64,000 nucleotides of DNA from Chthoniobacterales bacterium (GTDB lineage: Bacteria > Verrucomicrobiota > Verrucomicrobiia > Chthoniobacterales > UBA10450). The first letter of the stretch is position 1; each line of letters opens with the position of its first letter. The notes under the pieces were generated by a model. It ran no database searches and had not been told where the DNA came from. It saw only the letters and a program-made list of their open reading frames with translations. The stretch is taken from assembly GCA_046262815.1 (NCBI GenBank), contig JBHELY010000011.1, positions 1,783-65,782 on the forward strand. The letters run 5' to 3'. A program made the translations under genes and the position numbers. Shown here one piece after another: positions 1 to 64,000 of this stretch.

Positions 1-173
1 AGCGGGCTCTGGAGAATATTGCGCAATCGCATGACGGCCACTTGCGGCACGCCTTCGTCCAGCGGCCGCACCGCCGCTTCCCAATCAGCGATTTCCGCCC
101 ATGCGGGAGCAGCGACCAAGAGGCAGCCGACGAGTATGGACAGCACCGCCCACAGCCGTCGGAAATTCTTCAT
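1..173 (-). CDS. N-terminal fragment of an exported protein (gene continues past the window edge)
   Basis: Reverse-strand ATG at 173-171 followed by MKNFRRLWAVLSILVGCLLVAAPAWAEIADWEAAV. The N-terminus is signal-peptide-like. Too short in-window for the ORF track. Confidence 0.4.
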   Translation of the reverse strand, partial: MKNFRRLWAVLSILVGCLLVAAPAWAEIADWEAAVRPLDEGVPQVAVMRLRNILQSP

Positions 174-329
174 TGGGCCACGCCCATCCTTTTGCATCGA
201 CTCGATTCTAGAATGGCGGCCCCTTGCAAACAAACGCAGATCCGTCCCCGGAAAAGCGCGAGAAATGCGGGCTAAGGCTCGTCCTTGCACGAGGCATGCT
301 TAGAAAGACCTAACGACCTCTCCCCGATT

Positions 330-815
330 ATGATTGACCAAAAAGAGTTCGACCGCCTGGCGCCCCTCGCCGCGCAATGGGCGAAAACCCAGGAAAAATA
401 CATTCTTCAGCATGGCGTCCCGCTCACCGCGGACCAAATCGCGGACGCCAGGAAAGCCGGCGTGAAGGACCTCGCCCGCGTCCGTGTCCTCGTCGTGCAC
501 CGAATCCCGCTCCCCGACGACAAAGAGCTGGCGCAAGCCGCGCGCCACGCCCAAATCATCACGGACGCTTCCCGCGGCGTCGCGATTGGCCACGGCATCA
601 TCATCCGCGCGGATAGCTGGCGGGAACGCGAGCTCCTCCTCCATCAATTGGTGCACGTCGCGCAATGCGAGCGGAGTGGCGGCCTGGAAAAATTTGTGAA
701 CGAATACCTGATGGACCGGCGGAGCAGCGCGCGAAATTTCAGTCTCGGCTCCCTCGAGGACGAAGCCCGCGGCCTGGCGCGCGAGTTGTGCGGAGACGCC
801 CAGCTCGCCAACTGA
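330..815 (+). CDS. hypothetical protein with zincin-like H-Q-x-x-H-x-x-Q segment (DUF4157-like, tentative)
   Basis: ORF 285..815 has a TTG at 285; the first ATG at 330 is preferred. LLLHQLVHVAQCE resembles the HExxHxxQ motif with Glu replaced by Gln. Confidence 0.55.
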   Translation: MIDQKEFDRLAPLAAQWAKTQEKYILQHGVPLTADQIADARKAGVKDLARVRVLVVHRIPLPDDKELAQAARHAQIITDASRGVAIGHGIIIRADSWRERELLLHQLVHVAQCERSGGLEKFVNEYLMDRRSSARNFSLGSLEDEARGLARELCGDAQLAN

Positions 816-874
816 TCCGCCCGGTCAGGCTCCGGCGCGGCGATTTATCAGGCGCCGGAAAAGCGCTGCGAAAA

Positions 875-1741
875 TTACAACTGATCGATGATGTAACCGT
901 GGCTGCGCAGTAACGCGACCACGCCGTCTTTGCCACCGAAGTGGGCGGCGCCTGCCACGACGAAATAGACCTGCCCGCTTTTCGCATAACCATCGATCTT
1001 CGGAATCCAGCGATGGTTGCGCTGGCCGAGGAGGCGCTCGCCGAAGGCCGGGAATTCGCGATAAGCGTCGCGCATCATCCCCGCGAGCATGTCGGCATCG
1101 CCGCGCCGCCAGGCGCCGATCAAATCGGCCGCAGCGAGATCGGTCCGGCCGAGATTGATGAAGTGAATCAAGAGCAGCGCTTCGCTTTCGCGCTCGGTCA
1201 GGTCAATAAAAGGCGACATATGTTCCTGGATCGATTCCAGGCTCTCGATCGGCTTGTGAGCTGACGCGGCTTTATTTTGGAGATAGCGCTCCACCCCCAG
1301 ATTGAAATTCTGTTTCGGCGCCGCCTCGAGCATCGCGGCGATCAGCCACGGACGATACGTGTTGAATTTTTGTTCCGGCACCCCGCGGAGCGCGAAGTAA
1401 CGCTTCAAATAGGCGTAGGTCCGCGGGTCGACGTGGTTCTTCAGGCTGTCGCTCTTTCCGTACTGGCCGGCCTTGCTAAGACCTTTCGAGGCGGCCTCCA
1501 TCGATTTCGGTTCGGTCTCGAACACCAGCCGCGACGAAGAATCAAACGCCCGTTGATACGGCGCCGGCAGCGGATAATCGTTGCTCCGCAAGGCATGGAC
1601 CGACCCGGCCAGAAACACCGTGCCGCCACTGGGTGAAGTTGCTTTCCAAACGCACGAAGCTGCATCCGCGACCTGGCAGACGCATCCGGCGATGGTTGCG
1701 CAAACGAAAAGAAGGCGCCGCAGGGGGTTGGTAAAGATCAT
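875..1741 (-). CDS. TraB/GumN family protein, exported
   Basis: 288 aa with a signal peptide. GSVHAL and C-terminal VVAGAAHFGGKDGVVALLRSHGY are typical of TraB/GumN. Confidence 0.8.
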   Translation of the reverse strand: MIFTNPLRRLLFVCATIAGCVCQVADAASCVWKATSPSGGTVFLAGSVHALRSNDYPLPAPYQRAFDSSSRLVFETEPKSMEAASKGLSKAGQYGKSDSLKNHVDPRTYAYLKRYFALRGVPEQKFNTYRPWLIAAMLEAAPKQNFNLGVERYLQNKAASAHKPIESLESIQEHMSPFIDLTERESEALLLIHFINLGRTDLAAADLIGAWRRGDADMLAGMMRDAYREFPAFGERLLGQRNHRWIPKIDGYAKSGQVYFVVAGAAHFGGKDGVVALLRSHGYIIDQL

Positions 1742-1831
1742 CTGTTGCCTTACTCGCGCTCCGGCCTAACGACAAGCGACCAACCGCAAATTCTTGCTCT
1801 CGATCTCCAAATCCTTTTGGGTCTTTCCTTA

Positions 1832-2518
1832 ATGAAATCGCTGCTTCTTTCCGTAATCATTTGGGCGGGACTCCTCGCCAACGTCGCCTCCGCGGCGGAC
1901 CCGTCGATCGATCGCTTGCTCAACAAACTTCCGGCGCCGGAAAAATTCGTGGATCCCGCCCAGAACGATCCGCTCGCGAAACAAATGCTCGCAGCGCTGA
2001 AGGCGAAAAATCTTGGAACGGCGCTCGACGCCTCGCGCCGGCTGGCGAACAAATATCCAAAAAGCTTCGGTGCGCAGGCGATCCATGGATTGATCGCGTT
2101 GGGAATGCGCCAATTCGCGGAAGCTTCGGCTGCTTACCGCAAGGCGCTCGCCATTCGTTCCGGTTTTTCCGCGGCATATCTGGGCATCGCGCTGGCCGAA
2201 GCGTCGCAAGGGCATTACCGGGTCGCGCTCTCGAACTTTCAACAAATCACCCGAATCGCGCCGAAAGCCGATATCGGCTGGATCGGATCGAGTGCCTGCG
2301 CCGAAAAACTTGGAATGCGCCAGGAAAGTCTGAATTACGCCCGGCGGGCGACGGCGGCCGCTCCTTCGTCACCGGGCGCGTGGTATCAGTTGGCGCGCGA
2401 GGAAGGATTGTCCGGCGACAAACAAGCCGCAGCCAAGGCGTTTGCGCACGCGAATCAACTCCAGGGAAAAACGCGGACGACAAATCGTCCTCGCGGCGGT
2501 TCGACGCAAAGGCAATGA
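1832..2518 (+). CDS. TPR-repeat exported protein
   Basis: ORF 1745..2518 trimmed to ATG 1832 (MKSLLLSVIIWAGLLANVASA signal peptide). Contains Ala/Leu-rich TPR-like repeats. Confidence 0.7.
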   Translation: MKSLLLSVIIWAGLLANVASAADPSIDRLLNKLPAPEKFVDPAQNDPLAKQMLAALKAKNLGTALDASRRLANKYPKSFGAQAIHGLIALGMRQFAEASAAYRKALAIRSGFSAAYLGIALAEASQGHYRVALSNFQQITRIAPKADIGWIGSSACAEKLGMRQESLNYARRATAAAPSSPGAWYQLAREEGLSGDKQAAAKAFAHANQLQGKTRTTNRPRGGSTQRQ

Positions 2519-2530
2519 AATAGCCGGGGG

Positions 2531-2866
2531 CTAATCGCCGAAAAGCGGTTTGTGTTTCCGTTTATTTCGCGCGTTATCCGGTTCGACCTTCAGCAGATCA
2601 CCGGCTTCCTTCACGTAAATCTTCGACCATTTTCCGTCGGTCCCTTTTACTTCGGCTAAATAAATGATCTGGCCGTTGACCGTTTCCTTTTCGACTTCCT
2701 TCAGTTTGCCGCCGCTCGCGTTCGTCTGAAAAGTCGCCTGGACCGGCGCGGGAACGTCCTTCAATTTCACGGGGACGCCGGGCGCCTTTTTATGATCCTT
2801 GGCGAACGCCGGACCGCCGATAAAAACCCACGCGACGATCACTAGAAAAGTCTTTGGCGTTTTCAT
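2531..2866 (-). CDS. small secreted protein, PepSY-like (tentative)
   Basis: 111 aa with signal peptide MKTPKTFLVIVAWVFIGGPAFA and a Lys-rich small domain (YLAEVKGTDGKWSKIYV). Confidence 0.6.
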   Translation of the reverse strand: MKTPKTFLVIVAWVFIGGPAFAKDHKKAPGVPVKLKDVPAPVQATFQTNASGGKLKEVEKETVNGQIIYLAEVKGTDGKWSKIYVKEAGDLLKVEPDNARNKRKHKPLFGD

Positions 2867-2917
2867 CGCGACGAATTCCCGAGGAAACCCCTGCCGGGTT
2901 TGTTTGTTGCGAAATCG

Positions 2918-3187
2918 TTACCGGCCTTTTTTGGCCCGTGCCGCCGCGGCGATGATTATGCCCACTACGACGCAGGCGCCGCCAGTCCCAAGCCAGAGCA
3001 TCGCGGAGTCTGGCACCGATCTCATATGCTGCGCCCACCCGAGTAACACTCCCAGCAAACCGAGCGCGGCGATCGTGATTCCGAGACCGATCAAAGCTTC
3101 AGCCGACATGGCCGCGCCTTCCGAACGAGGCAGATTCTTGGGTGCGTTCATCGCCGCCAAAATAGGAGGGGCGCGCGGAGAAAGCAA
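2918..3187 (-). CDS. small membrane protein, hypothetical
   Basis: 89-aa ORF abutting the stop of the upstream methyltransferase gene on the same strand. Two hydrophobic helices. Start is uncertain (alternative Met at 3109). Confidence 0.4.
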   Translation of the reverse strand: MLSPRAPPILAAMNAPKNLPRSEGAAMSAEALIGLGITIAALGLLGVLLGWAQHMRSVPDSAMLWLGTGGACVVVGIIIAAAARAKKGR

Positions 3188-4003
3188 TCAGTCCGGTTTC
3201 CGCACCGCCACCACGTAGGCCGCCTTCGGAATCGCGAATCCGTTTCCGCGCGCATAAGGCTGGACCGCTTTTTCGATCGCGGCCCGAATCGCTTCGAGCG
3301 CGGCCGGCGTCTGGCGCGCGAGCAGACCGGCGGTGCGCACTCCGGCGTTCAGCTCCGCTTCGAAGATGAATTGTGCCGTCGGCACTTTCCATTCGATACG
3401 ATGGACCTTGAAGTTCATCGAAACGCCTTCGAATCCGGCGCGCTCCAGCGCTTCGCGAAATTCGTCCTCGCTCTCGAACAAATAATACGGCGGGCCCGGT
3501 GGCAGATCGACATTCAGGTCGGCGTGCGCCTGAATGGCGTCGTCGACGAGTTTGACGAATGGATTTTCTTCGACGCGGGCCCAGGTGGTAAACCCAAACC
3601 AACCGCCGGGCTTTAGAACTCTGGAGGCTTCCGCACAAGCGCGTTCCGGCTTCGCCAGATGGAGCAACGAAAAATTGGCCACCACCCGGTCGAGCGTTCC
3701 GTCGGTAAACCCAAGCTGTTGCGCGTCCCCCTCGCGAAATTCGATCCGCGGAAACATGCGACGAGCAATCGCGACCATCTCGCGCGAAAAATCGATGCCG
3801 ACAGGGACTGCGCCGCGCTCGGCGGCGGCAGCCGAGACATAGCCCGGGCCGCAACCCACATCGAGCATCGACGTTCCCGCCGCGACGCCGGCAGCGTCGA
3901 GAAGAGGCGTGATAAACTGCCGCGTTGAGGTGGCCCAAGTCGAGTCGTACTTGTCGGCTACGCGTTCCCAGCCTTCGTGCTCAAACTGAGTGAATGCGTC
4001 CAT
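3188..4003 (-). CDS. class I SAM-dependent methyltransferase
   Basis: 271 aa with SAM-binding motif LDVGCGPGYVS. Confidence 0.85.
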   Translation of the reverse strand: MDAFTQFEHEGWERVADKYDSTWATSTRQFITPLLDAAGVAAGTSMLDVGCGPGYVSAAAAERGAVPVGIDFSREMVAIARRMFPRIEFREGDAQQLGFTDGTLDRVVANFSLLHLAKPERACAEASRVLKPGGWFGFTTWARVEENPFVKLVDDAIQAHADLNVDLPPGPPYYLFESEDEFREALERAGFEGVSMNFKVHRIEWKVPTAQFIFEAELNAGVRTAGLLARQTPAALEAIRAAIEKAVQPYARGNGFAIPKAAYVVAVRKPD

Positions 4004-4012
4004 GTTTGCCTT

Positions 4013-4798
4013 TCAACGCGCGGGGTTGCGATTCGTTATCCGCTCGGTTAATCGCTTAAGCACGTCCTGCCGCGACCGATGGATCGCGATGAAGTTCTCG
4101 ATCTGGCGCTTCAGCCAGTGAAGATCGCGATCGTATTCGTTGATCGGGCGCAGCTCGCGACCGTCGAGAAAGACCGTCGTATATCCGTGAACGTCGAGCC
4201 ATTCACCGAGCCGCTTCACGGCGTCAGGCTGATGCTCGTCGTTGCACTCGATCAACAGATTTGGCGTGTGGCGCGCGAGGGTGACTTCCGCTCCGGCGAG
4301 GACGGCGAGCTCGTGGCCTTCGACGTCGATCTTGATGAATCCGACGTCCGGAAAATTGTAATCGTCGATCCGGCGGGTCTCGACTTCGATCTCGTCGTTA
4401 CGCGCAATCACCTCGGGATCGAAGCGGTTGGAAGGATCAATCGTCGAGCGACCGAACTTGCGAGTGCCATCGTGGCCATAGGGCAGGCGCAATTTCGCAG
4501 TCCCGCGTTGATCCGAAATGGCATACGGCTCGACCCGCCCGCGCTTGCCGGAGAACACCGTGCGCAGGATTCGGTTGAACATCGGGATTGGCTCGAACGC
4601 GATCACCTCGGACGAATGAGCGCGGATCCGATACGTGTACATGCCGACCTTGGCTCCGACGTCGATGCCCGGGCGGTTGCGATCGCAGAGCAGATCGAGC
4701 AACTCCATTTCGCGCTCGTAATTCGCGCGGCTCAGCCGTCGCATCAGAAACACGAGTCGCGGCATCCGGCGGTACGCGAATGGGGCAGCCTTCATCAT
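4013..4798 (-). CDS. FkbM-family methyltransferase
   Basis: 261 aa. The FIKIDVEGHELAVLAGA motif is typical of FkbM/Methyltransf_21. Confidence 0.8.
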   Translation of the reverse strand: MMKAAPFAYRRMPRLVFLMRRLSRANYEREMELLDLLCDRNRPGIDVGAKVGMYTYRIRAHSSEVIAFEPIPMFNRILRTVFSGKRGRVEPYAISDQRGTAKLRLPYGHDGTRKFGRSTIDPSNRFDPEVIARNDEIEVETRRIDDYNFPDVGFIKIDVEGHELAVLAGAEVTLARHTPNLLIECNDEHQPDAVKRLGEWLDVHGYTTVFLDGRELRPINEYDRDLHWLKRQIENFIAIHRSRQDVLKRLTERITNRNPAR

Positions 4799-4886
4799 TG
4801 TGCGGAACCTACTGCATCCGGCTGGCCGGCGTCGACGTTCGTTTGCCTTTTAACCGGCCCAGCGGCGATCTAGTCTCACGACCGTC

Positions 4887-5438
4887 ATGTTTCTGCGAGT
4901 CCTGCTCATTCTCACGATTTGTTCGTCGCTGGTTCGTGGCGCGGGAAGTCCGTCGCCGTCACCGTCGCCAAGCGCGCCCCCGTCGCCCACGGAAGCTTCC
5001 GTTAAACAACTGCTCGAAGTCGCCCAGGCCCATAAGCTCGTCGACTCCGTGATGAAGCAGATGGACATTCTGATGTTGCAAGCGATCGCGCAGGCGACCA
5101 AAGGTCAACCGGTCCCGGAGAAGGTCCAAAACGATATCGACCAGCGCCGAAGGGAAATGAATTCGCTCATGAAAGAGTTGCTCGATTGGAAAAAACTCGA
5201 GCCGATCTATGTGCGCATTTACCAGAAGAGTTTCACCCAGGCCGAGGTCGATGGGATGATCGCGTTTTACAAAACACCGGCCGGCCAGGCGATGATCGGC
5301 AAAATGCCCGCGGTAATGCAAAACTCGATCGACGAGATGCAACAGTTGATGGGACCGGTGATGGAGAAAATTCAGCGAACGCAGCAGGATGTGGCCGCCG
5401 GGATGAAGACCGAACCCAAACCGAAAAGCGGTAAGTGA
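4887..5438 (+). CDS. DUF2059-domain exported protein
   Basis: 183 aa. Signal peptide and Pro/Ser linker, then YQKSFTQAEVDGMIAFYKTPAGQAMIGKMP. Confidence 0.7.
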   Translation: MFLRVLLILTICSSLVRGAGSPSPSPSPSAPPSPTEASVKQLLEVAQAHKLVDSVMKQMDILMLQAIAQATKGQPVPEKVQNDIDQRRREMNSLMKELLDWKKLEPIYVRIYQKSFTQAEVDGMIAFYKTPAGQAMIGKMPAVMQNSIDEMQQLMGPVMEKIQRTQQDVAAGMKTEPKPKSGK

Positions 5439-5445
5439 GGGGCGC

Positions 5446-5559
5446 TCAACCTTTGTTCCCGAACCAGATCGCGAACGTCCACGCGAGAGCGGCTGCGAAT
5501 CCTATGAATGAGACCGCGACCAGAACGAGAATCGCGACTGCCTCGAATAAGATCAGCAT
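5446..5559 (-). CDS. candidate 37-aa hydrophobic peptide
   Basis: Reverse ATG 5559 to TGA 5446 gives MLILFEAVAILVLVAVSFIGFAAALAWTFAIWFGNKG. No homology evidence. Confidence 0.2.
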   Translation of the reverse strand: MLILFEAVAILVLVAVSFIGFAAALAWTFAIWFGNKG

Positions 5560-5730
5560 AAACCCAAAGAGAGAACGCGAACGCGCCGTCTCTCAGATTT
5601 AACAACTCCGCGCCATCGCCAAAGTCGCGGGGGGTTGAGCGTTAATTGCGCAAGGATGACCGCGCGGAGGCGTCGCCGGTGACAACAAGCTTTCGCTTCT
5701 TTCTGAACTTCGGCAGACTTCCGACCGCGA

Positions 5731-6477
5731 TTGAGCACAACCACGAGAGACGAAGAAATAGCGTCCGCTCTGCCGGCGAATCTCGACGAATTACCGCGGC
5801 TCGATGATTTCCGGTTGCGCGGGATCGAGATGACGCGCCTCGAGACGTTCATCGACGCGGCCTTCGCGTTTGCCGTAACCGTGATGGTGATCGGCGCGGA
5901 ACGAATGCCCGACAACATCACGGCGCTTCTCGATGCTTTCAAAAATGTGCCGGGATTCATTGCCAGTGTTGCGGTCCTCGGCATTTTTTGGCGAGGCCAC
6001 TGGTTATGGAGCCGGCGTTACGGTTTGGAGGACGGCGTCTCCATCTTCATTAGCTGGGCGCTGCTCGTTACCATCCTGATTTACATCTATCCGCTGAAAG
6101 GAATTTTCGGGTCGATGTTCTACTTCATCACCGACGGGCGGCTTGGGCACCCGCTTGGACTTCGAGAAGAAGGGCAAGTCCGCGAACTTTTCGCGATTTA
6201 CGCGATCGGCTTTATCGCCGTCACCACAGAAATTTTTCTTCTCTATCTGCGCGCCTGGAAATTGCGCGGGCCATTGCGGCTAAACGCGCGCGAGCAGTTT
6301 CTCACCCGCGCGGAATTGTCCGGGTGGTGTATTCCGCCCGCCGTCGGCATCATCGCACTGTTGTTCGCGTTGTTTCTTCCAGCGAGTCATTTCATGTGGA
6401 GTGGCTGGATTTATTTTTCGATGGCTCTTCTCGTCCCGCTTCATCGGGTATGGTTTCGGCGTCGAGAGCCGAAATGA
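5731..6477 (+). CDS. TMEM175/DUF1211-family putative K+ channel
   Basis: 248 aa (TTG start). RLETFIDAAFAFAVTVMVI resembles the helix-1 signature of DUF1211. Multi-TM. Confidence 0.7.
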   Translation: MSTTTRDEEIASALPANLDELPRLDDFRLRGIEMTRLETFIDAAFAFAVTVMVIGAERMPDNITALLDAFKNVPGFIASVAVLGIFWRGHWLWSRRYGLEDGVSIFISWALLVTILIYIYPLKGIFGSMFYFITDGRLGHPLGLREEGQVRELFAIYAIGFIAVTTEIFLLYLRAWKLRGPLRLNAREQFLTRAELSGWCIPPAVGIIALLFALFLPASHFMWSGWIYFSMALLVPLHRVWFRRREPK

Positions 6478-7427
6478 AAACGCTCCGGAATATTTTCACG
6501 AACCCGTGGGCGCTTTTCGGGATTGCCGCTTACGCAGTGAGTCTCGCGATCCTTTGGCGAAACAAAACATTCGGCCGCGAAGACGCGATCTCGGAGCTGG
6601 TCCTTTTCGGGTTTGCGTTTCCGGTCCTGGCCTGGCTCGGAACGCTTCGGGCTCGGCCGCTGACGCTGTTTGTCCGAAGAAGTGCCGGCGAAATGATTTT
6701 GCTCGGCTTTTGTCTCGCGCTGGTTGCCGCTTATTTAATTTGGGGCTCGGCTCTCACGGACGCGCTGCTTCCGGCAAACTGGCTGGCCTCGCCGCGCGGA
6801 AAGTTTTTCGTCGTCTTTGCGCGGAAACTGATCGTGTTCGTTGCGATCCCGTTCGTGCTCTTCCGATTTCTTTTCGGTTACCGCTGGCGCGATTTCGGAT
6901 TGCAATGGGAAGGGCTGCGCGCCCTGAAAGGAAACCACCTGGCCGTGGTCGTTATTCTCAGCGGGGCCATCCTCTTGTTCCAATATTTCCTGGGACAGGG
7001 CGCCGCCTCGATTCGCCGTGGCGAATTGAACGCTGCTCAAATCGCCGTCGGCATCCCGCTTTGTTTCCTCTGGCTGTTCGTCGAAACCGGCCTGGTCGAG
7101 GAATTCTTTTTTCGTGGGCTGGTCCAAACACGTTGCGCCGCCTGGTTCAAATCGGAGGTCTCCGGCGTCGCGCTCATGGCGTTGCTTTTCGGCCTCACGC
7201 ACGCGCCGGGATTTATTCTGCGGCATGCCGGGCTCGAAGAAGCGATCGGCCCGGATCCATCGCCAGCCGATGCGATCGCCTACGCGATTGTGATCTTGTC
7301 GGTGGGCGGAATTTTCTTCGGAATCGTCTGGGCGCGCACGAAGAATCTCTGGGCGGTCATGTTCATTCACGCCGCGACGGATTTGCTGCCGAACCTGAAG
7401 CGTTTCGTTGTAATCTGGGGAACCTAA
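6474..7427 (+). CDS. CPBP (CAAX/Abi) family intramembrane metalloprotease
   Basis: ORF 6324..7427 trimmed to ATG 6474, giving an ATGA overlap with the previous stop. Motifs EEFFFRGL, FGLTHA, HAATD. Confidence 0.8.
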   Translation: MKTLRNIFTNPWALFGIAAYAVSLAILWRNKTFGREDAISELVLFGFAFPVLAWLGTLRARPLTLFVRRSAGEMILLGFCLALVAAYLIWGSALTDALLPANWLASPRGKFFVVFARKLIVFVAIPFVLFRFLFGYRWRDFGLQWEGLRALKGNHLAVVVILSGAILLFQYFLGQGAASIRRGELNAAQIAVGIPLCFLWLFVETGLVEEFFFRGLVQTRCAAWFKSEVSGVALMALLFGLTHAPGFILRHAGLEEAIGPDPSPADAIAYAIVILSVGGIFFGIVWARTKNLWAVMFIHAATDLLPNLKRFVVIWGT

Positions 7428-8011
7428 TGCAGACGGAACGAGCGCTCGCCATTTTGCACGAATGGGTCCAGTCCGAAAGTTTGCGGCGGCATTGTTATGC
7501 CGTGGCGGATTCGATGAAACACTTCGCGCAACAAAACGGCGCGGACGCCGATCTGTGGGAAGCGGTCGGGTTGTTGCACGACATGGATTACGAGCGGCAT
7601 CCGAACCAGGAACAAAGTCCGACTGAAGGTCATCCGTTTGTCGGCGTGGCATGGCTGCGCGAGCAAGGCTGGAGTGACGAAGTTTGCCGCGCGATTCTTT
7701 CCCACGCCGATTATGCGAATGTCGCGCTCGAGACGCCGCTCGAGCGAACGCTCTACGCCGTGGATGAGCTGAGCGGTTTTGTCATGGCGGTCGCGCGGGT
7801 GCGTCCGTCGAAGAGCATTCACGAAGTCGAGGTCGCGTCGGTGAAGAAGAAGATGAAAGACAAGGCGTTTGCGCGGGCGGTGAATCGCGAGGACATCATC
7901 CGCGGCGCGGCCGATCTGGGAATGCCGTTGGAAGAAGTGATCGCGGGAGTGATCGCGGCTTTGCAAGCCGACGCGGATCGGTTGGGTTTGGCCGGGCAGC
8001 CGGAATCATGA
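7427..8011 (+). CDS. HD-domain (HDIG-type) phosphohydrolase
   Basis: ORF 6401..8011 trimmed to ATG 7427, giving a TAATG overlap with the CPBP stop. Motifs RRHCYAV and LLHDMDYE. Confidence 0.8.
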   Translation: MQTERALAILHEWVQSESLRRHCYAVADSMKHFAQQNGADADLWEAVGLLHDMDYERHPNQEQSPTEGHPFVGVAWLREQGWSDEVCRAILSHADYANVALETPLERTLYAVDELSGFVMAVARVRPSKSIHEVEVASVKKKMKDKAFARAVNREDIIRGAADLGMPLEEVIAGVIAALQADADRLGLAGQPES

Positions 8012-8430
8012 GCAGCCGCGTCACGACGCGCGAATTCGTGATCAGCGATTACGATGACGTGATCGCATTGTGGGAGGGCGTCGAAGGTGTCGAGATTTGC
8101 GAAGGCGATTCCCGCGATGAGATCGCGGAATATTTGAAACGGAATCCGGGACTAAGCCACGTCGCACTCCTCGACGACAAGATTGTCGGTGCTGCTCTCT
8201 GCGGTCACGATGGCCGGCGCGGCTGGATTTATCATCTCGCAGTCGCGCCAACCTATCGCCGGCAAAAAATCGGAAACGTCTTACTCGACTCGTGCGTGAA
8301 TGCTTTGCGCGCCATCGGTCTCAAGCGCGCTATCATTCTCGTGGCCGGCAATAATCCCGGCGGTCACGACTTCTGGCTCCGTAACGGCTGGGAAGACCTC
8401 GGCGCGATCGCGATGACGCGTGAATTGTAA
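8008..8430 (+). CDS. GNAT family N-acetyltransferase
   Basis: 140 aa with an ATGA overlap with the HD gene. GNAT core RRQKIGNVLLDSCVNAL. Confidence 0.85.
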   Translation: MSSRVTTREFVISDYDDVIALWEGVEGVEICEGDSRDEIAEYLKRNPGLSHVALLDDKIVGAALCGHDGRRGWIYHLAVAPTYRRQKIGNVLLDSCVNALRAIGLKRAIILVAGNNPGGHDFWLRNGWEDLGAIAMTREL

Positions 8431-8431
8431 A

Positions 8432-11400
8432 TTATTTCGCCGGCGGAGTCGGATTCCGGTTCGGATACGGCGGCGGCCCAGGCGGCAACGAATAACCCTT
8501 CGTCTTCATGTCCTTCTGGATTTCTTCGATCGCGCGATCGAGCTGCTGGTCTTCGCCGTGAAATTCCTTCGACGGATCGTTATCGACGACGATGTCGGGA
8601 TCGACGCCGTGACCTTCAATGACCCATTCCTTGCCGTCCTTCGAAAAGGGAGCGAACTCCGGCCGGAATAACTGGCCGCCGTCCGTGAGCGGAAGCGGAT
8701 TACGAATTCCGACCACGCCGCCCCAGGTCCGTTTGCCTATCAATTTACCAAGTCCCAGTGCCTTGAAGCGATACGGGAAGATATCGCCATCCGACGCCGA
8801 AAACTCGTCACATAACGCGACCATTGGCCCCACGAACGTCAGTGGCGGATTCGTTTGCGGCGTACCGTTACGCGCGATCTCCACCATCACGAGCGCGCGC
8901 CGGAGACGATCGATCACCAGCGGTGAAACGAAGCCGCCGCCGTTGCCGCGCACGTCCACGATCAGACCTTTCTTGCGGATCTGCGGGAAGTATTGCTTGG
9001 TGAATTCGTTTAAGCCCGGCTGTCCCATGTCGGGAATATGAATGTAACCAACCTGGCCGTTGGTCTTCTTGGTAACTTCATCCACGTTCTTCTGGACCCA
9101 GGCGCGATAGTAAAGCGGCGACTCGTCCGAGACGGGAACGACGGTGATGTCGCGCGCGCCATCGTCCGCCGGTTTCGAGTTGACCCGGAGAATGACTTGT
9201 TTGTCGGCGGTGCCGATAAGCGCGTCGTAGATATTGGTCAGGGTGCTAACCGGCGTGCCGTTAACCGCCAGAATGTAATCGCCCGCTTTCACATTCACGC
9301 CGACCGCGGTAAGCGGCGAACGCCCGTGCTTGTCCCAGTTCTCGCCCGGCAGGATCTTCTCAATCTTGTAAGCCTTACTCGCCGGATCGCGCGATAGCTC
9401 CGCGCCAAGTAGTCCTAGCTTGATGCGCGGCGTCTCGGGACGTTCGCCGCCGGCGACGTAAGCATGCCCGTTGTTCAACTCGCCGATTAACTCACCGACG
9501 AGATAGGTAAGATCGTTGCGATGATTCACGAATGGAACCAGCGCGCCATACTTGTCGCGCATCGCTTTCCAGTCCACGCCGTTCATGTTCGGCGCGTAGA
9601 AGAAATCGCGCATATGCCGCCACGATTCGTTGTAGATCTGGGTCCACTCCGCATGGCGATCGAGCTTCATGTCGAGCCCGGAGAGCTTTAGCCGAAAATC
9701 TTTCCCGGCCTTATCGTCCTTGATCTCGATCTTGTCCTTCGGCAGGTCGATCATTGCGTATTCCTTGCCGATCTTTACCAGCATCTTCTTCCCGTCGTAG
9801 GTGATCTCGTAGTTACTTACATCGCCCAGGACGGTTTCCTTGCGGTCGTCAATGCTGTAGGAGCAGAGATGCCAGCGACGGTTGTCCGGGCCTCCATCAT
9901 CGTCGTCATCGCCACGGTCGTCCGCCACGGTGCGGCGCATGTAGAACACGCGATCGTTCACCAGTCGCAGATTCCGGTAGTTAGCAGAAGGAATGTCCAG
10001 CGCGATAAGACGGTCGTGAATGCCGTCCAGGTCCACCTTCACTGTTACTGGCTTCTTGGCACCCGGCTCTTTGTCCTTACCATCTTTGTCGTCCTTCTTG
10101 GTATCTTCGCCGGGTTTCTTATCGGGCTTAGCTTTGTCTTTGTCAGCTTCCTTACCCTTGTCCTTGTCGTCCGGCTTGTCTTTCTCCTTCTCCTTCTTCT
10201 TACCTACTTCATCGCTCCGCGGCCCGAGTGGGTTTTCCGTCTCCTTCGATAACGTCACCAGGTACACCCGCTCCAGGTCGCGATAGATGTTGTTGAAATC
10301 GGTTTGATCGAAGAGGGGCTTGAAATCCCGGCTCGAGGTCATCATGAGATATTTGCCGTCATCGCTGAACGTCGCGCTATCCGCCGAATACCATTCGTCG
10401 GTTACCGGCGTTTCCTTCTTGTTCGCGAGCGAAAAGAGGTGAACGCGGTCGCCGCCGTTCTCTTCCTGCCGCACCCAGGCGATCCAGTTACTGTCCGGCG
10501 ACCAATCATAGCTGCCGATCTCGGCTTCCTTGCTTTGGTCCACCTGCGTGATGGCCTTGCTCGCGACATCGATGTAACGCAACCGCTGCAAGCGATCGCT
10601 CCACATGAGCTTCTTGCTATCAGGCGACCAGGCCGCGCCGTAGTAGTAGGTGTCGGCGTTGCTGGTTAATTGCGTGGGCTCGCCTTTGCCATCCTGCGAA
10701 CGAACGTACAACTCGTTCTCACCCGTCACGTCCGAGTTATAGGCAATCCATTTCCCGTCGGGCGACCAAACCGCATCGCGCTCATGCGCGTTCGAGGTCT
10801 TCGTTAAATTCCGCGGGGTCCCGTCTTTTCCTGGGACCGAATACAAATCGCCGCGAGCGACGACGATCACGCGCTGGCCATCCGGCGCCGAAGTGACGGA
10901 TTCAATGTGCTTCGAGGCATCCACCATCGCCGAGCGACCGGATGCGAAATCTTCCTTGATATCGATCGGCACCACGGCCGATTTCCCGCTCGCCAGATCG
11001 TAGCGCCAGATGTAACCAGCCTGCTCGAACACGACCGCGTCTTTCCCGATCGACGGGAACTTGATGTCGTAATCCTTGAAAGTCGTGAGCTGCTTGGTGT
11101 CCTTGCCGGTGAGATCGGCCGAGAACAAATTCATCCGCCCGTCGCGATCGGAAATGAAATAGATCCGGTTATCCGGGCCCCACATCGGGCAGATGTCCTG
11201 CGACGGATCGTTCGTCAGGTTCGTGGTCTGGCCGGTTTTGAAATCGAACATCCAGACGTCGTCGGCCATGCCGCCGCGATAATGTTTCCAGGTGCGGAAC
11301 TCGCGGAAGACGCGGTTATAAACCATCTTCGAATCGTCCGGCGAAAACGAAGCGAACCCGCCGCGCGGCACCGGCAATTGCTGCGGCAGATCGCCGTCCA

Positions 11401-11884
11401 TGCTCGCGGTGTAAAGCTCGCCGATGAAGGAATTGAACATCCGCATGCGACTTCGGAAAACCACCAGCGGCTTCGTGTTCTCCCAGGTCATCACGATGTT
11501 GTTCGGGCCCATCCGGTCCGAGATGTCGTCGCGGCCGACTGTCGTTGTCGTCGTGATCCGCTTCGGCGCGCCGCCTTCGCCGGGCATGACGTAGACTTCC
11601 GTGTTGCCGTCGTACTGCGAGGTGAACGCGATCTGTTTTCCGTCGGGCGAAAAGTGCGGGAACGAAGTGTAACCCGGACCACTCGTTAGGCGGCGGGCGA
11701 CGCCGCCCTCCTTCGCGACGGTGTAAAGCTCGCCGGCGTAACAGAAGACGATTTGCGAGCCGTTCGTGGTCGGGAAACGGAGAAGGCGCGTGGTGTTTGG
11801 TAAGTTTTGGGCTGAAGCAGGGCGGTCGAGCACGAGCGCGATTACGAGCGCGATTACGAGGCGAAGAAGTGAAGTCGGACGCAT
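8432..11884 (-). CDS. tricorn protease homologue (S41 peptidase with beta-propellers and PDZ)
   Basis: 1150 aa. Signal peptide, TolB-like SPDGK propeller repeats, PDZ and S41 core. Carries a Lys/Asp-rich insert at aa 556-612. Confidence 0.85.
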   Translation of the reverse strand: MRPTSLLRLVIALVIALVLDRPASAQNLPNTTRLLRFPTTNGSQIVFCYAGELYTVAKEGGVARRLTSGPGYTSFPHFSPDGKQIAFTSQYDGNTEVYVMPGEGGAPKRITTTTTVGRDDISDRMGPNNIVMTWENTKPLVVFRSRMRMFNSFIGELYTASMDGDLPQQLPVPRGGFASFSPDDSKMVYNRVFREFRTWKHYRGGMADDVWMFDFKTGQTTNLTNDPSQDICPMWGPDNRIYFISDRDGRMNLFSADLTGKDTKQLTTFKDYDIKFPSIGKDAVVFEQAGYIWRYDLASGKSAVVPIDIKEDFASGRSAMVDASKHIESVTSAPDGQRVIVVARGDLYSVPGKDGTPRNLTKTSNAHERDAVWSPDGKWIAYNSDVTGENELYVRSQDGKGEPTQLTSNADTYYYGAAWSPDSKKLMWSDRLQRLRYIDVASKAITQVDQSKEAEIGSYDWSPDSNWIAWVRQEENGGDRVHLFSLANKKETPVTDEWYSADSATFSDDGKYLMMTSSRDFKPLFDQTDFNNIYRDLERVYLVTLSKETENPLGPRSDEVGKKKEKEKDKPDDKDKGKEADKDKAKPDKKPGEDTKKDDKDGKDKEPGAKKPVTVKVDLDGIHDRLIALDIPSANYRNLRLVNDRVFYMRRTVADDRGDDDDDGGPDNRRWHLCSYSIDDRKETVLGDVSNYEITYDGKKMLVKIGKEYAMIDLPKDKIEIKDDKAGKDFRLKLSGLDMKLDRHAEWTQIYNESWRHMRDFFYAPNMNGVDWKAMRDKYGALVPFVNHRNDLTYLVGELIGELNNGHAYVAGGERPETPRIKLGLLGAELSRDPASKAYKIEKILPGENWDKHGRSPLTAVGVNVKAGDYILAVNGTPVSTLTNIYDALIGTADKQVILRVNSKPADDGARDITVVPVSDESPLYYRAWVQKNVDEVTKKTNGQVGYIHIPDMGQPGLNEFTKQYFPQIRKKGLIVDVRGNGGGFVSPLVIDRLRRALVMVEIARNGTPQTNPPLTFVGPMVALCDEFSASDGDIFPYRFKALGLGKLIGKRTWGGVVGIRNPLPLTDGGQLFRPEFAPFSKDGKEWVIEGHGVDPDIVVDNDPSKEFHGEDQQLDRAIEEIQKDMKTKGYSLPPGPPPYPNRNPTPPAK

Positions 11885-11977
11885 AAGTGGAATAGAGAAG
11901 TGGCGATCAAGCTGGCGTGAGGCCGCCGGCCTGACAACTGCGTTAGTTTGTTTGGACTGCGGAGCCGCGGGGCCGCG

Positions 11978-12571
11978 CTACGCCGTTATCCGGCGGAACA
12001 TAATCGCGGCTACGACGCCCACCAAGAAAAATCCGACGAACTGGATAAACATATAGGCAGCGGTGTAGTTCGTCGGGAAGCCATACCAGTTCCAATACGA
12101 GACGTTGGTCGAGATCGCGGTCATGAGTCCCGCGGCGGTGACAAAACCGACCCGGCCGCCGAAGCTGACCAGGCGGGTTTGGGCCAGCAGCCACACGACC
12201 AAGAGCGCCTCGCACAGCTCGGTGATGAACTCGATGGTCAGATATTTTCCCATGTTCATCGGACGCGACCCAGCCGGATGATAGAGAATAAGCCCGGACG
12301 GATGCTTCTCGAGTTTTTCCGGGTATTTTCCCATCGCTGCGCTCTGTTGCGCGTGCGTCGCATCGGGCGGAAGACCCATGGTCGGATAAATGTAGAGGCC
12401 TTCCTTGTTTTTCACGGTCGATTTCAGCTCTGAGAGAAGCGCTGCATCGTCTGTCGTGTTTTGGACGCCGGCTTCGCCGATGGGCAGCGCCATGTGCGCG
12501 ATTGCAGTCCAGGCAAACATGGCGATGGCGCCAAGAAGGCCGGCGAGAAGAATTCGAGTTCCAGTATTCAT
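11978..12571 (-). CDS. membrane protein, hypothetical
   Basis: ORF 11978..12622 trimmed to ATG 12571, which is preceded by AGGAGG. N-terminal TM plus a C-terminal multi-TM block. Confidence 0.6.
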   Translation of the reverse strand: MNTGTRILLAGLLGAIAMFAWTAIAHMALPIGEAGVQNTTDDAALLSELKSTVKNKEGLYIYPTMGLPPDATHAQQSAAMGKYPEKLEKHPSGLILYHPAGSRPMNMGKYLTIEFITELCEALLVVWLLAQTRLVSFGGRVGFVTAAGLMTAISTNVSYWNWYGFPTNYTAAYMFIQFVGFFLVGVVAAIMFRRITA

Positions 12572-12634
12572 AATTTCCTCCTGAGGGCGGAGATTATGAG
12601 CGGAAATAAAAACGCGTGGCAAGCCGTAACGCGC

Positions 12635-12883
12635 TTAGCTGCGTCCGCTCTGGATCGAGCTGATCCGGTAGCGTTCCATCAACTCCTGGCGCAGCTGCAG
12701 CTCCATGTCGGGCCGCAAACGGCTCAGCACTTTTTCGCGCCGGGCCGGATCCATCGCGATCAACTCGCGCAGAAACTTGTCGCGCGTCCGCTTTTTTTCG
12801 TAGCGACTCCAGGCCACTCCGACCGCCAGCAACAAACAAATTCCCCAGAGGATGATCGATGTCAGGGAGATCGCGGCAATCAT
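12635..12883 (-). CDS. small membrane-anchored protein, hypothetical
   Basis: 82 aa. N-terminal TM helix followed by a charged helix. Confidence 0.5.
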   Translation of the reverse strand: MIAAISLTSIILWGICLLLAVGVAWSRYEKKRTRDKFLRELIAMDPARREKVLSRLRPDMELQLRQELMERYRISSIQSGRS

Positions 12884-12898
12884 CGAGATAAATGTCTC

Positions 12899-14854
12899 TC
12901 AGGGTTCGATCTTGTAAACCTCGACCACGCCTATCCCGCTGCCGTCTGCCCGGCCCGCAAGAACCGCGGTGTATTGGCCCGGCGGAAGCGTCGCGACTAT
13001 TGCGGATTCTCGATCGTTCGTCGGCGCGAGGGTGGTCGCTTCGATCTCAGTTGGCTGCGAGTCCCGCCAGTTATCGTTAAACGCGATCGCGATGCCGTTG
13101 CCGTCGTGCAACTCGAGCGTGGGATCATCCAGCGGTTGCGCGATACCGACCGCCGCGAGTGAGGGGCCGATGCCACGCACGATTACTTTCGAGCTGCCGC
13201 TACCGCCGGCCAAGACAAACCCGGCGATCATCACTTCTTCCCCGCGACCGATGACACCGCGCGTGCTGATATTCGCCAGCTGTCCGGAGCCGGCCTCGCT
13301 CAAATCGTAAACCTCGGCCACCGCGATCCCGCTCGTCGCGCTGCGGCCCCTGACGATCGCCGTGTAGGAACCCGGTGCGAGCGTCGCCAGGATCGCCGCT
13401 TCGCGATCGTCAGCGGGCGGGATGCCGGTCGCGATGATCGCGGCTTCCTGCGAATATCGCCAGCTGTTGTTGAAAGCGAGCCGGGTTCCGTCCGCGGCGC
13501 GCAATTCCAAAACCGGATCCTGGAGCGCACCATCGATATCAGCCTGTTCCAAGGAAGGACCGATCGCTCTCAGCAACACCTGGCGCGGACCGTTGCCCGT
13601 CAAAATGAATCCGGCGATGAGAACATTGTCGCCGGTCTGCGCTTTGAGACGCGTGGAAATATTGAGCGCTTGCGACGGCGCGCCGGACTGGGTGGGAAGA
13701 AACGCAAGCTGCGCGAGTGGATTCCAAGGATCGCCCTGACTTTCGTAGACAACGCCGCTTGCCTGCGGCTGCGTGCTTGAATCCCAAAAAGAAACCGGTC
13801 CGAAGATGTGTTCGAGCGTGTAGTTCGCCACCTGGTCTGCGGTCATCGGATCGGTCCACAAAACCCGGCCGTTTGGCGTGCCATCGCCGTTACTGTCCGC
13901 GAGGAGATTGCCGTTCAAATCCACGCTGCCGAACTCCGAGTAGCGCGTGAGCGGATCGCGATCGGCATTGGAATTCGCTCCGGGTACGCCCGGGTCGTTC
14001 CACGGGTCCCATCCGGCGGAAGTAATGTGCGGACCCATCTTTGTGCGAATGAAGATGACACTCGGCATCTTCTGCGGGTCCCACCACATCCAGGGACGCC
14101 CGAGGAATACCGTCGCGGGTTGCGCGGTGGTGTTGTCGTCGACGGAAGGGTTGCGATCGCGGCCCGACACCAGCGCGCAATCAAGGAAAACAAATCCGTT
14201 GGCTGTGGCTCGAGATGTGTCGGCGGCCGTAATGTAGCCGAAGTCCGTGCTCTCGATCGTGCAATGGTCGAACACCACTGTGGCGTCCCCGAAAATAAAA
14301 TCGGCGTCGCCGGTCACAAAGCTGTCCCGGAAATATTGGCGCGACCTTTCATCGAGGAAAAGCGTGTCCTGGTAACCGAGGACCCGGACGTTATCGAAAA
14401 TGACGCGGTCGGCGCTGGAGCGGACCGCCAGGCCCGGCGAAATATTTTTATCCGGCATCGAATTCTCGAACGTCAGGTTGCGCGCCATGAACGCCAGCGC
14501 CGTATCTTGAATGTCGACGATCTCCCCGTAATCAAAACCGCCCGCGACATAGGCCCGTGCGAAACTGATCTTCGTCGCGTCTGCTGAAGCACCTGTGCCG
14601 ATGAAGCTGAGGTACGGCTTGTTGATGGTAACGAGCTCGTGGTAAGTGCCCGGCGCGATAAAAATGTTCGCGCGGTTCAATTCGCTTTGACCGGACACGG
14701 CATCCACCGCGGACTGGACGGTCGGATAAGCATTCGCATCGCTCGGATCGACGTAATAGTCGGAGGCTCCGGCCAGGCGAGGCATCGCAAACAGCGACGC
14801 CGCTCCGAGCAGCAGCAACATTTCGTGAATTATCTTGGGGCCGCGACGACGCAT
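12899..14854 (-). CDS. pectinesterase (CE8) with two C-terminal ~123-aa repeat modules
   Basis: 651 aa with a signal peptide. CE8 signatures GYQDTLF, GDADFIFG, LGRPW. Repeats are encoded at 13301-13669 and 12911-13279. Confidence 0.85.
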   Translation of the reverse strand: MRRRGPKIIHEMLLLLGAASLFAMPRLAGASDYYVDPSDANAYPTVQSAVDAVSGQSELNRANIFIAPGTYHELVTINKPYLSFIGTGASADATKISFARAYVAGGFDYGEIVDIQDTALAFMARNLTFENSMPDKNISPGLAVRSSADRVIFDNVRVLGYQDTLFLDERSRQYFRDSFVTGDADFIFGDATVVFDHCTIESTDFGYITAADTSRATANGFVFLDCALVSGRDRNPSVDDNTTAQPATVFLGRPWMWWDPQKMPSVIFIRTKMGPHITSAGWDPWNDPGVPGANSNADRDPLTRYSEFGSVDLNGNLLADSNGDGTPNGRVLWTDPMTADQVANYTLEHIFGPVSFWDSSTQPQASGVVYESQGDPWNPLAQLAFLPTQSGAPSQALNISTRLKAQTGDNVLIAGFILTGNGPRQVLLRAIGPSLEQADIDGALQDPVLELRAADGTRLAFNNSWRYSQEAAIIATGIPPADDREAAILATLAPGSYTAIVRGRSATSGIAVAEVYDLSEAGSGQLANISTRGVIGRGEEVMIAGFVLAGGSGSSKVIVRGIGPSLAAVGIAQPLDDPTLELHDGNGIAIAFNDNWRDSQPTEIEATTLAPTNDRESAIVATLPPGQYTAVLAGRADGSGIGVVEVYKIEP

Positions 14855-15043
14855 GACAGATCAAACCCTTTGCGGGCCGGCGAGTTTGGAGAATGTCCGC
14901 CGTTAAAGCGAGCGCGATTTTCCGAAAAAATAATTAAATCTGCCGCGATTCAACGCTCAAATTACCGTTGCCATTCGAATTCAATTAGAGGGTTGGCGAC
15001 TCTGGGACGGCTGGCCTTCCAACGTGCAGGGAAAGGGTAGCCC

Positions 15044-16864
15044 ATGGAACACAAAATTTTTCTCGGCAAATATCGCGTCGCTCAGGACGAAATCGCGCTC
15101 GCGGCCACTGAACCGGCGACGGTCGCGGTCACCGCGACGGAACAGATCGCGCCCGCGCGCATTTATCGCGGCGAAGATACAGATTCCGGCCGGACCGTGA
15201 CCATAGAAGTGATTCCCGCCGGCGCCTTCAAGCCTTCCATTCGCGCTAAACTCGAAACGGAAGCGACGGCCGCGAAACAGATCAACCACATCAACATTCC
15301 CGCGCTCTACGATTTCGGGATCGAAGACGATCAGCTCATCTACGTCACCGAATACTTCGACGGCACGAGCGCCGAAGAATGGGTGAACCAGCACGGCCCG
15401 ATGCCCACCGGCGCGGCGTTGCGCATCGCGCTCCAGGTCATCGGCGCGATGGGCGCGGCTTCGTTCCACAAGATTTCGCATCACGCCATTAATCCGGCGA
15501 ACCTGATTCTCGTTCCCGGACAAACGCCCGAGGGCGATTGGCCGCTCATCAAAGTGCTGCACTTCATCGGCGTTGCTCCGACCTTCATGAATGGCGACAT
15601 GTCTGTCGCCGCGTTCGACAAATCGTCGCACTACGCGAGCCCGGAACAATTGCAGGGCGGCGCCGTCCATTTCCGCTCCGAGATTTATTCACTCGGCGCG
15701 ACGATGTGGTTTTTGCTCACCGGCGCGCCGCCGTTGATGGCGCCGAAAGGCCCGCTCGCGATGCAGCCGACGACGATCGGTCTCGCGGTCGACAAGTTGA
15801 AAGGAATGCCGAAGCGCGTCCGGCGTTTGGTCTCGCAAATGTTGTCCGTCGATCCCGCCGCGCGCCCGCAGGATCCGCTCGCGTTTTACCGGCAGATCCA
15901 AGATTCCATCGCGCAGGTTGATCGGCGCGAATCGATGGCAAGAAAACTTGGGGTCCCGTTCATTGGGCGCTCGAATGTTGTTGCGCTGCCGAAGCGCCAG
16001 CGGTTTTCGGCGAGAACGCTCGCCCTGGCTGCGATCGTCATCGCGTTCGTGACGTTGAGTTCGGTTTTGCTCGCGAATTATTTCCGGCATCAACGCATTC
16101 GTGAGGCCACCGAACCGATCGGCGTCCCGATTGGCATACCCGAAAAGGCTGCCTCCGCGCCGCCGGTGATCGCGAGCGCGCCAAGTGTCGCTCCCGCTCC
16201 GCAACCGCCGCAGCAAACCGCCGCGCCGAATCCCGATCAAGAAAATCAGCCGCCGCCACCGAGTCCGGAAAAAGCGCCGGTGATCGCCGCGAACAACCAA
16301 TCATCGGCGCCGACCGTTGCGCCCGCGCCCTCTGAGCCGCCGAAGATTGCGGCCAACGAACCAAAGGTTGTCGAAGAAAAAGGTTCCGCTCCCGAGCCTC
16401 CGAAGATCGCGGCGAACGAACAGCGAACGGTTGAAGAAAAATCCAGCGCGCCGGAACCGACAGAGCCCGTGCGCACGGAAGTTCGCAAAGAAAAAACCGA
16501 GCGCGCTCCTGAAGTCGCAGCCGCCCGTCGAATCTCACCGGAAGTCCGCCGCGCTGAGCCCGCGCCGCCGGCCGAAGGTCCCGAAGAAGTAGCCACCGCG
16601 CCCGAGAAAAAAGTCGAGCCCGCGACGAAAGTCAGGAAAGAACGCGCTCGCAATCCGAAGCCCGCGCCCGACGAAGAATCCATCCCACGCGCCGAGCCGG
16701 CCAATGGTGACGAAGAAGCGATCCCAAGCCAAGCCCCGCAAATGCAGCAACTCCCGCGTGGCCGCACCCGCGCTAAATTCATCGGCGTCACCGCCGATGG
16801 AAACTGGATGTTCTCCCTGCCCAACAAAAAGATCGTGATCGTTCCACCCCCGCCGGGCGGATAA
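15044..16864 (+). CDS. membrane-anchored Ser/Thr-kinase-fold protein, predicted pseudokinase
   Basis: The kinase fold is recognisable (YVTEYFDG, YASPEQ, IYSLGATMWFLLTGAPP). However VAIK is VTIEVI, HRDxKPxN is HHAINPAN, and DFG is HFIG. A TM helix follows (LALAAIVIAFVTLSSVLLA), then a Pro/Ala/Glu-rich tail with a 21-aa repeat. Confidence 0.8.
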   Translation: MEHKIFLGKYRVAQDEIALAATEPATVAVTATEQIAPARIYRGEDTDSGRTVTIEVIPAGAFKPSIRAKLETEATAAKQINHINIPALYDFGIEDDQLIYVTEYFDGTSAEEWVNQHGPMPTGAALRIALQVIGAMGAASFHKISHHAINPANLILVPGQTPEGDWPLIKVLHFIGVAPTFMNGDMSVAAFDKSSHYASPEQLQGGAVHFRSEIYSLGATMWFLLTGAPPLMAPKGPLAMQPTTIGLAVDKLKGMPKRVRRLVSQMLSVDPAARPQDPLAFYRQIQDSIAQVDRRESMARKLGVPFIGRSNVVALPKRQRFSARTLALAAIVIAFVTLSSVLLANYFRHQRIREATEPIGVPIGIPEKAASAPPVIASAPSVAPAPQPPQQTAAPNPDQENQPPPPSPEKAPVIAANNQSSAPTVAPAPSEPPKIAANEPKVVEEKGSAPEPPKIAANEQRTVEEKSSAPEPTEPVRTEVRKEKTERAPEVAAARRISPEVRRAEPAPPAEGPEEVATAPEKKVEPATKVRKERARNPKPAPDEESIPRAEPANGDEEAIPSQAPQMQQLPRGRTRAKFIGVTADGNWMFSLPNKKIVIVPPPPGG

Positions 16865-16870
16865 TCCAGA

Positions 16871-16964
16871 TTCGTGGCCACTCTCACGCTTCGCATAGCG
16901 AAGCGGCTACAGAAGAATAAGCCGCCTTTTCTGTAGCCGTCGCCCTGGGGGCGACGCCACGAAT
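16871..16964. repeat. REP/REPIN-like nested palindromes (cloverleaf-like topology) between convergent genes
   Basis: Outer stem TTCGTGG/CCACGAA encloses three hairpins. They are CGCTTCGC-ata-GCGAAGCG, GCTACAGAA-14nt-TTCTGTAGC and CGTCGCCC-tgg-GGGCGACG. Two TGTAGC heads face each other. Confidence 0.6.
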
Positions 16965-16984
16965 GTTATTTGGACGGGTCTTCG

Positions 16985-19900
16985 CTAATCGCGTTCCAGA
17001 GTTGCCGGCATTGCATTCCAGCCGCCGAACGTTTGTTCATTGACGGCGACTTTCGCGGGCGGGGCGGGAATTGGTTCCTTGCCTTTCGTTTTCAAGGCGT
17101 TGTTCAACGCGGGCAGATCTTTCGTGACGACGTTTTCAAAATCGCGCGTGACATCGCCGAGTTCTTTCCGTAACGCGTCGATCCGGGCGATCTGGTAATC
17201 GCCGGGTTTGCCTTCATAGGCGAGGATCGCGCCGTAGAGGTGGTCGGTATGTTCGCGTAACCGTTCTTCGCCGGTGATCGCGCCGCCTTCGGTCGTGGCC
17301 ACGATCTGTTTGCGGACGGCGTCGATTTTGCCGTCGAAGTCGCTCAGCAGTTTGCGGCTCTCGTCGGTTTCAGGCAGCGCGTTTTTGCTTTTCGCCACTG
17401 CGCCGCGCAAGAAGAGGATGCGATCCATCAAGGCGCTTTCCTCGCCGAAGAGGGCGTGCACTTTCATCGCGGCATCGTATTGCGCTTTGCGATCTGCTTC
17501 GTTGAATTTCGCGCGCCGATCGAGGCCGACGGTGAGTTTTGTTTCAGAAACTTTTCCGGCTTTGGTCATCCGAACGGTGTAGGTGCCGGGCAGGGCGCGC
17601 GGCCCTTGCGTGCCAGCTCCCGCGATCTGGACCGCGGGCGGAACCCGCGGCGGTTTCTCGCGCATTCCCCAAATGACGCGATTCAATCCCGCGCGTTTAC
17701 TCGCGGGCAAATCGGCGACGACCTTCCCGGTCGAATCGAGGACTTCGATCTTCAATTTGCCGAAGAGATGCCGCGTTTTCTGGTAGTAAGTGATGACCGC
17801 GGCATCCGGCGGATTATCGCCCACGAATGTAGCCGAGCCGCTGGCCCAGCCGCCGTTCGCATCGATCCGTTGCTGGACCGGGCGCGCGGAAACAAACATC
17901 GCTTCCGAATTCAGCACTTCCGGCGTCAACGCGCGCCACGGAGAAATGTCGTCGATCACCCAGATGCCGCGGCCGTGGGTAGCGAGCACCAGATCGTGAT
18001 CGCGCGGATGCACGGCGAGATCGCGCACCGCGACGGCTGGGAAGTGATTGCCCTTGAATTGCGCCCAGTTCTTTCCGCCGTCGATCGAAACGAAAAGTCC
18101 GAACTCGGTGCCAACGAAAACGAGGTCCTTGTTCACGAGATCGTCTTTCACGACGTGGGCGTAACCACGGACGCCTTTCGGATCCTGCGGGGTGATCAAC
18201 GGCGTCCAGGTCTTGCCGTAATCGGTCGTGCGGAAAACGTACGGCGCCATGTCGCCAAAGGTATGGCGATCGAACGCCGCGTAAGCCGTGCCGGCGTCGA
18301 AGTTCCCCGCCTGCACCCAGCTCACCCACGAGTTCTTGGGCAGGTTCGGCACGTTGCCGACAACGTTTGTCCAGTTCTTCGCGCCATCGCGCGTCACCTG
18401 GACGTTGCCGTCATCGGTCCCGACCCAGATCACGTTTTTGTCCTTGGGCGATTCGCTGATGGAATAAATCGTCGTGTGCATTTCCGCGGCGGAATTGTCG
18501 ATCGTCACGCCGCCGGATTGTTCCTGCTTCTGTTTCTCCGGATCGTTCGTGCTCAAGTCCGGCGAAATCCGGTCCCAGGTCTGGCCGTGATCGCGCGAGC
18601 GAAATAGGAACTGCGCGCCGATATAGATCGTGCTCTTCTCGTTGGGCGAAAGGGCGATCGGCGTGTTCCAATTCCAGCGCAGCTTTTCCTTGTAGTTCGC
18701 CTTCGGCTGAATATCGCGCCGCTCGTGCGTGTAACGATTCACCCGCCCGACGAATCCGCCCTGTGCTTCCGCGTAAAGATAATCGGGATCGCTCGGGTCC
18801 GGGAACATCCAGAAGCCGTCGCCGCCGTACATATTTTCCCACTGCGAATTAGCGACACCGCCCGGGTATTGCGACTGCCCGACCCACGAACTGTTGTCCT
18901 GCAAGCCGCCGTAAACGCGGAACGGATCGGCGTCGTCGAGACTGACGTGATAGAACTGCGAGATCGGGAGGTTCTCCGCCTTCCACCATTTCGCGCCGCC
19001 GTTGTAGGAATAATAAACGCCGCCATCATCGCCCGAGATCACGGTCTGGGTATTGGTTGGATCGATCCAGATCGCGTGGAGATCGCCGTGCGCGCCCGCG
19101 AATCCGCCCACGACCGCGAAGCTCTTCCCACCGTCCTCACTCATGATCAGCGGCCCGTCCGTCTTGAAAACGCGATCCGGATTTTTCGGATCGACGATTA
19201 ACTGCGCGAAATAAAACGGACGCCAGACCATCCAGCTGCTTTTATCGCGCTTGTCCCAGGTCGCGCCGCCGTCATCGGAAACGAAGAGCGCGCTGTCCGC
19301 CGATTCGACGACGCAATAGACGCGTTTCGGGTTCGATGGCGCGATCGCCACCGCGAGCCGGCCGTACGGTTTCTTCGGGAAACCTTTGTTGGCTTCCGGC
19401 GTCACTTCGGTCCAGGTCGCGCCGCCATCCGCCGAGCGAAACAGTCCGCTGCCCGACGGTTTGTCCGGACCGTCCCCGCCGGAACGGAAGGTCCAGCCTT
19501 TCCGCCGGAAATCCCACATGCAGGCAAAGAGCACGTTCGGATCGTTCGGGTCCATCGCGACCCACGACGCGCCCGTCGAAGGATTCGCGCCTTTCAAAAC
19601 CAGGTTCCAGGTCTTGCCGCCATCCGTCGTTTTGTAGAGACCGCGGTCGGTCGAATCGCTCCAGAGATTGCCGGGCACCGCCGCATAAACGGTGTCGCTG
19701 CTCGCGGGGCTCACCAGGATTTTCGCGATCCGTTCCGATTTCTCGAGTCCGGAAAAAGTCCAGGTCTCGCCACCGTCATTCGATTTGTAAATGCCGTTGC
19801 CGATCGAAACGCTGTTGCGCGTCCAGCTTTCGCCGGTGCCGACCCAGATGTTTTTCGGATTTTTGGGATCGAGCGTGATCGCGCCGATCGATTGCACCGG

Positions 19901-20173
19901 CTGCTCGTCGAACACCGGCTTGAAACGCGTGCCGCTGTCTTCGGATTTCCAGACGCCGCCACTGGCTGAGCCGATGAAGATCGTCATTTTGCCGCTCGGC
20001 TCGCGGATCGCGTCGATTGCCGCGACGCGGCCGCTCATCGCAGCCGAGCCGATGTTGCGCGCGCCCAAGCCTGAGATCGTGCCGGAATTGAATGGGGCCG
20101 GAGTTGGATCCGCCGCAAGAACGGCGCCGGCGAAACAAATTGCGAGAATGAGAGAATATTTAATAGAGCGCAT
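16985..20173 (-). CDS. BNR/Sortilin-Vps10-type double beta-propeller exported protein (glycosidase-like)
   Basis: 1062 aa with a signal peptide. Many S-x-D-x-G-x-T-W BNR-like repeats (SNDGGETW, TTDGGKTW, SADGGATW, SDDGGATW, SRDHGQTW). Confidence 0.75.
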   Translation of the reverse strand: MRSIKYSLILAICFAGAVLAADPTPAPFNSGTISGLGARNIGSAAMSGRVAAIDAIREPSGKMTIFIGSASGGVWKSEDSGTRFKPVFDEQPVQSIGAITLDPKNPKNIWVGTGESWTRNSVSIGNGIYKSNDGGETWTFSGLEKSERIAKILVSPASSDTVYAAVPGNLWSDSTDRGLYKTTDGGKTWNLVLKGANPSTGASWVAMDPNDPNVLFACMWDFRRKGWTFRSGGDGPDKPSGSGLFRSADGGATWTEVTPEANKGFPKKPYGRLAVAIAPSNPKRVYCVVESADSALFVSDDGGATWDKRDKSSWMVWRPFYFAQLIVDPKNPDRVFKTDGPLIMSEDGGKSFAVVGGFAGAHGDLHAIWIDPTNTQTVISGDDGGVYYSYNGGAKWWKAENLPISQFYHVSLDDADPFRVYGGLQDNSSWVGQSQYPGGVANSQWENMYGGDGFWMFPDPSDPDYLYAEAQGGFVGRVNRYTHERRDIQPKANYKEKLRWNWNTPIALSPNEKSTIYIGAQFLFRSRDHGQTWDRISPDLSTNDPEKQKQEQSGGVTIDNSAAEMHTTIYSISESPKDKNVIWVGTDDGNVQVTRDGAKNWTNVVGNVPNLPKNSWVSWVQAGNFDAGTAYAAFDRHTFGDMAPYVFRTTDYGKTWTPLITPQDPKGVRGYAHVVKDDLVNKDLVFVGTEFGLFVSIDGGKNWAQFKGNHFPAVAVRDLAVHPRDHDLVLATHGRGIWVIDDISPWRALTPEVLNSEAMFVSARPVQQRIDANGGWASGSATFVGDNPPDAAVITYYQKTRHLFGKLKIEVLDSTGKVVADLPASKRAGLNRVIWGMREKPPRVPPAVQIAGAGTQGPRALPGTYTVRMTKAGKVSETKLTVGLDRRAKFNEADRKAQYDAAMKVHALFGEESALMDRILFLRGAVAKSKNALPETDESRKLLSDFDGKIDAVRKQIVATTEGGAITGEERLREHTDHLYGAILAYEGKPGDYQIARIDALRKELGDVTRDFENVVTKDLPALNNALKTKGKEPIPAPPAKVAVNEQTFGGWNAMPATLERD

Positions 20174-20178
20174 GGGAT

Positions 20179-20943
20179 TTATTTGGAAGCGGTCGTCGCG
20201 GGAAATTTGAAAATCGTGTCGTCGATGGGCGAATTCGCCTCGGCTTTGTCGAAAATGATTTTCTGTTTATCGGTCGAGCCTTTCTCACCGCCCTCGATCG
20301 AGAACGGGAAAAAGACGCCGTTGATCTTTTCGTAATCGCCAATGTCGGTCTCGGTCTCGACTTGGGCGCCGTTCTTAGTCCGCTGAGTGATGACGCGAAT
20401 TTCGAGGAAGTGATCGGGATCGAGATAAACGTAATTGATGTCGCCGTTCTTGCGCACGACCCGCAGCTTGTGCGCCATGGTTCCGTCCACGTCTTCCGTT
20501 CCGAGATACTCGACCGTGCTTCCTTTTTCTTTCCAATTGATGAGCGGCCCGTCGATCTCGGCGTCCTCGATCAATTCCTTCGAGTCGTCCGCCGAAATTT
20601 TTTCCGGATCTTTGCGCCCTTGGAACGGCGAGATCTTCCAGCCTTGGGTGCCGTCAAACGCATCGATCCGCGTCATCCCTTGCAACGTCGTTTCTTCGCG
20701 GACCGCGCCCGGGCGTTTCTTCACGAGCATGTAACCCAGTTCCAGTTTCCCATCGTTGACCACCATTTTTCCCTGGAGCTTCAACGACGTCACCGCGGCC
20801 AGCGCCTGAGCGCCGCCTTTTGCTTCGGTGTTTTTCGCGACCAGCGTGTCGACGGTTTCCTTTACCTTGATCGACTCCGGTCCCTGCGCATAAAGGCCGG
20901 CCGCTACGAGCGAACCGGCGATGAGGACGACAATTCTTTTCAT
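20179..20943 (-). CDS. LolA-like outer-membrane lipoprotein-sorting family protein (tentative)
   Basis: ORF 20179..21108 trimmed to ATG 20943 (MKRIVVLIAGSLVAAGLYAQG). It lies 5 nt upstream of the BNR gene. Confidence 0.55.
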   Translation of the reverse strand: MKRIVVLIAGSLVAAGLYAQGPESIKVKETVDTLVAKNTEAKGGAQALAAVTSLKLQGKMVVNDGKLELGYMLVKKRPGAVREETTLQGMTRIDAFDGTQGWKISPFQGRKDPEKISADDSKELIEDAEIDGPLINWKEKGSTVEYLGTEDVDGTMAHKLRVVRKNGDINYVYLDPDHFLEIRVITQRTKNGAQVETETDIGDYEKINGVFFPFSIEGGEKGSTDKQKIIFDKAEANSPIDDTIFKFPATTASK

Positions 20944-21077
20944 AAAAATGGATTCCAAAATCGCGGCGCACTTTACGCGGCGAAACGCGACCCCCGTGGC
21001 GGAGCGACCCCGGTGTCTCGTTCCTTCTCTTTTAGAAGCTTGAACGTCTTCGCGCAACCCACTAATTCTGGCTTCGC

Positions 21078-21821
21078 ATGAATGGTCAGCCGCCACCGCC
21101 ACCGCCACCGCCGCCGCCCGCGGCGCCAGTTCCTCCGAGCCCGCCCGCCCCCGTCTATTATCCGCCCCCGCGCCAGGGCATGGGCTGTTTCGCCAAGGGT
21201 TGTCTCACCGTTCTCATCGCTGGGTTTCTCTGCATCGCCATCGTCGGCATCGGCGGCTGGTTCTTTTATAAGAAGACCCTTAACAACCTGACCTCGACCG
21301 CGCCGGCCGATGTCCAGGTGCAAAAACCCACCGCCGACCAGGTCAAGACCGCGGAGGATTCCGCCGCGCGCCTCGACGAAGCGATCGCGCGCAATCAGGA
21401 AACGACTCTCGAATTCACCGGGCCGGAACTGAATTACCTGCTCCAGCGAAATAGCGACTGGGATTTCCTCCGTGGCCGCACCCGGATCGACATCGCCGAT
21501 TCCACCATGACAGTCGCGATGAGCGCGCCGCTCGATTCTCTCCCGTGGCCGAGCCTGAAAGGGCGCTGGTTCAACGGCACGGTGCGTTTCAGCATGACCT
21601 ACATGTCGGGCTCGTTTCAGTTCGAGCTCATTTCGGCCGAAGCGAACGGCAACCAATTCCCGAGCAAGTTTCTCTCCAGCTTCAACTCCTCTTTTAACCA
21701 GAGCGCGAATGAAGAATTCCGGAAGGACCTGGAAAAGAATCGCGCGAGCGAATTCTGGAACCACGTCAAAAGCGTTTCGCTCCAAGACGATAAACTGATC
21801 CTCACTACCAAGCCGGATTGA
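21078..21821 (+). CDS. single-pass membrane protein with poly-Pro N-terminus, hypothetical
   Basis: 247 aa. MNGQPPPPPPPPPPAAPVPP followed by a TM helix (LTVLIAGFLCIAIVGIGGWFF). Confidence 0.6.
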   Translation: MNGQPPPPPPPPPPAAPVPPSPPAPVYYPPPRQGMGCFAKGCLTVLIAGFLCIAIVGIGGWFFYKKTLNNLTSTAPADVQVQKPTADQVKTAEDSAARLDEAIARNQETTLEFTGPELNYLLQRNSDWDFLRGRTRIDIADSTMTVAMSAPLDSLPWPSLKGRWFNGTVRFSMTYMSGSFQFELISAEANGNQFPSKFLSSFNSSFNQSANEEFRKDLEKNRASEFWNHVKSVSLQDDKLILTTKPD

Positions 21822-21851
21822 TGTCAGGGACGCGGCAGCGCGCCGTCACCA

Positions 21852-22835
21852 TCAAAGGTCACGAAAAACTTCCGCCGCGATTTCGAACGAACGCAATCGA
21901 GCAGCGTGATCGAAGAATTGGCCGGTGGCGATGATTTCGTCGGCGTGGGTCTGATCCAGAAATTCCTGGAAGCGTCGGCGAATTGTTTCGGGTGAACCGA
22001 CCGCAGCGTAGCGCGTCCGCTGATCGATCGCGGCCCGCTCTGGCGGTGTGCAAAGAGCGTCGATCGAATCAACGGGCGGCGGAAGTTTCCCGGGACGGCC
22101 GCGGACCAGAGTGAGGAATTGTAATTGCGCCGAAGTGAAAAACCGGCGCGCTTCGGCGTCGGTTTCAGCAGCGAAAACGCCGGCGCCGATGATGACATAC
22201 GGTTTGTCGAGCTGCGGGGATGGCTGGAAATCGCGGCGATAAAGATGGAGCGCGACTTCGAGATATTCCGGCGCGAAGTGCGACGCGAAGGCGAACGGCA
22301 GGCCGAGCTCAGCGGCAAGCCGCGCGCTGAAATCGCTCGAGCCAAGAAGATAGAGCGGCACGTTGAGGCCGGCGCCTGGAATCGCCTGGACTCCGTCCGA
22401 CGTGCCCCCGAAATACGATTGCAGCTCGAGAACGTCCTGCGGAAAGGTGTCGCCGCCGCTCCCGAGATTCCGGCGTAACGCGCGCGCGGTGCGCTGATCG
22501 CTTCCGGGCGCGCGGCCGAGCCCGAGATCGATCCGGCCCGGGAAAAGGGATTCGAGAGTGCCGAACTGCTCCGCGATCACCAGCGGCGCGTGGTTCGGCA
22601 ACATGATCCCGCCCGCGCCGACCCGGATCGTTTTCGTTTTCCCGGCGACATGACAAATCGCAACCGACGTCGCCGCGCTCGCGATCCCCGGCAGGTTGTG
22701 ATGTTCCGCGAGCCAGTAGCGATGATAACCCCATTGCTCCGCGTGCTGCGCGAGATCGACCGTGTTGCGAAAGGCGAGCGCCGCATTGCCGCCTTCGATG
22801 ATGGGTGAGAGATCGAGAATCGAGAGGTGCGGCAT
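21852..22835 (-). CDS. LLM-class flavin-dependent oxidoreductase
   Basis: 327 aa. LDLSPI...[13 protein letters not shown] is typical of luciferase-like monooxygenases. Confidence 0.85.
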
Positions 22836-22874
22836 GGCAAAATCTAATCGCTTGGCGCAACGGTGAAAGCCGTC

Positions 22875-22899
22875 CTAGTTAACGTCGACGATTAACTAG
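22875..22899. promoter_or_regulatory. 25-bp near-perfect palindrome in a divergent promoter region
   Basis: CTAGTTAACGTCGACGATTAACTAG ends 1 nt before the ADH start codon. Confidence 0.5.
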
Positions 22900-22900
22900 T

Positions 22901-23947
22901 ATGTCCTCGACCAAAGGCTACGCCGCCCGCTCCAAGACTTCGCCGCTCGCGCCCTTCTCTTTCGATCGCCGCGATCCGGGACCGAATGACGTTCAGATCG
23001 ACATCCTTTTCTGCGGCGTTTGCCATTCCGATATCCACACGGCGCGCGGAGAATGGGGTGGCACAAAATATCCCTGCGTCCCCGGTCACGAGATCGTCGG
23101 CCGCGTTGTGAAAGTCGGACGCAACGTTAAAAAGTTCCGCGAAGGCGAGCTCGCCGCGGTCGGGTGCATGGTCGATTCCTGCCGGACCTGCCAGAATTGC
23201 CGCGACCATCTCGAGCAATTTTGCGACAACGGCCCGGTCTTCACTTACAACAGCGACGACAAACACACCGGCGCCACCACCTATGGCGGTTACTCAAAGA
23301 GCATCGTCGTCGGCCAGGATTTCGTCCTCCGCATTTCCGACAAACTCGATCTCGCCGCGACCGCCCCGCTTTTGTGCGCCGGGATCACGACCTATTCGCC
23401 GCTGCGTCATTGGAAAATTGGCAAAGGCCACAAGGTCGGCGTCGTGGGTCTCGGCGGACTCGGCCACATGGGAGTGAAATTCGCGCACGCGTTCGGCGCG
23501 GACGTAGCGCTCTTCACCACTTCGCCTAACAAAACAGCGGACGCGAAAAAACTCGGCGCGCATGAAGTGATTCTCTCGAAGAACGAGGACGAAATGGAGA
23601 AGCACGAGAAAACTTTCGATTTCATTCTCGATACCGTGTCGGCGCCGCACGACATCGACGCTTACCTGTCGTTACTGAAACGCGACGGCACACTAGTGTT
23701 GGTCGGCGCTTCGCCGGACCCGCTCGCTGTCGATGCCTTCAGCGTCATTCATCGTCGCCGAAGTCTCGCGGGCTCACTCATCGGCGGCATCGCCGAGACC
23801 CAGGAGATGCTCAATTACTGCGCCGAACGAGACATCGTTTGCGACATCGAAAAAATTGAAATGAGCCAGATCAACGAAGCTTATGAACGGATGCTGAAGA
23901 GCGACGTGAAATACCGCTTCGTGATCGATCTGGCATCGCTCACCTGA
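22901..23947 (+). CDS. zinc-dependent NAD(P) alcohol dehydrogenase (CAD/YahK-like)
   Basis: 348 aa with GVCHSDIH and GLGGLGHMGVKFA motifs. Confidence 0.85.
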   Translation: MSSTKGYAARSKTSPLAPFSFDRRDPGPNDVQIDILFCGVCHSDIHTARGEWGGTKYPCVPGHEIVGRVVKVGRNVKKFREGELAAVGCMVDSCRTCQNCRDHLEQFCDNGPVFTYNSDDKHTGATTYGGYSKSIVVGQDFVLRISDKLDLAATAPLLCAGITTYSPLRHWKIGKGHKVGVVGLGGLGHMGVKFAHAFGADVALFTTSPNKTADAKKLGAHEVILSKNEDEMEKHEKTFDFILDTVSAPHDIDAYLSLLKRDGTLVLVGASPDPLAVDAFSVIHRRRSLAGSLIGGIAETQEMLNYCAERDIVCDIEKIEMSQINEAYERMLKSDVKYRFVIDLASLT

Positions 23948-24315
23948 TGTTCTTCATCGAGGCCGACACCACCAGGCAGCTTCTTGTTCTGAGCGTCGCG
24001 GGAACGGTCACCGTCGACGAGGCGAGAGAAACGGTCGCGCGGGTCCGAGAAAAATTGCAGGACATGACGCCCGGTTTTGTTGCCCTGGCTGATTTTCGCT
24101 GGCTCGAATCGATGGCGACCGGCGCGGCGCCATTCGTCGCCGAGATCATGGATGCCTTTGCGGCGCAGAAAGTGAGCGCCGTTGTCCGAGTAATGCCGGA
24201 CCCGCATCGCGACATCGGCTTGAATATCCTCTCGCCGTTCCATTATGGGCGCGACGTGCGCCTTTTGACGTTCGAAACCCTGGCCGACGCGATTCAGGCG
24301 CTGGCGCGCGATTAG
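23947..24315 (+). CDS. hypothetical protein
   Basis: 122 aa. TGATG overlap with the ADH stop. No family recognised. Confidence 0.5.
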   Translation: MFFIEADTTRQLLVLSVAGTVTVDEARETVARVREKLQDMTPGFVALADFRWLESMATGAAPFVAEIMDAFAAQKVSAVVRVMPDPHRDIGLNILSPFHYGRDVRLLTFETLADAIQALARD

Positions 24316-24319
24316 CACG

Positions 24320-25252
24320 ATGCCAGAATCGCGAACTAAAATCGCGGCCATCGCCGCATTCGCCGCGCTCTGTCTCATCTGGAGCTCGACCTGGCTGGCC
24401 ATCAAGTTCGGCCTGCGTGATCTTCCCCCGATCTCTTTCGTCGCGATCCGGTTCTTAATCGCAGTCGTCGTTCTGCTCGCTATTTCGATCGGCCGCGTGC
24501 GCCTGGTTCCGCCGGACCGCGGCGATTTCAAGCTGCTTGCGTGGACGGGCGTCTTGATGTTCTGCGTCAATTACGCGTTGCTGTTCTGGGCGGAGCTTTA
24601 CGTTTCTTCCGGTCTCTCCGCGGTCCTGCAAGCGACGATTCCGATCTTCGGAATGGTCTTCGCGCACTTCATCATCCCGAACGAACCACTCCGCGGCGCG
24701 CGCATCGCCGGGGCGGTGCTCGCGCTTGGTGGCGTCGCGGTGATTTGCTCGCGGCTCCTGGATTTTGGTGGGCTCCTAGCGTTCTGGGGTGGCGTTGGGA
24801 TCGTGTTCGGCGCCGGGGGCGCGGCGTTCTCCAACGTCCTGCTGAAGGCGCGCGCGATTCGCCTCGCGCCGGCGATGATCGCCGCCTGGCAAATGATCTT
24901 CGGCCTCGTCCCGTTGCTCATCGCCGGATTTTTGTTCGAGGGAAACCCGCTCCATTTTCATTGGACGGCGCGCGCAACGTTCTGTCTGTTTTACCTGGCG
25001 ATCCCGGGCTCGGCGCTGGCCTTTCTGCTCCTCTATTGGCTGATGCCGCGAATGTCGGTCACGAATTTGCAAACCATCTCGTTCATTACGCCGCCGGGCG
25101 CGGTGCTCTTCGGCTGGCTCTTGGGCGGCGAAAGCTTCAATCTCTGGTCGCTCGGCGGCGGCGCGCTTATTCTCGCCGGCGTCTGGATGATTTTTCGGAA
25201 AGCGAAACCGACGGAGCTGGAGGAATGCGAAACGGCATTGCCACAGGGGTAA
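24320..25252 (+). CDS. EamA/DMT family transporter
   Basis: 310 aa. About 10 TM helices with the duplicated EamA pattern. Confidence 0.85.
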   Translation: MPESRTKIAAIAAFAALCLIWSSTWLAIKFGLRDLPPISFVAIRFLIAVVVLLAISIGRVRLVPPDRGDFKLLAWTGVLMFCVNYALLFWAELYVSSGLSAVLQATIPIFGMVFAHFIIPNEPLRGARIAGAVLALGGVAVICSRLLDFGGLLAFWGGVGIVFGAGGAAFSNVLLKARAIRLAPAMIAAWQMIFGLVPLLIAGFLFEGNPLHFHWTARATFCLFYLAIPGSALAFLLLYWLMPRMSVTNLQTISFITPPGAVLFGWLLGGESFNLWSLGGGALILAGVWMIFRKAKPTELEECETALPQG

Positions 25253-25257
25253 GGAAA

Positions 25258-25345
25258 GTGACGAGTGACATGTGACGTGTGACGAGTTGGCTTCGCGCGG
25301 CGCTATGTGATCTTTTCTCGTCACCCGTCAACCGTCACATGTCAC
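25258..25345. promoter_or_regulatory. heptad-phased inverted repeat: (GTGACNN)x4, 37-nt spacer, (GTCACNN)x4
   Basis: GTGAC occurs at 25258, 25265, 25272 and 25279. GTCAC or GTCAA occurs at 25320, 25327, 25334 and 25341. The arms match at 23 of 29 positions. The right arm contains the CYTH ATG. Confidence 0.5.
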
Positions 25346-25803
25346 CTTCTTCATCTCACGAGATCGAACGCAAATTTCTCGTCCGCAAAATGCCAGCTGA
25401 CCTAACGAGTTATCCGAGCAACGAAATTTCGCAGGGTTATTTGGTGAGCCTGGACGATGGGATGCAGGTGCGGCTGCGAAAAACCGGCGAGCGTTACTCC
25501 CTGACGTTCAAGCGCGGTACGGGAAACGTTCGGGAAGAGCGCGAAGTGGAACTGACCACCGCGCAATTCGATGCACTCTGGCCCGCCACAGCCGGGAAGC
25601 GGCTCGTGAAAACGCGCTATGAGATTCCGCTCGGCGACCGCGTCGTCGAAATCGATGTTTATCATGACCGTCACGAAGGCTTGATCGTAGCCGAAGTGGA
25701 ATTCGACGACGAAGCAGCGGCGAAGAATTTTGAGCCGCCGGATTGGCTGGGCGCCGATGTCACCGGCGATCCGCGCTACAGCAATCAACTCCTCGCGTCC
25801 TGA
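25339..25803 (+). CDS. CYTH-domain protein (triphosphatase/class IV cyclase fold)
   Basis: ORF 25279..25803 trimmed to ATG 25339. N-terminal EIERKFLV signature. Confidence 0.8.
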   Translation: MSPSSSHEIERKFLVRKMPADLTSYPSNEISQGYLVSLDDGMQVRLRKTGERYSLTFKRGTGNVREEREVELTTAQFDALWPATAGKRLVKTRYEIPLGDRVVEIDVYHDRHEGLIVAEVEFDDEAAAKNFEPPDWLGADVTGDPRYSNQLLAS

Positions 25804-25902
25804 CTCGTTACGATTATCTTGGCGGCAATGCGAGCAGCCTTGTTTTCTCCTGATCAGGCAAGGCGCTGCGGATCCTGTCTGTAAAGCTGGAAAGCATTTG
25901 CA

Positions 25903-26691
25903 TTACCGATTGAGTCCCGAGCGTGTCCACATGTTCCGCGACATAGGCCTCGGCAGCGTCGTGAATGAACGACCGCGCCAGCGACGCAACGTCTCTACTC
26001 CGGTCCAACAAAAGGCCAGCCAGGCCAGACCGACGGCAATCGCTCCGATGACGTCGGTAAAGTAATGCGCGCCCAAATAAATGCGGCTGGCTCCGATCAG
26101 TGCAATCGCTAACGCCGCAATCCATCCGACCAGTATTCGCCGCGACCAACGTTGGATCGAATACGCTACGATCAGCGCGAGCGCGCCGTAAAAGATGGTA
26201 GCGCCCATGGTGTGACCGCTGGGAAAGCCGTAGCTGGAAAGCGTGACGAGCGGATTCTCCAGCACCGGGCGCTGCCGATGAAAAAGATGCTTGAGCGCAA
26301 GATTCAGCAACGCGCCGCCGCCGACGGCCGATGCCAGCGCGATCAGGCGATAGAACGATTTGCGAATCGCCAGAACCACTCCCAGGAAAACCGCGGCGGA
26401 AGTTATGAAAAGAACCGAGCCAAAAAAAGTAATGGTTCGCGAAATCCTGGTCAGAAACGGAGTCGCGTGACCTGTGAACCAGGAGGTGATGTTTTCGTCC
26501 AGAACGCGCGTTGTGGCGTTTCGCGACATGTCTTCGGCGACGACTGCAAACCACCAGCCGGTCGCTATGATGACGAGCAAGCCGATTGTCAGATGCAGTC
26601 CGAAATAACCTTCCGGCGAGAGACGCGCCCGAAGGAACCGAAGTGGCCCCTCAAAACGGCGTGGCGTCGGTCCGGTCATTCCCGAATCCAT
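25903..26691 (-). CDS. PAP2-family phosphatase
   Basis: 262 aa with SFPSGHT and [13 protein letters not shown] motifs. Confidence 0.85.
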
Positions 26692-26831
26692 TCGTTTTCT
26701 GCGCGGCGGAATCCTTCATGATCACAGTCATCGCATTGGAATCGTTTGCGCGGGCCTTCCTGATGTCAGGGTGCGCGAAGAAAAATCAACAATTGAATCC
26801 GCGCGGCTTTTCCCGTTTATCTCAACGAGAC

Positions 26832-27626
26832 ATGCGCGAGTACCACGATCTTCTCCGGCTTGTTCTCGACCACGGCGCGCCGCGCGAAGATCGGACCGGG
26901 ACGGGGACGCTCTCGGTTTTCGGAGCGCAGGCGCGCTTCGATTTACGGGAAAGATTCCCGCTCCTGACGACAAAGAAGCTGCATTTGAAATCGATCATTC
27001 ACGAGCTGCTCTGGTTTTTGCGCGGGGACACAAACGTGCGGTCGCTCAACGAAAAGGGCGTGACGATCTGGGACGAATGGGCCGATGAGAATGGCGATCT
27101 CGGTCCGATCTACGGCGCGCAATGGGTCCGCTGGCGAAGCGTGGATGGCGCCCCGATCAATCAAATCGATGGCGTGATCGCAGATATAAAACGAAATCCG
27201 CAAAGCCGGCGTTTGATCGTGAATGCCTGGAACGCCGGCGAGTTGGAGAAAATGGCGTTGCCGCCCTGCCACGTCCTTTTCCAGTTCTACGTCAACGACG
27301 GCGAGCTGAGCTGTCAGCTTTACCAGCGGAGCGCCGATCTGTTTCTCGGCGTGCCATTCAATATCGCTTCGTACGCATTGCTCACAATGATGGTCGCGCA
27401 GGTCTGCGATCTACGACCGGCCGAATTCATCCATACTTTCGGCGATTTGCATCTTTACCGGAACCATCTCGAACAGGCGCGCGAACAATTGTCTCGGGAA
27501 TTCCGTCCTTTACCGCGGATGCAACTGAATCCGGCCGTGAAAAACATCGCGGACTTTCGCTTCGAGGATTTCACGCTTAGCGACTACGATCCGCATCCAG
27601 CGATCAAAGCACCGATCGCGGTTTAG
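26832..27626 (+). CDS. thyA: thymidylate synthase
   Basis: ORF 26586..27626 trimmed to ATG 26832, giving 264 aa. MREYHDLL...DRTGTGT...PPCH...[16 protein letters not shown]. Confidence 0.95.
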
Positions 27627-27738
27627 GGATGTCTGCCCGACGCCAAGAAATCGCTCGTCCGTCGCAACCGAAACTGATTTAATTCGATCAGACCCCATTC
27701 ACCCCGGGGATCCCCATCAAACCCAAGGACAAATCATT

Positions 27739-28230
27739 ATGAACCCAAGAACCGTATTCCCGTTATTGACAATCGGATTGGCGCTGTGCCTTTGCTCCAG
27801 TGGCGGCGCCCAAATCGGTCCGCCGCCCCCACCACTGAAGCTGCCTGACCTGGTCATTTCTTCGTTGAGCGCCAAGCTCATCGCGCCAAACAGGGTGCAA
27901 TATTCGTGGACCGTGACCAATGTCGGCAACGCACCCGCCAACCTTGACGGACCGACGGCAAACAACGCGGACAATGTGTCCGTCCAGGCATTCGTCTCCA
28001 AAGACACCGTCTTCGGTAATACGGGCGATATTCCCGCCGGAGGAACGATTCTCGGCACATCGCCTCTCGGGCAGCTCGCTCCGCAGGCGTCCAAGAGCGG
28101 AACTTTCACGGCGACCGTTCAGGCCAACTTCACGAAGTTAACCCAACTGGTGCTGAAAGTTGATTCGGGCAAAGTGGTGACTGAATTCAACGAAGACAAT
28201 AATACCGCGGCCGTCGGCATCGCCCGCTGA
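27739..28230 (+). CDS. secreted CARDB-domain protein
   Basis: 163 aa with a signal peptide. LPDLVIS...TVTNVGNAPA...EFNEDNN pattern. Confidence 0.65.
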   Translation: MNPRTVFPLLTIGLALCLCSSGGAQIGPPPPPLKLPDLVISSLSAKLIAPNRVQYSWTVTNVGNAPANLDGPTANNADNVSVQAFVSKDTVFGNTGDIPAGGTILGTSPLGQLAPQASKSGTFTATVQANFTKLTQLVLKVDSGKVVTEFNEDNNTAAVGIAR

Positions 28231-28241
28231 CGCGCGGCCCG

Positions 28242-28882
28242 ATGGACCGAAGACGATTCCTAGAAACGTCGGGTAAGCTCGCGTGTGGATTCACGGGAGC
28301 AACTTCTCTCCTCGCTCTCGGTTCCACGCCGGCGAGTGCGGCATCCGGCGAGCCGGAACCGGCTCCAAATATCATTGGTCCGCGCCGGCCTTATTCGCCT
28401 CACGTGGGAACGTTAATTTCAATGCTGAACTGGATGCGAAGGGCCATCCTGATCCCGGTCCAGGGACTCACGGTCGCGCAGCTCGATTATCTCCACGACG
28501 AAAAGGCCAACACGATCGGGGCGCTTCTCTTTCACCTCGCAGCGATCGAGCGGTTTTATCAGATCAATACGTTCGACGGAAAAAAGTGGGGCGACTTCGA
28601 CGACGCAACCCAGAAGCGATTTGGCGCCGCCGCGCTTTTGGGGGACGCCGCCCGGAAGGAGATCAAGGGAAACCAGCTCGGCTACTACCTGATATTCTGA
28701 AGGAAGTAAGGGAGCACACCCTGGTCGAACTTGGCAAGCGTGACGACGCGTGGCTGATGCAGGTCGATCGCGAGTCGGAGTCAGCGCCGATTAATAATTA
28801 CTGCAAGTGGTTTCACGTGTGCGAACACGAGTCCAATCACAACGGCCAGGTGAAGTGGTTCAAAGCCCGGTTGCCGGCTTGA
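28242..28882 (+). pseudogene. DinB-superfamily protein with Tat signal, split by a 1-nt frameshift
   Basis: ORF 28242..28700 (MDRRRFLE..., DinB N-half) continues in ORF 28283..28882 from about 28691 (DILKEVREH...HVCEHESNHNGQ). Confidence 0.7.
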
Positions 28883-28933
28883 GTCTTTTGAAATTCCGCC
28901 GCGCAGGCCGCCGTCGCAGATTCTCGTTGCGAC

Positions 28934-31153
28934 TCAATTCGGCGGCGGCGGGGGCGAAGCGGTCGTGCTCGCGGTAGTCGGAGCGCGATTCAGATCGACG
29001 AGGTCTTTGAGGATGTTGAGCGTCTCGTCGCGTTCGGGATCGATCGCAGGCTCTTTCGTGCCATCGTCATTGCCCGCCGTATCGGACTCGGAATCGGAAT
29101 CCTCCGCCGCTTCGGGAGCGACCTTGTTGCCTCCGTTCTTCTTGTTCGCGGCCAGATTTCCCGGGAAAAGAATCGGCTGCAGATTCGGCTTGTCGACATT
29201 GTCGAGCGTGAGCCGGATCATCTGCATTTGCTCGCCCTGACGAGCGAGTCGTTCCTTCGCGCGCGTTTCCTTGCGAATCTTGTCTTCGTTCAATTCGGAT
29301 TTGCGCGTGTCTTCGTTCAGTGAAATCCGGTTTTCATCGAGCCGCTTCCGCAGCCGGTCCATGTCTTCCATGACGTAGTGGAATTCCGGATTCCCCTGGA
29401 CGCGTGCTTCCGACCGGCGCTTCAACTCATCGATAAACAGGCCGCGGCCTTCGGACCATTTCGAGTAGCGCGCCTTCGGCACTTCATCGTAAGGCAAACA
29501 ATTCTTCAACGCGCCTTCGCCAAATTCCGGCAGATCGCTCAACGTCGGCAGAACAATATCCGACGCCACGCCGTGGAGCTGCGTCGAGCCGCCCGCCACG
29601 CGATAGAACTTCTGGATCGTCAATTTGAGGGCGCCATCTTCCTGCGAACGGCTGCCGAGCAACGAAGTGAACCGGCCGATCTCGAGGATCGTTTGCACGG
29701 TGCCTTTGCCGAAGGTGTTCTTGTCGCCCACGATCAAGGCGCGTCCGTAATCCTGAAGCGCAGCCGCAAAAATCTCGCTGGCTGACGCGCTCTGTCGACT
29801 GGTCAACACAATCATCGGCCCTGAGTAGGCAATGCCCGGATCGGGATCGCTCGAAACAACAATGTTCCCATTGGAACTTTTCGTCTGCACGATCGGGCCC
29901 GATTTCAAAAAGACGCCGGTCAACGCAATCGCTTCTTCGAGCGAGCCGCCGCCGTTGCGCCGGAGATCGACGATGAGCCCCGAAATGTTTTCTTTCTTCA
30001 GCCGCTTCAGGAGCTGGAGGACGTCCCTGGTGGTGCTCTTCTGGTGCCGGTCCATGTCGGCGTAAAATGACGGCAAGGTGATCCAGCCGAGCTTCACCGG
30101 CTCGCCGTTTTCGTTCTTCTTAATGATGATGTCGGCGCGCGCTTCCTGGTCTTTCAGTTTAATCTCGTCGCGCACCAGATCGACCGTCTTGCGCTTTGAG
30201 GGATCGGGCGAATCGGCCGGGATCACGAGCAATCGCACTTTCGTTCCTTTTTTGCCGCGAATTTGTTCGACGACCTTATCCAGCCGCATGTCGCGCACGT
30301 CGTTGAACTCGCCGTTGCCCTGCGCCACGGCTGTGATTCGATCGCCGACCTTTAACCGTCCATCCGTCTGTGCGGGACCGCCGGGCACCAGGCTCTCGAT
30401 TTTCGCGTAGCCGTCTTCGGTGCGGAGCATCGCGCCGATGCCGACCAGCGACAGGCCCATGTTGATGCTGAAATTCTTCAGGTCGGCTTTGCTCAGGTAT
30501 TCCGAATGCGGGTCGTAAGCCTGGGCGAGCGCGTCGAGGAAAAGTTTCACCTGCTCGTCTTTGTCCTGCTCGTGGACGTTGCGCGCGAGACGGTCGTAAC
30601 GCTTCGCGACGAGTTTCGGGCCGGGCTCGATCGGATGTTCGCTCAGCTGTTCCTGGAGCAGCTCGCTCTCGATCCGGCCGTGCCAGATTTGATCGGCATC
30701 CGCTTCGTCCTTCGGCCATGAAGCTTTCTGCCGGCTCAATTCAATCGTCGCGTTACTTTTGAAATCGGTCGGCTGATTGAGCTGGGCCTTGATCTTCGCG
30801 ACCCGATCGTCCACTCGCCTCGTGTAGAGAGCGTAAATCTCAAACGCTGGCTTTAAGTCTTTAAGCAAAACGGCGTCATCAAGCCAGACGCCGTATTTGG
30901 ACGTCAACGCGTCAACGTCCTGTTGAGTGAAAAAAAGATGGCTGAAATCGAGCAGCTCTAGGTAGGTCGTCAGGAATTTCTTGGAAATTTCATCGTTGAG
31001 CGGGTGATGCCCATAATGGCCTTCTTCGAGAAGCCGACCTACTGATTGCTCGACGTCCTCCATGTCCGATCTAGCGAGGACGGGCGCTGCTGTAAGCGCC
31101 AGAGCTAAAACTACTGCGGGCAGGACGACAGTTGAGCGGAGAAGTGATTTCAT
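28934..31153 (-). CDS. tail-specific / C-terminal processing protease (S41A)
   Basis: ORF trimmed to ATG 31153 (MKSLLRSTVVLPAVVLALALTAAPVLA). PDZ domain, SRQSASASEIFA and FGKGTVQ. Acidic, Pro-rich tail. Confidence 0.85.
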   Translation of the reverse strand: MKSLLRSTVVLPAVVLALALTAAPVLARSDMEDVEQSVGRLLEEGHYGHHPLNDEISKKFLTTYLELLDFSHLFFTQQDVDALTSKYGVWLDDAVLLKDLKPAFEIYALYTRRVDDRVAKIKAQLNQPTDFKSNATIELSRQKASWPKDEADADQIWHGRIESELLQEQLSEHPIEPGPKLVAKRYDRLARNVHEQDKDEQVKLFLDALAQAYDPHSEYLSKADLKNFSINMGLSLVGIGAMLRTEDGYAKIESLVPGGPAQTDGRLKVGDRITAVAQGNGEFNDVRDMRLDKVVEQIRGKKGTKVRLLVIPADSPDPSKRKTVDLVRDEIKLKDQEARADIIIKKNENGEPVKLGWITLPSFYADMDRHQKSTTRDVLQLLKRLKKENISGLIVDLRRNGGGSLEEAIALTGVFLKSGPIVQTKSSNGNIVVSSDPDPGIAYSGPMIVLTSRQSASASEIFAAALQDYGRALIVGDKNTFGKGTVQTILEIGRFTSLLGSRSQEDGALKLTIQKFYRVAGGSTQLHGVASDIVLPTLSDLPEFGEGALKNCLPYDEVPKARYSKWSEGRGLFIDELKRRSEARVQGNPEFHYVMEDMDRLRKRLDENRISLNEDTRKSELNEDKIRKETRAKERLARQGEQMQMIRLTLDNVDKPNLQPILFPGNLAANKKNGGNKVAPEAAEDSDSESDTAGNDDGTKEPAIDPERDETLNILKDLVDLNRAPTTASTTASPPPPPN

Positions 31154-31345
31154 TCGGAAAAAGAGGTTTTGGACAGTCGCAGAATCCACCCAGAAGGCAA
31201 GAAAACCGCGCAGGCTAACTTCATTCGTTGGTAGTGAGACAATCGGCTGGGCGCAACATTCAAAGAACGGCCGATCGCCGCGCCCTTGCCTGCAGCTTTC
31301 GGGCCTTGTGGCCGGGATCGTCGATCCCGGCTAGCTTTCGCTCCG

Positions 31346-31957
31346 ATGCGTTACCAGACCTTTTGCGGGGGGATCTTCGAGACGAACTGTTACCTCCTGG
31401 AAGCCCCTGAAGGCCCGATCCTTTTCGACGCGCCGGACGGCGCCTGCGACTGGCTCGTGGCTGAAGGCATAACGCCGAAGCTGCTTCTGTTGACCCACGG
31501 TCACTTCGATCACATCCCTGACGTGGCGAAAATCAAGAAGCGATTCGATTGCCCCATCGGTTGTCACGCGGACACCGCGCCGATGATCTCCGATCCGGAA
31601 TTCTTTCGCGATTTCGGATTCCAACTTGAAATCGAACCGGTCGAGCCGGATTTCCTCATCGAGGCGACGCCGGCTCGCGATTTTCTCGGACTCGAGATGG
31701 AGATCCTGGAAGTGCCCGGTCACTGCCCGGGCAGCCTTTGTTTCCTTTCCCGAAAAGATAAATTGCTGATCGACGGCGACGTTTTGTTCGCGAGCGGCGT
31801 GGGCCGCTGGGATTTACCCGGCGGCGACGGCGATCTGCTCTTTCGCGGGATCAAAGAAAAGCTGTATCCGCTCGGTGACGATGTCGTCGTATTGCCGGGT
31901 CACGGGCCTGCAACGACGATCGGCGCGGAACGCCAGACGAATCCGTTTGTCCGATAG
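31346..31957 (+). CDS. MBL-fold metallo-hydrolase
   Basis: Trimmed to ATG 31346. LLLTHGHFDHI motif. Confidence 0.8.
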   Translation: MRYQTFCGGIFETNCYLLEAPEGPILFDAPDGACDWLVAEGITPKLLLLTHGHFDHIPDVAKIKKRFDCPIGCHADTAPMISDPEFFRDFGFQLEIEPVEPDFLIEATPARDFLGLEMEILEVPGHCPGSLCFLSRKDKLLIDGDVLFASGVGRWDLPGGDGDLLFRGIKEKLYPLGDDVVVLPGHGPATTIGAERQTNPFVR

Positions 31958-31966
31958 CGACAGCGC

Positions 31967-32506
31967 CTAGGCCTTCGGCGCCGCCGGCTTCGCCCCTTCG
32001 GTCACCATTTTCTTGAAAGAGTCCGTCGATGCTTTCACGACTGCGGTCGGGCCGGTCATTTTTACGAAGAGATTCCCATTCGGAGTTTCGAGAATCGCGC
32101 CGCACAGAGCGTAACCTTCCATCGGCGTCGTCGGCCCGCCGGGCATGCCGCTGTTGAACGTTCCTTCCGTCATCGCGAATGTGATTTTCACCGGACCGAC
32201 CTGGACGTTTTCGGTAATCCGTTTGTCTTCGCTCCCGGGAAATTGCGCGTACCAACGCGCGACATTATCCGCTGCGCTCCCGCCCTGGTCCGCGCCAAAA
32301 TGGAAGAACGTCACTTCCGCTTTCTCCGGTCCACGCGCGATCTCAAGCTGCGCCTTGCGCATCGGCGACGATGGCGTGACCGAGCGCCAGCCCTCCGGAA
32401 CGTTGAAGGTGAATCCTTCGACTTTTATCGCTTCCGCGCGGGCCTCGGACCGCACCGCGATTGTGCCAATCAGGAAAAGTGCACTGACAGCGATTGCTGT
32501 TTTCAT
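31967..32506 (-). CDS. exported protein, hypothetical
   Basis: 179 aa with a signal peptide. No family recognised. Confidence 0.55.
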   Translation of the reverse strand: MKTAIAVSALFLIGTIAVRSEARAEAIKVEGFTFNVPEGWRSVTPSSPMRKAQLEIARGPEKAEVTFFHFGADQGGSAADNVARWYAQFPGSEDKRITENVQVGPVKITFAMTEGTFNSGMPGGPTTPMEGYALCGAILETPNGNLFVKMTGPTAVVKASTDSFKKMVTEGAKPAAPKA

Positions 32507-32541
32507 GAATGAAGAATAGCATTACTCGGCCAATCCCACCT

Positions 32542-34260
32542 ATGCGATCCCGCTTTCTTGTTGCCGCGCTCAGCCTCCTTTTGAGTAGCCTTTGCCTCGC
32601 CCAGCAGGCGGATATGCCCGCCGCCGATACGTCGTCGCTCGATTTCAAACAGTTCGGCTTGCTCGCCATCCAGGACGGCGGCCGGCGCAAACCGGTCGAT
32701 ACTTTCGCGCGCGAGACGCTCATCAAGATCACCGGCCGCTCCACTTACGCTTCCGGCGCGCGGACCTGGCAGGCCAGCGATTTTCTCCTCTCGATGCTGC
32801 TCGACACGCATGATTGGAAAACCGAGCCGATGATCCTGGTCTCGCTCGGCGAATTGAAAGAACGGCTCGGATTACCTAACGAACAACGCCGCTTTTCCTT
32901 TACCCAACTGACGACGCTGCCGGAGTTGAACGCGCTCGCCAGCCAGGCCCACGCGCTGCGCAAAGCCGAGAAGCCGCTCAACCGCCTCCAAAACGAAGTG
33001 ATGAGCGTCACCGAGCGACTCGCCCTTTTTGCGAACGTCATGAACGGGACCGCGTTTCTGCTCGTGCCTGCGCCGGAGAAGGCAACCGACGCGTGGCTGG
33101 TCCCGCCGGCCTTCGCGCAATATTACAGTGAGCAGCAGTTCGCGCCCGTGCAGACGCCGTTGCAGACGATGGCGAACGCCTACGTGAAAGGCGACGGCTT
33201 CGCTTTCAGTCGCGCCGCGAACCAGCTACGCGAAAACCTCCGGCAACTGAGCCCGAAGCTTTATCCCGAGGAATCGCAGCTCCGCCTCGAATATTTCTAC
33301 AATCACTGGGACGGTTTCTATCGCGCCGCGTGGTCCTACGGCGTGGCGCTTCTCCTGCTCGGGATCGCTTCGATGCGCGGTAAGGGTGGCTGGATCAAAC
33401 AAGCCGGTCTCGCCATTGCGATCGCAGGGCTGCTCTTTCACGCCAGCGGCATCGTGATGCGTTGCCTGATCGCGGGCCGTCCGCCGGTGACCAACATGTA
33501 TGAGTCCATCATCTGGGTCTCATTCGCGGTCTCGTTCTTCGGCATGATTTTTTTCCTGCGTTATCGAACTCCGGTTTACCTGCTGGCCGCTTTACCGGTC
33601 TCGCTCGTCGCGCTCTTGCTCGTCCATCAGATGCCGATCGCGATGCCGTCGAGCATCGACCCGCTCGTTCCGGTGCTCCGCGATAACTTTTGGCTCACGA
33701 TCCACGTCCTCACCATCACCCTGAGCTACGCCGCGTTCGCGCTCGCGATGGGGTTCGGTCACATCCTTCTGTGGCGTTACGCGCGTAATCCGGTCGCGGC
33801 CCGCGCGGACCAGCCGATGCATTTCTGGTTGTATCGCGTTCTTCAGCTCGGCGTAATCCTGCTCGCTGCCGGCACAATTCTCGGCGGTGTCTGGGCGAAT
33901 TATTCCTGGGGCCGGTTCTGGGGTTGGGACCCGAAAGAAACCTGGGCGCTCATCGCGTTGCTTTGTTACATCCTCACTTTGCACGGACGCCTCGCCGGCT
34001 GGTGGACCCAGTTCGGATTGGTTGTCGCCAGCGTCGTTTGTTTCCTTGCTGTCCTGATGGCCTGGTACGGCGTGAACTTCGTTCTTGGAAAAGGGCTGCA
34101 TAGCTACGGTTTCGGCATCGGCGGCGAGACCTACGTCGTGGGCGGGGTCATTGCCGATCTTCTCTTCGTCGGATTTGCGATCTGGCGTTATCGCCGGGCG
34201 AAATCAGCGCGCTTACCGACCACTCCCACGCCGGCCGCTGCCGAACGGATTGCTGCGTAA
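32542..34260 (+). CDS. ccsA: cytochrome c biogenesis protein CcsA-type (with long N-terminal extension)
   Basis: Trimmed to ATG 32542. WGRFWGWDPKETWALI is the Trp-rich haem-handling motif. Confidence 0.8.
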   Translation: MRSRFLVAALSLLLSSLCLAQQADMPAADTSSLDFKQFGLLAIQDGGRRKPVDTFARETLIKITGRSTYASGARTWQASDFLLSMLLDTHDWKTEPMILVSLGELKERLGLPNEQRRFSFTQLTTLPELNALASQAHALRKAEKPLNRLQNEVMSVTERLALFANVMNGTAFLLVPAPEKATDAWLVPPAFAQYYSEQQFAPVQTPLQTMANAYVKGDGFAFSRAANQLRENLRQLSPKLYPEESQLRLEYFYNHWDGFYRAAWSYGVALLLLGIASMRGKGGWIKQAGLAIAIAGLLFHASGIVMRCLIAGRPPVTNMYESIIWVSFAVSFFGMIFFLRYRTPVYLLAALPVSLVALLLVHQMPIAMPSSIDPLVPVLRDNFWLTIHVLTITLSYAAFALAMGFGHILLWRYARNPVAARADQPMHFWLYRVLQLGVILLAAGTILGGVWANYSWGRFWGWDPKETWALIALLCYILTLHGRLAGWWTQFGLVVASVVCFLAVLMAWYGVNFVLGKGLHSYGFGIGGETYVVGGVIADLLFVGFAIWRYRRAKSARLPTTPTPAAAERIAA

Positions 34261-34293
34261 CTGCCCGTCGCTGAGACGAGCGACTTCTCGGTC

Positions 34294-35190
34294 TTACATT
34301 CCCATCGGATGCCGCGCAACGTAGCCGCTCGTGTCGCGGCTGTAGTCGTACCAACGCGGACCGACGTCGCCGCCTCTTCCGAGATCGGTCGTATCGAGAC
34401 GCAACCCGGCAATCACGGCAAACGTGTGCCCGGACCTGGAATAAATTGTCATCCATCGGCCGCGGCCGCGTTCGCCAAAGCGCATCAGGTCGCTCGACGG
34501 CAGAGGTGAATTCAAAACGCCCGCGCCGTGCAGTGCGAAGGAAACGGTCCCGGAACAATCATAACCGCCATCGTAAAACGTGCCGTGTCCGCCACCCCAG
34601 ACATATGGTTTGCGGCGCAATGTATTCGCGGCCCAGATCGCGTTCTTCACGCTCTGCGGCGCACGTGATGGCGCATACGCGATGCCGCCGCGCAAAACCG
34701 CCCGGCTTCCCGACACCGTCGGTCGATCGCCGCGCTGCTCGACGCGCCCAATTTCTTCGCGCTGACCCTGACCTTGATCCTGATCATTTTCCTCCGCCTG
34801 CGGCGCCGCCGTTTTTGTCCCGCTCGATGGTTGGTAGGCGACTCGAATCGGTTTCGCTTCCGATTCATCCAGCGCGTCGGCTTCGTAAAGATCTTCGGCC
34901 CCCCTCGGCTGTCTCGGCTTCGACCGCCGCGGCGCGTAGTAGGCCAACTTGATCGGCGCCACTGCTGTCGCCGCCAGGACTCGTGGCGCGTTATGAACGA
35001 TCGGAGCCGCCGCCGCGTGAATGACCGAACGCGTTAGCCTGAATGGTTCAAGCACCACGGAAAACGGTGTCGGCGGTTTGTGACGGGGACGGCGCGCGTG
35101 CGCGTTTGGCATCAACGTGAAGACAGCCACCATTGCGCAGCAAAAAATGGCCGATCTGCTGCCGGTTATTCTGCCGGGAATCGAGCGCAT
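34294..35190 (-). CDS. NlpC/P60 (C40) family peptidase
   Basis: 298 aa. YVWGGGH...YDCSGTVSF and GHTFAVIAG. Confidence 0.7.
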   Translation of the reverse strand: MRSIPGRITGSRSAIFCCAMVAVFTLMPNAHARRPRHKPPTPFSVVLEPFRLTRSVIHAAAAPIVHNAPRVLAATAVAPIKLAYYAPRRSKPRQPRGAEDLYEADALDESEAKPIRVAYQPSSGTKTAAPQAEENDQDQGQGQREEIGRVEQRGDRPTVSGSRAVLRGGIAYAPSRAPQSVKNAIWAANTLRRKPYVWGGGHGTFYDGGYDCSGTVSFALHGAGVLNSPLPSSDLMRFGERGRGRWMTIYSRSGHTFAVIAGLRLDTTDLGRGGDVGPRWYDYSRDTSGYVARHPMGM

Positions 35191-35287
35191 GCTTCCGAAG
35201 AAAGCTGCTCCCGCGCCAACCTAATAAATTTTGACCGTTTGAAGCCGCGCCCCGACCACCGATGTTCCCACTTTCCGACCTCTGACA

Positions 35288-36622
35288 ATGTCCGACCTGT
35301 TGACTTCCGATCTCCGGCCTCCGGCTACCGGCGTCTCCAACGTGCCGGAAGATCAGACCGGTCGTCCGCGTCGAGTCGCGACCGGCGGTATTTCTTTTCG
35401 CAAAACTTTCTCCGCGCTCAAACACCGGAATTTCCGGCTCTTCTTCATCGGCCAGCTGATCTCGTTTACCGGGACCTGGATGACGACGACCGCGCAAGGC
35501 TGGTTGGTCTACCAATTGACTGGTTCGAAGGCGTTGCTCGGCATCGTCGCCGCCGCGGCATCCGCGCCGATGCTCGTCTTCTCCACGTGGGGCGGATGGA
35601 TCGCCGATCGTTATCCGAAACGGTCCGTCATCGTCGTCACCCAGCTTTGTTCGATGTCCATCTCACTCAGCATGGCTGCGCTTGTCTTCACGAAAATCGT
35701 TCAGCCATGGCACATCATCGCGCTCGCTGTGTGCAGTGGAATCACGATGGCGTTCGACATGCCCGCGCGCCAATCGTTCGTCATCGAGATGACCAGCCGC
35801 GAAGATTTGATGAACGCGATCTCGCTCAACAGCTCCGCGTTCAACTGCGCCCGGATCGTCGGCCCGTCCGTCGCCGGATTTCTGATGGCGCACATCGGTA
35901 TCGCGCTCTGTTTTTTTTGTGATGGCGTGAGCTTCATTCCTGTCATCGCTGGATTGCTCCTGATGCGGTTGCCGAAAAAAGAGACGCAGATCGCGAGCGG
36001 CGGCGGCGCAATCGCCCAGGCGCTCGATGGATTCCGCTACGTTTGGACGCACCGCCGCGTGCTCACCATTCTCGCGCTCTTCACCGTCGTCGGAATTTTC
36101 GGCTGGTCGTATTCGGTGCTGCTGCCTGCGTTCGCCCACGACATTCTCCATCTCGGCGCGAACGGTTACGGATTGCTCATGGCCGGAAGCGGAGTCGGCG
36201 CGCTGGCCGCGGCCCTCAGCGTTGCGAGCGCCGGGCACATGTGGCCCACTCGCACAATGGCGCTTGGCGGCGTCTGGATTTTCTCAATTGCGCTCGTCGT
36301 CTTCGCTTACACCCAAAATTTGTATGTCGGCATCGTCCTGCTCGCGATCGTCGGGTTCGGAATCGTCCTGTATTTCTCAACCTCGAACACCGTCCTGCAA
36401 TCGATCGTTCCCGACGAAATGCGCGGCCGCGTCATGGGCATCTGGGCGCTGATCTTCGGCGGCATGATTCCGCTGGGAAGTTTGGAGGCGGGACTGATGG
36501 CCGATCTGGTTGGCACGCCCGCCACCATGGCAATCGGCGCATTGATCTGTGCCCTCGCCGCGTTCGTCACCCTGAACGTGATCCGCAAACGCGAAGCGCA
36601 GCTGGGACCCGCGCCCCGCTGA
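35288..36622 (+). CDS. MFS transporter
   Basis: 444 aa, 12-TM pattern. Confidence 0.85.
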   Translation: MSDLLTSDLRPPATGVSNVPEDQTGRPRRVATGGISFRKTFSALKHRNFRLFFIGQLISFTGTWMTTTAQGWLVYQLTGSKALLGIVAAAASAPMLVFSTWGGWIADRYPKRSVIVVTQLCSMSISLSMAALVFTKIVQPWHIIALAVCSGITMAFDMPARQSFVIEMTSREDLMNAISLNSSAFNCARIVGPSVAGFLMAHIGIALCFFCDGVSFIPVIAGLLLMRLPKKETQIASGGGAIAQALDGFRYVWTHRRVLTILALFTVVGIFGWSYSVLLPAFAHDILHLGANGYGLLMAGSGVGALAAALSVASAGHMWPTRTMALGGVWIFSIALVVFAYTQNLYVGIVLLAIVGFGIVLYFSTSNTVLQSIVPDEMRGRVMGIWALIFGGMIPLGSLEAGLMADLVGTPATMAIGALICALAAFVTLNVIRKREAQLGPAPR

Positions 36623-36666
36623 TCTTATTGCCAACGATCTCGCTCCCTTCTACGATCCGGACCCTT

Positions 36667-37095
36667 ATGGCGGACATGTATCCTGGAAAATGTTTTTGTG
36701 GCGCAGTTGAAATCGAAGTCACCGGCATGCCCGAAGGCATGGGCTATTGCCATTGCGCTGCGTGCCGCTCCTACATCGGCGCGCCCATCAACGCCTTCAC
36801 GCTCTGGAAACCGGAGAACGTGAAGATCACCAAGGGCGAAGACTCGTTAGGCAGCTTCCAGTCGTCCGAAATGAGCGTCCGTCGTTTCTGCACGAAATGC
36901 GGCGGCAACGTTATGACCGAGCATCCGGGCCTCGGTTTGGTGGATGTTTTCGCCGGTGTCATTCCTACGATGCCGTTCAAGGCCGGCGCCCACCTCAACT
37001 ACGAGGAAACCGTCCTGCCAATGAAGGACGGCCTCCCGAAGTTGCGCGATTTCCCGGCCGAGATCGGCGGTTCCGGCGCCACGATGCCGGAATGA
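36667..37095 (+). CDS. GFA (glutathione-dependent formaldehyde-activating/CENP-V) family protein
   Basis: ORF 36043..37095 trimmed to ATG 36667. Cys pattern CFCGAV...CHCAACR...CTKCG. Confidence 0.8.
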   Translation: MADMYPGKCFCGAVEIEVTGMPEGMGYCHCAACRSYIGAPINAFTLWKPENVKITKGEDSLGSFQSSEMSVRRFCTKCGGNVMTEHPGLGLVDVFAGVIPTMPFKAGAHLNYEETVLPMKDGLPKLRDFPAEIGGSGATMPE

Positions 37096-37105
37096 TGCGG
37101 CCGGC

Positions 37106-37384
37106 CTAACGACCCGCCAAAAAATAGAGAAGCGTCAGTAGGACAAGAACGATTGCGGTGATCCACCAGACCGGGCTGATCCCGGCCGGCTTCGGCGAGC
37201 GGCCGAATTCTCTCCGCGTGAATTCATCGTAATCGAATTCCTCAGGCAGATCGACGCCGTCATAGCTTTCCGCGTCCTCGCGCCAACCGGAATTATGGTC
37301 CGCGCCGCATTCCGGGCAGGCTAGGGCGCCGCGCGGCACATCCTCGCCACAAACCGGACAGATCACGGGAGCTTGCCGTTTCAT
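37106..37384 (-). CDS. zinc-ribbon membrane protein
   Basis: 92 aa. CPVCG...CPECG and a C-terminal TM helix. Confidence 0.6.
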   Translation of the reverse strand: MKRQAPVICPVCGEDVPRGALACPECGADHNSGWREDAESYDGVDLPEEFDYDEFTRREFGRSPKPAGISPVWWITAIVLVLLTLLYFLAGR

Positions 37385-37453
37385 TGCGCGATGATAATCG
37401 CGAAAATCTTGAATCCAAACCGTCGTCCTGCTCCGTCCATTCTAGAGAACGCC

Positions 37454-37843
37454 ATGGAAACCTCATACCCACAACCGCCGCCAACCCCCGTCAACGTCAC
37501 TGCCGTCGCGAACGTGCGCACCTGGTCCGCATTCATCCACGCCAGCGCTCTGCTCGGCGTCTTGCTCCATTTCCCTGGCCACCTGCTCCCGCCGCTCATC
37601 CTCTGGCTAATCAAACGCGACGACGCCCCCGAGCTCGACGCCCACGGCAAGGAAGCGGTCAACTTCCAGATCTCGATGCTGATCTACAACGTCGTTGCCG
37701 CGATCTTCTGCCTCGTCCTGGTCGGCTTCGCTTTCCTCGGCATCCTCTGGATCCTGAACACCATCTTCGTCATCATCGCCGCCATCCAGGCCAGCGACGG
37801 CAAATTCTACCGCTACCCCATGACGATCCGGTTCATCCAATAA
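37454..37843 (+). CDS. DUF4870-domain membrane protein
   Basis: Trimmed to ATG 37454. LILWLIKRDD...HGKEAVNFQIS pattern. Confidence 0.7.
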   Translation: METSYPQPPPTPVNVTAVANVRTWSAFIHASALLGVLLHFPGHLLPPLILWLIKRDDAPELDAHGKEAVNFQISMLIYNVVAAIFCLVLVGFAFLGILWILNTIFVIIAAIQASDGKFYRYPMTIRFIQ

Positions 37844-37845
37844 GG

Positions 37846-37869
37846 TGTAGAGGCGGGTGTCCCACCCGC
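37846..37869 (+). repeat. GTAG-headed REP-like hairpin
   Basis: TGTAG-ag-GCGGGTG-tcc-CACCCGC, 2 nt after the DUF4870 stop codon. Confidence 0.45.
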
Positions 37870-37876
37870 AGACTTA

Positions 37877-38162
37877 CCCGCGCAGGGAAGATTCTTCCGC
37901 GCGTCGCCCTCATTCCCGCGCGCGTGGCGACTCTTCCGGCGTGTGTGGCGACGCTCCCACGCGCGTGGCGACTCTCGGCGCGTGCTCTGGAACCGCGTAT
38001 TTACCGGCACGAAACCGTTCCAGCGCACGCCCGGACAATTCCAGCGCGACGGCAAGGTTCTCCACGCATGTCGCGATAACTCCCACGCGCGCACCAAGGG
38101 TTCCCACGCTCGCAGCAATCATCCCCACGCACGCGGGAATCGTTCCCACGCGCAGCCCTTCT
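37877..38162. repeat. about 14 degenerate 20-21 bp tandem repeats (consensus about CCCACGCGCGnnnnnnnnnTT)
   Basis: Best-preserved units: 38082 cccacgcgcgcaccaagggtt, 38103 cccacgctcgcagcaatcat, 38123 ccccacgcacgcgggaatcgtt, 37915 cccgcgcgcgtggcgactctt, 37956 cccacgcgcgtggcgactct. Confidence 0.7.
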
Positions 38163-38319
38163 CCCGTTAAATCACGTTCCTGCTACGTTTTCCGACCTCC
38201 GGGCCTGCTCTCTGGCCTCCGAACTTTCTCCTTTAGCCTTTCGACCTTCTACTTTCCGTTTGCCGCTACCCGATCGACCATCCGGTTTATTCAATAACGG
38301 AGTCCGAATACCGACGGGT

Positions 38320-38538
38320 TTAGCGGAATTTTTCAATATCGATTCCGCTTCCTTCGATGATGCTCTTGAGTGTGCCGATAGGAATCGGCTTGCTGGCGTG
38401 AACCGCCACGACCACCTGGCGACCGTTAGCATGTCGCCACTTCTGATGGCTGCCACGCTGACCTGCGAGCGCGAATCCGTGGCGTTGTAGAATCTTGGTG
38501 ACGTCTCTCGCAGTGCGAACCGGAAATCGTCGGCTCAC
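38320..38538 (-). CDS. hicA: type II toxin HicA
   Basis: 72 aa. GSHQKWRH...IPIGTLKSII is the HicA pattern. 4-nt overlap with hicB. Confidence 0.85.
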   Translation of the reverse strand: MSRRFPVRTARDVTKILQRHGFALAGQRGSHQKWRHANGRQVVVAVHASKPIPIGTLKSIIEGSGIDIEKFR

Positions 38539-38738
38539 GGAACCGCGACTTCCAAAATCCTTGCCCCGTCGGCAAGATGCACGTCCGCCGGTTCAAACCA
38601 AAGCGCCAGCGCCTCCTTCGCGTTCGAAACCGCTTCTTCCTCTGTGTCGCCTGCGCTCGCGCACCCGGGCAATTCAGGAAACACAGCGGACCATCGCTTT
38701 GTTTGCCGATCAAACTCCACTATGACGCGCAACTTCAT
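38535..38738 (-). CDS. hicB: type II antitoxin HicB (UPF0150-type, no DNA-binding extension)
   Basis: 67 aa. FPELPGCASAGDTEEEAVSNAKEAL. Confidence 0.8.
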   Translation of the reverse strand: MKLRVIVEFDRQTKRWSAVFPELPGCASAGDTEEEAVSNAKEALALWFEPADVHLADGARILEVAVP

Positions 38739-38793
38739 GGCGGTGACTCTATCGCAAAATCAGTTGAAATGCACGATACTCCAACGCGCAGTG

Positions 38794-39519
38794 TCAGTCG
38801 GAGGTTGTAAGTTTGCGCTTCCAGAGATTTAACGTTCCAATCAGCAATTCGAAGTCCTCCTCCGACATCGGATACGGAATTCGCGCGACCATCTGACCGG
38901 TTAAAGGAACCGATACTTCAGGATGTGACGGTTGAGTTGTTAACGCTGCGCTTGTCGTCCTATCAAAAGAATCCGGTTCGGGCCGCACATGAGTTATCGA
39001 AGCGGTCTTCGCAGGCGACGAGTGCAGAGGCTGCGTCTCGGCACCGTCGCCTTTGGCATAAATTCTAGCGAATTCAACGGTCGACTTGTACACTGCGGAA
39101 GCGCGTCGCGCACCTTCTGGGGTAAACCCAATCTGAACCAGATGATTGGCTAACACGTCCTCAGAGCAATCGTGATATCCCCCTTCAAAGATCTGAGAAA
39201 ATATTTTCGGACGGAGCGCAGCTTCCTTTTTCGCCTCAGCTTCCTGCGAATCATTGAGCGGATGAATGAGCCGAATGGCCAAAGGCGACACTGAGAGACC
39301 GTTTCGATCTGAATCGACTAGTCCATAATGTTTCAACGCGGCCAATGTTCCAAGCGCGGCGCCGTTGAGGCTCGAGTATCCCAGTGGTCCCAATGCGACC
39401 TCCGCCCGAATGTTTGCTCGCCCTGCTTTCACATGCAGTTTTCGAACAAGATCGACAGCCTCATTGAGCGCGATCCGTGGGTATTTGGGACTTCGTTCCT
39501 TCTTAATGTCTTCTTCCAT
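38794..39519 (-). CDS. orphan hypothetical protein upstream of hicBA
   Basis: ORF 38794..39594; Met at 39519 preferred (MEEDIKKERSPKYPRIALNEAVDLV). AT-richer than its surroundings. No family recognised with confidence. Confidence 0.55.
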   Translation of the reverse strand: MEEDIKKERSPKYPRIALNEAVDLVRKLHVKAGRANIRAEVALGPLGYSSLNGAALGTLAALKHYGLVDSDRNGLSVSPLAIRLIHPLNDSQEAEAKKEAALRPKIFSQIFEGGYHDCSEDVLANHLVQIGFTPEGARRASAVYKSTVEFARIYAKGDGAETQPLHSSPAKTASITHVRPEPDSFDRTTSAALTTQPSHPEVSVPLTGQMVARIPYPMSEEDFELLIGTLNLWKRKLTTSD

Positions 39520-39744
39520 GGCGATAGACTTATCTCCTTCCTCACAATATTGCAACATTAATCTCCTTGACCGCAGTCTAACCCAGGAGACCAATACTAA
39601 TCTTCGGTTTATCCAGATTTTGACGCCAGGACCCGACAGTATTAACGCGACCGCACCTTTTATACGCTCCCCAAGCGCCTACATAGACAGTCATCTTGAT
39701 ATATCGCGTCTCGTTATCGCCATTCTAGTGCAGCCGTGAACATA

Positions 39745-40419
39745 ACCTGAACAGCATAGCCGGCGACAGCCGTGCCGCGCGATCCTGGCGCTCGTGACGA
39801 TGGAATAGTCGAGCAGTTCGGTTTTCGAACAGAAAAGGGCGACTTTTGAGCAACGGGTGCCGTTTCGGCGGACAGAGTTTTTGTGAGGATGCGTTTCGAT
39901 CCAATGGCCACCGAGATGTCATAATCGCGGAATCGCGACATCGTGGAGCTTTAATTGGATGTACATCTCCATTTGTCCGCTTAATAGTCGGTGTCAACGC
40001 CAAATATCGAGAAAACTTGTACTGTGTAGCATCATGAGGTGCGCGATACCTGAACAGCGTAGCCGGCGACAGTCGTGCCGCGCGATCCTGGCGCTCGTGA
40101 CGATGGAATAGTCGAGCAGTTCGGTTTGTCGAAGAGAAAAGGACAACTTTTGAGCAACGGGTGCCGTGGCAATAGACGGAGTTTTCCATGGCAGATCTGT
40201 TTCGATCGAACCGACCGCCAGAACAGGCCAATCGCGACGGCATGCGGGGGCAGGGCTGGAAATGAGTGAACATCGCCATTATGTCGATTAAGGGTTTGTT
40301 CAACGCGTAAATTCGAGAAAAATGTTGTTGCGTAGCATTTGGAAGTGCGCGATACCTGAACAGCGCAGCCGGCGACAGCCGTGCCGCGCGATCCTGGCGC
40401 TCGTGAGAGCGCCAGGATC
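39745..40419. repeat. three tandem units (periods 303 and 306 bp) with a highly conserved ~120-nt core
   Basis: ACCTGAACAGC starts at 39745, 40048 and 40354. Cores 39745-39863 and 40048-40167 differ at about 6 positions. The third copy shares 53 nt and then forms the hairpin 40390-40419. Confidence 0.85.
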
Positions 40420-40426
40420 CGAAAGA

Positions 40427-40516
40427 CACCCGTGTAGCTCAACTGGATAGAGCACCGCATAGGCGACGGGAAGCCGATGATGCGGGGATGGCTAGGTTCG
40501 AATCCCCCACGGGTGG
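40427..40516 (+). ncRNA. non-canonical tRNA-like element (possible tRNA-derived RNA or pseudogene)
   Basis: Acceptor CACCCGTG/CACGGGTG and canonical D-arm GTAGCTCAACTGGATAGAGCA. The anticodon-arm stem CCGCAT/ATGCGG has a 19-nt loop. GGTTCGAATCC box present, but the T-stem GGGGA/TCCCC encloses 14 nt. Confidence 0.45.
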
Positions 40517-40562
40517 TCTGAATTTATCCCTGATTGCCCGAGCCGCAAGGGCCGATCTGGTC

Positions 40563-40606
40563 GCCTAACGACTAGACGCGCACTCACTTAAAAGCCGTCG
40601 TTAGGC
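40563..40606. terminator. inverted pair GCCTAACGAC ... GTCGTTAGGC at the 3' end of the POT gene
   Basis: 10-bp perfect arms with a 24-nt spacer. The right arm contains the POT stop codon. No U-tract. Confidence 0.45.
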
Positions 40607-42001
40607 CTTCGCTCCGACCTCGAGCTGATGGCTGGCGACGAATTTGAAGATCACGAAGCAGAGGCCTGAGCCGAGAGCGAAGGCGCCGTGGAGGAGCCAG
40701 AAGTTGGTGGTGGGCCATTTCTCGAGGAAGCCGCCAACCCAGCCGACCATGGTATTGGCGGCGAAGAAGGCCAGATAATACAGGCCGATGATGGTGGCGT
40801 TGATCGCTTTCGGCGCGTACTTCGCGAATAACGCGAGACTGATCGGCAACAGATGCGCGAATGCGATGCTGTTGATGAAGTGGAACGCGACCGGCCAGAA
40901 GAGTCCGATTTTCTGCCCGGCGGTCTGCGTGGCCGCGGCCATGAAAAGACAGAGGGTGCCGGCAATCGAAAAAACGGAGCCGATGATGAGCTTCGTGACT
41001 TCGTCGGGCTCGCGCCGACGCTTCCCGTACCAACGATAGAAAATCGCGACAAGCGCTAGGAAGGTGACGCTGACGATGGCGTCGAGAGTAACGAGCCAGG
41101 TGGTCGGCAGTTTTTTGCCCATGAAAACGAGGTCGAACTGCTGGTCGCCCCAAACCAGGTAGGCGTTAAAGATCTGGTTGTTCGGCACGATCGCGACGGC
41201 AAGCACGGGGATAAGAAGGACGAGCGCGATGATGGCGCGCCAGTCGCGCCCGGTGAGCTTCGCGCGCGGCGCACTCGTGACGACGGCGAGGCTCGGGTCG
41301 TTGTCGCTTGCGCGAAGATATTTTTGTCCCCGCAAATAAATGCCGATGGCGAGAAGCATGCCGACGCCGGCAGCGGCGAAGCCGTAATGCCATCCGACTT
41401 TTTCGCCTAACGAGCCGACAATAAGCGGTGAGATGATGACGCCGGCGTTGATGCCGAGATAGAAAATCTGGAAGGCGTCGGCGCGGCGGAGGTCTTCGGG
41501 TTTGTAAAGCGAGCCGACCTGGCTGGCGATGTTGCCCTTGAACATGCCGCATCCGAGTACGAGGCAAAGGAGCGCAAATAGAAACGCAGTCTCGAATGCC
41601 ATCAGGAAATGGCCGGCGGCCATGGTGAACGCGCCGAGCAGAACGGTGCGGCGCCGGCCGAGAACGCGATCGGCAAGGAAACCGCCGAAGATTGGTGTGA
41701 GATAAACGGCGGCGGTGTACGTGCCGAAGATGGCGGAAGCTAGCGGTTGCCCACCGAGTCCGCTATAAAATGGCAGTTGGCGGAACGCGTCGAAGATCGC
41801 GACCCGCTCGATGCGTCCGGGCAGGAGAAGATACTTCACCATGTAAAGGACAAGCAGCGATTGCATGCCGTAGTAGGAAAAGCGTTCCCACGCTTCGGTG
41901 AACGCGAGATACCAGAGCCCGCGCGGGTGTCCGAGGAAACCGGGGGTGTGTTCTTCGCCGGTCAACGGCGCGGCGTCATCAGGCTCGGCGGTGGCGGTCA
42001 T
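40601..42001 (-). CDS. POT/PTR2 family proton-dependent oligopeptide transporter
   Basis: 466 aa. GHPRGLWYLAFTEAWERFSYYGMQSLLVLYM is the PTR2 signature. Confidence 0.9.
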   Translation of the reverse strand: MTATAEPDDAAPLTGEEHTPGFLGHPRGLWYLAFTEAWERFSYYGMQSLLVLYMVKYLLLPGRIERVAIFDAFRQLPFYSGLGGQPLASAIFGTYTAAVYLTPIFGGFLADRVLGRRRTVLLGAFTMAAGHFLMAFETAFLFALLCLVLGCGMFKGNIASQVGSLYKPEDLRRADAFQIFYLGINAGVIISPLIVGSLGEKVGWHYGFAAAGVGMLLAIGIYLRGQKYLRASDNDPSLAVVTSAPRAKLTGRDWRAIIALVLLIPVLAVAIVPNNQIFNAYLVWGDQQFDLVFMGKKLPTTWLVTLDAIVSVTFLALVAIFYRWYGKRRREPDEVTKLIIGSVFSIAGTLCLFMAAATQTAGQKIGLFWPVAFHFINSIAFAHLLPISLALFAKYAPKAINATIIGLYYLAFFAANTMVGWVGGFLEKWPTTNFWLLHGAFALGSGLCFVIFKFVASHQLEVGAKA

Positions 42002-42176
42002 GCGGCGGGCAGATTAGCGAGACGAATTGAATCAGGAAAACAGGAAAATAGGAAAGAACAGAACAATCTGGAAGCCAGGAAACCAAGAAGAAGGGAAAAG
42101 AAAATGTAATCGCATCGCGCTCTTCGTTCCTGGATTCCTGTTTTCCAAATTAGTTCCTGTTTTCTTCTTTCCTGAT
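42002..42176 (-). promoter_or_regulatory. AT-rich 175-nt spacer/leader with CAGGAA repeats and 11-bp terminal inverted repeats
   Basis: CAGGAA at 42033, 42041 and 42076. TTCCTG at 42127, 42135, 42154 and 42169. GAATCAGGAAA (42029-42039) pairs with TTTCCTGATTC (42168-42178). Confidence 0.4.
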
Positions 42177-42488
42177 TCATCTCCCGCGCCAATGCCGCAG
42201 CACGCGATGGGTCGGCGTCGCTGTCGCGTGATCGCTCTCGGTTTCGATCAATTCACGGCGGCGCAAGAGTTCGAGCGCGGACTGTATCGCGCTCTTCGAG
42301 AGGCCGGTTTCTTCGGCGAGCGAACGCAAACTCGCCGCAACCGGTTTCCACTTCGCACGCGCGGCCTTTCCGTAGAGATAGACGTAGATCAGATAGGCGG
42401 CCGGCTGGCGATCGTGACCCACGATGTCGTGCATGAGAACGTCAAGGACGTAATCGTCAATTGGAATGGTTTCGCGAAAGCGAGGCAC
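42177..42488 (-). CDS. small winged-helix/HTH-like protein, hypothetical
   Basis: 103 aa. SLRSLAEETGLSKSAIQSALELLRRRELI is HTH-like. Confidence 0.55.
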   Translation of the reverse strand: MPRFRETIPIDDYVLDVLMHDIVGHDRQPAAYLIYVYLYGKAARAKWKPVAASLRSLAEETGLSKSAIQSALELLRRRELIETESDHATATPTHRVLRHWRGR

Positions 42489-42580
42489 GGCAAGAGTGGC
42501 GGCGGTTTGTCTGTCTGTCCGGGACTGTCAACATCTCGCCGCGCGAATACTGACACGCAACAATTCGACTGTGTCAGAAA

Positions 42581-43195
42581 TCAAAGATGTTTGGCGATGC
42601 GGCGCTTCTTTTTTACGTCGGTCTCGCCGAAGAGGAATTTGATTGCATGATCAACGCTATGATACGCCAGGACGATTGGGTTATTTTCCTTCTGCACCGT
42701 CCGCTGGCGAGGGTGACCTAACGACCGACGTCTGGCTGCAATGTCATTCTTTAAGGCTCCCTCGATATCCGAACCCGCGCTGGCAAGTGCGATATCACCG
42801 TGCGCGATCAGGGCGCGTTCGAACTGAGTGGCCCGCTCATCCATGGCCCAACGGGAAGTCACAGACCGATCGAGGGACTCGCCATTTGCGCCGCGGACGT
42901 CGCCGTGATTGTCGATCACGAAGGCGGGCGTAACGCCGAGAGGTCTTCTGGCAATGCCGAGGGATATGCAGATGTCCAAATCAATAAAGCCAGTGCGCGC
43001 GAATCCCTTTCTTTCCTGATAGCGGCCGACAGCGGCGGTAAGCGGAGGGCTGATTTCACCCGTGATTTCGCCATAAAACAGATGGCGCTTGCGAAGTTCT
43101 TCCTGGACTCTGCGAACCTGGTCATTAGCAAAAACGTCGGAGAAGAGGGAGAGTTCAAATCCCAGAACCAGTAGGCAAGTTGGAAACCTACCCAT
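42581..43195 (-). CDS. peptidoglycan-binding (PG_binding_1-like) domain protein
   Basis: 204 aa. VRRVQEELRKRHLFYGEITGEISPPLTAAVGRYQERKGFARTG. Confidence 0.65.
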   Translation of the reverse strand: MGRFPTCLLVLGFELSLFSDVFANDQVRRVQEELRKRHLFYGEITGEISPPLTAAVGRYQERKGFARTGFIDLDICISLGIARRPLGVTPAFVIDNHGDVRGANGESLDRSVTSRWAMDERATQFERALIAHGDIALASAGSDIEGALKNDIAARRRSLGHPRQRTVQKENNPIVLAYHSVDHAIKFLFGETDVKKKRRIAKHL

Positions 43196-43241
43196 ATAAT
43201 ATAATTCGACGCTGATCCTCGAGACGGCTCTGCGACCGGAT

Positions 43242-43282
43242 GCCTAACGACAGCTTCCAAGATATAACCAAACTCGTTAGGC
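43242..43282. repeat. inverted pair GCCTAACGA ... TCGTTAGGC
   Basis: 9-bp perfect arms with a 23-nt AT-rich spacer, in a 355-nt intergenic region. Confidence 0.5.
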
Positions 43283-43551
43283 CTTACCAGTCAAAGGTTT
43301 AGGCATTTCAAACTATCTCGCAGATTTCGCGAGATTCTTTCCCAAGCCGCTCCGCCAGCGGACTTAGCCAAATTTCAGCGGTTCAGCAAAATTAGGCCTG
43401 GAGCGGTTCCTGGCACCGCCGATGCTCGCCGCGGCCCAACCCAGGACACGGCTCCAGGTTGGCTATACCGATAAACGGACAACGGTTTCTGCGCCCAAAC
43501 GCTGACCGTTGCTGGACGGAAAAGATTCCGAACGCTTAACGTCGGATCGCC

Positions 43552-43917
43552 ATGATCAAACAAATTAAGTTCGTCAGTATCCCAGTCGCCGATCAAAACC
43601 GGGCGCTGGATTTTTACACGGAAAAGCTCGGCTTCACCATCATCACGGATCAGCCGTTCGATGGGAAACAACGCTGGATCGAATTGCGCGTGCCGAAGGC
43701 CGAGACGAGAGTCGTGCTCTTTACCGCCGAAGGCGAGGAGAAACGGATCGGCTCGATGATGCCGATGTCGTACGCGTGCGACGACATCGACAAGACCTAC
43801 GAGGAACTAAAGGGACGCGGCGTGGAGTTCGAAGGAGCGCCGGAGAAACAGCCGTGGGGCAAATACGCGATGTTCAAGGACAGCGAAGGAAATCGCTTTG
43901 TAGTCTCAGCCGACTAG
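43552..43917 (+). CDS. VOC/glyoxalase family protein
   Basis: 121 aa. IPVADQNRALDFYTEKLGF...WGKYAMFKDSEGNRF. Confidence 0.85.
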   Translation: MIKQIKFVSIPVADQNRALDFYTEKLGFTIITDQPFDGKQRWIELRVPKAETRVVLFTAEGEEKRIGSMMPMSYACDDIDKTYEELKGRGVEFEGAPEKQPWGKYAMFKDSEGNRFVVSAD

Positions 43918-43924
43918 GAATGAT

Positions 43925-45475
43925 TTAGTTCCGCGTGCCATCGTCCAGGACCCCGGAATTCGCCGGCTGATGCGGAAAGGCGAGGAATGGGAATCCATCC
44001 TGGAGCGCAACTTCGTTGGAGTTCACGTTGTCCGAAAGCGCTGCCCGGTTGTTGATCAAAAACAACAAAGTATCGATGACGTCGTCGCCGTAGCGCCGGC
44101 CATTCGGGAAAGCCGCGGCCGCATTGGTCCCGCCGCCCGTGCCGGTATTCGCGGTGGTTAAATTCAATCGCAGTATGTCGCCGTTGGTCACGGCGATACC
44201 CGCCAGGATGTTGGTGGAGGTGTTGTCGGTTCCGAGCGCCTGAAGGGTTGCGACGATACTATTGGCGAAGCGCCCCGCGGCGTCATCCTTCGGATTAGAA
44301 GTGTTATATTCGTCTTTCCGGGTGAACGGGACGAGAGCCACGTTGACGCCTGGCACACCCATCCGATCGACTTGCGGTACGTTTTCCAAATCGTAAACCT
44401 CAAGAGTAGCGATGCCTTTTGCGCCATTCACGCCATCGACGATCGCAGTGTAAGCGGCCGCCTGGAGCGCGGCGATGATTACTGATTCCTTCGGATCCCT
44501 TGGTGCCAATCCGAGGCTTGAAATCTCCGCGGCCTGCTGGCTGTCCTGCCAGTTGTCGTTGCTCGCCAGAATCTGACCCTGACCATCGACGAGCTTGAGC
44601 GTCGGATCGGAGAGGCCGGCCAATCCAAAGGATCCGAGGCTGGGCCCGAGGGCGCGGATAATGACGCGCTTGACGGCGTTGCCGGAAACTGTTTGCCCGG
44701 CGATCAGCACTTTGTCGCCGCCCTCGATGGTCGCGCGCGCCGCGAGGTTTGCGAGCACGGTGGGCTGTCGAAACGTGGCCGCCGAAAGTCCCACCTTGTT
44801 GTTGGCCTTCGGCACCAGTCCGACGGGAATGCTTAACGAAATCGCCATGGTGTTATAGCCGGCAAAGGAATCCCGGCCGCGGGTGAGGAGCGTGTTGTTC
44901 TTCGAGCCGGCCTGGATGGAAGCGACCCAGCGCGAGAATGCCGGAATATCGAAGAAGAACGGATCATCCACCTCTCCGGCGAAGAATTTCACTCCGGACG
45001 CCGAATCGGTCGTGACCACTTGCGCCGGCGCTCCGGCATCGAGCGTTGGATTGGTTGCCGGAGCAACAAAATCAAAAATCTTGTTCGTTCCTTGGAACAT
45101 TTGCACCGTCGCGTTCTGGGCCGAGCTGGTGTTGATTCGCGGAGAAAACGTCACGTTGATGAAAGCATCAAAGACGGCGTCGCCGGTTCCTTCGATTTGA
45201 AACTGGTAGCGGACGCTGGGGTCGAAGATCGCCTGGTTAACGGCTTCGCTTGGGACGATGAACCCGCCGATGGTCATGGTGAGAATCGCCCGGGTGTTGT
45301 CGTTCGGATCCAGAAAAAAATAGAGATCGCCGATGTCGGCGATTGGATCGACAGACATTCGCGGACCATCCCTGTGGTCGGCCGCGCGCAGGTCGCCGAG
45401 GCTGAAAGAAACTGCGCTGACAACTAAGATCATCCGGAGAACTGACCGGGCTGAGGGATAGAGACGCGTCGTCAT
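43925..45475 (-). CDS. DUF4331-family exported protein with a nested ~122-aa module
   Basis: Trimmed to ATG 45475. AADHRDGP...DIGDLYFF and RMGVPGVNVALVP...KDEYN are split by an insert encoded at 44390-44755. Confidence 0.75.
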   Translation of the reverse strand: MTTRLYPSARSVLRMILVVSAVSFSLGDLRAADHRDGPRMSVDPIADIGDLYFFLDPNDNTRAILTMTIGGFIVPSEAVNQAIFDPSVRYQFQIEGTGDAVFDAFINVTFSPRINTSSAQNATVQMFQGTNKIFDFVAPATNPTLDAGAPAQVVTTDSASGVKFFAGEVDDPFFFDIPAFSRWVASIQAGSKNNTLLTRGRDSFAGYNTMAISLSIPVGLVPKANNKVGLSAATFRQPTVLANLAARATIEGGDKVLIAGQTVSGNAVKRVIIRALGPSLGSFGLAGLSDPTLKLVDGQGQILASNDNWQDSQQAAEISSLGLAPRDPKESVIIAALQAAAYTAIVDGVNGAKGIATLEVYDLENVPQVDRMGVPGVNVALVPFTRKDEYNTSNPKDDAAGRFANSIVATLQALGTDNTSTNILAGIAVTNGDILRLNLTTANTGTGGGTNAAAAFPNGRRYGDDVIDTLLFLINNRAALSDNVNSNEVALQDGFPFLAFPHQPANSGVLDDGTRN

Positions 45476-45564
45476 ATTCGTACTCCTTTCGAGGCTGCGC
45501 GCGAGAACAGCGCGATTATTGGAGGACCGACGGCAGCCAGTCAATCCAGGATTTCAATCGCGCC

Positions 45565-46734
45565 TTACCAGGCCCGTAACGCCGCCACGAGATAAGTTGC
45601 GCCAGCAATTGAGATCGCAACTGAACCCCAGCGCGACAACAACGTTGTTCGTCGTTCCCCTTGCCAGGTCTCGCCGCGCCAACCACGGGCGAGCTTCAGT
45701 GCGCAAAAGGTGGGGAGAACCACGACTTGATGCCCGAGTTCGACGCCCGCACTGAATCCGATGATCGCGAGGGTAAGGGAGTGGGTTGTCATCCCTTGCA
45801 TCGCTTCCAGAAGACCACCGGCAAAGCCCAGTCCGTGGAAAAGGCCAAAGAAAAATGCGACGGCGAGCCGGGTCCAGCCGCGGGTTTGTCGGGGCCAGAA
45901 AGCGTTTTGCACCGCAACAAAAATAATGCTGGCGGCGATCATCGGCTCGACGACGCGAGACGGCAGGCGGACAAGATCAAACGCGGAGAGAGCGAGGGTG
46001 ATGGAATGCGCGGCTGTGAAAGCCGTCACGACCTTCACCAGTTCCCACAAGCTGCGCACCGCCAGGACGAGCGCCGTGATGAATAGCAGATGATCGTAGC
46101 CGCTCAGAATATGAAGCATCCCGTGCCGGCAGTAGTCGCGAAACACCTGCCGGCGATCCAATCGGGGCCCGCCCTTGCCCTGGGCTGCTGCCTTTTCAGG
46201 CTGAAATTTCAACGGCTGGCGGCTCGTCATCAGCAGGCCTTCGCGAACCGGCCGCCCTTCCTCGGCGATTTCGACGACGTAACTTGCTTCCCATCGGTTT
46301 CCGGGCGCGAATTCGAATTCATTGAGGACGTCTTCTTCGAAGCGAAACTCGGATGCCGGCGCGCTTAACCGATAGATGAATTCGTAAACAAACCGGTCCT
46401 TTCGGCCGGCCAAATTCGGCGAGAGGGATTGCACTTGCTCCCCCTCGAGTGGCCGGCCATCGGCGCTGAGCCGCAAATGTTTCAGAAGATAGGCCCCGTG
46501 TCGCCGGGCCGCATCGTCCGGCGATTTCGCCCGCGAAGATTCGGGCCCGTAAGCATCAGCGACGAGCACTTCTTCGAGTGTGACCGTGGCGCGCACCGTG
46601 ATTTGTTGGGGCGAGATCGTTACGACCATCGCTCCCTGCGCGACCGGATGCGCGCTGGCGATGCCGGCCAAGAGACAAAAGACAAACGCGAGAACCAGGC
46701 ATCGTGCGCTTGTCAGTCTGCTACCGGTGGACAT
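45565..46734 (-). CDS. HupE/UreJ-family membrane protein with N-terminal periplasmic domain
   Basis: Trimmed to ATG 46734. GYDHLLFITALVL motif and a C-terminal multi-TM block. Confidence 0.75.
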   Translation of the reverse strand: MSTGSRLTSARCLVLAFVFCLLAGIASAHPVAQGAMVVTISPQQITVRATVTLEEVLVADAYGPESSRAKSPDDAARRHGAYLLKHLRLSADGRPLEGEQVQSLSPNLAGRKDRFVYEFIYRLSAPASEFRFEEDVLNEFEFAPGNRWEASYVVEIAEEGRPVREGLLMTSRQPLKFQPEKAAAQGKGGPRLDRRQVFRDYCRHGMLHILSGYDHLLFITALVLAVRSLWELVKVVTAFTAAHSITLALSAFDLVRLPSRVVEPMIAASIIFVAVQNAFWPRQTRGWTRLAVAFFFGLFHGLGFAGGLLEAMQGMTTHSLTLAIIGFSAGVELGHQVVVLPTFCALKLARGWRGETWQGERRTTLLSRWGSVAISIAGATYLVAALRAW

Positions 46735-47959
46735 GAAATGAATTGTGCTTCGGATTGATCCGGGCCGCTTCCGCCAGGATTTTTTTTCCGCGATCCGGAT
46801 CACCGGCGGCGAGAAGAATCATTCCCGCATGGTCGAGGATGTGCGCGTCTGGCGGGCCGCGCGCCACGATTCGTTTCATGATCTCGGCCGCTTCCGCATA
46901 CTGCCCTCCACGATAAAGCACCCAGGCCAGGGTATCCTCGGCGGCGGCGGTGTGTCGCAATTCCAAATCGCGCCGCGCCCATTTCAATGCTTCCTCGGGC
47001 TTCTCTTCCACGTCCGCGAAAAATCCGGCGAGATGATGAAAATAATGGGCGTTACCTTCGTTCGCGTTCTTTAGGTAAGAGTCGCGCGCTTGCGTACGCC
47101 AGCGTGCAGCCTCCGCGATTTTGCCCATTGCTGCATACACGTCGCCCAGCGCCTGGCAAAATTCCGGACGCGCCGTTCGCTTGATCACCTGTTCGTAAAG
47201 CCGAATCGATTCGTCGTATTTTTCCTGTGCCGCCCGGAGCTCGGCGAGATGTTCCTGCGTCACGAAATTGTCGGGCTGTTCGCGAAGCGCAGATTGAAAA
47301 TATTGTTCGGCCGCGTCCCACTGCCCGGTATTGAAGGCCAGTTGTCCCAGTTGGATCAGACACCAGGCCACGACTTCGGGTGATGGAGAAGACGCTGCTC
47401 TGGCGGACTGAAGCGCTTTGTCGAAATGCGCGCGCGCCGCAGCGAATTCGCCGCTCACCAACTCGAGCCGAGCCAGACGCGACTCGGTTTCGATCGGATC
47501 GGCCGGACGTTTTTGTATCTGCGCATAAGCGGCCGCGGCCTCATCCAGATCGCCGAACTCAAGGAGCGCATCACCGAGCAGGACAAACCCACGACTCTTG
47601 CCCGGCTCAATCTTCGTCAAGCTCAGCGCAAGATCGCGTGCGGCCGCGAAATGATGCGACTCGTACTCGACCTGCGCGCGAAGGAATAAGCCCGTCGCAT
47701 TTTGCTCCGCCGGGACCGAAGCCAACGATCGCCGCACGGCTTCCACCGCCCGGCGCAACCATTCGTAGTCTCCGTTTTCGCGCAGGCGCTGAAGATAAAT
47801 GTCCGCGAGACGATTTTGCGCGAGATGGTCATCGGGATCGCGCCGCACGCGATCTTCCAGAAATCGCTCCACGCGCTCGGTCTCGGAGTCTGCCGAACTG
47901 GTCACGCCGCCGCTCGCTACGGCCGCAAGCCACATCACCAGAAGGAGCGAGATCCTCAC
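46721..47959 (-). CDS. TPR-repeat exported protein
   Basis: 412 aa with a signal peptide and many TPR-like repeats. 14-nt overlap with the HupE gene. Confidence 0.75.
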   Translation of the reverse strand: MRISLLLVMWLAAVASGGVTSSADSETERVERFLEDRVRRDPDDHLAQNRLADIYLQRLRENGDYEWLRRAVEAVRRSLASVPAEQNATGLFLRAQVEYESHHFAAARDLALSLTKIEPGKSRGFVLLGDALLEFGDLDEAAAAYAQIQKRPADPIETESRLARLELVSGEFAAARAHFDKALQSARAASSPSPEVVAWCLIQLGQLAFNTGQWDAAEQYFQSALREQPDNFVTQEHLAELRAAQEKYDESIRLYEQVIKRTARPEFCQALGDVYAAMGKIAEAARWRTQARDSYLKNANEGNAHYFHHLAGFFADVEEKPEEALKWARRDLELRHTAAAEDTLAWVLYRGGQYAEAAEIMKRIVARGPPDAHILDHAGMILLAAGDPDRGKKILAEAARINPKHNSFHVHR

Positions 47960-47992
47960 CGCCGGAAAGTCAAATCCTTCAGGTCGGAATCA

Positions 47993-48691
47993 TCACCACG
48001 GGATCACTTTCCGGTCTTTCACGAATTTGCCGGTGAGATCGTGCGGCGCGTCCGTGGCGAGCCAGACAATCGTGGCGGCGCCTTCAGCGACTGAACGATT
48101 CGCGTTTTCGCCGCCCATGTCGGTTCGAACCCAGCCCGGACAAACGCTGTTCACGGCGAACTTCGGAAGCGCCGCGGCGAGTTGAACAGTGACGCCGTTG
48201 AGCGCCGTTTTCGAAACGCAATAGCCGGGCGCCCAACCGTCGGCGCCGCCATCGAGCTGTCCGCCGCCGCTCGAGACGTTCACGATTCGCGGTTCGCGGC
48301 TTTTCTTGAGTAACGGCCCAAACGCCTGGGCGACCAGCCACGGACCCAGCGTATTTGTGCGCAGCGTCCTCTCAAAAATTTCTGGGGTGATCGAAAGCGC
48401 ATTCTCGTCGTCATCGAGAAGAATCCCGGCATTGTTGACGAGCACGTCGAGATGATCGCTCTGTCGCGCCACTTCTTCGGCCGCTCGCCGGATGCTCTCA
48501 AGATTAGCGATATCGATCTCGACAAAAACAACGTCACCGTCCTTGCTCAGTTTTTCGACGGCGGCGCGACCGGCTGTGACGTTTCGAGCGCCGAGAAAAA
48601 CACGAAAGCCCATTCGGGCCAATTCTCTCGAGACCTCAAATCCGATTCCTTTGTTCGCACCGGTAACCAGTGCGGTCCTTTGATTCCTCAT
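47993..48691 (-). CDS. SDR-family oxidoreductase
   Basis: 232 aa. TGANKGIG and NNAG motifs. Confidence 0.85.
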   Translation of the reverse strand: MRNQRTALVTGANKGIGFEVSRELARMGFRVFLGARNVTAGRAAVEKLSKDGDVVFVEIDIANLESIRRAAEEVARQSDHLDVLVNNAGILLDDDENALSITPEIFERTLRTNTLGPWLVAQAFGPLLKKSREPRIVNVSSGGGQLDGGADGWAPGYCVSKTALNGVTVQLAAALPKFAVNSVCPGWVRTDMGGENANRSVAEGAATIVWLATDAPHDLTGKFVKDRKVIPW

Positions 48692-50709
48692 GGCGCGACC
48701 GGTTTATGCGGCGTGATCCACTTCGTGTACCAATCGAGGTAGCGTTTGTAGCGGTCGATGATGTAACTCGGCTTGCGCAGTCCGTGATTTTGCCCGGGAT
48801 AAATGACGAGCTCGGTCGGCACGCTCTGGCTCTGCAACGCCTCATACATTTGTTCGCTGTTCAGCAGCGGCACGTTGAAATCGGCTTCGCCGCACAGAAA
48901 CAGCGTCGGTGTTTTGATCTTGTCCGCGTGAAGAAACGGATAGGAAATCCGCATCCAGGTCTCGGAATTTTTCCAGGGAACGCCGAGCTCGTTTTCATAA
49001 TCGGAGACGTATTGGTCGGTGCCGTAACCGGCCAGGACGTTTGAGATCGACGCCCCGCTCGTGGCCGCTTTGAAACGCGTCGTCGTCGCAATGAGATAAT
49101 TCGTGGAAATGCCGCCGTAACTCCAACCGCCGACACCGAGCCGGTCCGGATCGGCCAGGCCGCGAGCGACGGCATCATCGACCGCCGCCAGATCGTCCTC
49201 GACATCGCGATGGCCCCAATCGGCATAAATGCCCATGGCGAATTTTTCGCCGCGACCGGTTGAGCCGCGCGGATTCGGCATGATGACGGTGTAGCCGTTC
49301 GCCGCGAAGAGCTGCGCTTCAAAACTGAACTCGGAGGCGTACTGCGATTGCGGTCCGCCATGGGGACGAAGCAACGCCGGCGTTTTCGTTCCCGCGGCGG
49401 AATCGAGCGGATTCACGATGAAGCCGTGAATCTCAGTACCGTCGGCGCTCTTGAATTTCGTTTCCTCCGTCCGCGCGATCCGGAGGTCTTTCATGAATGC
49501 CTCCGATTGCTTCGTAAGATCGCGAAGTTTGTCCTTCTCGACCGCGAAGATTTCGAACGGTCGATCTGGTGTGCTGGCCCGCACGATGACTTTTCCATCG
49601 TGGCTAACATCATAGGCTGTCACTTTGCGGCGGCCGCTGGTGACGGGCTGGGGCGTGCCGCCATCTACCGCTACGCGCACCAGATTTTCGGCGCCATCGT
49701 CTTCCGTTACTGCGAAGATCGACTTACCGTCGGGCGCCCAATGTGGCTGCACGACATTGCGATCTAATTTCTCCGTCAGGACTTTCGCTGCGCCGCCAGC
49801 GGCCGGAATAATCGCGAGGGTGTTTACGGCGTATTCGATCTTCTTCGGATCGCCGCCGTGAATGTACGCGATCCATTTCCCGTCCGGGCTCCAGGCTGGT
49901 GCGCTCGACCACGGCGGAAACGCGTCTGCCTCGGGCGATGTCGTGAGTTGCCGATCTTTTGCGCCCGCTTGCGCGCCGATGATGTAGACATCCCAGTTTT
50001 CGTGGCGATCGGGATCGTCTCCGCGCTTGGTCGCAAATGCGATCTCGTTCCCGTTCGGCGACCACGACGGCAGCATGTCATCGTGCCGGCCAGACGTAAG
50101 CGGTTCGATCTTACGACTCGTTAGGTCAAGCAATTGCAGGTGCAAATGGCGATCGGTCAGATAACCGTCGATGTCCTTCTTGAACCAAAAACGGTCGATC
50201 ACGAGCGGCGGCACCGTTTTTTTCTCCTTTTCCTTTTTCTCCGGCTCCCGCGGATCGGGATCGAGGACGACGAGCGCGATCCGTTTCGAATCCGGCGCCC
50301 ACGCGAAATCGTCGATGCCTGCTTTTGCGTCGGTCAGCTTTTCGGCCTCGCCGCCGCCGATCGGAAGGAGCCAAAGCTGATCGTTCTCGTTGTCGTCCTC
50401 GCGGCCGGAAAGGAATGCGATCCATTTCCCGTCCGGACTCCAACGCGGATGTCTCGCGCCCTTGTTGCCGAAAGTGAGCGCGCGATTTTCCGAGCCGTCC
50501 CACTTCGCGAGCCAGAGATTGCCGGGACGCTTGTCCTTCTCCATGTCGGCGACCTTGATCACGTACGCGATCCAGTTGCCATCCGGCGAAATATTCGGTT
50601 CATCCACCTCGCGCAATTGGGCGAAGTCTTCCGGCTTCAAGATTCGACCCGGTTCCGCCGCCGACGCAGTCACGGCAGCGAAGGCAACAATCAGCCCGAA
50701 AAGTTTCAT
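48688..50709 (-). CDS. S9 family peptidase (propeller plus alpha/beta hydrolase)
   Basis: 673 aa with a signal peptide. SPDG repeats and the GWSYGG nucleophile elbow. Confidence 0.85.
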   Translation of the reverse strand: MKLFGLIVAFAAVTASAAEPGRILKPEDFAQLREVDEPNISPDGNWIAYVIKVADMEKDKRPGNLWLAKWDGSENRALTFGNKGARHPRWSPDGKWIAFLSGREDDNENDQLWLLPIGGGEAEKLTDAKAGIDDFAWAPDSKRIALVVLDPDPREPEKKEKEKKTVPPLVIDRFWFKKDIDGYLTDRHLHLQLLDLTSRKIEPLTSGRHDDMLPSWSPNGNEIAFATKRGDDPDRHENWDVYIIGAQAGAKDRQLTTSPEADAFPPWSSAPAWSPDGKWIAYIHGGDPKKIEYAVNTLAIIPAAGGAAKVLTEKLDRNVVQPHWAPDGKSIFAVTEDDGAENLVRVAVDGGTPQPVTSGRRKVTAYDVSHDGKVIVRASTPDRPFEIFAVEKDKLRDLTKQSEAFMKDLRIARTEETKFKSADGTEIHGFIVNPLDSAAGTKTPALLRPHGGPQSQYASEFSFEAQLFAANGYTVIMPNPRGSTGRGEKFAMGIYADWGHRDVEDDLAAVDDAVARGLADPDRLGVGGWSYGGISTNYLIATTTRFKAATSGASISNVLAGYGTDQYVSDYENELGVPWKNSETWMRISYPFLHADKIKTPTLFLCGEADFNVPLLNSEQMYEALQSQSVPTELVIYPGQNHGLRKPSYIIDRYKRYLDWYTKWITPHKPVAP

Positions 50710-50716
50710 GCCGCGA

Positions 50717-51934
50717 TTAACGCCGGCGCCGGCCGAACGAATAACCGCGATGAGTGCGGCCGCCGCCGATGGAACGTTTGCCGCCCTCGCTTGATTCAGG
50801 TTCGAAGAGCGCGGTGTAGAGGTAGGGAAAGTTTTCCAGCTTCAATCGCGGGATTTTCTGTCCCATGAAACGTTCGATGGCCTGGAGCGAGGCCAGCTCT
50901 TCGCCATTCATGAGAGTAAACGCGTCGCCGACATTCTGCGCCCGGCCCGTCCGGCCGATGCGATGGACGTAATCCTCCGGGTGCTCCGGCACATCATAAT
51001 TAATGACGTGACTGACGCCGGCGATATCGATCCCGCGCGCGGCGATGTCGGTCGCGACCATGATTTCGTATTTGCCGCTCTTGAAACCTTCCAGCGCCTC
51101 GACCCGCTCGCGTTGCGTCCGGTTCGAATGCATGACCGCGACAGAATGTTTTCCCTGCTTCAGTTTGTGCGCGATCCGATCCGCGCCGTGCTTGGTGCGG
51201 CTAAAAATGAGGGCGCTATCGAAATTCGTCCGTTCCAGAAGGGCCATGAGCAAATCGAATTTCTGCTCGGCGGCGACGGGATAGACGGCGTGCGTGACCG
51301 TTTCCGCCGGCGAACGGCGGGCGCCGATCTCTACAACTTCCGGCTCGCGCAGGACCCAGGCAGCGAGCCGCTCGATTTCCGGCGGCAACGTTGCGGAAAA
51401 GAGCAGCGTCTGGCGGTCGGTCGAGATTTGCTCCACGATGCGGCGGACGTCCGGGAGAAAGCCCATGTCGAGCATGCGGTCGACTTCATCGAGCACGAGG
51501 ATCTTCACGTGGCGAAAGTTGAGCGAACCCTGCTCGAGCAAATCCAGGAGACGACCGGGAGTGGCCGCGACGATGTCCATTCCGCGAGCAGCTTCTTCGC
51601 GTTGCTTTCCATACCCGACGCCACCGTGAACGACCGAAACGCGCAGGTCGGTGAAGCGGCCGTAATCGCGAAACGCGGTTTCGACTTGCGCCGCCAGCTC
51701 GCGGGTCGGCTCGAGAACGAGACAGCGGAAATCTCCGTGCTTGGCCAGCAGCGTCAGAATCGGTAACGCGAATGCCGCCGTTTTGCCGGTCCCGGTCTGC
51801 GCAGTCCCGATCAAATCCTTGCCGGCAAGAACGATTGGGAAGGCCCGAAGCTGGATCGGCGTGGGTTCGGTGAATCCCATGGCCTGGGTTCCGCGCACGA
51901 CTTCATTGGAGAGGCCGAAATCTTTGAATGACAC
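50717..51934 (-). CDS. DEAD-box ATP-dependent RNA helicase
   Basis: 405 aa. AQTGTGKT, DEVD, SAT, HRIGRTGR. Confidence 0.9.
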   Translation of the reverse strand: MSFKDFGLSNEVVRGTQAMGFTEPTPIQLRAFPIVLAGKDLIGTAQTGTGKTAAFALPILTLLAKHGDFRCLVLEPTRELAAQVETAFRDYGRFTDLRVSVVHGGVGYGKQREEAARGMDIVAATPGRLLDLLEQGSLNFRHVKILVLDEVDRMLDMGFLPDVRRIVEQISTDRQTLLFSATLPPEIERLAAWVLREPEVVEIGARRSPAETVTHAVYPVAAEQKFDLLMALLERTNFDSALIFSRTKHGADRIAHKLKQGKHSVAVMHSNRTQRERVEALEGFKSGKYEIMVATDIAARGIDIAGVSHVINYDVPEHPEDYVHRIGRTGRAQNVGDAFTLMNGEELASLQAIERFMGQKIPRLKLENFPYLYTALFEPESSEGGKRSIGGGRTHRGYSFGRRRR

Positions 51935-51992
51935 GGCGCGAATCTACGCGTTGTTAGGCCTCACACAACGGCCACCCGGAAGAGAAAGCCAA

Positions 51993-52445
51993 ATGCCCGC
52001 GAGCTTGAAGATATTAGTTCTCGCCGACACCCACGATAAGTTGCCCGCGAAAATCGAGGCGCTCGCCGTCGGCGCCGACGAGATGTGGCATCTCGGCGAT
52101 GTCTGCGCTCCGGGTATTCTGCAAACACTTGAGACGTTCGGTCCGCCCGTCTCAGTGGTGCGCGGAAATTGCGACAGCAATTTCGACTGGCCGTTGACCC
52201 TGGATCTAAAGCGAAACGGAGTCCGGTTTCGCCTCGTTCACATCCCGCCGGAGAAACCTCCCGACGACGTGGACGTTGTTCTTCACGGTCACACTCATGT
52301 TCCGCGAAATGAACGGGTGAAAGATGTGCGGTTCCTGAATCCGGGTTGCGTTACGCGGCCGAACCGCGGGGCACCGCCGAGCGTCGCTTTTCTGGAGATT
52401 GCCGCGGATGGAGAATTTAGTTGGCGGCTGACGGCGCTGCGCTGA
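51993..52445 (+). CDS. YfcE/MJ0936-type metallophosphoesterase
   Basis: ORF 51741..52445 trimmed to ATG 51993. LADTHD, HLGD, GNCD, HGHTH. Confidence 0.8.
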   Translation: MPASLKILVLADTHDKLPAKIEALAVGADEMWHLGDVCAPGILQTLETFGPPVSVVRGNCDSNFDWPLTLDLKRNGVRFRLVHIPPEKPPDDVDVVLHGHTHVPRNERVKDVRFLNPGCVTRPNRGAPPSVAFLEIAADGEFSWRLTALR

Positions 52446-52488
52446 CACGCGCGCCGCTGACCGGAATGGCCAGCGGTCACGCGGTGAA

Positions 52489-52707
52489 TTAACTGCGGGA
52501 AACAATTTCGGTCGCCAACGTGCGATCAGTGCTGGCGAACGGGGAGGGAACGCGCAGGCGCGCGAACTGCCAGATGCCGATTACCGCGCTCAGCACGAGC
52601 ATGCCGTAAACGAAGGTCTCAAAAAGACCGCGATCGTTTTCTTCCGCGCGAACGAGCAAAGCGTAAGTCGATTTCCGAACTGGTTTCAGGGACTTGTTTG
52701 TTTTCAT
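52489..52707 (-). CDS. small membrane protein, hypothetical
   Basis: 72 aa from ATG 52707 (MKTNKSLKPV...), with one TM helix. Weak support. Confidence 0.35.
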   Translation of the reverse strand: MKTNKSLKPVRKSTYALLVRAEENDRGLFETFVYGMLVLSAVIGIWQFARLRVPSPFASTDRTLATEIVSRS

Positions 52708-52864
52708 AAGGTTGTCCCTTCTTATGCAATGCCCATGCCACGTCTCGAAACAAAGCCCTAAGACATTATTTTCCAATTGATTGCGATTGGCGCACACTTC
52801 TGCGCGGCGCGGGAGATATTCCAGCGCTGGGATCAAGCCGTTCCGCTTCTGGGACGACGGTGAG

Positions 52865-53338
52865 CTACTTCTCTTCGCTCTTCTTCGACTTCTTCTCGGG
52901 CTTCGCTTCGTCGGCCGCCGCGGGCTTTGCGCCTTTGCGTTTCTTGCCTTTTTCCTCTGTGACCGGCTCGTCGATAACGATGGGCGCATCCACCCACTCG
53001 AGAAACGCCACCGGCGCCGCGTCACTCTTGCGAATACCGAGACGGATGATGCGCGTGTAACCGCCGTTGCGATCCGCCGACCGCGGCGCGATATCGTCGA
53101 ACAGTTTCTTTACCGCGTTCTTCTGCCGAAGAACGGCCAGCGCCGTGCGGCGCGCGTGGATCGAACCTTTTTTGCCCAGGGTCACCATCTTTTCCGCGAG
53201 CGGACGAACAGCCTTCGCCTTCGCCAACGTGGTCTTGATCCGCTGATGCTCGATCAAGCTGCAAACCTGATTGGCCAGCAGCGCTTTCCGATGCTCAGCC
53301 GTCCGGCCGAGCTTCACCGTCTTCTTTTGATGTCGCAT
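52865..53338 (-). CDS. rplQ: 50S ribosomal protein L17 with Lys/Glu-rich C-terminal tail
   Basis: 157 aa. MRHQKKTVKLGRTAEHRKALLANQ...GGYTRI. Confidence 0.95.
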   Translation of the reverse strand: MRHQKKTVKLGRTAEHRKALLANQVCSLIEHQRIKTTLAKAKAVRPLAEKMVTLGKKGSIHARRTALAVLRQKNAVKKLFDDIAPRSADRNGGYTRIIRLGIRKSDAAPVAFLEWVDAPIVIDEPVTEEKGKKRKGAKPAAADEAKPEKKSKKSEEK

Positions 53339-53359
53339 GGGATTGTGCCTAACGAGTGG

Positions 53360-54403
53360 TTATTCGCCGTTGCTGCCCGAGCCGTTCATGCTCGCACCGT
53401 CGGCGCTCGCGGCCGGCATATCGACCAGGCCTGCATCGAACTTCATGCCGAGACCGAGGCCGAGCTGCTGGAGCTTGTCCTTGATTTCGTTCAGCGATTT
53501 CTTGCCGAAGTTGCGATACTTCAGCATCTCCGCTTCGCTCTTCTGGGCCAACTGGCCGACCGTGGTGATGTTCGCGTTGTTGAGGCAATTCGCTGCGCGC
53601 ACGCTGAGCTCGATCTCGTTCACGCTCATGTTGAGAAGCTTCTTCAGCTTCATGTTTTCCTCGCTCACGCCCGCCGGTGTTTCGTCGAACTCGATCACGT
53701 CTTCGTTGAAGTTCACGAAGACATCGAGGTGATGGCGCAAAATCGCGGACGCCTGGAGCAGCGCGTCGTCCGGGGTGAGCCGGCCGTCGGTCCAGACATC
53801 GAGGATGAGCTTGTCGTAATCGGTCCGCTGACCGACGCGGGTGTTTTCCACGGCGTATTTCACGCGGGTCACCGGCGAAAAAATGGAATCGATCGGGATC
53901 AGGCCGATCGGCTGATCAGCCCGCTTGTTTTCATCGCCGGTGGCGAACCCACGGCCGACGCGCACTTCGAGCTCGGCGTCGAACTTGTGCTTTTTGTCCA
54001 TCGTGCAGATGAGCTGATCGGGATTCAGAATCTCGTAGCCCTGGGCGAGCTGGATATCGCCGGCGGTGACTTCGCCTTCCTTGTTGATGGAAAGCGAAAG
54101 CTTGCGCGGCTCGTGCTCAGTCGCCTTGAATTTGACCCGCTTCAGGTTGAGAACGATGTCGGTCACGTCCTCGACTACGCCGGGCAGGGTGGCGAACTCA
54201 TGCTGCGCCCCGGTGATTTTTATCGCGGTGATGGCTGCGCCTTCGAGCGACGAAAGAAGTACTCGACGAAGCGAATTGCCGACGGTGTGGCCGTAACCGG
54301 CCTCGAATGGTTCCGCGACAAAGCGGGCGTAGGTTTCAGTGGCGCCGTGCTCGTCCTTGACGAGGGTCTTCGGCATTTCAAAACGACCGTAATGAACTGG
54401 CAT
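53360..54403 (-). CDS. rpoA: DNA-directed RNA polymerase alpha subunit
   Basis: 347 aa. GYGHTVGNSLRRVLLSS... and the C-terminal domain LSVRAANCLNNANI. Confidence 0.97.
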   Translation of the reverse strand: MPVHYGRFEMPKTLVKDEHGATETYARFVAEPFEAGYGHTVGNSLRRVLLSSLEGAAITAIKITGAQHEFATLPGVVEDVTDIVLNLKRVKFKATEHEPRKLSLSINKEGEVTAGDIQLAQGYEILNPDQLICTMDKKHKFDAELEVRVGRGFATGDENKRADQPIGLIPIDSIFSPVTRVKYAVENTRVGQRTDYDKLILDVWTDGRLTPDDALLQASAILRHHLDVFVNFNEDVIEFDETPAGVSEENMKLKKLLNMSVNEIELSVRAANCLNNANITTVGQLAQKSEAEMLKYRNFGKKSLNEIKDKLQQLGLGLGMKFDAGLVDMPAASADGASMNGSGSNGE

Positions 54404-54612
54404 GGTGGAATTAAGAAGTAAGAATTATGAATTAAGAAACACGCGTTCTTCCCTCTTAATTCTGCCTTCTTCCTTTACTTCGCGCCGGGTTACCCCTGAC
54501 GAGTGCGGCTTCGCGTCCAGCGACGGAAACCCAGGGACCAACGGCGCAATTTCAAAAACTCGTTGCGGGACGGGAATGAACACCAGCGCCCGCTCTTTGC
54601 AAGCGACGATTT

Positions 54613-55050
54613 CTACCCTTCCACGATCTCGTCCGGCAATTCATTAGGCGCCGGGCCTGTTCTGGGGAAATGTTTGGCCAGCAATTCGCCGGTCGCTTCG
54701 ATCCCTTCCACCAACGCCTGGGTGAAATCCTCGCGCAGGAAATGTTCGCGCATCCGGGCAACAAGATTCTGCCAGAACTTTTCGCTGCATTTCTGGTGGA
54801 CACCTTCGTCGCCAATCACCGCGAACTTCTGCGCCCGCGGCGCGACAAAAATCAGGACGGCGTTGCGTTCGGCCGTCTTCTCCATTCCGAGTTGCACGAA
54901 TTTTTTCTGGGCGCGTTCCAAAGCGTCCTCGTCGAATTTCCCTCGCTGGAGAAAAATGCGGATCTGTCCGGACGTCTTCGTTTCCGCAGCTTTGATCGCT
55001 TTCACAATGCGATCGTGCTCGAGCTCGCGGATGAATCGATGCGTCCGCAT
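54613..55050 (-). CDS. TPM-domain protein
   Basis: 145 aa. ETKTSGQIRIFL...ERNAVLIFVAPRAQKFAVIGD. Confidence 0.75.
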   Translation of the reverse strand: MRTHRFIRELEHDRIVKAIKAAETKTSGQIRIFLQRGKFDEDALERAQKKFVQLGMEKTAERNAVLIFVAPRAQKFAVIGDEGVHQKCSEKFWQNLVARMREHFLREDFTQALVEGIEATGELLAKHFPRTGPAPNELPDEIVEG

Positions 55051-55055
55051 AAAAA

Positions 55056-55820
55056 CTACCAGCTGCCGCTGGATCCTCCTCCTCCGAAACTGCCGCCGCC
55101 GCCGCTGAAACCGCTAAAGCCGCCGCCAGATGAGGACGAAGATGACCAACCGCTGCCGCTTCCCCAGCCGCTGCTGATGAACGGCCCGCCCAAACCGGTA
55201 TAACCGTATCCGCCTCGGCGACGCCCGAGTCGGATGATCATCAACACTATGATTAGCATGATGATGAACCCGAGCGGCCCGCAACCGCTCGATGCCGGCC
55301 CGCGTTTTTCCTGGACGGTTTCGCCGGTTCCTTTGTATTCGCCGCGGATCGCCTTGAGAATCAGGTCAATCCCTTCCTCTAGGCCCCCCGCATAATCGCC
55401 ATTCCGAAAATGCGGATTTATGTGACGGCTGCGAATGTCGAACGCCGTCACGTCTGGCAGCGCGCCCTCGAGCCCATAGCCGACCTGGATCGAAATCTTG
55501 TGGTCCTGAATGAAAACCAGCATCACTACGCCATTCCGTTGTCCCTTCTGACCAACACCCCACGATTCCGCGACCCGCTGCGCGTAGTCTTCGATTGACG
55601 AGTCGCTTTCCATCTTCGGATACACGGCCACGACGATCTGGTTCGAAGTCTCCCGCTCGAACTGCGCGAGCTTTTCGTTGAGAGCCAGCGCCTTTTCTTT
55701 TGGAACGACGTTCGCGTAATCGTTGAAATACGCCGTCGGCTTGGGCGGAATCTTTTCCGCGGCGCTGACACTAACAGCACCAACCACGAGCAGCGCAAAA
55801 GCAGCGACAGCGCGAATCAC
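55056..55820 (-). CDS. TPM-domain protein with TM helix and Gly/Ser-rich tail
   Basis: 254 aa. FNDYANV...SNQIVVAVYP, with a GGGFSGFSGGGGSFGGGG tail. Confidence 0.8.
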   Translation of the reverse strand: MIRAVAAFALLVVGAVSVSAAEKIPPKPTAYFNDYANVVPKEKALALNEKLAQFERETSNQIVVAVYPKMESDSSIEDYAQRVAESWGVGQKGQRNGVVMLVFIQDHKISIQVGYGLEGALPDVTAFDIRSRHINPHFRNGDYAGGLEEGIDLILKAIRGEYKGTGETVQEKRGPASSGCGPLGFIIMLIIVLMIIRLGRRRGGYGYTGLGGPFISSGWGSGSGWSSSSSSGGGFSGFSGGGGSFGGGGSSGSW

Positions 55821-55821
55821 G

Positions 55822-56472
55822 CTAGGGAGTCGCGGCGGGTGATGTCGCTGGCGCCGGAGTCGTCGCCGGCTTGTTGAAATCGAATTTCACCTCCGGCGCC
55901 TTCTCCGCTCCGGCTGCGGCGGTGAAGAACGGTCGCGGTTTGAACCCAAACATCTTGTTCAACATGTTGGTCGGGAACCGTTCCAGCGCGGTATTGTATT
56001 CCTGCACCGCGCTGTTGAAATTATTTCGCTCCACCGAAATCCGGTTCTCGGTCCCTTCGAGCTGCGCCTGCAAATTCTGGAACGCTTCCGTGGCTTTGAG
56101 CTGCGGATAATTTTCGGTGACGACCAGCAGGCGCGACAACGCGGTGCTCAGTTGCCCCTGCGCTTGCTGGAATCTCTCCAGCTCGGCCGCATCAGTCGGC
56201 GCTTTGGTCGGATCGAGTTTCACCTGACCCACGCTCGCCCGCGCATTCGTCACTTCAGTGAGCGTCGATTTCTCGAAGTTGGCCGCGCCGGCCACCGTGC
56301 TGACCAGGTTCGGAATGAGATCAGCACGTCGTTGGTAGACCGATTGCACGTCGGCCCACTTCTTGTTCACGTTCTGCTCGAGCGTGACGAGCCGGTTGTA
56401 GGTGCCGCAGCCCGTCAGGCTGAAGAGCGAAGCCAGCGCGAGGATTTTGCCGAGTCCGAGAAATCTTTTCAT
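55822..56472 (-). CDS. lemA: LemA family protein
   Basis: 216 aa. WADVQSVYQRRADLIPNLV...ENYPQLKA. Confidence 0.9.
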   Translation of the reverse strand: MKRFLGLGKILALASLFSLTGCGTYNRLVTLEQNVNKKWADVQSVYQRRADLIPNLVSTVAGAANFEKSTLTEVTNARASVGQVKLDPTKAPTDAAELERFQQAQGQLSTALSRLLVVTENYPQLKATEAFQNLQAQLEGTENRISVERNNFNSAVQEYNTALERFPTNMLNKMFGFKPRPFFTAAAGAEKAPEVKFDFNKPATTPAPATSPAATP

Positions 56473-56523
56473 AAGCCAGATGCGCGATCGCGCGGGAGAA
56501 TCGTCGTTAAACTGGGTGGCAAG

Positions 56524-57168
56524 TCAATCCTGCGCAGCGGGTTCGGCCGGCGCGGACTCGGGTTCAACCGGCGCGCCGCTTTCTTTTTTCGGTGCAACCG
56601 GCAGATAACGCGTTCGCAGTTCCTCTGCGTTCGGCAATTCATCGAGATTGCGCAAGCCGAAGTGTTCCAGGAAAAACTCGGTGGTCTCGTAGATCAGCGG
56701 ACGACCTGGAACTTCAGCCCGGCCCGCTATCTTCACCAAACCGCGCTCCATCAGATTTTGGAGAACTCCGTCCACCGCGACTCCGCGCACCGCTTCGATG
56801 TCCGCGCGCGTAATCGGTTGCCGATACGCAACGATCGCCAGCGTTTCGAGCGATGGCGGGGTCAGGCGCGCCGGTTTCACCGCCGGAAAAAGTTGCCGGA
56901 CCCACGACGCGTAGGCCGGATCGCTGACCAACTGCCAGCCTTCCGATTTCTCGGCGAGTTGGAACGCGCGATCTTGCTGCACGTACTCGATCTTCAATTG
57001 CTCGAGCGCGGCCGCGATTTGGGCTTCCGTCACTTTCGCGAACTCGTTAGGTCCCGCAATAGCGGGATCGTCGCCGCCGGCGCTTTTGATCGCCGCGGAA
57101 AGCTCGCGTGCCGTGAACGGCTTTTGCGCCGCAAACAGAAGCGCTTCGATTACCTGGGCGAGACTCAT
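56524..57168 (-). CDS. scpB: segregation and condensation protein B
   Basis: 214 aa. VIEALLFAAQKPFTARELS...TLAIVAYRQPITRADIE. Confidence 0.85.
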   Translation of the reverse strand: MSLAQVIEALLFAAQKPFTARELSAAIKSAGGDDPAIAGPNEFAKVTEAQIAAALEQLKIEYVQQDRAFQLAEKSEGWQLVSDPAYASWVRQLFPAVKPARLTPPSLETLAIVAYRQPITRADIEAVRGVAVDGVLQNLMERGLVKIAGRAEVPGRPLIYETTEFFLEHFGLRNLDELPNAEELRTRYLPVAPKKESGAPVEPESAPAEPAAQD

Positions 57169-58547
57169 ACTCCGATTGCGCTTTGGATCGCTTCCGCGAT
57201 TCGGTTCGCCTGCCGATCTATCTGTTCCAGCTCGCGGCCCTCGATCAAAAGCCGGATCTTTGGTTCGGTTCCGGAATAGCGCAGGAGCACGCGTCCTTTA
57301 CCGGATAACTCTTTCTCGGCATCGCCGACCAGCTTCATCACTGCCGGCAATTCCTCCAGCGGCCGCTTCTCCTTCACCTTCAGGTTGCGCTGCGCCTGCG
57401 GATATTTTTTTAGGCAGCGCTTTAACTCACTTAATGGTTTCCCGGTCGCCTGCATGATCCGCAGGACTTGGAGCGCGCTAATGATCCCGTCGCCGGTCGT
57501 GGTGAAGTCGCGAAAAATCATGTGGCCGCTCTGTTCGCCGCCGAGATTCAGTTTTCGCTCGACCATTTCTTCGATCACGTACCGGTCGCCGACTTTTGTC
57601 CGAATAACTTTACCGCCCACTGAACCGAGCGCTTCGTCCAAACCGAAATTGCTCATGACGGTGGCGACCAGGGTCCGCTCCGCGAGCCGGCCCGTCTTCA
57701 ACAAATCAACCGCCGCGATGGCGAGAATCTCATCGCCGTCGACCAGCGCGCCGGTTTCGTCGCAAAGCAAAACCCGGTCGGCATCGCCGTCGTGGGTAAT
57801 GCCGATTCGCGCGCCGCTTTCCTTCACCACCCGCTGAATTTCTTCCGGAAACGTGCTCCCGCACTCGGCGTTGATGTTCGTCCCGTTCGGTTCGTCGTGC
57901 ACGACCGTCGCGTCCGCGCCGAGTTCGCGCAGAATGCACGGCGTCGATTTGTAAGCGGCGCCATTCGCCACGTCCACGGCCACGCGCATTTTCTCGAGCG
58001 ACATGCCGCGCGGAAAACTCGCCTTGGCAAACTCGACGTAACGGCCAAGGGCGTCATCGATTCGGCGCGCGCGTCCAATTCTTCCCGCGGTCGGCCGAAT
58101 GGAGTCGATCTCGCCGCTAAAGACGAGGTCTTCGATCTGTTGCTCGACCTGGTCGTCGAGCTTGTAGCCGTCGTGCCGGAAAAATTTAATCCCGTTATCT
58201 TCGTACGGATTGTGCGACGCGGAGAGAACGATGCCCGCGTCGGCCCGGAGCGAACGCGTGATGTAAGCGACGCCGGGAGTTGGCAGCGGCCCGATGATCA
58301 GGACATCGACGCCGAGCGACGTAATCCCCGCAACGAGTGCGTTCTCGAGCATGTAACCGGAGAGCCGCGTGTCTTTGCCGAGCACGATCTTCGGTCGCGC
58401 GCCGCTTGGATGTTCGCGCGGATTCAGCTTCGTAAAAATGTGGGCCGCGGCGCGGCCAAGCTTCAACGCCGTCTCAGCTGTGACCGGCTCGACATTCGCG
58501 ACGCCTCGAACGCCGTCGGTTCCGAAAATTTTTTTCGCCTGCGCCAC
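57165..58547 (-). CDS. glmM: phosphoglucosamine mutase
   Basis: 460 aa, GTG start. FGTDGVRG, SASHNP, GEQSGH. Confidence 0.95.
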   Translation of the reverse strand: MAQAKKIFGTDGVRGVANVEPVTAETALKLGRAAAHIFTKLNPREHPSGARPKIVLGKDTRLSGYMLENALVAGITSLGVDVLIIGPLPTPGVAYITRSLRADAGIVLSASHNPYEDNGIKFFRHDGYKLDDQVEQQIEDLVFSGEIDSIRPTAGRIGRARRIDDALGRYVEFAKASFPRGMSLEKMRVAVDVANGAAYKSTPCILRELGADATVVHDEPNGTNINAECGSTFPEEIQRVVKESGARIGITHDGDADRVLLCDETGALVDGDEILAIAAVDLLKTGRLAERTLVATVMSNFGLDEALGSVGGKVIRTKVGDRYVIEEMVERKLNLGGEQSGHMIFRDFTTTGDGIISALQVLRIMQATGKPLSELKRCLKKYPQAQRNLKVKEKRPLEELPAVMKLVGDAEKELSGKGRVLLRYSGTEPKIRLLIEGRELEQIDRQANRIAEAIQSAIGV

Positions 58548-58556
58548 TCTGATTAT

Positions 58557-58630
58557 TGTAGCGGCGGTCTATGACCGCCGACAACGTTTTATCCCTGGCT
58601 TGCATTCGGCGGTCATAGACCGCCGCTACA
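58557..58630. repeat. REPIN-like doublet: 24-bp perfect inverted repeat, each arm itself a GTAG-headed hairpin
   Basis: TGTAGCGGCGGTCTATGACCGCCG (58557-58580) and its exact reverse complement (58607-58630). The right arm contains the stop codon of the sigma-54 regulator. Confidence 0.65.
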
Positions 58631-60026
58631 GGCCTGATTCTTCCGCCGCTTTCATCTCATTAATCTTGCGATGCAAAGTGCGCCGGCTGATCCCGAGTTT
58701 TTGGGCGGCTTTCGTTATGTTCCCGTTCGTCGTCGCGAGCGCCTGCATGATGAGGCGCTTCTCGGTCTCGTGCAGGTCGAGCGCGCTCGATTTTTCGCCG
58801 AACGCTTTCGCCGGCGTTATCCCGCCGGGCAATGAAGCGCCGGCCGCCCCGCGCACATTCGCCGGCAAATCCCGCAAGGTCAGCTTCGGTCCCCGCGCCA
58901 TGACCACGCCGTGCTCGATCGCCGTCCGCAGCTCGCGCACGTTCCCGGGCCAACCGTAAGTCAGAAGCGCGTTCATCGCGTCGGCAGTTATCTCGAGCAA
59001 CGGTTTCTCGTTCACCTTGCAAAAGTGCCGGAGAAAACTGCGAAGCAGGAGCGGAATATCTTCCTTCCGCTCGCGCAACGGCGGCATGGTGAGGTGAACG
59101 ACGTTGAGCCGAAAATACAGATCGTCCCGGAATTTTCCTTCGGCGACGAGCTTCTCGAGATTCTTGTTCGTCGCCGCAATCAACCGAACATCGGCGCGTA
59201 ACGTCTGGTTCCCGCCTACGCGTTCGAAGGCGCGTTCTTCGCTCATAACGCGAAGCAACTTCACCTGCGTGCTCGCGTCGATCTCGCCGATCTCATCCAG
59301 GAATATCGTGCCGCCGTTCGCCTGCTCGAAACGACCAATCCTGCGTTCATGTGCGCCGGTAAACGCGCCGCGCTCGTGGCCGAATAACTCGCTCTCGAGC
59401 AACTGCGGCGACAGTGCCGCGCAATGCACCGTCACGAACTTCGCCTTGTTGCGCCGGCTCAAATTATGAATGGCCTGCGCCGCCAGCTCCTTGCCGGTGC
59501 CGCTCTCGCCTTCAACGAGAACGTTCGCTGAGGACGGCGCGACCTGCTTGATGGTGTCGAGCACTTCACGCAATGCCGGCGATTCGCCGATGATATTCTC
59601 AAGGCCGTAACGTTCGTCGATCTGCTGCCGCAGCGCGCGATTTTCCTGCTCCATCTTCCGGCTCGCCAGCGCGCGCGTGATCAGCATCTCGACCTTGTCG
59701 AGATTGAGCGGCTTGGTCACGAAATCGTAGGCGCCGCGCTTCATCGCTTCGACCGCGGTGTCGACCGTGCCGTAAGCCGTCATCATGATGCTGATCGGCG
59801 GATGCGGCAGTTTCAGCGCCCGTTCGATTAACGTCATGCCGTCCTCGCCACCGAGCCGCAGATCGGTAATGAGCACGTCGATCGGCTCGCGTTCCAGCAC
59901 GTCCATCGCGCCGCGAATGTCTTCCGCGATATAGGTATCGTATTCGTCCTCCAGCAAACGCCGCAGCCCATCGCGCGTGTGCTTCTCGTCGTCGACGATC
60001 AGGATCGTGGGCTGGAGAGAATCCAT
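58626..60026 (-). CDS. sigma-54-dependent response regulator (NtrC family)
   Basis: 466 aa. Receiver domain, AAA+ (GESGTGKE, ESELFGHE) and a Fis-type HTH. No adjacent histidine kinase. Confidence 0.9.
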   Translation of the reverse strand: MDSLQPTILIVDDEKHTRDGLRRLLEDEYDTYIAEDIRGAMDVLEREPIDVLITDLRLGGEDGMTLIERALKLPHPPISIMMTAYGTVDTAVEAMKRGAYDFVTKPLNLDKVEMLITRALASRKMEQENRALRQQIDERYGLENIIGESPALREVLDTIKQVAPSSANVLVEGESGTGKELAAQAIHNLSRRNKAKFVTVHCAALSPQLLESELFGHERGAFTGAHERRIGRFEQANGGTIFLDEIGEIDASTQVKLLRVMSEERAFERVGGNQTLRADVRLIAATNKNLEKLVAEGKFRDDLYFRLNVVHLTMPPLRERKEDIPLLLRSFLRHFCKVNEKPLLEITADAMNALLTYGWPGNVRELRTAIEHGVVMARGPKLTLRDLPANVRGAAGASLPGGITPAKAFGEKSSALDLHETEKRLIMQALATTNGNITKAAQKLGISRRTLHRKINEMKAAEESGL

Positions 60027-60032
60027 TCTAGG

Positions 60033-62126
60033 CTACTTCGCCACGCACCACTGATCGACCCAGTCGTTCACCGTCTTGTACCAAAGCCGCGAGTTCTGGG
60101 GCTTGAGGACCCAGTGGCCTTCATCGGGGAAGTACAACATTTTTGACGGCACCTTCAATCGCTGGAGCGTGGTGAAAAGCTGGAAGCCTTCGCTCACGTC
60201 GAGCCGATAATCGAGCTGTCCGTGCACCACCAACGTCGGCGTTTTGAATTTCTCCGCGAAAAGATGCGGCGAAAATTTTCGGTAAAGTTCGCGGCTCTTC
60301 CAGGGCGGGCCCTTGAATTCCCATTCGTTGAACCAAAGCTCTTCCGTCGTCCCGTAAGCGGACTCGCTGTTGAACATGCCGTCGTGCGAAACGATGCACT
60401 TGAAACGATCGGTATGGCCGAGGACCCAGTTCGCCATGTAACCGCCGTAGCTCGCGCCCATCGCCGCCTCGCGATTCTTGTCGATGAACGGATACGTTTT
60501 CTCGACGTAATCGAGGCCCTTCATCAAATCCTCGTAGGGCTTGCCGCCCCAATCGCCGCTGATCGAATCGGTGAATTTCTGGCCGTAACCGGTCGAGCCA
60601 TGGAAGTTGATCATGACCACGACGTAGTTCCCGGTCGCGGCGAATAACTCCGCGTTCCAGCGATAGCTCCACGAATCGCCCCACGCGCCCTGGGGCCCGC
60701 CGTGAATCAAAAATTTCAGCGGATATTTTTTCGTCGAATCGAATCCAGGCGGGCGAATAATGAAACCTTCGACGTTCTCGTTGTTCGCGCCGGGAAACGT
60801 AAACGACTCCATCGGCTGCATGTCGATCTGCGAAAGCACGGCGTCGTTCATGTGGGTGACTGCGATCGGCGCCAGGTTCGCGGTCTTTGCCTTTTCCTTT
60901 ACGTCGAGGCGGGCGATCTCGCTTGGCGCGCCAATCGAGACCTGACTGAAGAAAAGCGAGTTCCCGTCTTTCGAGAAAACAAGATCGTCGGCATGAAGTC
61001 GCGCGACCTGCTTTGGCTGTTTGCCATCCATCAGCAACACCCAGATCGGCGCTTCACCGTGATCTTCCGCGGTGAAACAAATCCCCAGCGAATCGGGCGT
61101 CCACGCCATACTGCCGACGGACCGATCGAAGTTGACGGTGGCGTTCCGGCTTTGGCCGAGTTTGCGCTGATAAATTATGAGCGACGATTTATCCGCCTCG
61201 AACCCGGCGCGCGCCATCGAGCGCCAGGCGATGTGATTTCCGTCCGGGGAATACACCGGGGTGTTATCGTTCCCCGGACTGGTCGAAATTTTCTTTCCCG
61301 CTGTTGCGGGACCAGCCATCGGGACGGTGAAAATTTCGTTGTTCGTGCTGGTCGCTTCGACCTCGTCGATGTTGCTCGTGTAAGCGAGTTCCTGCCCATC
61401 CGGCGAAACCGCGTACAAGTCCTGCCCGCCCAGATTGAACGGCGGCACGTCGTGATCGCCCGGCGTAAGATCGCGCGCGGCTCCCGGCGCGCCCGCGCTT
61501 ACCGCGAACAAATGACTCCGCTTATGTTCCGTGTAGGAAGTCCAATGCCGGTAGAGCAGCTTCGTGAAAATCTTCGCTTTCACCTTGCTCTTGTTCACCT
61601 CGTCGTCGCGTTTCTTGTTTTCCGCGTCATCCTTCGCGTCCGGATAAACTGACGACAGAAAAACGATGCTCTTCCCGTCCGGCGACCAGATCCCGCCGTC
61701 CGCGCCGGTGGAAATATTCGTGACCTGATGCGGCTGACCGTCCAGACCGCCGCTCTCCGGAGTGAAATTGCTTATCCAAATTTGCGTCGGATCGGTCGCC
61801 TTCGAAGTCCAGATGAGCTGCTTCCCGTCCGGTGAAAAGCGTGGCCGCTCTTCGTGGTTCGGCGTTTGGTTCAACCGCCGCGCTTCTCCTCCCGCGGCCG
61901 GCACGATCCAGAGATGGGAAATCTTCGTGTTCGCCTCGAGATCAACATCGACGGCATCGAACACGACCCATTTTCCGTCTGGCGAAACCTGTGGCGCGCC
62001 AACGCGTTTGAGTTTCATCATATCCTCGAACGTGAACGGGTGCTTGCCGCTTGTGCTCGGGGTTGCTGTCTGCCCGGGCGCGGAGATGGCGATCGCCAAC
62101 GAAAGAGTCAGAATTCTCCAATGCAT
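60033..62126 (-). CDS. S9 family peptidase (dipeptidyl/acylaminoacyl peptidase-like)
   Basis: 697 aa with a signal peptide. SPDG repeats and GASYGGYM. Confidence 0.85.
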   Translation of the reverse strand: MHWRILTLSLAIAISAPGQTATPSTSGKHPFTFEDMMKLKRVGAPQVSPDGKWVVFDAVDVDLEANTKISHLWIVPAAGGEARRLNQTPNHEERPRFSPDGKQLIWTSKATDPTQIWISNFTPESGGLDGQPHQVTNISTGADGGIWSPDGKSIVFLSSVYPDAKDDAENKKRDDEVNKSKVKAKIFTKLLYRHWTSYTEHKRSHLFAVSAGAPGAARDLTPGDHDVPPFNLGGQDLYAVSPDGQELAYTSNIDEVEATSTNNEIFTVPMAGPATAGKKISTSPGNDNTPVYSPDGNHIAWRSMARAGFEADKSSLIIYQRKLGQSRNATVNFDRSVGSMAWTPDSLGICFTAEDHGEAPIWVLLMDGKQPKQVARLHADDLVFSKDGNSLFFSQVSIGAPSEIARLDVKEKAKTANLAPIAVTHMNDAVLSQIDMQPMESFTFPGANNENVEGFIIRPPGFDSTKKYPLKFLIHGGPQGAWGDSWSYRWNAELFAATGNYVVVMINFHGSTGYGQKFTDSISGDWGGKPYEDLMKGLDYVEKTYPFIDKNREAAMGASYGGYMANWVLGHTDRFKCIVSHDGMFNSESAYGTTEELWFNEWEFKGPPWKSRELYRKFSPHLFAEKFKTPTLVVHGQLDYRLDVSEGFQLFTTLQRLKVPSKMLYFPDEGHWVLKPQNSRLWYKTVNDWVDQWCVAK

Positions 62127-62358
62127 AGTGTTGCCTCCGCTGAGTGCGCAAACTGTGGCCGAACTTCGGCGCGCGCAACCTTACATCAGCCGGAGCAGGT
62201 TGCTCCCGAGCATCGCGCCGTTGTAGACGAAAAAGAAAACCGCGAAGACGGCATGATACCGTTCCGATCTCGTAAAGGCGGCACGGCTGCGGTCGCTGTC
62301 GAAAGCTTTTCATGCGCGCTCGGAGAAGATAGAACAGGCGTCTCGCCGCTCATTATAT

Positions 62359-63870
62359 ATGAAACGACTTCTCTTGTTCGCTGTTGCCGCCACTCTGGCT
62401 TCCACCACGTTCGCCACTCCGTCGGGCACCAACCTCATCCGCAACGGAACGTTGATTGATCCGGGCACCTTAAAGATCGTTCCGAACACCACCATCAAAA
62501 TCGAGGGCGACCACATCACCGCGATCATTCGAAACAGCAGGGAAATCCCGAAGAAAGGCGACTCGGTCATCGACGCGAGGGGAAAATTTATCCTGCCGGG
62601 TTACATCGACACCCACGTCCACTTCTTCCAATCCGGCGATATCTACACGCGCCCGGACGCCCTCGATCTCAACGCCATTCGGCCTTACAAACAGGAGGTC
62701 GAATGGATTCGCTCCCATCTCGAAGATGCCTTCGTGCGCTATCTCCGGTGTGGGATCACCAGCGTCATCGATATTGGCGGGCCGCTTTGGAATTTTGAAA
62801 TGCGCAAGCGCGCGAACGCCACCGCGAAAGCGCCGCGAGTCGCCGCCGCCGGGCCATTGATTTCGAGCGTGTCCCGCCCGCAGCTCGACCTTGGCGATCC
62901 GCCGATCGTGAAAATCGATACGCCGGAGCAGGGACGCGAAATGGTGCGCAAGCTCGCCGCGCAAAATCCGGACTACATCAAGATTTGGTACATCGTTCCG
63001 CCCGCTCAACCGGCGCCGAGCCCCACGCCGCAATCGAGCGCAAGTGGAGGCGACACCCCACCGTCGAGCCCGGCCGCGCCGCCGTCGCCCGGCCAGAGCG
63101 ACGTGGAGCGGGCCGCGATTTTCCGGCCGGTCGTTCACGCCGTCATCGATGAAAGTCATCGGCTCAAACTGCGCGTCGCGGTGCATGCGACCGAGCTCGA
63201 GGCCGCCCGCGCATCCGCTGAGGAAGGCGCCGACCTTCTCGTCCACAGCGTCACCGACAAACCGGTCGACGACGCGTTTGTGAAATTGTTGAAGCAGAAA
63301 GGCACGATCCTCACCCCGACGCTCGTCGTCTTCGAACGTTACGGCCGTACTTTCGCAAACAAGCTCGAGCTAACGCCGGAAGAAAAAGCGTGGGGCAATC
63401 CGGAAGTCATCGCGTCACTCGACGTCACGAAAATTCCCGAGGACAAGCGGCCCGATCGGCTCAAGAAGGCGATGGCGAATCCTCAACCGATCCTCGACAG
63501 CATTCAAAAGACGTACGACGTCGCGCTGAAAAACCTCAAGACCCTTGAGGACGCCGGGATAACGATCGCGACCGGCACTGACGCCGGAAACATCGGGACC
63601 ATTCACGGCCCGGCGATCTTCCGTGAGTTTCAGCTCATGAAGCAGGCCGGTCTGACGCCGATGCAGATTCTTCAATGCACCACCGCGAATGCCGCCAAAA
63701 CTTTCGGCGGCGACACCGGCGCGAAAATCGGTTCTCTCCAGCCCGGCTACTACGCCGACATCGTAATCCTCAAATCGAATCCGCTCGACGACATCAAGAA
63801 CGCTTCCGACATCGAGATCGTGATGAAAGGTGGCGTTGCCTATCAAGCAGACGCGATCCTGCCGAAATGA
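62359..63870 (+). CDS. amidohydrolase family protein with Pro/Ser-rich insert
   Basis: 503 aa with a signal peptide. GYIDTHVHF...GTDAGN. Insert is PPAQPAPSPTPQSSASGGDTPPSSPAAPPSPGQ. Confidence 0.85.
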   Translation: MKRLLLFAVAATLASTTFATPSGTNLIRNGTLIDPGTLKIVPNTTIKIEGDHITAIIRNSREIPKKGDSVIDARGKFILPGYIDTHVHFFQSGDIYTRPDALDLNAIRPYKQEVEWIRSHLEDAFVRYLRCGITSVIDIGGPLWNFEMRKRANATAKAPRVAAAGPLISSVSRPQLDLGDPPIVKIDTPEQGREMVRKLAAQNPDYIKIWYIVPPAQPAPSPTPQSSASGGDTPPSSPAAPPSPGQSDVERAAIFRPVVHAVIDESHRLKLRVAVHATELEAARASAEEGADLLVHSVTDKPVDDAFVKLLKQKGTILTPTLVVFERYGRTFANKLELTPEEKAWGNPEVIASLDVTKIPEDKRPDRLKKAMANPQPILDSIQKTYDVALKNLKTLEDAGITIATGTDAGNIGTIHGPAIFREFQLMKQAGLTPMQILQCTTANAAKTFGGDTGAKIGSLQPGYYADIVILKSNPLDDIKNASDIEIVMKGGVAYQADAILPK

Positions 63871-64000
63871 AGCGCGCGACGCTGGTTGTTTTCCTTCTCT
63901 TCGCGTTCAGCGTTCGGGCCGGCGACAAGAAACTGCACGTCGCGAAGATTCACGGACGGATCCAGTTCGTGAATAGTTTTCCCGATTACAAAGTGCAGGC
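63867..64000 (+). CDS. exported protein, N-terminal fragment (runs off window)
   Basis: ATG 63867 overlaps the previous stop (ATGA). MKRATLVVFLLFAFSVRAGDKKLHVAKIHGRIQFVNSFPDYKVQ. Confidence 0.5.
   Translation, partial: MKRATLVVFLLFAFSVRAGDKKLHVAKIHGRIQFVNSFPDYKVQ

Follow-up and report, generated by a model that had tools for sequence, protein, structure and literature searches.

One family-level clade of soil Chthoniobacterales carries GCCTAACGA as a self-DNA word throughout its genomes, and the role that we consider most probable for this word in the clade, giving it about an even chance, is that of an uptake signal of the DUS/USS type, with the bias acting, as we infer, at the stage of DNA uptake. 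DUS and USS are the signals that let Neisseria and Haemophilus tell self DNA apart. Counts in 38 related sequences (687 kb) gave 268 copies of GCCTAACGA versus 12.0 expected, whereas the outgroup, 43 loci of the sister lineage (693 kb), contained six copies versus 3.2 expected, which is the chance level. The rate in the organism studied and its relatives was 20 to 60 times chance, and some species carried as much as one copy per 550 bp. Three independent genomic regions and random metagenomic contigs all showed the enrichment, and unrelated metagenomic contigs from Chthoniobacterales were likewise dense in the word. On a gene tree the word was confined to one monophyletic clade, its density per 10 kb ranging between 0 and 18 copies; among close relatives the range was about 20-fold, and one subclade had almost none.

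The window, the whole stretch of 64,000 nucleotides that was analysed, is part of a metagenome-assembled genome of Chthoniobacterales (Verrucomicrobiota) from an uncultured soil bacterium. The first-pass annotation had listed 16 exact copies of the octamer CCTAACGA in it, 10 on the + strand and 6 on the - strand, and every coordinate and strand proved correct. The strong over-representation that it claimed was borne out when the Markov check was run: an order-3 model predicted 0.77 copies (16 observed versus 0.8 expected), dinucleotide shuffles of the window averaged 0.83 copies and peaked at 5, none reaching 16, and the octamer ranked first among the over-represented 8-mers. The density in the lineage of the window was moderate, about 2.5 copies per 10 kb, and the copies were sharply defined and showed no decay, CCTAACG being followed by A in 16 of 16 cases and 16 of the 18 occurrences of CCTAAC lying within the word. 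Among the flank-extended forms counted earlier, CCTAACGAC occurred seven times and not six.

Half of the copies in the window (8/16) had been placed between genes, which is reasonable and corresponds to P = 0.001 with about 15% of intergenic DNA. The copy at 309..316 (+, aCCTAACGAc) probably lies in a 5' leader and precedes the in-frame ATG at 330 by 14 nt. That at 1765..1772 (+, gCCTAACGAc) is found where the gene at 875-1741 (-) and a TPR gene diverge, in the spacer upstream of the likely in-frame ATG of the TPR gene at 1832. The copy at 37105..37112 (+, gCCTAACGAc) follows the stop of the GFA gene by 10 nt, in the gap between two convergent genes. Its CTA forms the TAG stop of a zinc-ribbon ORF (37106-37384, -), so that the stop at 37106 previously ascribed to the word was real for this ORF and not for GFA, which ends at 37095; the other such claim, for the TAA of the POT transporter gene (40601-42001, -), was accurate. 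This TAA is held by the right arm (40598..40605, -) of the inverted pair at 40563-40606, the left arm of which (40564..40571, +) is downstream of a tRNA (40428-40515). The arms of the second inverted pair, at 43242-43282, are 9 nt long with 23 nt between them (43243..43250, +, and 43274..43281, -); this pair had been assigned to gene ends and is actually located where two genes diverge, in the spacer ahead of PG_binding and of the gene at 43552-43917 (+). The last intergenic copy, at 53348..53355 (+), occupies a 21-nt spacer between rpoA (53360-54403, -) and an ORF (52865-53338, -) that is L17-like according to its synteny with locus L235, and it was conserved in at least six relatives.

The eight coding copies use the three readings reported before, Leu-Thr-Ser, Ser-Leu-Gly and Pro-Asn-Glu, all of which were correct, and Pfam agreed with the gene names (tricorn, CYTH, S9 peptidase, GFA, POT, PG_binding, Cytochrom_C_asm and ScpB). 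Leu-Thr-Ser is encoded in the tricorn protease gene at 8432-11884 (-) (11683..11690, -, gCCTAACGAgt, in sense orientation as CTA-ACG-AGT), in the CYTH-domain gene at 25279-25803 (+) (25401..25408, +, aCCTAACGAgt) and in the S9 peptidase gene at 48688-50709 (-) (50118..50125, -), where the copy was kept in L004, L006 and L009. Ser-Leu-Gly is found in the GFA gene at 36676-37095 (+) (36844..36851, -, read by the gene as TCG-TTA-GGC), in the POT gene (-) (41406..41413, +, kept in the relative L235) and in the PG_binding gene at 42581-43195 (-) (42717..42724, +). Pro-Asn-Glu is spelled CCT-AAC-GAA in the cytochrome c assembly gene at 32509-34260 (+) (32875..32882, +, aCCTAACGAa) and CCT-AAC-GAG in scpB at 56524-57168 (-) (57044..57051, -), and the spelling of the scpB copy was identical at the orthologous site in about 20 species. 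The leucine codons CTA and TTA were indeed rare, making up 1.9% and 3.4% of the leucine codons of the window.

Comparison of the coding copies across the clade showed that all four stop-free reading frames were used (56, 51, 52 and 30 copies) in both orientations (107 sense and 82 antisense), and that the word supplied the stop codon of 15 of 576 predicted genes. Where genomes were dense in the word, it spelled 40 of 49 Pro-Asn-Asp/Glu tripeptides (3.1 expected), 37 of 44 Ser-Leu-Gly tripeptides (0.5 expected), 35 of 63 Leu-Thr (0.6 expected) and 27 of 84 Val-Arg (0.5 expected), so that word spellings were 13- to 74-fold above the expectation from codon usage. The use of four frames and both orientations, the near-saturation of synonymous spellings and the conservation of the word through synonymous sites strongly support selection or drive that acts on the word as DNA, as the first-pass annotation had proposed. 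A cause at the RNA or protein level was considered and rejected.

The core of the word is GCCTAACGA. Flank information was near zero across 274 copies, except for a G at position -1, and upstream there was a weak T-rich stretch at -4 to -2. The preference at position -1 differed among lineages, and the flanks formed dialects, R-CCTAACGA-GT in the group of the window versus TTYG-CCTAACGA in the dense group. The commonest one-off variant was GCCTAACAA, a CpG-to-CpA change present in 22 copies versus 1.3 expected, while the top-strand CpG transition product, GCCTAATGA, was not enriched (2 copies versus 1.0 expected). Orthologous sites differed in the presence or absence of the word through substitutions and never through indels, and many positions were conserved; together with the lack of flank information, this gain and loss by substitution only shows that the word is free-standing, outside any longer mobile repeat. 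Some related loci do hold longer repeat families, and in the outgroup locus L056 the word is inside a repeat of about 24 nt. The word was lacking from the two lineage-specific insertions found, an RND efflux operon unique to L029 (0 copies versus 13.9 expected, P ~1e-6) and an accessory insert of L034 (0 versus 5.5 expected).

The strands were balanced across the clade (141:127, P = 0.43). Single loci gave 22:17, 8:10, 8:8 and 9:10, with no consistent skew, and each of two further, independent loci gave 8:7. Intergenic copies made up 29-30% of the total (70% were coding) versus 15% of intergenic sequence (P = 7e-10), a density about twice as high between genes as within them. Close pairs were direct in 13 cases and inverted in 10, with spacings of 0, 1, 3, 7, 8, 10, 12, 13 and 23-26 nt that followed no fixed or helical register. 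Gaps of less than 50 bp between copies numbered 8 in L029 (3.3 expected) and 2 in the window (0.2 expected). Eight copies of the window were packed into 6.4 kb (P = 6e-5, uncorrected), and this cluster is unaccounted for by the uptake-signal model. Both inverted pairs of the window fold into stems of 9-10 bp, and the one downstream of POT was missing from the relatives. Terminators were rejected as an identity for these pairs, in which the loop measures about 23 nt and a T tract is missing; nor are the pairs conserved. Inverted pairs at gene ends, put forward earlier as a property of the word, are neither general nor conserved.

Under the uptake model, double-stranded DNA bearing the word would be bound preferentially by a component of the uptake machinery; in known uptake systems the binding component is a minor type IV pilin. 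Fragments bearing the word would be imported and recombined more often than those without it, and therefore point mutations that create or improve a copy would spread through the population by molecular drive. Copies would build up where they are tolerated, that is, between genes, across stop codons and in the four stop-free frames, their accumulation in coding sequence costing rare codons and some amino-acid changes, and freshly acquired foreign DNA would initially be free of the word. The 20-fold range of density and the near-empty subclade fit the model less well and would call for repeated loss or weakening of the bias. No ComEC-like ORF was present in the related sequences examined, and no comEC, comEA, dprA, pilus genes or candidate receptor within the loci examined; pilin-like ORFs, of a generic kind only, were present in L028 and L037. 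We found no report of a published uptake signal in Verrucomicrobia.

The likeness to uptake sequences seen in the first pass was upheld on the statistical criteria examined: the word has a short core without flank homology, strand symmetry, a roughly twofold intergenic enrichment, restriction to a single clade with flank dialects, turnover by substitution and absence from lineage-specific insertions. The likeness did not extend to inverted pairs at gene ends, direct pairs being as frequent. The DUS of Neisseriaceae has the core GCCGTCTGAA within the 12-mer ATGCCGTCTGAA, its receptor is the minor pilin ComP, and frequent inverted pairs forming terminators are a Neisseria trait. In Neisseria it occurs at one site per 400-1100 bp, with dialects and a strong depletion in genomic islands (PMC7371117), and its receptor dependence is described in PMC3868556. 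Both DUS, with its hundreds to thousands of copies, and the word described here are short, asymmetric, present on both strands in and between genes, diversified into lineage dialects and depleted in foreign DNA, and the dense species of this clade match the DUS spacing of one per 400-1100 bp. The two are unrelated in sequence and come from different phyla, and they differ in their dialects, which here spare the whole 8-9-nt core whereas those of DUS vary inside the 12-mer. Terminator-forming pairs are no feature of the Verrucomicrobia word, an observation that fits the uptake model less well.

The USS of Pasteurellaceae has a 9-nt core, AAGTGCGGT or ACAAGCGGT, with weakly informative flanks; about two thirds of its copies are coding, reading frames are accommodated with an effect on the proteome, and some positions tolerate one-off variants. 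The word shares with it the 9-nt core, the weak flanks, the mostly coding location (70% here), the accommodation of frames and the one-off variants. Sequence and phylum are again unrelated, and the Haemophilus signal has AT-rich downstream flanks in contrast to the weak T-rich upstream stretch observed here. The USS receptor is still not established according to PMC12616744.

An unlikely alternative is that the word is bound by an abundant chromosomal protein, which could organise the nucleoid or mark self DNA for defence or repair, and that selection maintains each site. Strand symmetry, clade specificity, absence from foreign inserts, and local clustering with close direct and inverted pairs and with the short gaps of L029 and the window are all in line with such a protein. 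However, the close-pair spacings keep no fixed or helical register, the near-saturation of all compatible peptides resembles indiscriminate drive rather than site-by-site function, and an essential chromosomal function is hard to square with a 20-fold range of density and a near-empty subclade. Nor is any nucleoid or self-marking protein known to us that has asymmetric sites of 9 bp by the thousand.

Somewhat less probable still is a site for a methyltransferase or a repair enzyme, inflated by biased repair or by selection on modification sites and involving no DNA uptake. The precedent is HIP1 (GCGATCGC), a cyanobacterial octamer hugely over-represented in the coding and non-coding DNA of one lineage, the cause of which is debated. 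The word resembles it as a lineage-bound octamer excess in both kinds of DNA, and the CpG-to-CpA excess of GCCTAACAA might stem from methylation of the bottom-strand C. Absence from recent insertions suits this explanation equally; any slow genome-wide process would leave foreign DNA free of the word, so this absence does not separate the rivals. HIP1, however, is palindromic and linked to methyltransferase sites, whereas the word is asymmetric, and a contiguous asymmetric methyltransferase site of 9 bp would be unusual. Very-short-patch repair acts on one position only and here nine positions are driven, the driven leucine codons TTA and CTA lie two changes from common codons, GCCTAATGA is not enriched, and no link between the word and a methyltransferase emerged in the loci examined.

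A polar signal of recombination (Chi-like, for RecBCD or AddAB) or segregation (KOPS-like, for FtsK) is largely refuted and very improbable. Chi (GCTGGTGG in E. coli), KOPS and other polar octamers are over-represented in the core genome, and their orientation strongly follows that of replication. At one copy per 4 kb, the density in the window is near that of E. coli Chi, and there is a slight excess of the sense strand in genes (107:82). Replication polarity was judged on syntenic 20-kb loci, and against a polar signal the word is strand-neutral in these loci, which are expected to share one replication direction; the first-pass annotation had also thought a Chi-like role unlikely. The 20-fold variation of density among close relatives and a synonymous saturation far above anything known to have been described for Chi speak against it as well.

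Two further ideas, that the copies make up a dispersed mobile repeat (a MITE, REP or Ssn-type hairpin) and that they simply follow from composition, codon usage or protein motifs, are refuted, despite the longer repeat families such as that of L056, by the near-absence of flank information in 274 copies, the gain and loss of orthologous sites by substitution and never by insertion, the reading in four frames and on both strands, and counts 13- to 74-fold over the codon-usage expectation. The NTS/SRM repeats, which modulate natural transformation in Neisseria, are palindromic hairpins of about 30 bp, cut by Ssn nucleases and clustered around genes in hundreds of copies (PMC11893778). Unlike them, the word has neither hairpin nor conserved flanks, and nothing like the conserved element of 20-40 bp with insertional spread that marks REP, MITE and NTS/SRM families was found around it.

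The broader conclusion, a working uptake signal of an origin independent of DUS and USS in a soil lineage of Verrucomicrobia that is abundant and uncultured, is one that we hold tentatively, at slightly less than an even chance. If it is true, these soil Verrucomicrobia would be naturally competent and would prefer the DNA of their own clade, and the flank dialects and differences in density would partly hold back gene flow between species. Since neither DUS nor USS is related to the word, its receptor would then bind DNA with a new specificity.

The window contained 16 exact copies of the octamer, with CCTAACGA starting at 309, 1765, 25401, 32875, 37105, 40564, 41406, 42717, 43243 and 53348 and its other strand, TCGTTAGG, starting at 11683, 36844, 40598, 43274, 50118 and 57044, as the first-pass annotation had reported. 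The over-representation claimed there was borne out: the octamer ranked first among the 8-mers of the window, an order-3 Markov model predicted 0.77 copies, and in 100 shuffles that preserved the dinucleotides the count averaged 0.83 and did not exceed 5. An adenine followed CCTAACG in all 16 cases, and the word accounted for 16 of the 18 occurrences of CCTAAC in the window. Alignment of these copies showed that, outside the word, only a G or an A just before it and a G or a C just after it stood out. One of the flank-extended forms, CCTAACGAC, was present seven times rather than the six counted previously.

Over 274 copies, each of the eight core positions carried 2 bits of information and position -1 carried 1.0 bit, a guanine being present there in 79% of the copies; the other positions had at most 0.15 bit, and positions -4 to -2 were weakly T-rich. 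The unit is therefore the 9-nt GCCTAACGA. The preferred flanks were R-CCTAACGA-GT in the window and in the relatives' loci L001-L013 and L019, and TTYG-CCTAACGA-N in L029, L034 and L035. Few single-mismatch variants were enriched in the dense loci, namely GCCTAACAA (22 copies, 1.3 expected), GCCTGACGA (14 copies, 3.3 expected) and changes of position 1; changes of T4 and C7 and most changes of A6 were at or below expectation, and the remaining core positions showed a modest excess of variants at most. Perfect copies were far more numerous than one-off variants in the subclade of the window, where the word is maintained and is not a decaying relic.

The NtrC-type regulator encoded in the window was 100% identical to a protein of a metagenome-assembled Chthoniobacterales genome. 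We then compared regions around the gene of this regulator from 80 species-representative genomes; the first 48 kb of the window lie outside the coverage of these loci. The word was also enriched in relatives, with 268 copies when 12.0 were expected in the pooled clade (38 related sequences, 687 kb), as compared to 6 copies when 3.2 were expected in the outgroup (43 sister-lineage loci, 693 kb), four of these six being within one longer repeat. Enrichment was strong in every group of loci whose regulator was at least 80% identical, reaching 39 copies in the 21 kb of L029, 30 in L035, 23 in L034, 19 in L019 and 18 in L031, and loci from Chthoniobacter and more distant Verrucomicrobia had essentially no copies. 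A neighbour-joining tree of the regulator placed the word-bearing loci in one monophyletic clade, comprising a dense subclade (4.7-18 copies per 10 kb), a second, mixed subclade (L015-L017, L019, L021 and L030; 0-8.9 copies per 10 kb), the subclade of the window (0-3.7 copies per 10 kb) and a further one (0-1.9 copies per 10 kb). L018, L020, L024 and L025 belong to a subclade that is almost free of the word.

The enrichment extends beyond one locus. The lysA loci of two relatives each had 15 copies in 21 kb, of which 11 and 13 were coding and 4 and 2 intergenic according to database gene calls, and loci of the POT transporter gene from the window's own subclade had 0-1.4 copies per 10 kb. A scan of metagenomes for two 9-mers within 30 nt gave at least about 16 contigs (57-62% GC) in which copies were scattered over both strands at unrelated genes, the other matches listed being chance hits and tandem arrays. 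Among these contigs, L147 had 12 copies in 5.5 kb and L193, placed in the same order by its LysA protein, had 10 in 13 kb. The 4380-bp metagenomic contig L159 is over its whole length a near-perfect self-palindrome, probably a fold-back assembly artefact, and its 16 copies correspond to about 8 real ones.

Comparison of the copies with gene calls showed that the word behaves as a feature of the DNA itself. In the clade, 189 of the 268 copies were coding and 79 intergenic, the coding share of the sequence being 85%, which is an intergenic enrichment of about twofold (P = 7e-10). All four stop-free frames were used (56, 51, 52 and 30 copies), and the word occurred in both orientations relative to transcription (107:82); four frames and both orientations rule out a signal at the RNA or protein level. 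In the window, the earlier count of eight intergenic copies out of 16 was fair, because the copies at 309 and 1765 precede in-frame ATGs, found at 330 and 1832, respectively; where about 15% of the DNA is intergenic, such a share has P = 0.001. The Pfam assignments agreed with the gene names proposed for the coding copies (tricorn protease, CYTH, cytochrome c assembly, GFA, POT transporter, PG_binding, S9 peptidase and ScpB). The readings Leu-Thr-Ser, Ser-Leu-Gly or Pro-Asn-Glu were confirmed, and the codons used were rare, CTA and TTA making up 1.9% and 3.4% of the leucine codons of the window; CCT is likewise 5.8% of its proline codons.

In the dense genomes, CCTAACGA spelled 40 of the 49 Pro-Asn-Asp/Glu tripeptides (3.1 expected from codon usage) and TCGTTAGG spelled 37 of the 44 Ser-Leu-Gly (0.5 expected), while the word was present in 35 of 63 eligible Leu-Thr (0.6 expected) and in 27 of 84 eligible Val-Arg (0.5 expected). 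The word-compatible peptides were themselves more common in these genomes, which suggests that amino acid sequences have accommodated the word. CCT-AAC-GAR was kept at the scpB site in about 20 species, and the word supplied the stop codon of 15 of the 576 predicted genes. Two window copies had been read as supplying stop codons: the one at 40598 does give the TAA of the POT gene, and the TAG at 37106 belongs to another gene, a minus-strand zinc-ribbon ORF, the GFA gene ending at 37095. The word also takes up most of the 21-nt spacer at 53339-53359, between rpoA and the next, L17-like gene, which is the expected place of the ribosome-binding site of the latter; it was kept in at least six relatives.

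Many word positions were common to several species. At orthologous positions, other species had 1-4 substitutions, as in GCCTGACGAG or GCCGGACGAG, and insertion or deletion of the unit was never seen. This substitution-only turnover, together with the unconserved flanks, rules out a mobile repeat, and accumulation by point mutation fits. The second-ranked 8-mers of the related loci were no dispersed words and belonged to tandem heptamer arrays or longer repeats. The arrays of related Chthoniobacterales have a species-specific unit (CCCCAAA, AGCTCCA, AACGTCC or AAATCCG) and are like the STRR heptamer repeats of cyanobacteria. They were located at L035 17303-17401, L002 9867-9965 and 14210-14329, L008 19777-20635 and L055 7109-7252, with an octamer array at L037 19507-19683; the stretches spot-checked looked non-coding by gene calls, and there were often two arrays in opposite orientation. 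Other repeats were a dispersed palindromic REP-like unit around GCAGGCTGCCAGCCTGC (L005 1578-4498) and a longer dispersed family, CCTGGTTTCCTAATTCGTCTTCTCC (L015 6964-16914). In the outgroup locus L056 (119-1596), four copies of the word, all on one strand and 340-630 bp apart, lie inside the longer repeat GCCTAACGAGACAAAGATCAGCGA, which is a different family that happens to contain it. L001, the closest relative of the window, has AATCCGGA at 10 sites dispersed over both strands (1.0 expected; for example 142, 7013 and 20794); this sequence includes the palindrome TCCGGA and is not among the top words of the window.

The arms of the two inverted pairs of the window could base-pair over 9-10 bp around loops of about 23 nt; a T tract was missing, and the folding energy was only marginally better than that of shuffled sequence. 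Long loops, the missing T tract and non-conservation rule out intrinsic terminators. The pair at 43243/43274, described before as lying at gene ends, is instead upstream of two divergent genes, and the pair after POT was not found in relatives, in which synteny differs at this place. Close pairs (120 nt or less) were direct in 13 cases and inverted in 10, in coding and non-coding DNA alike, with varied spacings (0, 1, 3, 7, 8, 10, 12, 13 and 23-26 nt among others). Because of this mixed orientation and varied spacing, and of the absence after POT in relatives, the inverted pairs of the window are local accumulations and no conserved structural device. There were 2 close pairs in the window when 0.2 were expected by chance, and half of its copies were inside 6.4 kb (P = 6e-5, uncorrected), for which an uptake function gives no explanation. 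The gaps between copies were roughly random (coefficient of variation 0.8-1.1).

The densest locus, L029, has its largest word-free gap at 4400-10000, which is an RND efflux operon with AcrB-like and HlyD-like components, located between a sensor kinase and the NtrC-type regulator. This operon has the same GC content as its host, was not found in the other 37 clade sequences, had 0 copies when 13.9 were expected (P about 1e-6) and looks like a recent acquisition. A lineage-specific insert at L034 3533-7645, encoding a Peptidase_S74-domain protein and a Kelch-repeat protein, had 0 copies when 5.5 were expected; no viral relative of its tail-fibre-like protein was found. In the window, the gene-poor stretch of about 2.5 kb at 37857-40420 has a low coding score and no copies, with copies on its flanks; its ORFs gave no Pfam or PHROG matches, GC drops to 49-54% at 38.5-40.0 kb, and relatives carry different genes at this position. 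This stretch, next to a tRNA, may be left over from foreign DNA. The tRNA gene (40428-40515, plus strand), just before an inverted word pair, has about 20 nt inserted in its anticodon loop; ARAGORN called it Pro(AGG), of 90 nt, and the Rfam tRNA model gave 32.6 bits only when the region was searched alone.

The word is short, asymmetric, free-standing and strand-neutral, and its density reaches one copy per 550 bp; it occupies every open frame, is enriched about twofold between genes, turns over by point mutation, is restricted to one clade with flank dialects and is absent from recently acquired DNA. This combination is the signature of the DNA uptake sequences of Neisseriaceae (DUS) and Pasteurellaceae (USS), and an uptake signal is therefore the favoured reading. 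We consider it about an even chance that the word is a signal of this type, spread by molecular drive; such a signal would involve biased uptake together with a receptor and genes for competence. The resemblance first proposed stood as to distribution, frames, turnover and clade dialects and failed as to conserved inverted pairs. DUS are found at one site per 400-1100 bp, have dialects and are drastically reduced in genomic islands (PMC7371117). The word is like DUS in its density in the dense species, in dialects and in absence from acquired DNA, and the underlying principle seems to be shared; its sequence is unrelated to DUS and USS, the phylum and habitat are new, and the receptor is presumably different.

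A site for an abundant chromosomal or self-marking protein would be an unlikely explanation, against which stand the indiscriminate saturation of compatible peptides in dense genomes and a density that varies 20-fold. A word tied to methylation or repair, like the cyanobacterial octamer HIP1, is somewhat less likely still, as the drive acts on every one of the nine positions of a word that has no symmetry. The absence of polarity in the regions examined speaks against a role like that of Chi, which had been judged less likely before, or of KOPS, and both are rejected: the loci were all oriented on the same gene, so that one replication direction is expected, and the strand counts were 141:127 overall, 22:17, 19:11, 15:8, 8:10, 8:8 and 9:10 in single loci and 8:7 in both lysA loci, which for these regions excludes a skew of 3:1, as with Chi, or of more than 85%, as with KOPS. 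The NTS/SRM hairpins cut by Ssn nucleases, the nearest recent repeat class, are a different kind of element. Viral contigs scanned for paired 9-mers gave 34 matches; each locus had hardly more than its matched pair or a few copies in a row on one strand, and none had dispersed copies on both strands. Scans of all fetched loci for pilin motifs and ComEC-like proteins gave nothing informative, and full-text literature searches found no paper on the word in a relevant context and none in which Verrucomicrobia, Chthoniobacterales, Spartobacteria or Udaeobacter were associated with uptake sequences.

To our knowledge, sequence-specific DNA uptake is established only in two proteobacterial families, both host-associated. 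If the word is an uptake signal, soil Verrucomicrobia, which are free-living, would add a third case unrelated to these two; transformation with a preference for self DNA would then be known to evolve repeatedly, a dominant soil lineage that is uncultured would have its first evidence of natural competence, and the word would offer a handle for transforming these bacteria by adding the word to donor DNA. If it is not, there would be a genome-wide drive as strong as that of HIP1 and without an explanation, which would be of no less interest. Irrespective of function, the word serves as a marker of the clade in metagenomes, and gaps in it flag recently acquired DNA, as with the RND efflux operon of L029.

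Follow-up and report, generated by a model that had tools for sequence, protein, structure and literature searches.

The DNA analysed was a window of 64 kb from a Chthoniobacterales MAG (a soil Verrucomicrobium), within which a gene for a DUF4870 membrane protein and a convergent gene for a POT/PTR2 family transporter enclose a short intergenic islet. The features assigned to this islet and its flanks, with the basis for each assignment in brackets, were as follows.

37448..37843, plus strand: DUF4870 membrane-protein gene, the conserved left flank (Pfam PF09685, E 3.1e-37)
37809..37843, plus strand: DR1, the 35-nt 3' terminus of DUF4870 with its stop codon, forming the first copy of an att-like direct repeat (local alignment)
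37853..37869, unstranded: hairpin GCGGGTG-TCC-CACCCGC with a 7-bp stem and 3-nt loop (read from the sequence)
37896..38164, plus strand: degenerate 21-bp array of ~11-13 copies (TRF, autocorrelation and per-position information content)
38263..38297, plus strand: DR2, the DUF4870 3' end repeated in decayed form, CCGCTACCCGATCGACCATCCGGTTTATTCAATAA (local alignment)
38320..38538, minus strand: hicA toxin gene, 72 aa (Pfam HicA_toxin, PF07927, 4.5e-18)
38535..38738, minus strand: hicB antitoxin gene, 67 aa, N-terminal domain only (Pfam HicB_lk_antitox, PF15919, 1.9e-11)
38794..39519, or to 39594 with a TTG start, minus strand: gene of a conserved but uncharacterised family, 241 aa (46 homologous clusters)
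39691..40406, unstranded: tandem non-coding repeat with units of ~305 bp, 2.2-2.35 copies (comparison of heads and tails)
40390..40419, unstranded: perfect 13-bp palindrome, GATCCTGGCGCTC GTGA GAGCGCCAGGATC, arising where the third head ends
40428..40515, plus strand: tRNA-Arg(ACG)-derived tRNA-like element (ARAGORN; Rfam tRNA)
40563..40606, unstranded: inverted pair of the word GCCTAACGA(C), the right arm of which contains the POT stop codon
40601..42001, minus strand: POT/PTR2 family transporter gene, the conserved right flank (Pfam PTR2, 9.5e-29)

The status of the islet was assessed by synteny between this one MAG contig and species representatives. POT orthologues with 75-92% identity were detected in about 30 Chthoniobacterales MAGs, and in about 10 relatives these were adjoined tail-to-tail by DUF4870 orthologues (67-96% identity), the length of the spacer between the two genes ranging from ~100 bp to 8.3 kb. 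The interior sequence of the islet had no match at the POT-DUF4870 locus of any relative, and the relatives' spacers had no sequence in common with one another. Because the spacers match neither each other nor the islet, the islet is accessory and strain-specific, as an earlier note on this DNA had proposed, and the spacer is an insertion hotspot, hypervariable in both length and content. The outcome that the note had named as a refutation, conservation of the segment in all relatives with normal composition, did not arise. The cargo carried by relatives in the same position included a ParE/Unstab_antitox pair, an N6_N4 methylase, an SNF2 helicase, an SMC-like ATPase, and HATPase and REC-TCAD9 genes.

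The islet also differs in composition, with 55.1% GC where the window as a whole has 58.9%: the segment 38700-40350, at 51.4% GC, is the lowest of its length (1650 nt) within the 64 kb, and local minima of 39-43.5% around 39424-39624 bear out the drop to near 42% GC reported in the earlier note. The same note had recorded the lack of an integrase, transposase or replication gene, and a domain search across all ORFs of the islet likewise came up empty for integrase, transposase and Rep.

The best-defined coding component is the toxin-antitoxin pair. The HicA match to PF07927 extends over residues 10-66 with full profile coverage, the GSH motif is present in the translation, and hicB and hicA overlap by 4 nt. 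HicB covers only positions 3-47 of the 123-position profile, and thus lacks a C-terminal DNA-binding domain. In this family HicA is a ribosome-independent mRNA-cleaving toxin that HicB neutralises by binding. HicA relatives of 72 aa form >800 clusters, the best 120 listed being 69-83% identical, and with both domains encoded by overlapping genes for 72 and 67 aa the pair conforms to the short-HicB, antitoxin-first subtype of the type II HicAB systems. Identical layouts occur in many soil metagenome contigs, the DNA-binding C-terminus is missing from many members, and the islet pair exhibits no notable difference from them. On these sequence features it is likely to be a working example of a common, standard type II toxin-antitoxin pair.

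The gene preceding hicBA, previously described as an orphan, is a real gene that is not an orphan, given its 46 homologous clusters. Alignment and an AF2 model (pLDDT 82) indicated a winged-helix-like N-terminus, a disordered linker, and a C-terminal beta-hairpin plus helix. Foldseek searches with this model returned only weak local winged-helix matches (probabilities of 0.93-0.98 for the RuvB winged-helix domain, 0.92 for MotA and 0.87 for CggR), none of them at E < 0.03 and none to a Rep structure. Searches for a Rep, phage or defence protein among Pfam, NCBIfam, PHROGs, PADLOC and PDB sequences gave no match, and the family was not found in IMG/VR. Neither tRNAs nor tandem repeats accompanied its homologues (0/6 loci), and a candidate operator motif, TCGCGTTA, occurred upstream of 4/8 family members, a frequency not above that of a random-segment control. 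The family adjoins toxin-antitoxin or mobile genes in roughly half of the contigs inspected, and its neighbours there and elsewhere include PIN/MazE, PhdYeFM, Zeta toxin, IS1595, NYN, MT-A70 and RadC. The protein is probably a DNA-binding regulator travelling with toxin-antitoxin and mobile genes.

A closer functional relationship can be envisaged, in which this gene would belong with hicB and hicA to one toxin-antitoxin operon of three genes, the winged-helix protein supplying the repressor function missing from the short HicB. The shared strand, the distance of only 55 nt to hicB, the shortness of HicB itself, and the frequent location of the family beside toxin or antitoxin genes (PhdYeFM and PIN/MazE in contig L091, Zeta toxin in L160) are all consistent with such an operon. 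We nevertheless consider it unlikely: the closest HicA relative checked (82% identical, in contig L162) is paired with the same short HicB but has no upstream winged-helix gene, the downstream neighbours of the family are mixed (NYN, MT-A70, a small membrane ORF and ORFs of 79-85 aa with no known function), PADLOC returned no match, and the motif TCGCGTTA fared no better than its control.

At the left end of the islet, DR1 and DR2 are identical at 30/35 positions with one indel, both match the ends of orthologous DUF4870 genes, and their likeness ends directly after the TAA stop. Together they bracket the hairpin and the 21-bp array, so that a duplicated gene terminus flanks an insert as in remnants located at the 3' ends of protein-coding genes. 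A counterpart is seen at the other side of the locus in two relatives (L020 and L004), in which duplicates of 118-130 nt of the POT 3' end lie on the far side of the inserted genes. The DR1/DR2 duplicate may accordingly be read as a product of integration, although a local duplication could have generated it instead, since it is short and only 30/35 identical; an intact high-identity att pair was not found at the islet. The closest known parallels are integration hotspots and defence islands at gene 3' ends and CIME-like remnants devoid of an integrase, with which the locus shares a cargo that changes from genome to genome while its neighbours are conserved, inserts bordered by duplicated gene 3' ends, lower GC, and, in the spacers of relatives, a cargo of toxin-antitoxin, restriction-modification and helicase genes. 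It departs from these parallels in that the integrase is gone, the duplicate is short and decayed, and only ~420 bp separates the repeats.

The hairpin, which begins 10 nt past the DUF4870 stop, had been called REP-like. Its presence is clear, but the comparison with REP elements fails: REP and BIME elements repeat one palindrome many times in intergenic DNA, whereas this one has a sole exact copy in the 64-kb window, accompanied by a single 2-mismatch look-alike (no more than chance), and the palindrome is missing from the spacers of relatives.

The adjacent array is likewise genuine, with ~11-13 copies counted rather than the ~14 previously claimed. TRF identified a period of 21 at 37898-37975 and 38081-38153, the lag-21 autocorrelation of 0.472 exceeded the highest value among 500 shuffles (0.412), and 10-11 recognisable copies were resolved together with a degenerate 42-nt gap in a GC-rich (62%) segment. 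In each copy the core TTCCcaCGCgcG is conserved while the remaining ~10 nt vary, a pattern that suggests present or recent selection in place of pure debris, and the copies resemble protein-binding sites. As a window-wide word the motif was not enriched (TCCCACGCGC with <=1 mismatch occurred 15 times against 13.7 expected), and clustering was confined to the array. Two viral contigs, L099 and L104, contain 22/21-bp arrays with the same TCCCACGCGC core inside homologous ORFs of 396 and 411 aa, ~2 kb from tyrosine integrases in a lambda-O-like layout; as the viral search was forced to include this 8-mer, the common core is weak evidence. Other viral arrays with TCCCACGC at 21-bp spacing were for the most part heptad repeats in unrelated coding sequence, and L099 and L104 alone were iteron-like.

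The array possesses the phased direct repeats of 17-22 bp characteristic of iteron replicons. With direct repeats that recur about every 21 bp, keep helical phase and have ~10 nt of conserved core, it resembles plasmid and phage iteron origins (e.g. the lambda ori in gene O) and attP arm-type sites, the viral counterparts with the same core being situated inside putative initiator genes. It differs from iteron origins in having neither an adjoining initiator or integrase gene nor an adjoining AT-rich stretch, and in the degeneracy of its copies (74-76% matches); a cognate initiator (Rep) gene was not found among the islet ORFs.

Beyond the regulator-like gene, the non-coding repeat consists of two full units of ~303 and 306 bp followed by a third head only, of ~107 nt, with heads at 39691-39797, 39994-40100 and 40300-40406 and tails behind heads 1 and 2. 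The description of three tandem ~305-bp units thus holds as to the tandem arrangement but not as to the number, which is 2.2-2.35. Identity among the three copies reaches 96% over a 53-nt head core, against 70-78% for the remainder of the unit, a contrast that the mosaic reading given below does not account for. No folding signal relative to shuffles was detected in the units on either strand (z -0.05 to +0.5). A 234-aa minus-strand ORF across the units, considered as a possible repeat protein, had no Pfam or PHROG match and 0 homologues in 1.84 billion representative proteins, and six-frame tblastn of the units against all fetched loci found nothing; as both unit lengths are multiples of 3, an open frame tends to carry into the next unit by itself. 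A dispersed repeat was equally unsupported, there being no further copy of units or heads in the window and no 27-mer core in the viral and metagenome collections. Nor did the third unit continue into a decayed copy of the tRNA-like element: tails 1 and 2 align with z = 47, whereas either tail against the tRNA region gave z < 1. The units are probably non-functional, and assembly errors may affect repeats in a MAG contig. Where the third head ends, the 81-nt stretch around the 13-bp palindrome folds strongly (z = -6.3 on the plus strand, -5.5 on the minus strand), with no U-tract behind it.

The non-canonical tRNA-like element of the earlier note was recovered by both ARAGORN and the Rfam tRNA model, in the latter case at 32.6 bits (E 2.8e-4) and in sensitive mode only, as against 52-73 bits for most tRNAs of the control loci. 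Its acceptor (7/7), D (4/4) and anticodon (5/5) pairs are intact. The anticodon loop has 21 nt against the 7 of a functional tRNA (20 where 6 are expected by Rfam), and the T stem retains 2/5 canonical pairs against the 5-bp stem that closes the GTTCGAATC loop in a functional tRNA. An alternative 6-bp T-stem breaks the T loop and competes with the anticodon stem, and CCA is not encoded. The D-loop, CTGGATAG, matches canonical tRNA-Arg genes exactly and contains A20, which serves as an identity element for Arg. The 25-mer spanning D-arm and anticodon stem had 54 metagenome matches, every one of them a canonical tRNA-Arg, with the insertion in 0/54. Judged by these identities, the element is of tRNA-Arg ancestry, and it looks like a damaged, presumably non-functional, tRNA-Arg; that three stems survive makes it more intact than expected of an old pseudogene, which counts against regarding it as debris. 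The 14-nt anticodon-loop excess is far too short for a group I intron, and its geometry differs from that of an archaeal bulge-helix-bulge.

Comparable tRNA pseudogenes and tRNA-like genes of mobile elements share the tRNA-Arg cloverleaf, the low covariance-model score and the location in accessory DNA, and phage contigs likewise hold tRNA-Arg-like genes with extra inserts; the islet element differs in its anticodon-loop excess and a further ~3-nt disruption of the T stem, the other three stems being perfect. Its proposed role as a boundary was not upheld. Relatives that keep both POT and DUF4870 all lack a tRNA in the spacer, and the ends of the element do not recur in the window at <=3 mismatches; consequently it was not the integration target. 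None of the marks of a tRNA-targeted island (a tRNA at the empty site, a far-end repeat, an integrase) was present.

All six items originally listed are in the sequence, but they are not one machine. With a probability of roughly 0.6, the islet is a strain-specific mosaic built up in a recombination and integration hotspot between the convergent core genes DUF4870 and POT. The parts likely to be working would be hicB-hicA and the upstream regulator gene. The ~420-bp remnant comprising the hairpin and the phased 21-bp putative binding sites would be the debris of an earlier insertion, site-specific integration into the gene end having perhaps produced the DUF4870 3'-end duplicate around it, and the array possibly representing the remnant's iterons or integrase arm-type sites. 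The tandemly duplicated non-coding stretch (2.35 x 305 bp) and the tRNA-Arg(ACG) pseudogene or tRNA-like element, with its two insertions, would likewise be debris.

The origin envisaged in the earlier note, an integrated plasmid or temperate element with the array as iteron origin, hicBA as addiction module, the tRNA-like element as boundary, and the replication and integration genes since deleted, appears quite unlikely, even though the phased 21-bp copies (two helical turns) with conserved core and variable spacers, the L099 and L104 arrays near tyrosine integrases, the att-like duplicate flanking the array, and the presence of a toxin-antitoxin pair are all in keeping with it. Rep and integrase domains are missing from every ORF, blastn against 72,556 plasmids (PLSDB) and 50,697 phages (INPHARED), the check proposed at the outset, produced no match, tblastn of the L099 and L104 proteins against the window returned the repeat itself as the sole match, the core shared with these contigs is that imposed on the search, and the tRNA-like element is not an attB. 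Furthermore, DR2 lies between the array and hicBA, so these two were probably separate acquisitions, and the unrelated cargo at the same spot in relatives makes repeated small insertions a better fit than one plasmid. Integration of island type is thus partly borne out by the duplicated DUF4870 and POT ends while a plasmid is not, and a relic of an integrated element is plausible but unproven.

Least credible, and in our estimation very improbable, is the alternative of an undescribed RNA-centred module, in which a maintained tRNA mimic expressed from the hotspot is a decoy for, or a sensor of, nucleases or modification enzymes that target tRNAs, and the heads serve as promoters, processing signals or small RNAs: the fully paired non-T helices, the canonical D-loop, the elongated anticodon arm, the strong 13-bp hairpin 8 nt upstream of the element, the conserved head core and the location in a defence and toxin-antitoxin hotspot would all suit it, but the folding of the element by itself does not surpass that of shuffles (z = -1.08), the units show z of about 0 on both strands and have no relatives, neither a sigma-70-like promoter nor a U-tract terminator was found, a search of Rfam with E values of up to 10 admitted gave no other convincing family, the viral and metagenome collections lack the head 27-mer, and none of the 54 loci with the tRNA 25-mer carries the insertion.

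The mosaic is ordinary, and not a new mechanism or RNA-based system. Its main value lies in a cleaned-up annotation and in a further case of toxin-antitoxin and defence cargo between convergent core genes; the uncharacterised winged-helix-like family, with its confident model and its proximity to toxin-antitoxin and mobile genes, could merit specialist study.

The inverted GCCTAACGAC pair at the POT end exists as described, its 9-mer occurring 10 times in the window against 0.3 expected, but its tie to the islet does not, since the word is enriched throughout the lineage: GCCTAACGA is ~80-fold enriched, at up to ~1 per 1.3 kb and with no flanking conservation, and is sometimes found as inverted pairs downstream of genes. 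From these counts the CCTAACGA pair reads as a lineage-wide word whose position at the POT stop codon is fortuitous, not as an islet boundary. A discrete over-represented 9-mer, sometimes inverted downstream of genes, recalls the DNA uptake sequences of Neisseria (DUS) and Pasteurellaceae (USS) and other words in excess throughout a genome; it is a trait of the lineage, not of the islet. Should the word serve in DNA uptake, natural competence would be indicated for this soil group, which is hard to culture.

The POT/DUF4870 locus is a well-defined recurrent insertion hotspot in Chthoniobacterales that could be mined for defence systems. Defence genes already seen there comprise a TCAD9 system, an SNF2 helicase and a restriction-modification methylase.

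The islet (37846-40562) lies between two convergent and well-supported genes, and the best account of its pieces is that of a mosaic built up at an insertion hotspot. An ordinary hicBA module and an uncharacterised winged-helix-type gene are probably its functional parts; around them would lie a remnant bordered by an att-like duplicate, a tandem duplication of non-coding DNA and a damaged copy of tRNA-Arg. The relevant features are as follows.

37448-37843 (+): DUF4870 gene, left flank (Pfam 3.1e-37)
37853-37869: hairpin, a single 7-bp stem
37896-38164: 21-bp array
38794-39519 (-): winged-helix gene, just upstream of hicB
39691-40406: ~305-bp tandem units, the full ones divided into a head and a tail
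40390-40419: perfect 13-bp palindrome, at the end of head 3
40428-40515 (+): tRNA-like element
40601-42001 (-): POT/PTR2 transporter gene, right flank (Pfam 9.5e-29)

With a GC content of 55.1% as against ~59% for the window, the islet displays the drop in composition described in the earlier note: the lowest-GC 1650-nt stretch of the window (38700-40350) stands at 51.4%, with minima of 39-43.5% close to the 5' end of the winged-helix gene, the 21-bp array segment (62%) being the exception. All six items listed in that note are present in the sequence, several requiring correction with respect to hairpin class, copy numbers and orphan status, and the observation was right for the most part, its 'accessory islet' reading entirely so. 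A second low-GC stretch (47.7-54%) occurs directly past POT at 42000-43350, and holds a 204-aa ORF, an inverted GCCTAACGA pair (43242/43274) and a 103-aa ORF (42177-42488) that is conserved beside POT in many relatives.

Scanning species-representative genomes with the POT protein located orthologues, 75-92% identical, in about 30 Chthoniobacterales MAGs, in 10 of which POT and DUF4870 are arranged tail-to-tail. In the comparison loci fetched from these relatives (L handles), the intervening spacer measured ~100 bp (L017), 0.66-0.95 kb (L010, L005, L020, L018), 1.85 kb (L014), 2.8 kb (L073), 7.5 kb (L006) or 8.3 kb (L004). When compared by blastn with 9-nt words, the islet interior matched nothing in any relative's locus, both gene ends being the only matches, and the relatives' spacers likewise gave no match among one another. 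Conservation of the segment in all relatives, which the earlier note considered would make it core, was thus clearly not what the synteny comparison found, and the islet is therefore accessory. The contents of the other spacers are typical hotspot cargo: a ParE toxin plus 'Unstab_antitox' pair (L020); an N6/N4 DNA methylase with a neighbouring ORF without known identity, and an MBL hydrolase (L006); a SNF2/SWIM helicase (both L004 and L006); and an SMC-like AAA ATPase, a HATPase and a REC-TCAD9 protein (L004). The last three constitute a gene set (L004:15516-19665; SMC-like AAA ATPase, HATPase_c protein, and receiver-domain protein with a ternary-complex-associated, TCAD9, domain) that resembles a conflict or defence system housed in the same hotspot.

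When an element integrates site-specifically at the end of a gene, it leaves the gene terminus duplicated. Such a duplication was detected at the left flank, where 38263-38297 is a decayed copy of the 35 nt that close DUF4870 (37809-37843; 30/35 identical, one indel). The similarity goes no further than the stop codon, and each copy resembles orthologous gene ends. The hairpin, the 21-bp array and a pyrimidine-rich stretch, about 420 bp together, are precisely what this direct repeat encloses; since it looks like the mark of site-specific integration, 37844-38262 would appear to be the remnant of an integrated element acquired apart from the DNA to its right. In L020 and L004 the 3' end of POT is duplicated over 118-130 nt beyond the inserted genes as seen from POT, which suggests that site-specific insertion here has been recurrent. 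The cargo between the POT stop codon and its duplicate is the ParE/antitoxin pair in L020 (11409-12096) and the SNF2 helicase in L004 (12126-15400).

Derivation from an integrated plasmid, as previously proposed, is possible for the array segment alone, around which the att-like duplicate is found; against it, no islet ORF contains an integrase, transposase or Rep domain, exactly as the earlier note had observed, and the suggested blastn search of the whole islet against 72,556 plasmids and 50,697 phage records returned no match. The hairpin, formerly classed as REP-like, has no second exact copy within the 64 kb, so that nothing marks it as an element of that class. The array itself is real (TRF period 21, two blocks; lag-21 autocorrelation of 0.472 versus a shuffle maximum of 0.412), with about 11-13 copies rather than ~14. 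Since these have TTCCcaCGCgcG as a common core, whose best positions carry 1.5-2 bits, and differ in the remaining ~10 nt, the array looks like a set of putative binding sites, unlike a recent slippage repeat. A scan of viral contigs requiring three TCCCACGC words at ~21-bp spacing yielded 13 loci, most of them unrelated coding heptad repeats. Two IMG/VR contigs carried arrays with the TCCCACGCGC core found in the islet, each inside an ORF.

L099:356-1546 (-): 396-aa ORF with an internal 22-bp tandem array
L104:1096-2331 (-): 411-aa ORF with an internal 21-bp tandem array

These ORFs are homologous (24% identical, E 1e-12), contain no Pfam domain and are situated ~2 kb from tyrosine integrases; by analogy with lambda gene O, which they resemble in having iterons within the gene, they may be initiator genes with embedded iterons. 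An origin or arm-site relic is, from the shared core, a plausible identity for the islet array, but the evidence is weak in that the scan forced the 8-mer and tblastn of both viral proteins against the window matched the repeat alone.

The gene at 38794-39519, previously described as an orphan, codes for a 241-aa product with 46 homologous clusters and an identical counterpart annotated in a Chthoniobacterales MAG, which makes the window Verrucomicrobiota DNA. The family was absent from every domain and family library searched, and IMG/VR yielded no member of it. In the AF2 model, which is confident (pLDDT 82), a three-helix-plus-wing N-terminus leads into a helical domain; a disordered linker (157-197) follows, and the C-terminus would form a conserved beta-hairpin plus helix. 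Foldseek gave no significant global match, and the local matches were winged-helix domains (RuvB C-terminal winged helix, MotA, CggR and MarR/GntR-type regulators). Family members on other contigs neighbour toxin-antitoxin-type genes (PIN/MazE and PhdYeFM in L091; Zeta toxin plus an HTH gene in L160) as well as IS1595 (L089), NYN (L003), MT-A70 (L159) and RadC/Rep-like genes (L001); from these TA and mobile neighbours, the gene is mobilome-associated and likely a regulator, and it is probably functional. The adjoining hicA-hicB module was confirmed, hicB (67 aa) and hicA (72 aa) overlapping by 4 nt. The subfamily of 72-aa proteins that includes this HicA is very large (>800 clusters), and in the closest relative checked (82% identical) the toxin gene likewise overlaps and follows that of a 70-aa HicB; the module is ordinary and probably functional. 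Together with the winged-helix gene it could possibly constitute a specific three-gene system, a proposal favoured by a HicB that has no DNA-binding domain but given no support by conservation, the winged-helix gene being missing upstream of that closest HicA relative. A candidate motif upstream of the winged-helix family, TCGCGTTA, was rejected as not significant as tested, a random-segment 7-mer control equalling its count; it is located at 39631-39656 in the window and upstream of the gene's homologues in L001, L003 and L159, on the same strand in each of these 4/8 family members.

At the right-hand end of the islet, the inverted GCCTAACGAC pair listed in the earlier note is present. The window contains 10 copies of the 9-mer GCCTAACGA versus 0.30 expected.

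1764, 11683, 36844, 37104, 40563, 40598, 41405, 43242, 43274 and 53347: copies of GCCTAACGA

It also occurs in L004-L026, L041, L045, L050 and L072, and a single scan gave ~19 copies of CCTAACGA per 64 kb in Chthoniobacterales loci versus 0.24 in alphaproteobacterial loci, the highest density being 17 in 21 kb (L022). With enrichment across the lineage, the CCTAACGA pair is a lineage-wide word overlapping the POT stop codon and no mark of an islet boundary. A G precedes the word in 77% of cases, with no flanking conservation beyond it and no strand skew for GCCTAACGA, and inverted pairs lie downstream of genes at the POT end here, at 43243/43274 and in L010. By analogy, GCCTAACGA resembles words of the DNA-uptake-sequence type; searches turned up no publication on either form.

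The tandem repeat reported as three ~305-bp units is real and amounts to 2.35 copies, a full unit comprising a ~107-nt head and a ~200-nt tail, and the third head being followed by different DNA. Clear homology links tails 1 and 2 (z = 47) and does not extend to the DNA that follows head 3 (z < 1). Over 120 nt, units 1 and 2 share 95% identity, and all three heads have a 53-nt core in common at 96% identity. The conserved block folded no better than shuffles on either strand (z -0.05 to +0.5), no sigma-70-like promoter was detected and terminator-like sites were at chance level. A 234-aa ORF across the units had zero homologues among 1.84 billion representatives, and its length is no surprise, since both unit lengths (303 and 306) are divisible by three and an open frame thus tends to continue between units. 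The core 27-mer of the heads was absent from viral and metagenome collections. We conclude that the units are a local tandem duplication of non-coding DNA, a reading that does not account for the uniformity of the head core. An 81-nt stretch containing the 13-bp palindrome has a fold z of -6.3, with no U-tract following.

The non-canonical tRNA-like element was called by ARAGORN and, in sensitive mode only, by the Rfam tRNA model (32.6 bits), most tRNAs in control loci scoring 52-73 bits and a few, in one phage-like tRNA array, as low as 33-47 bits. In the Rfam alignment, acceptor (7/7), D (4/4) and anticodon (5/5) stems are complete, the anticodon loop has 20 nt versus 6 expected, and the T stem retains 2/5 canonical pairs through deletion or mismatch; the minimum-energy fold substitutes a non-canonical 6-bp stem for the T arm, and by itself the element does not exceed shuffles in stability (z = -1.08). 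Its 25-mer GTAGCTCAACTGGATAGAGCACCGC was recovered in 54 metagenome loci, 54/54 being canonical tRNA-Arg genes (anticodons ACG, TCT, CCG, TCG or CCT), 0/54 with such an insertion, and the ACG genes have the CCGCA/TGCGG anticodon stem in common with it. The description that fits the element best is a pseudogene or tRNA-like element derived from tRNA-Arg(ACG) and brought in with accessory DNA; its intact helices leave a small probability of a maintained mimic. Its supposed role as a boundary is at odds with relatives having no tRNA at the POT-DUF4870 locus and with neither of its ends being duplicated within the window, so that it was not an integration target. An RNA-centred module, the other suggestion of the earlier note, has no support, the units having no fold signal and the element reading as a damaged tRNA-Arg copy.

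Phage contigs L084 (4590-4666, -), L087 (7994-8069, +), L086 and L088 carry tRNA-Arg-like genes with the same D-arm, 15-25 extra nucleotides from D arm to T loop, and odd anticodons in ARAGORN calls. The metagenome contig L108, retrieved solely through its match to the tRNA-Arg 25-mer, encodes a GOLLD RNA (3136-3598, -; Rfam 194.7 bits) within an array of >20 tRNA genes.

Follow-up and report, generated by a model that had tools for sequence, protein, structure and literature searches.

Why has a core of about 120 nt stayed almost identical between the copies of a tandem repeat when the remainder of each copy has drifted? The question is raised by a locus in a metagenome-assembled genome of the Chthoniobacterales, dominant yet barely studied soil bacteria, which was analyzed within a 64-kb window (the whole stretch of DNA to which all coordinates refer). 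A first-pass annotation of the window had read the contrast between core and spacer as the signature of selection. The results presented here make it probable that the core is a structured RNA or control element private to a small imported island.

A Tandem Array of Conserved Cores and Drifted Spacers

Tandem Repeats Finder reports positions 39745–40406 as a single array with a period of 306, 2.2 copies, and a score of 789. Three exact copies of ACCTGAACAGCRYAGCCGGCGACAG are present in the 64-kb window (39745, 40048, and 40354; 0 expected), which confirms the three tandem unit starts of the first-pass annotation, and the unit lengths are 303 and 306. The conserved core of unit 1 (39745–39863, plus strand, 119 nt; nhmmer E = 1e-46) and the core of unit 2 (40048–40167) are the same in 114 out of 120 columns (95%) and differ by five substitutions and one 1-nt indel, as expected from the earlier estimate of about six differences at roughly 95% identity. 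Units 2 and 3 share nine further identical bases upstream (GTGCGCGAT, at 40039 and 40345), and the conserved part of unit 2 including these bases spans 40039–40167 on the plus strand. Unit 3 (40345–40406, plus strand; nhmmer E = 2.8e-15) consists of GTGCGCGAT and only the first 53 nt of the core and ends at 40406. Across these 53 nt the three units display 96% pairwise identity, with one private substitution in each unit.

The spacers of approximately 185 nt (unit 1, 39864–40038; unit 2, 40168–40344; both plus strand) match in 134 out of 202 columns (66%, with a chance level of 52% based on 51.6 ± 1.6% for shuffled sequence) and are therefore homologous, though far more diverged than the cores (~0.45 substitutions per site). 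The earlier description of the spacers as alignable but much more drifted than the core holds, although the 55–65% identity given there was slightly low. Short conserved blocks are retained in the unit 1 spacer (GAGTTTT, GTTTCGATC, TCGAGAAAA, and GTAGCAT). In both full units GTAGCAT is located 15 nt 5' of the core and GAGTTTT 11–13 nt 3' of the core, an arrangement that would fit a weak promoter and a U-rich end; a consensus scan of the units identified no sigma-70-type promoter (Verrucomicrobial promoter rules may differ from the model of the scan) and no canonical intrinsic terminator. All evidence on the array comes from 2.2 copies in one metagenome-assembled genome.

The Array Region Is Non-coding

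A 234-aa open reading frame (ORF) on the minus strand (39725–40429) covers the whole array. Its frame is open across all units and both periods (303 and 306) are divisible by three, as would be the case for a protein-coding repeat. However, the 1-nt indel within the core shifts the frame of this ORF while the DNA is conserved on both sides, which puts the flanking conserved DNA of units 1 and 2 into different frames (KRHPLLKSRPFLFE versus GTRCSKVVLFSST). The putative product is rich in Arg, Ser, Cys, and His and has neither a Pfam match nor a homologue among 5.8 billion proteins; the sequence of the ORF itself was not returned either, indicating that the ORF is apparently not part of that protein collection. 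Conservation across a frameshifting indel and the lack of a protein homologue show that the array region is non-coding, and the first-pass view that the ORFs crossing the repeats are not protein-like is borne out. With the frame broken inside the core and no homologues, a protein-coding repeat is scarcely credible and effectively refuted.

Searches for Known Families and Homologues of the Core

The 64-kb window contains no match to Rfam 15 at gathering thresholds. A permissive cmscan of positions 39400–40700 (E ≤ 10) identified a tRNA only at 40428–40515 and none on either core, and the other matches of the local permissive Rfam scan were at chance level (flg-Rhizobiales with 16.7 of 55 bits on the hairpin described below, and a plant miRNA model). 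An nhmmer search with the core and with the full unit against all fetched loci recovered only the three copies in the window. In a collection of 185,579 species genomes that lacks the genome of the window itself, the exact 20-mer CGCGATCCTGGCGCTCGTGA has 44 single chance matches, none of which extends beyond 37 nt, and the 18 matches of the exact 20-mer GGAATAGTCGAGCAGTTCGG in metagenome contigs are all located within unrelated coding genes. The reverse complement of GGAATAGTCGAGCAGTTCGG encodes P-E-L-L-D-Y-S. No matches were found for three patterns in viral contigs or by blastn against phages and plasmids, and complementary or repeated unit words elsewhere in the window occur at chance level only.

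A search for inverted repeats within positions 39500–40650 revealed only the unit 3 hairpin and one further repeat at 40563–40606. An insertion sequence (IS) end or a MITE was rejected, as the array has no terminal inverted repeats and no dispersed copy in the window or the collections searched. The first-pass annotation had not recognized the core as a member of any known RNA or mobile-element family, and the lack of an Rfam match and of inverted-repeat ends of the IS/MITE type agrees with this. A CRISPR reading of the array was considered and dropped.

A Strand-Specific Helix Is Predicted in Both Full Cores

The first-pass annotation had named three small hairpins in the core, all of which are present. 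In addition, both full cores are predicted to form a long-range helix on the plus strand. In unit 1 (span 39787–39861) the helix is formed by GGCGCTCGT (39787–39795) and ACGGGTGCC (39853–39861) with computed pair probabilities of 0.91–1.0 on the plus strand and at most 0.04 on the minus strand, and in unit 2 (span 40090–40165) the same helix (40090–40098 with 40157–40165) has pair probabilities of 0.84–0.96 on the plus strand and 0 on the minus strand. Written as the arms GGCGCUCGU/ACGGGUGCC, the helix has a pair probability of at least 0.84 on the plus strand in both full units, and its near absence from the minus strand is explained by its use of G-U pairs. For units 1 and 2 each, a helix of this kind with the same 5' strand is given by 3 out of 300 shuffles of the downstream sequence. 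The helix of unit 1 is predicted to enclose the three mini-hairpins, resulting in a cloverleaf-shaped four-way junction. The folding energies of the cores are not better than those of shuffled sequences (z-scores of +0.18 and −0.60).

Three of the core differences fall within loops of the hairpins and two within the unpaired 5' region, where the one at position 13 sets apart only unit 3. One further difference turns a G-C pair into a G-U pair, and a terminal pair is broken by just one (CGAAC to CGAAG in unit 2, the outer pair of the second hairpin). The earlier count of four out of six differences in loops is correct but weak as an argument (rough binomial p ~0.08), and it carries a bias, since the very sequences that are compared were used to predict the structure. 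The searches yielded no homologue of the core for a test of covariation; between the two full copies, one pair changes from G-C to G-U and most changes fall in loops. Instead of a selected RNA structure, the long helix could be what is left of an ancestral DNA palindrome.

The Unit 3 Hairpin and the Pseudo-tRNA

Unit 3 leads into a perfect 13-bp hairpin with a GTGA (GNRA-type) loop (40390–40419, plus strand) that was identified by the inverted-repeat search and by folding (arms 40390–40402 and 40407–40419, 4-nt GTGA spacer). The first-pass annotation had correctly described this hairpin, its position before a tRNA-like element, and the restriction of unit 3 to the first 53 nt of the core. In units 1 and 2, the sequence of the left arm serves as the 5' strand of the long helix and pairs with a partner 57 nt away, only on the plus strand. 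An alignment by MAFFT did not place the right arm of the unit 3 hairpin against the distant partner of units 1 and 2, and the correspondence between the two rests on direct reading and the pair probabilities. No T-run is present at the hairpin on either strand.

The tRNA-like element (40427–40516, plus strand) is named a 90-nt “Pro(agg)” by ARAGORN, the only gene that the program found, and scores 32.6 bits with the Rfam tRNA model (gathering score 29); it is missing from the whole-window Rfam gathering scan. The D-arm is canonical, and a TTCGAAT loop and an acceptor stem of 8 bp are present, but 20 nt stand in the anticodon loop where the Rfam tRNA model has six positions, and the T-stem is imperfect, with one insertion and one deletion. 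A functional tRNA was rejected based on the loop insertion, the irregular T-stem, and the low score, and the 90-nt “tRNA-Pro” should be regarded as a pseudo-tRNA and not be annotated as a functional tRNA. Neither half of the element has a second copy in the window (up to 3 mismatches), and no tRNA is present at the matching chromosomal position of three relatives (L069–L071). With no integrase found either, a tRNA-gene island junction (attL/attR) was rejected.

The first-pass annotation had suggested that the cores are diverged copies of the adjacent tRNA-like gene. Each unit would once have consisted of a leader and a tRNA-like gene, and highly derived tRNA pseudogenes would now form the cores of units 1 and 2. 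The predicted cloverleaf shape with its closing stem and three hairpins recalls such an origin, as do the core words TGGAATAG..GAGCA and ACGGGTG (D-arm and 3' acceptor strand) and the tRNA-like pieces that occupy this slot in related loci. However, the Rfam tRNA model is silent on the cores at E ≤ 10, and the Smith–Waterman scores of the cores against the tRNA-like element (23 and 17) fall within those of shuffled sequences (means about 21 ± 4; equaled by 153/500 and 453/500 shuffles). Two sequences of 120 and 90 nt are roughly expected by chance to have one 7-mer in common, here ACGGGTG, and the rest of the unit shows no significant similarity to the tRNA-like element and the flank downstream of it. 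Furthermore, the arms and loops do not have the dimensions of a tRNA (5-nt “anticodon” and “T” loops, closing stem of 9–12 bp), and pseudogenes would not hold 95% identity amid decaying surroundings. The suggestion was not sustained, and decayed tRNA copies are a highly improbable source of the cores.

The Array Lies in a Small Insert beside an Unnamed Gene Family

The array is part of an insert of approximately 2.7 kb (37876–40560, both ends approximate) that is absent from close relatives, also holds hicAB and a hypothetical gene, and resembles an island remnant; it is flanked by a DUF4870 gene on one side and a POT peptide-transporter gene on the other. A distance of 68 nt separates the two flanking genes in one relative (L070), and positions 37101–37844 and 40610–42002 of the window align to this genome with 79–86% identity while nothing between them aligns. 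A second relative (L069) aligns up to position 37875 and has an SNF2 helicase gene at this site. The POT protein is complete up to the C-terminus, which places the right boundary of the insert between 40517 and 40600. The G+C content is 0.52–0.56 within the insert versus about 0.59 elsewhere, and the insert contains no integrase or replication gene. Both genes of the toxin–antitoxin pair are encoded on the minus strand (hicB antitoxin gene, 38535–38738, Pfam HicB_lk_antitox, E = 1.9e-11; hicA toxin gene, 38320–38538, Pfam HicA_toxin, E = 4.5e-18).

The hypothetical gene (38794–39519, minus strand) is divergent from the array and encodes a 241-aa protein (266 aa from an alternative TTG start at 39594) with a predicted winged-helix-like N-terminal domain. 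The protein is identical to NCBI ABR611_04465 (Chthoniobacterales MAG) and has no match in Pfam, PHROGs, NCBIfam, PADLOC, or PDB sequences; the AlphaFold2 model (pLDDT 83.8) gives only weak matches of the winged-helix type in Foldseek, all with E > 0.03. The family is unnamed, comprises 6,461 cluster representatives at 50% identity, and is absent from IMG/VR and phages. One distant member is found on a Tistrella megaplasmid, with no tRNA-like piece nearby.

In 5 out of 8 independent family loci, counting the window together with loci on other metagenomic contigs, a divergent tRNA-like or tmRNA-like piece is located 200–350 nt upstream of the gene. A hairpin directly precedes this piece in two loci and lies about 110 nt before it in two. 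The gap between the gene and the tRNA-like piece in the window is 908 nt, longer by about two units (≈610 nt), so the array fills the slot of this non-coding module. Related loci differ in tRNA or tmRNA type, and their hairpins have different sequences and resemble terminators (A-run before and/or T-run after). Three of the tRNA- or tmRNA-like pieces keep the alanine identity pair G3:U70 and the base A73, and two of these three resemble a tmRNA that has lost its middle part. At the closest related locus (L048), whose protein is 61% identical, no trace of the core was detected.

Possible Origin of the Array and Alternative Explanations

We tentatively read the array as tandem copies of a plus-strand structured leader or small-RNA module that are kept alike by selection, a reasonable possibility although not an established one. 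The array would result from local tandem amplification of a non-coding “leader” within a small, horizontally acquired island. The ancestral layout would have been that of the related islands, where the winged-helix-like gene faces away from a strong hairpin that is followed by a tRNA/tmRNA-like piece. The copied stretch would have been located just 5' of the hairpin, consisting of a 36-nt 5' segment and the 5' strand of the hairpin, and would now be present in three copies. The last copy would keep the simple form (13-bp stem, GUGA loop, then the pseudo-tRNA), and in the upstream two copies the 5' strand would pair 57 nt further on and enclose three mini-hairpins, each core folding as a cloverleaf-shaped plus-strand RNA of roughly 120 nt. 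Such cores may be small RNAs of the island, or leader or processing domains, and purifying selection, possibly helped by gene conversion, may keep them alike while the spacers drift. The repeat, the contrast in conservation between core and spacer, the non-coding character, the insert, the association of the gene with tRNA-like pieces in related loci, and the strand-specific helix are shown; transcription of the cores, the direction of the transcript, selection, and function are what we infer here.

For an array of two copies and a fraction in a single genome, and lacking an orthologue in the collections searched, self-reinforcing gene conversion gives the same picture as a signature of selection. 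A neutral history of this kind, less probable than the structured-RNA reading, would be that of an old triplication in decay, in which a functionless core is the tract of RecA-dependent gene conversion and concerted evolution became confined to the still-similar core after the flanks diverged. The lack of a detected promoter or terminator, the folding z-scores near 0, and the lack of a core homologue in any collection searched are all consistent with it, as are the absence of the core upstream of the closest homologous gene (L048) and the resemblance of the island to a degraded relic of 2.7 kb with no integrase or replication gene. However, neutral conversion needs at least two events with nearly the same 5' boundary in three units, and it leaves unexplained the strand-specific partner of the hairpin 5' strand in units 1 and 2. 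The spacers, moreover, hold conserved blocks amid very diverged stretches, like constrained non-coding DNA. Direct repeats with near-identical cores of 120 nt are prone to recombinational deletion and are usually deleted unless retained for a reason, and the persistence of the repeats while the spacers diverged suggests a benefit of keeping several copies.

The position of the array directly upstream of a gene for a predicted winged-helix product also raises an explanation at the DNA level, in which the core and the unit 3 palindrome of 30 bp would act as sites of binding or recombination, such as operators for the winged-helix-like protein or arm-type sites of an integrase. The perfect 13+4+13 palindrome has the classic form of a dimer operator. 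On the other hand, 120 nt far exceeds the size of an operator, units 1 and 2 carry just one half of the palindrome, and their pairing needs G-U pairs, which are absent from DNA; in related loci the hairpins vary in sequence and resemble terminators. Alternatively, a single attachment site might have taken up related elements in tandem, leaving the units behind; such tandem insertion alone would yield identical sites with diverged neighboring sequence. The module ends at a tRNA-derived piece like an island junction, and the differing tRNA/tmRNA types among related loci are as attachment-site relics would show, but no integrase is present in or beside the insert, the relatives have no tRNA gene at the site, and two independent remnants of exactly equal length and order are improbable. 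Overall, we consider a DNA-level element unlikely. On a further reading, the winged-helix-like family and an adjacent tRNA/tmRNA mimic would form a functional two-part module of mobile islands, with the cores as amplified and highly derived members of the RNA partner that might, for instance, be decoys that capture factors binding tRNA or tmRNA, or might regulate the protein; we regard this reading as improbable.

The core array is real but of modest importance. If the cores are true RNAs, no small structured RNA of a mobile island would have been described in the Chthoniobacterales before them, and they would point to a recurrent, uncharacterized pairing of a winged-helix-like protein with tRNA/tmRNA-like elements. 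If the core is a mere conversion tract, it would serve as a caution that a contrast between core and spacer within a tandem repeat alone is not evidence of selection.

Comparison with Known Systems

Tandemly duplicated small-RNA genes include PrrF1/PrrF2 (Pseudomonas), LhrC1-4 (Listeria), and AbcR1/AbcR2 (Rhizobiales). The array resembles such genes in its head-to-tail copies a few hundred bases apart, in a near-identical body of roughly 100–150 nt with diverged spacers, and in being non-coding with a strand-specific predicted structure. RNAs of the PrrF, LhrC, and AbcR type have clear promoters, Rho-independent terminators, and cross-species conservation, and several are in Rfam. In contrast, no promoter, terminator, orthologue, or Rfam match was detected for the array, and its last copy is truncated and fused to a hairpin and a pseudo-tRNA.

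Type III toxin–antitoxin systems (ToxI/ToxN) share with the locus the non-coding tandem repeats beside a protein gene, a hairpin in between, and the location in mobile DNA. ToxI units, however, are 34–36 nt in size, of equal length, and located upstream on the same strand as the toxin gene, whereas the array has units of 305 nt that are divergent from the gene and present in only 2.2 copies, and the 241-aa neighbor matches no toxin family of PADLOC or Pfam. This reading was dropped.

Chromosomal integrons such as the attC arrays formed by the Vibrio cholerae repeats likewise combine conserved elements of about 120 nt at intervals with variable DNA between them, and may carry a toxin–antitoxin pair close to the array, as is found here. 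An attC site has RYYYAAC ... GTTRRRY ends on an imperfect palindrome of 55–140 nt. The core has neither these ends nor this palindromic form (it starts with ACCTGAAC and ends with GGGTGCCGT, which are not an inverted repeat), the spacers of the array are mutually homologous and gene-free, and no integron integrase is present; an attC array was rejected.

Fragments of tRNA and tmRNA genes at the ends of integrated mobile elements were reportedly described by Williams in 2002. In the classical case, a junction fragment is the 3' part of the target gene and is duplicated at the far end of the island. The pseudo-tRNA, in contrast, has both acceptor strands and no second copy in the window, the relatives have no tRNA gene at the site, no integrase was found, and the 305-bp array itself is not tRNA sequence. 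Mis-called tRNAs of 90 bp and tRNA fragments are known from island ends (van der Gulik et al. 2023, PMC9897764). The pseudo-tRNA resembles these in being a low-scoring 90-nt “tRNA” with an insertion that is located at the edge of an insert absent from relatives, and in that the tRNA/tmRNA type varies among the related loci.

Organization and Divergence of the Repeat Array

The non-coding array lies within a small island remnant and is a genuine tandem repeat, private to its lineage, whose core is conserved to a striking degree. A single array was identified at 39745-40406 (Tandem Repeats Finder; period 306, 2.2 copies, score 789) and the 25-nt motif that starts each unit occurs three times in the window (39745, 40048, and 40354), compared with a chance expectation of none; the repeat reported in the first-pass annotation is therefore real and correctly placed. 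Across 120 aligned columns, the core of unit 1 (39745-39863) and that of unit 2 (40048-40167) agree at 114, whereas the remaining ~185 nt of these units display 66% alignment identity. This value exceeds that of shuffled sequence (51.6 +/- 1.6%), indicating that the spacers are homologous, and it bears out the contrast between core and spacer that had been proposed. The spacers are about 7 times as diverged as the cores. The first 53 nt show 96% identity in all three unit pairs (3/3), with one private substitution in each unit, and the nine bases GTGCGCGAT directly upstream are common to units 2 and 3. Unit 3 ends at 40406 and, as originally described, keeps only these 53 nt, the end of which enters a hairpin (40390-40419) in which the 13 bases past the GTGA loop are the exact reverse complement of the 13 bases preceding it. 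A tRNA-like element (40427-40516, plus strand) starts seven bases beyond this hairpin.

A coding repeat was rejected based on a 1-nt indel in the core that shifts the flanking conserved DNA into differing frames between the two units. A 234-aa minus-strand ORF across the array stays open solely because both periods, 303 and 306, can be divided by three; it has no Pfam match, and a search of 5.8 billion proteins gave no homologue, in agreement with the earlier opinion that the ORFs crossing the repeats are not protein-like. An Rfam scan, suggested in the first-pass annotation as a check, matched no known family to the core. No terminal inverted repeats were found in the core and no further core copy in the window; type III antitoxin arrays, attC arrays, and MITEs were, like coding repeats, each tested as the identity of the array and rejected. 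Scans for two exact 20-mers revealed no other core copy in genome, metagenome, or viral collections and a blastn search found no core copies in phages and plasmids, which is weak evidence against a wider occurrence because scanning for exact words has low sensitivity and the genome collection does not include the source genome.

Predicted Fold of the Core

Both full cores are predicted to form a long helix as plus-strand RNA, in which GGCGCUCGU (39787-39795 and 40090-40098) pairs with ACGGGUGCC (39853-39861 and 40157-40165). The pair probabilities are 0.84-1.0 on the plus strand and about 0 on the minus strand since the nine pairs include two G-U pairs. When the 5′ part was fixed and the downstream part shuffled, 3 out of 300 shuffles yielded a comparable helix with that 5′ strand. 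In unit 3, this 5′ strand serves as the left arm of its perfect hairpin; the right arm there (GAGCGCCAGG) and the distant partner in the full cores (GGGUGCCG-GG) are three transitions apart by direct reading (not significant alone), all of which change a Watson-Crick into a wobble pair. The 57 nt enclosed by the long helix form three mini-hairpins, which gives the predicted fold its cloverleaf shape. Most differences between the cores affect loops or bases outside helices; one converts a G-C pair into G-U and another disrupts a terminal pair.

Potential Explanations for the Conserved Core

The reading tentatively favored is that the core is a plus-strand structured leader or small-RNA module that would have been duplicated in tandem within the island and whose copies selection would keep. 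It is favored because a strand-specific helix, in two forms, is common to all three units, because of where the core changes fall, and because deletion-prone direct repeats persisted during a spacer divergence of ~0.45 substitutions per site. Two results count against an RNA fold under selection: shuffled sequences reach overall folding energies as good as those of the cores, and a scan of the repeat units detected neither a consensus promoter nor a consensus terminator. Neutral concerted evolution of the array accounts equally well for the missing homologues and the missing expression signals, and is considered possible, if rather doubtful. A role at the DNA level, with the core as an operator, a recombination site, or what remains of elements inserted in tandem at a single attachment site, would fit the perfect palindrome, the winged-helix neighbor, and the tRNA-derived end, but is unlikely given the core size, a pairing that depends on G-U, and the lack of any recombinase found. 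The original proposal that the units are diverged copies of a tRNA-like RNA gene is highly improbable, as it failed every test applied: a tRNA model has no match on the core at E <= 10, local alignments between the core and the tRNA-like element score inside the shuffle range, and the rest of the unit resembles neither that element nor either flank.

In how it would operate, the array comes closest to small-RNA genes arranged as a tandem pair or array. Such genes are defined by promoter, terminator, covariation, and transcription; the array shows no consensus promoter or terminator, and membership is not claimed. The array is rated as a duplicated non-coding module, a kind already known, and not as a system of a new kind. 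Its significance is modest because all conclusions rest on a single assembled genome with 2.2 copies.

The Insert and Its Chromosomal Site

The POT peptide-transporter gene led to close relatives with 85-87% DNA identity. The DUF4870 and POT genes are 68 nt apart in one relative (L070) and about 2.7 kb apart in the window, with no alignment of the intervening sequence to the relatives. A SNF2 helicase gene occupies the same position in a second relative (L069), indicating that the site is a variable hot spot. Across this Chthoniobacterales lineage, the gap (window 37845-40609, L069 9402-12751, L070 1955-2022, L071 from 9402 onward) spans 68 nt or holds a SNF2-family helicase gene, NMN-transporter genes (in the third relative, L071), or, in the window, the 2.7-kb insert.

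The first part of the insert is non-coding and carries short tandem repeats; it is followed by a hicA/hicB toxin-antitoxin pair (38320-38738, minus strand; Pfam E = 4.5e-18 and 1.9e-11) directly downstream of a gene for a 241-aa protein (38794-39519, minus strand), 225 nt of unique sequence, and the array, hairpin, and pseudo-tRNA. No integrase or replication gene was found within the insert. The repeat-rich, non-coding left part (37900-38160) contains 3.5 copies of a 21-nt unit, TCCCACGCGCGCAGCAATCGT (38081-38153, Tandem Repeats Finder), and three copies of GCG(C/T)GTGGCGAC (37925-37975), which look like iterons or protein-binding sites.

A perfect 10-bp inverted repeat (GCCTAACGAC / GTCGTTAGGC, 24-nt loop) is present at 40563-40606, its right arm overlapping the POT stop codon. 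It contains the consensus core-site words of an integron attC (GCCTAAC and GTTAGGC) but the structure is too short for an attC; GCC-TAA is the Ala-stop of POT, so that the repeat is probably a 3′ hairpin of the POT mRNA. A homology search with the POT protein (40601-42001, minus strand) lists an identical 466-aa sequence.

The 90-nt "tRNA-Pro" of the window belongs with the low-scoring pseudo-tRNAs known at mobile-element edges (PMC9897764), although it is atypical in that both acceptor strands are present and the site lacks a tRNA gene in the close relatives.

The 241-aa Protein Family and Its tRNA-Like and tmRNA-Like Neighbors

A metagenome-assembled genome from Chthoniobacterales (Verrucomicrobiota) encodes a hypothetical protein identical to the 241-aa protein. 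Searches of Pfam, PHROGs, NCBIfam, PADLOC, and PDB sequences gave no match to it. AlphaFold2 predicts with confidence (pLDDT 83.8) a winged-helix-like N-terminal domain, for which Foldseek on the model returned only weak matches, to MarR/GntR-type domains. A profile search retrieved 6,461 cluster representatives at 50% identity, indicating a large, unnamed family. Its recurrent pairing with tRNA or tmRNA mimics is a more intriguing lead than the array.

Upstream DNA was readable for seven independent relatives of the gene (eight loci counting the window), and five of the eight carry a divergent tRNA-like or tmRNA-like piece upstream, a frequency far above that expected from tRNA gene density. 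These are, besides the window element, a tRNA match of 38.2 bits in L046 (duplicate: L047), a 74-nt tRNA-like element in L050 (2463-2536, minus strand; 37.8 bits, anticodon UUA, called tRNA-Stop by ARAGORN), and 92-93-nt "mini-tmRNA" pieces in L045 (5561-5652, minus strand) and L072 (1323-1415, minus strand), in which the tmRNA 5′ end (GGGG.CGGUUCC...) is fused to the T-arm and 3′ acceptor strand and the tag-coding middle is absent. No such piece was found upstream in L048 (362 nt only), L076/L077, or a distant Tistrella homologue. In L045, L046, L050, and L072 the piece is oriented away from the gene, with 205-350 nt between the two starts, and a strong hairpin lies ahead of it (by 11-20 nt in L046 and L072, by about 110 nt in L045 and L050). 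The corresponding distance in the window is 908 nt, about two units (≈610 nt) longer, so that the array fills, and has enlarged, the non-coding slot in a module that recurs among these loci.

In L046, a 90-aa ORF (5383-5655) after the tRNA-like piece resembles, by eye, a C-terminal transposase fragment, and a rolling-circle Rep-like protein (weak Pfam match) and RadC are encoded further along the element (10062-12084). An IS1595-family transposase is located directly upstream of the homologous gene in L076/L077. The gene family evidently resides in mobile DNA.

The pieces in L045, L072, and L050 all retain G3:U70 and A73, the alanine identity elements, and between L045 and L072 the acceptor stem shows a compensatory change from G5:C to A5:U. 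These three pieces represent either unusual relics of attachment sites or genuine mimics of a tRNA domain.
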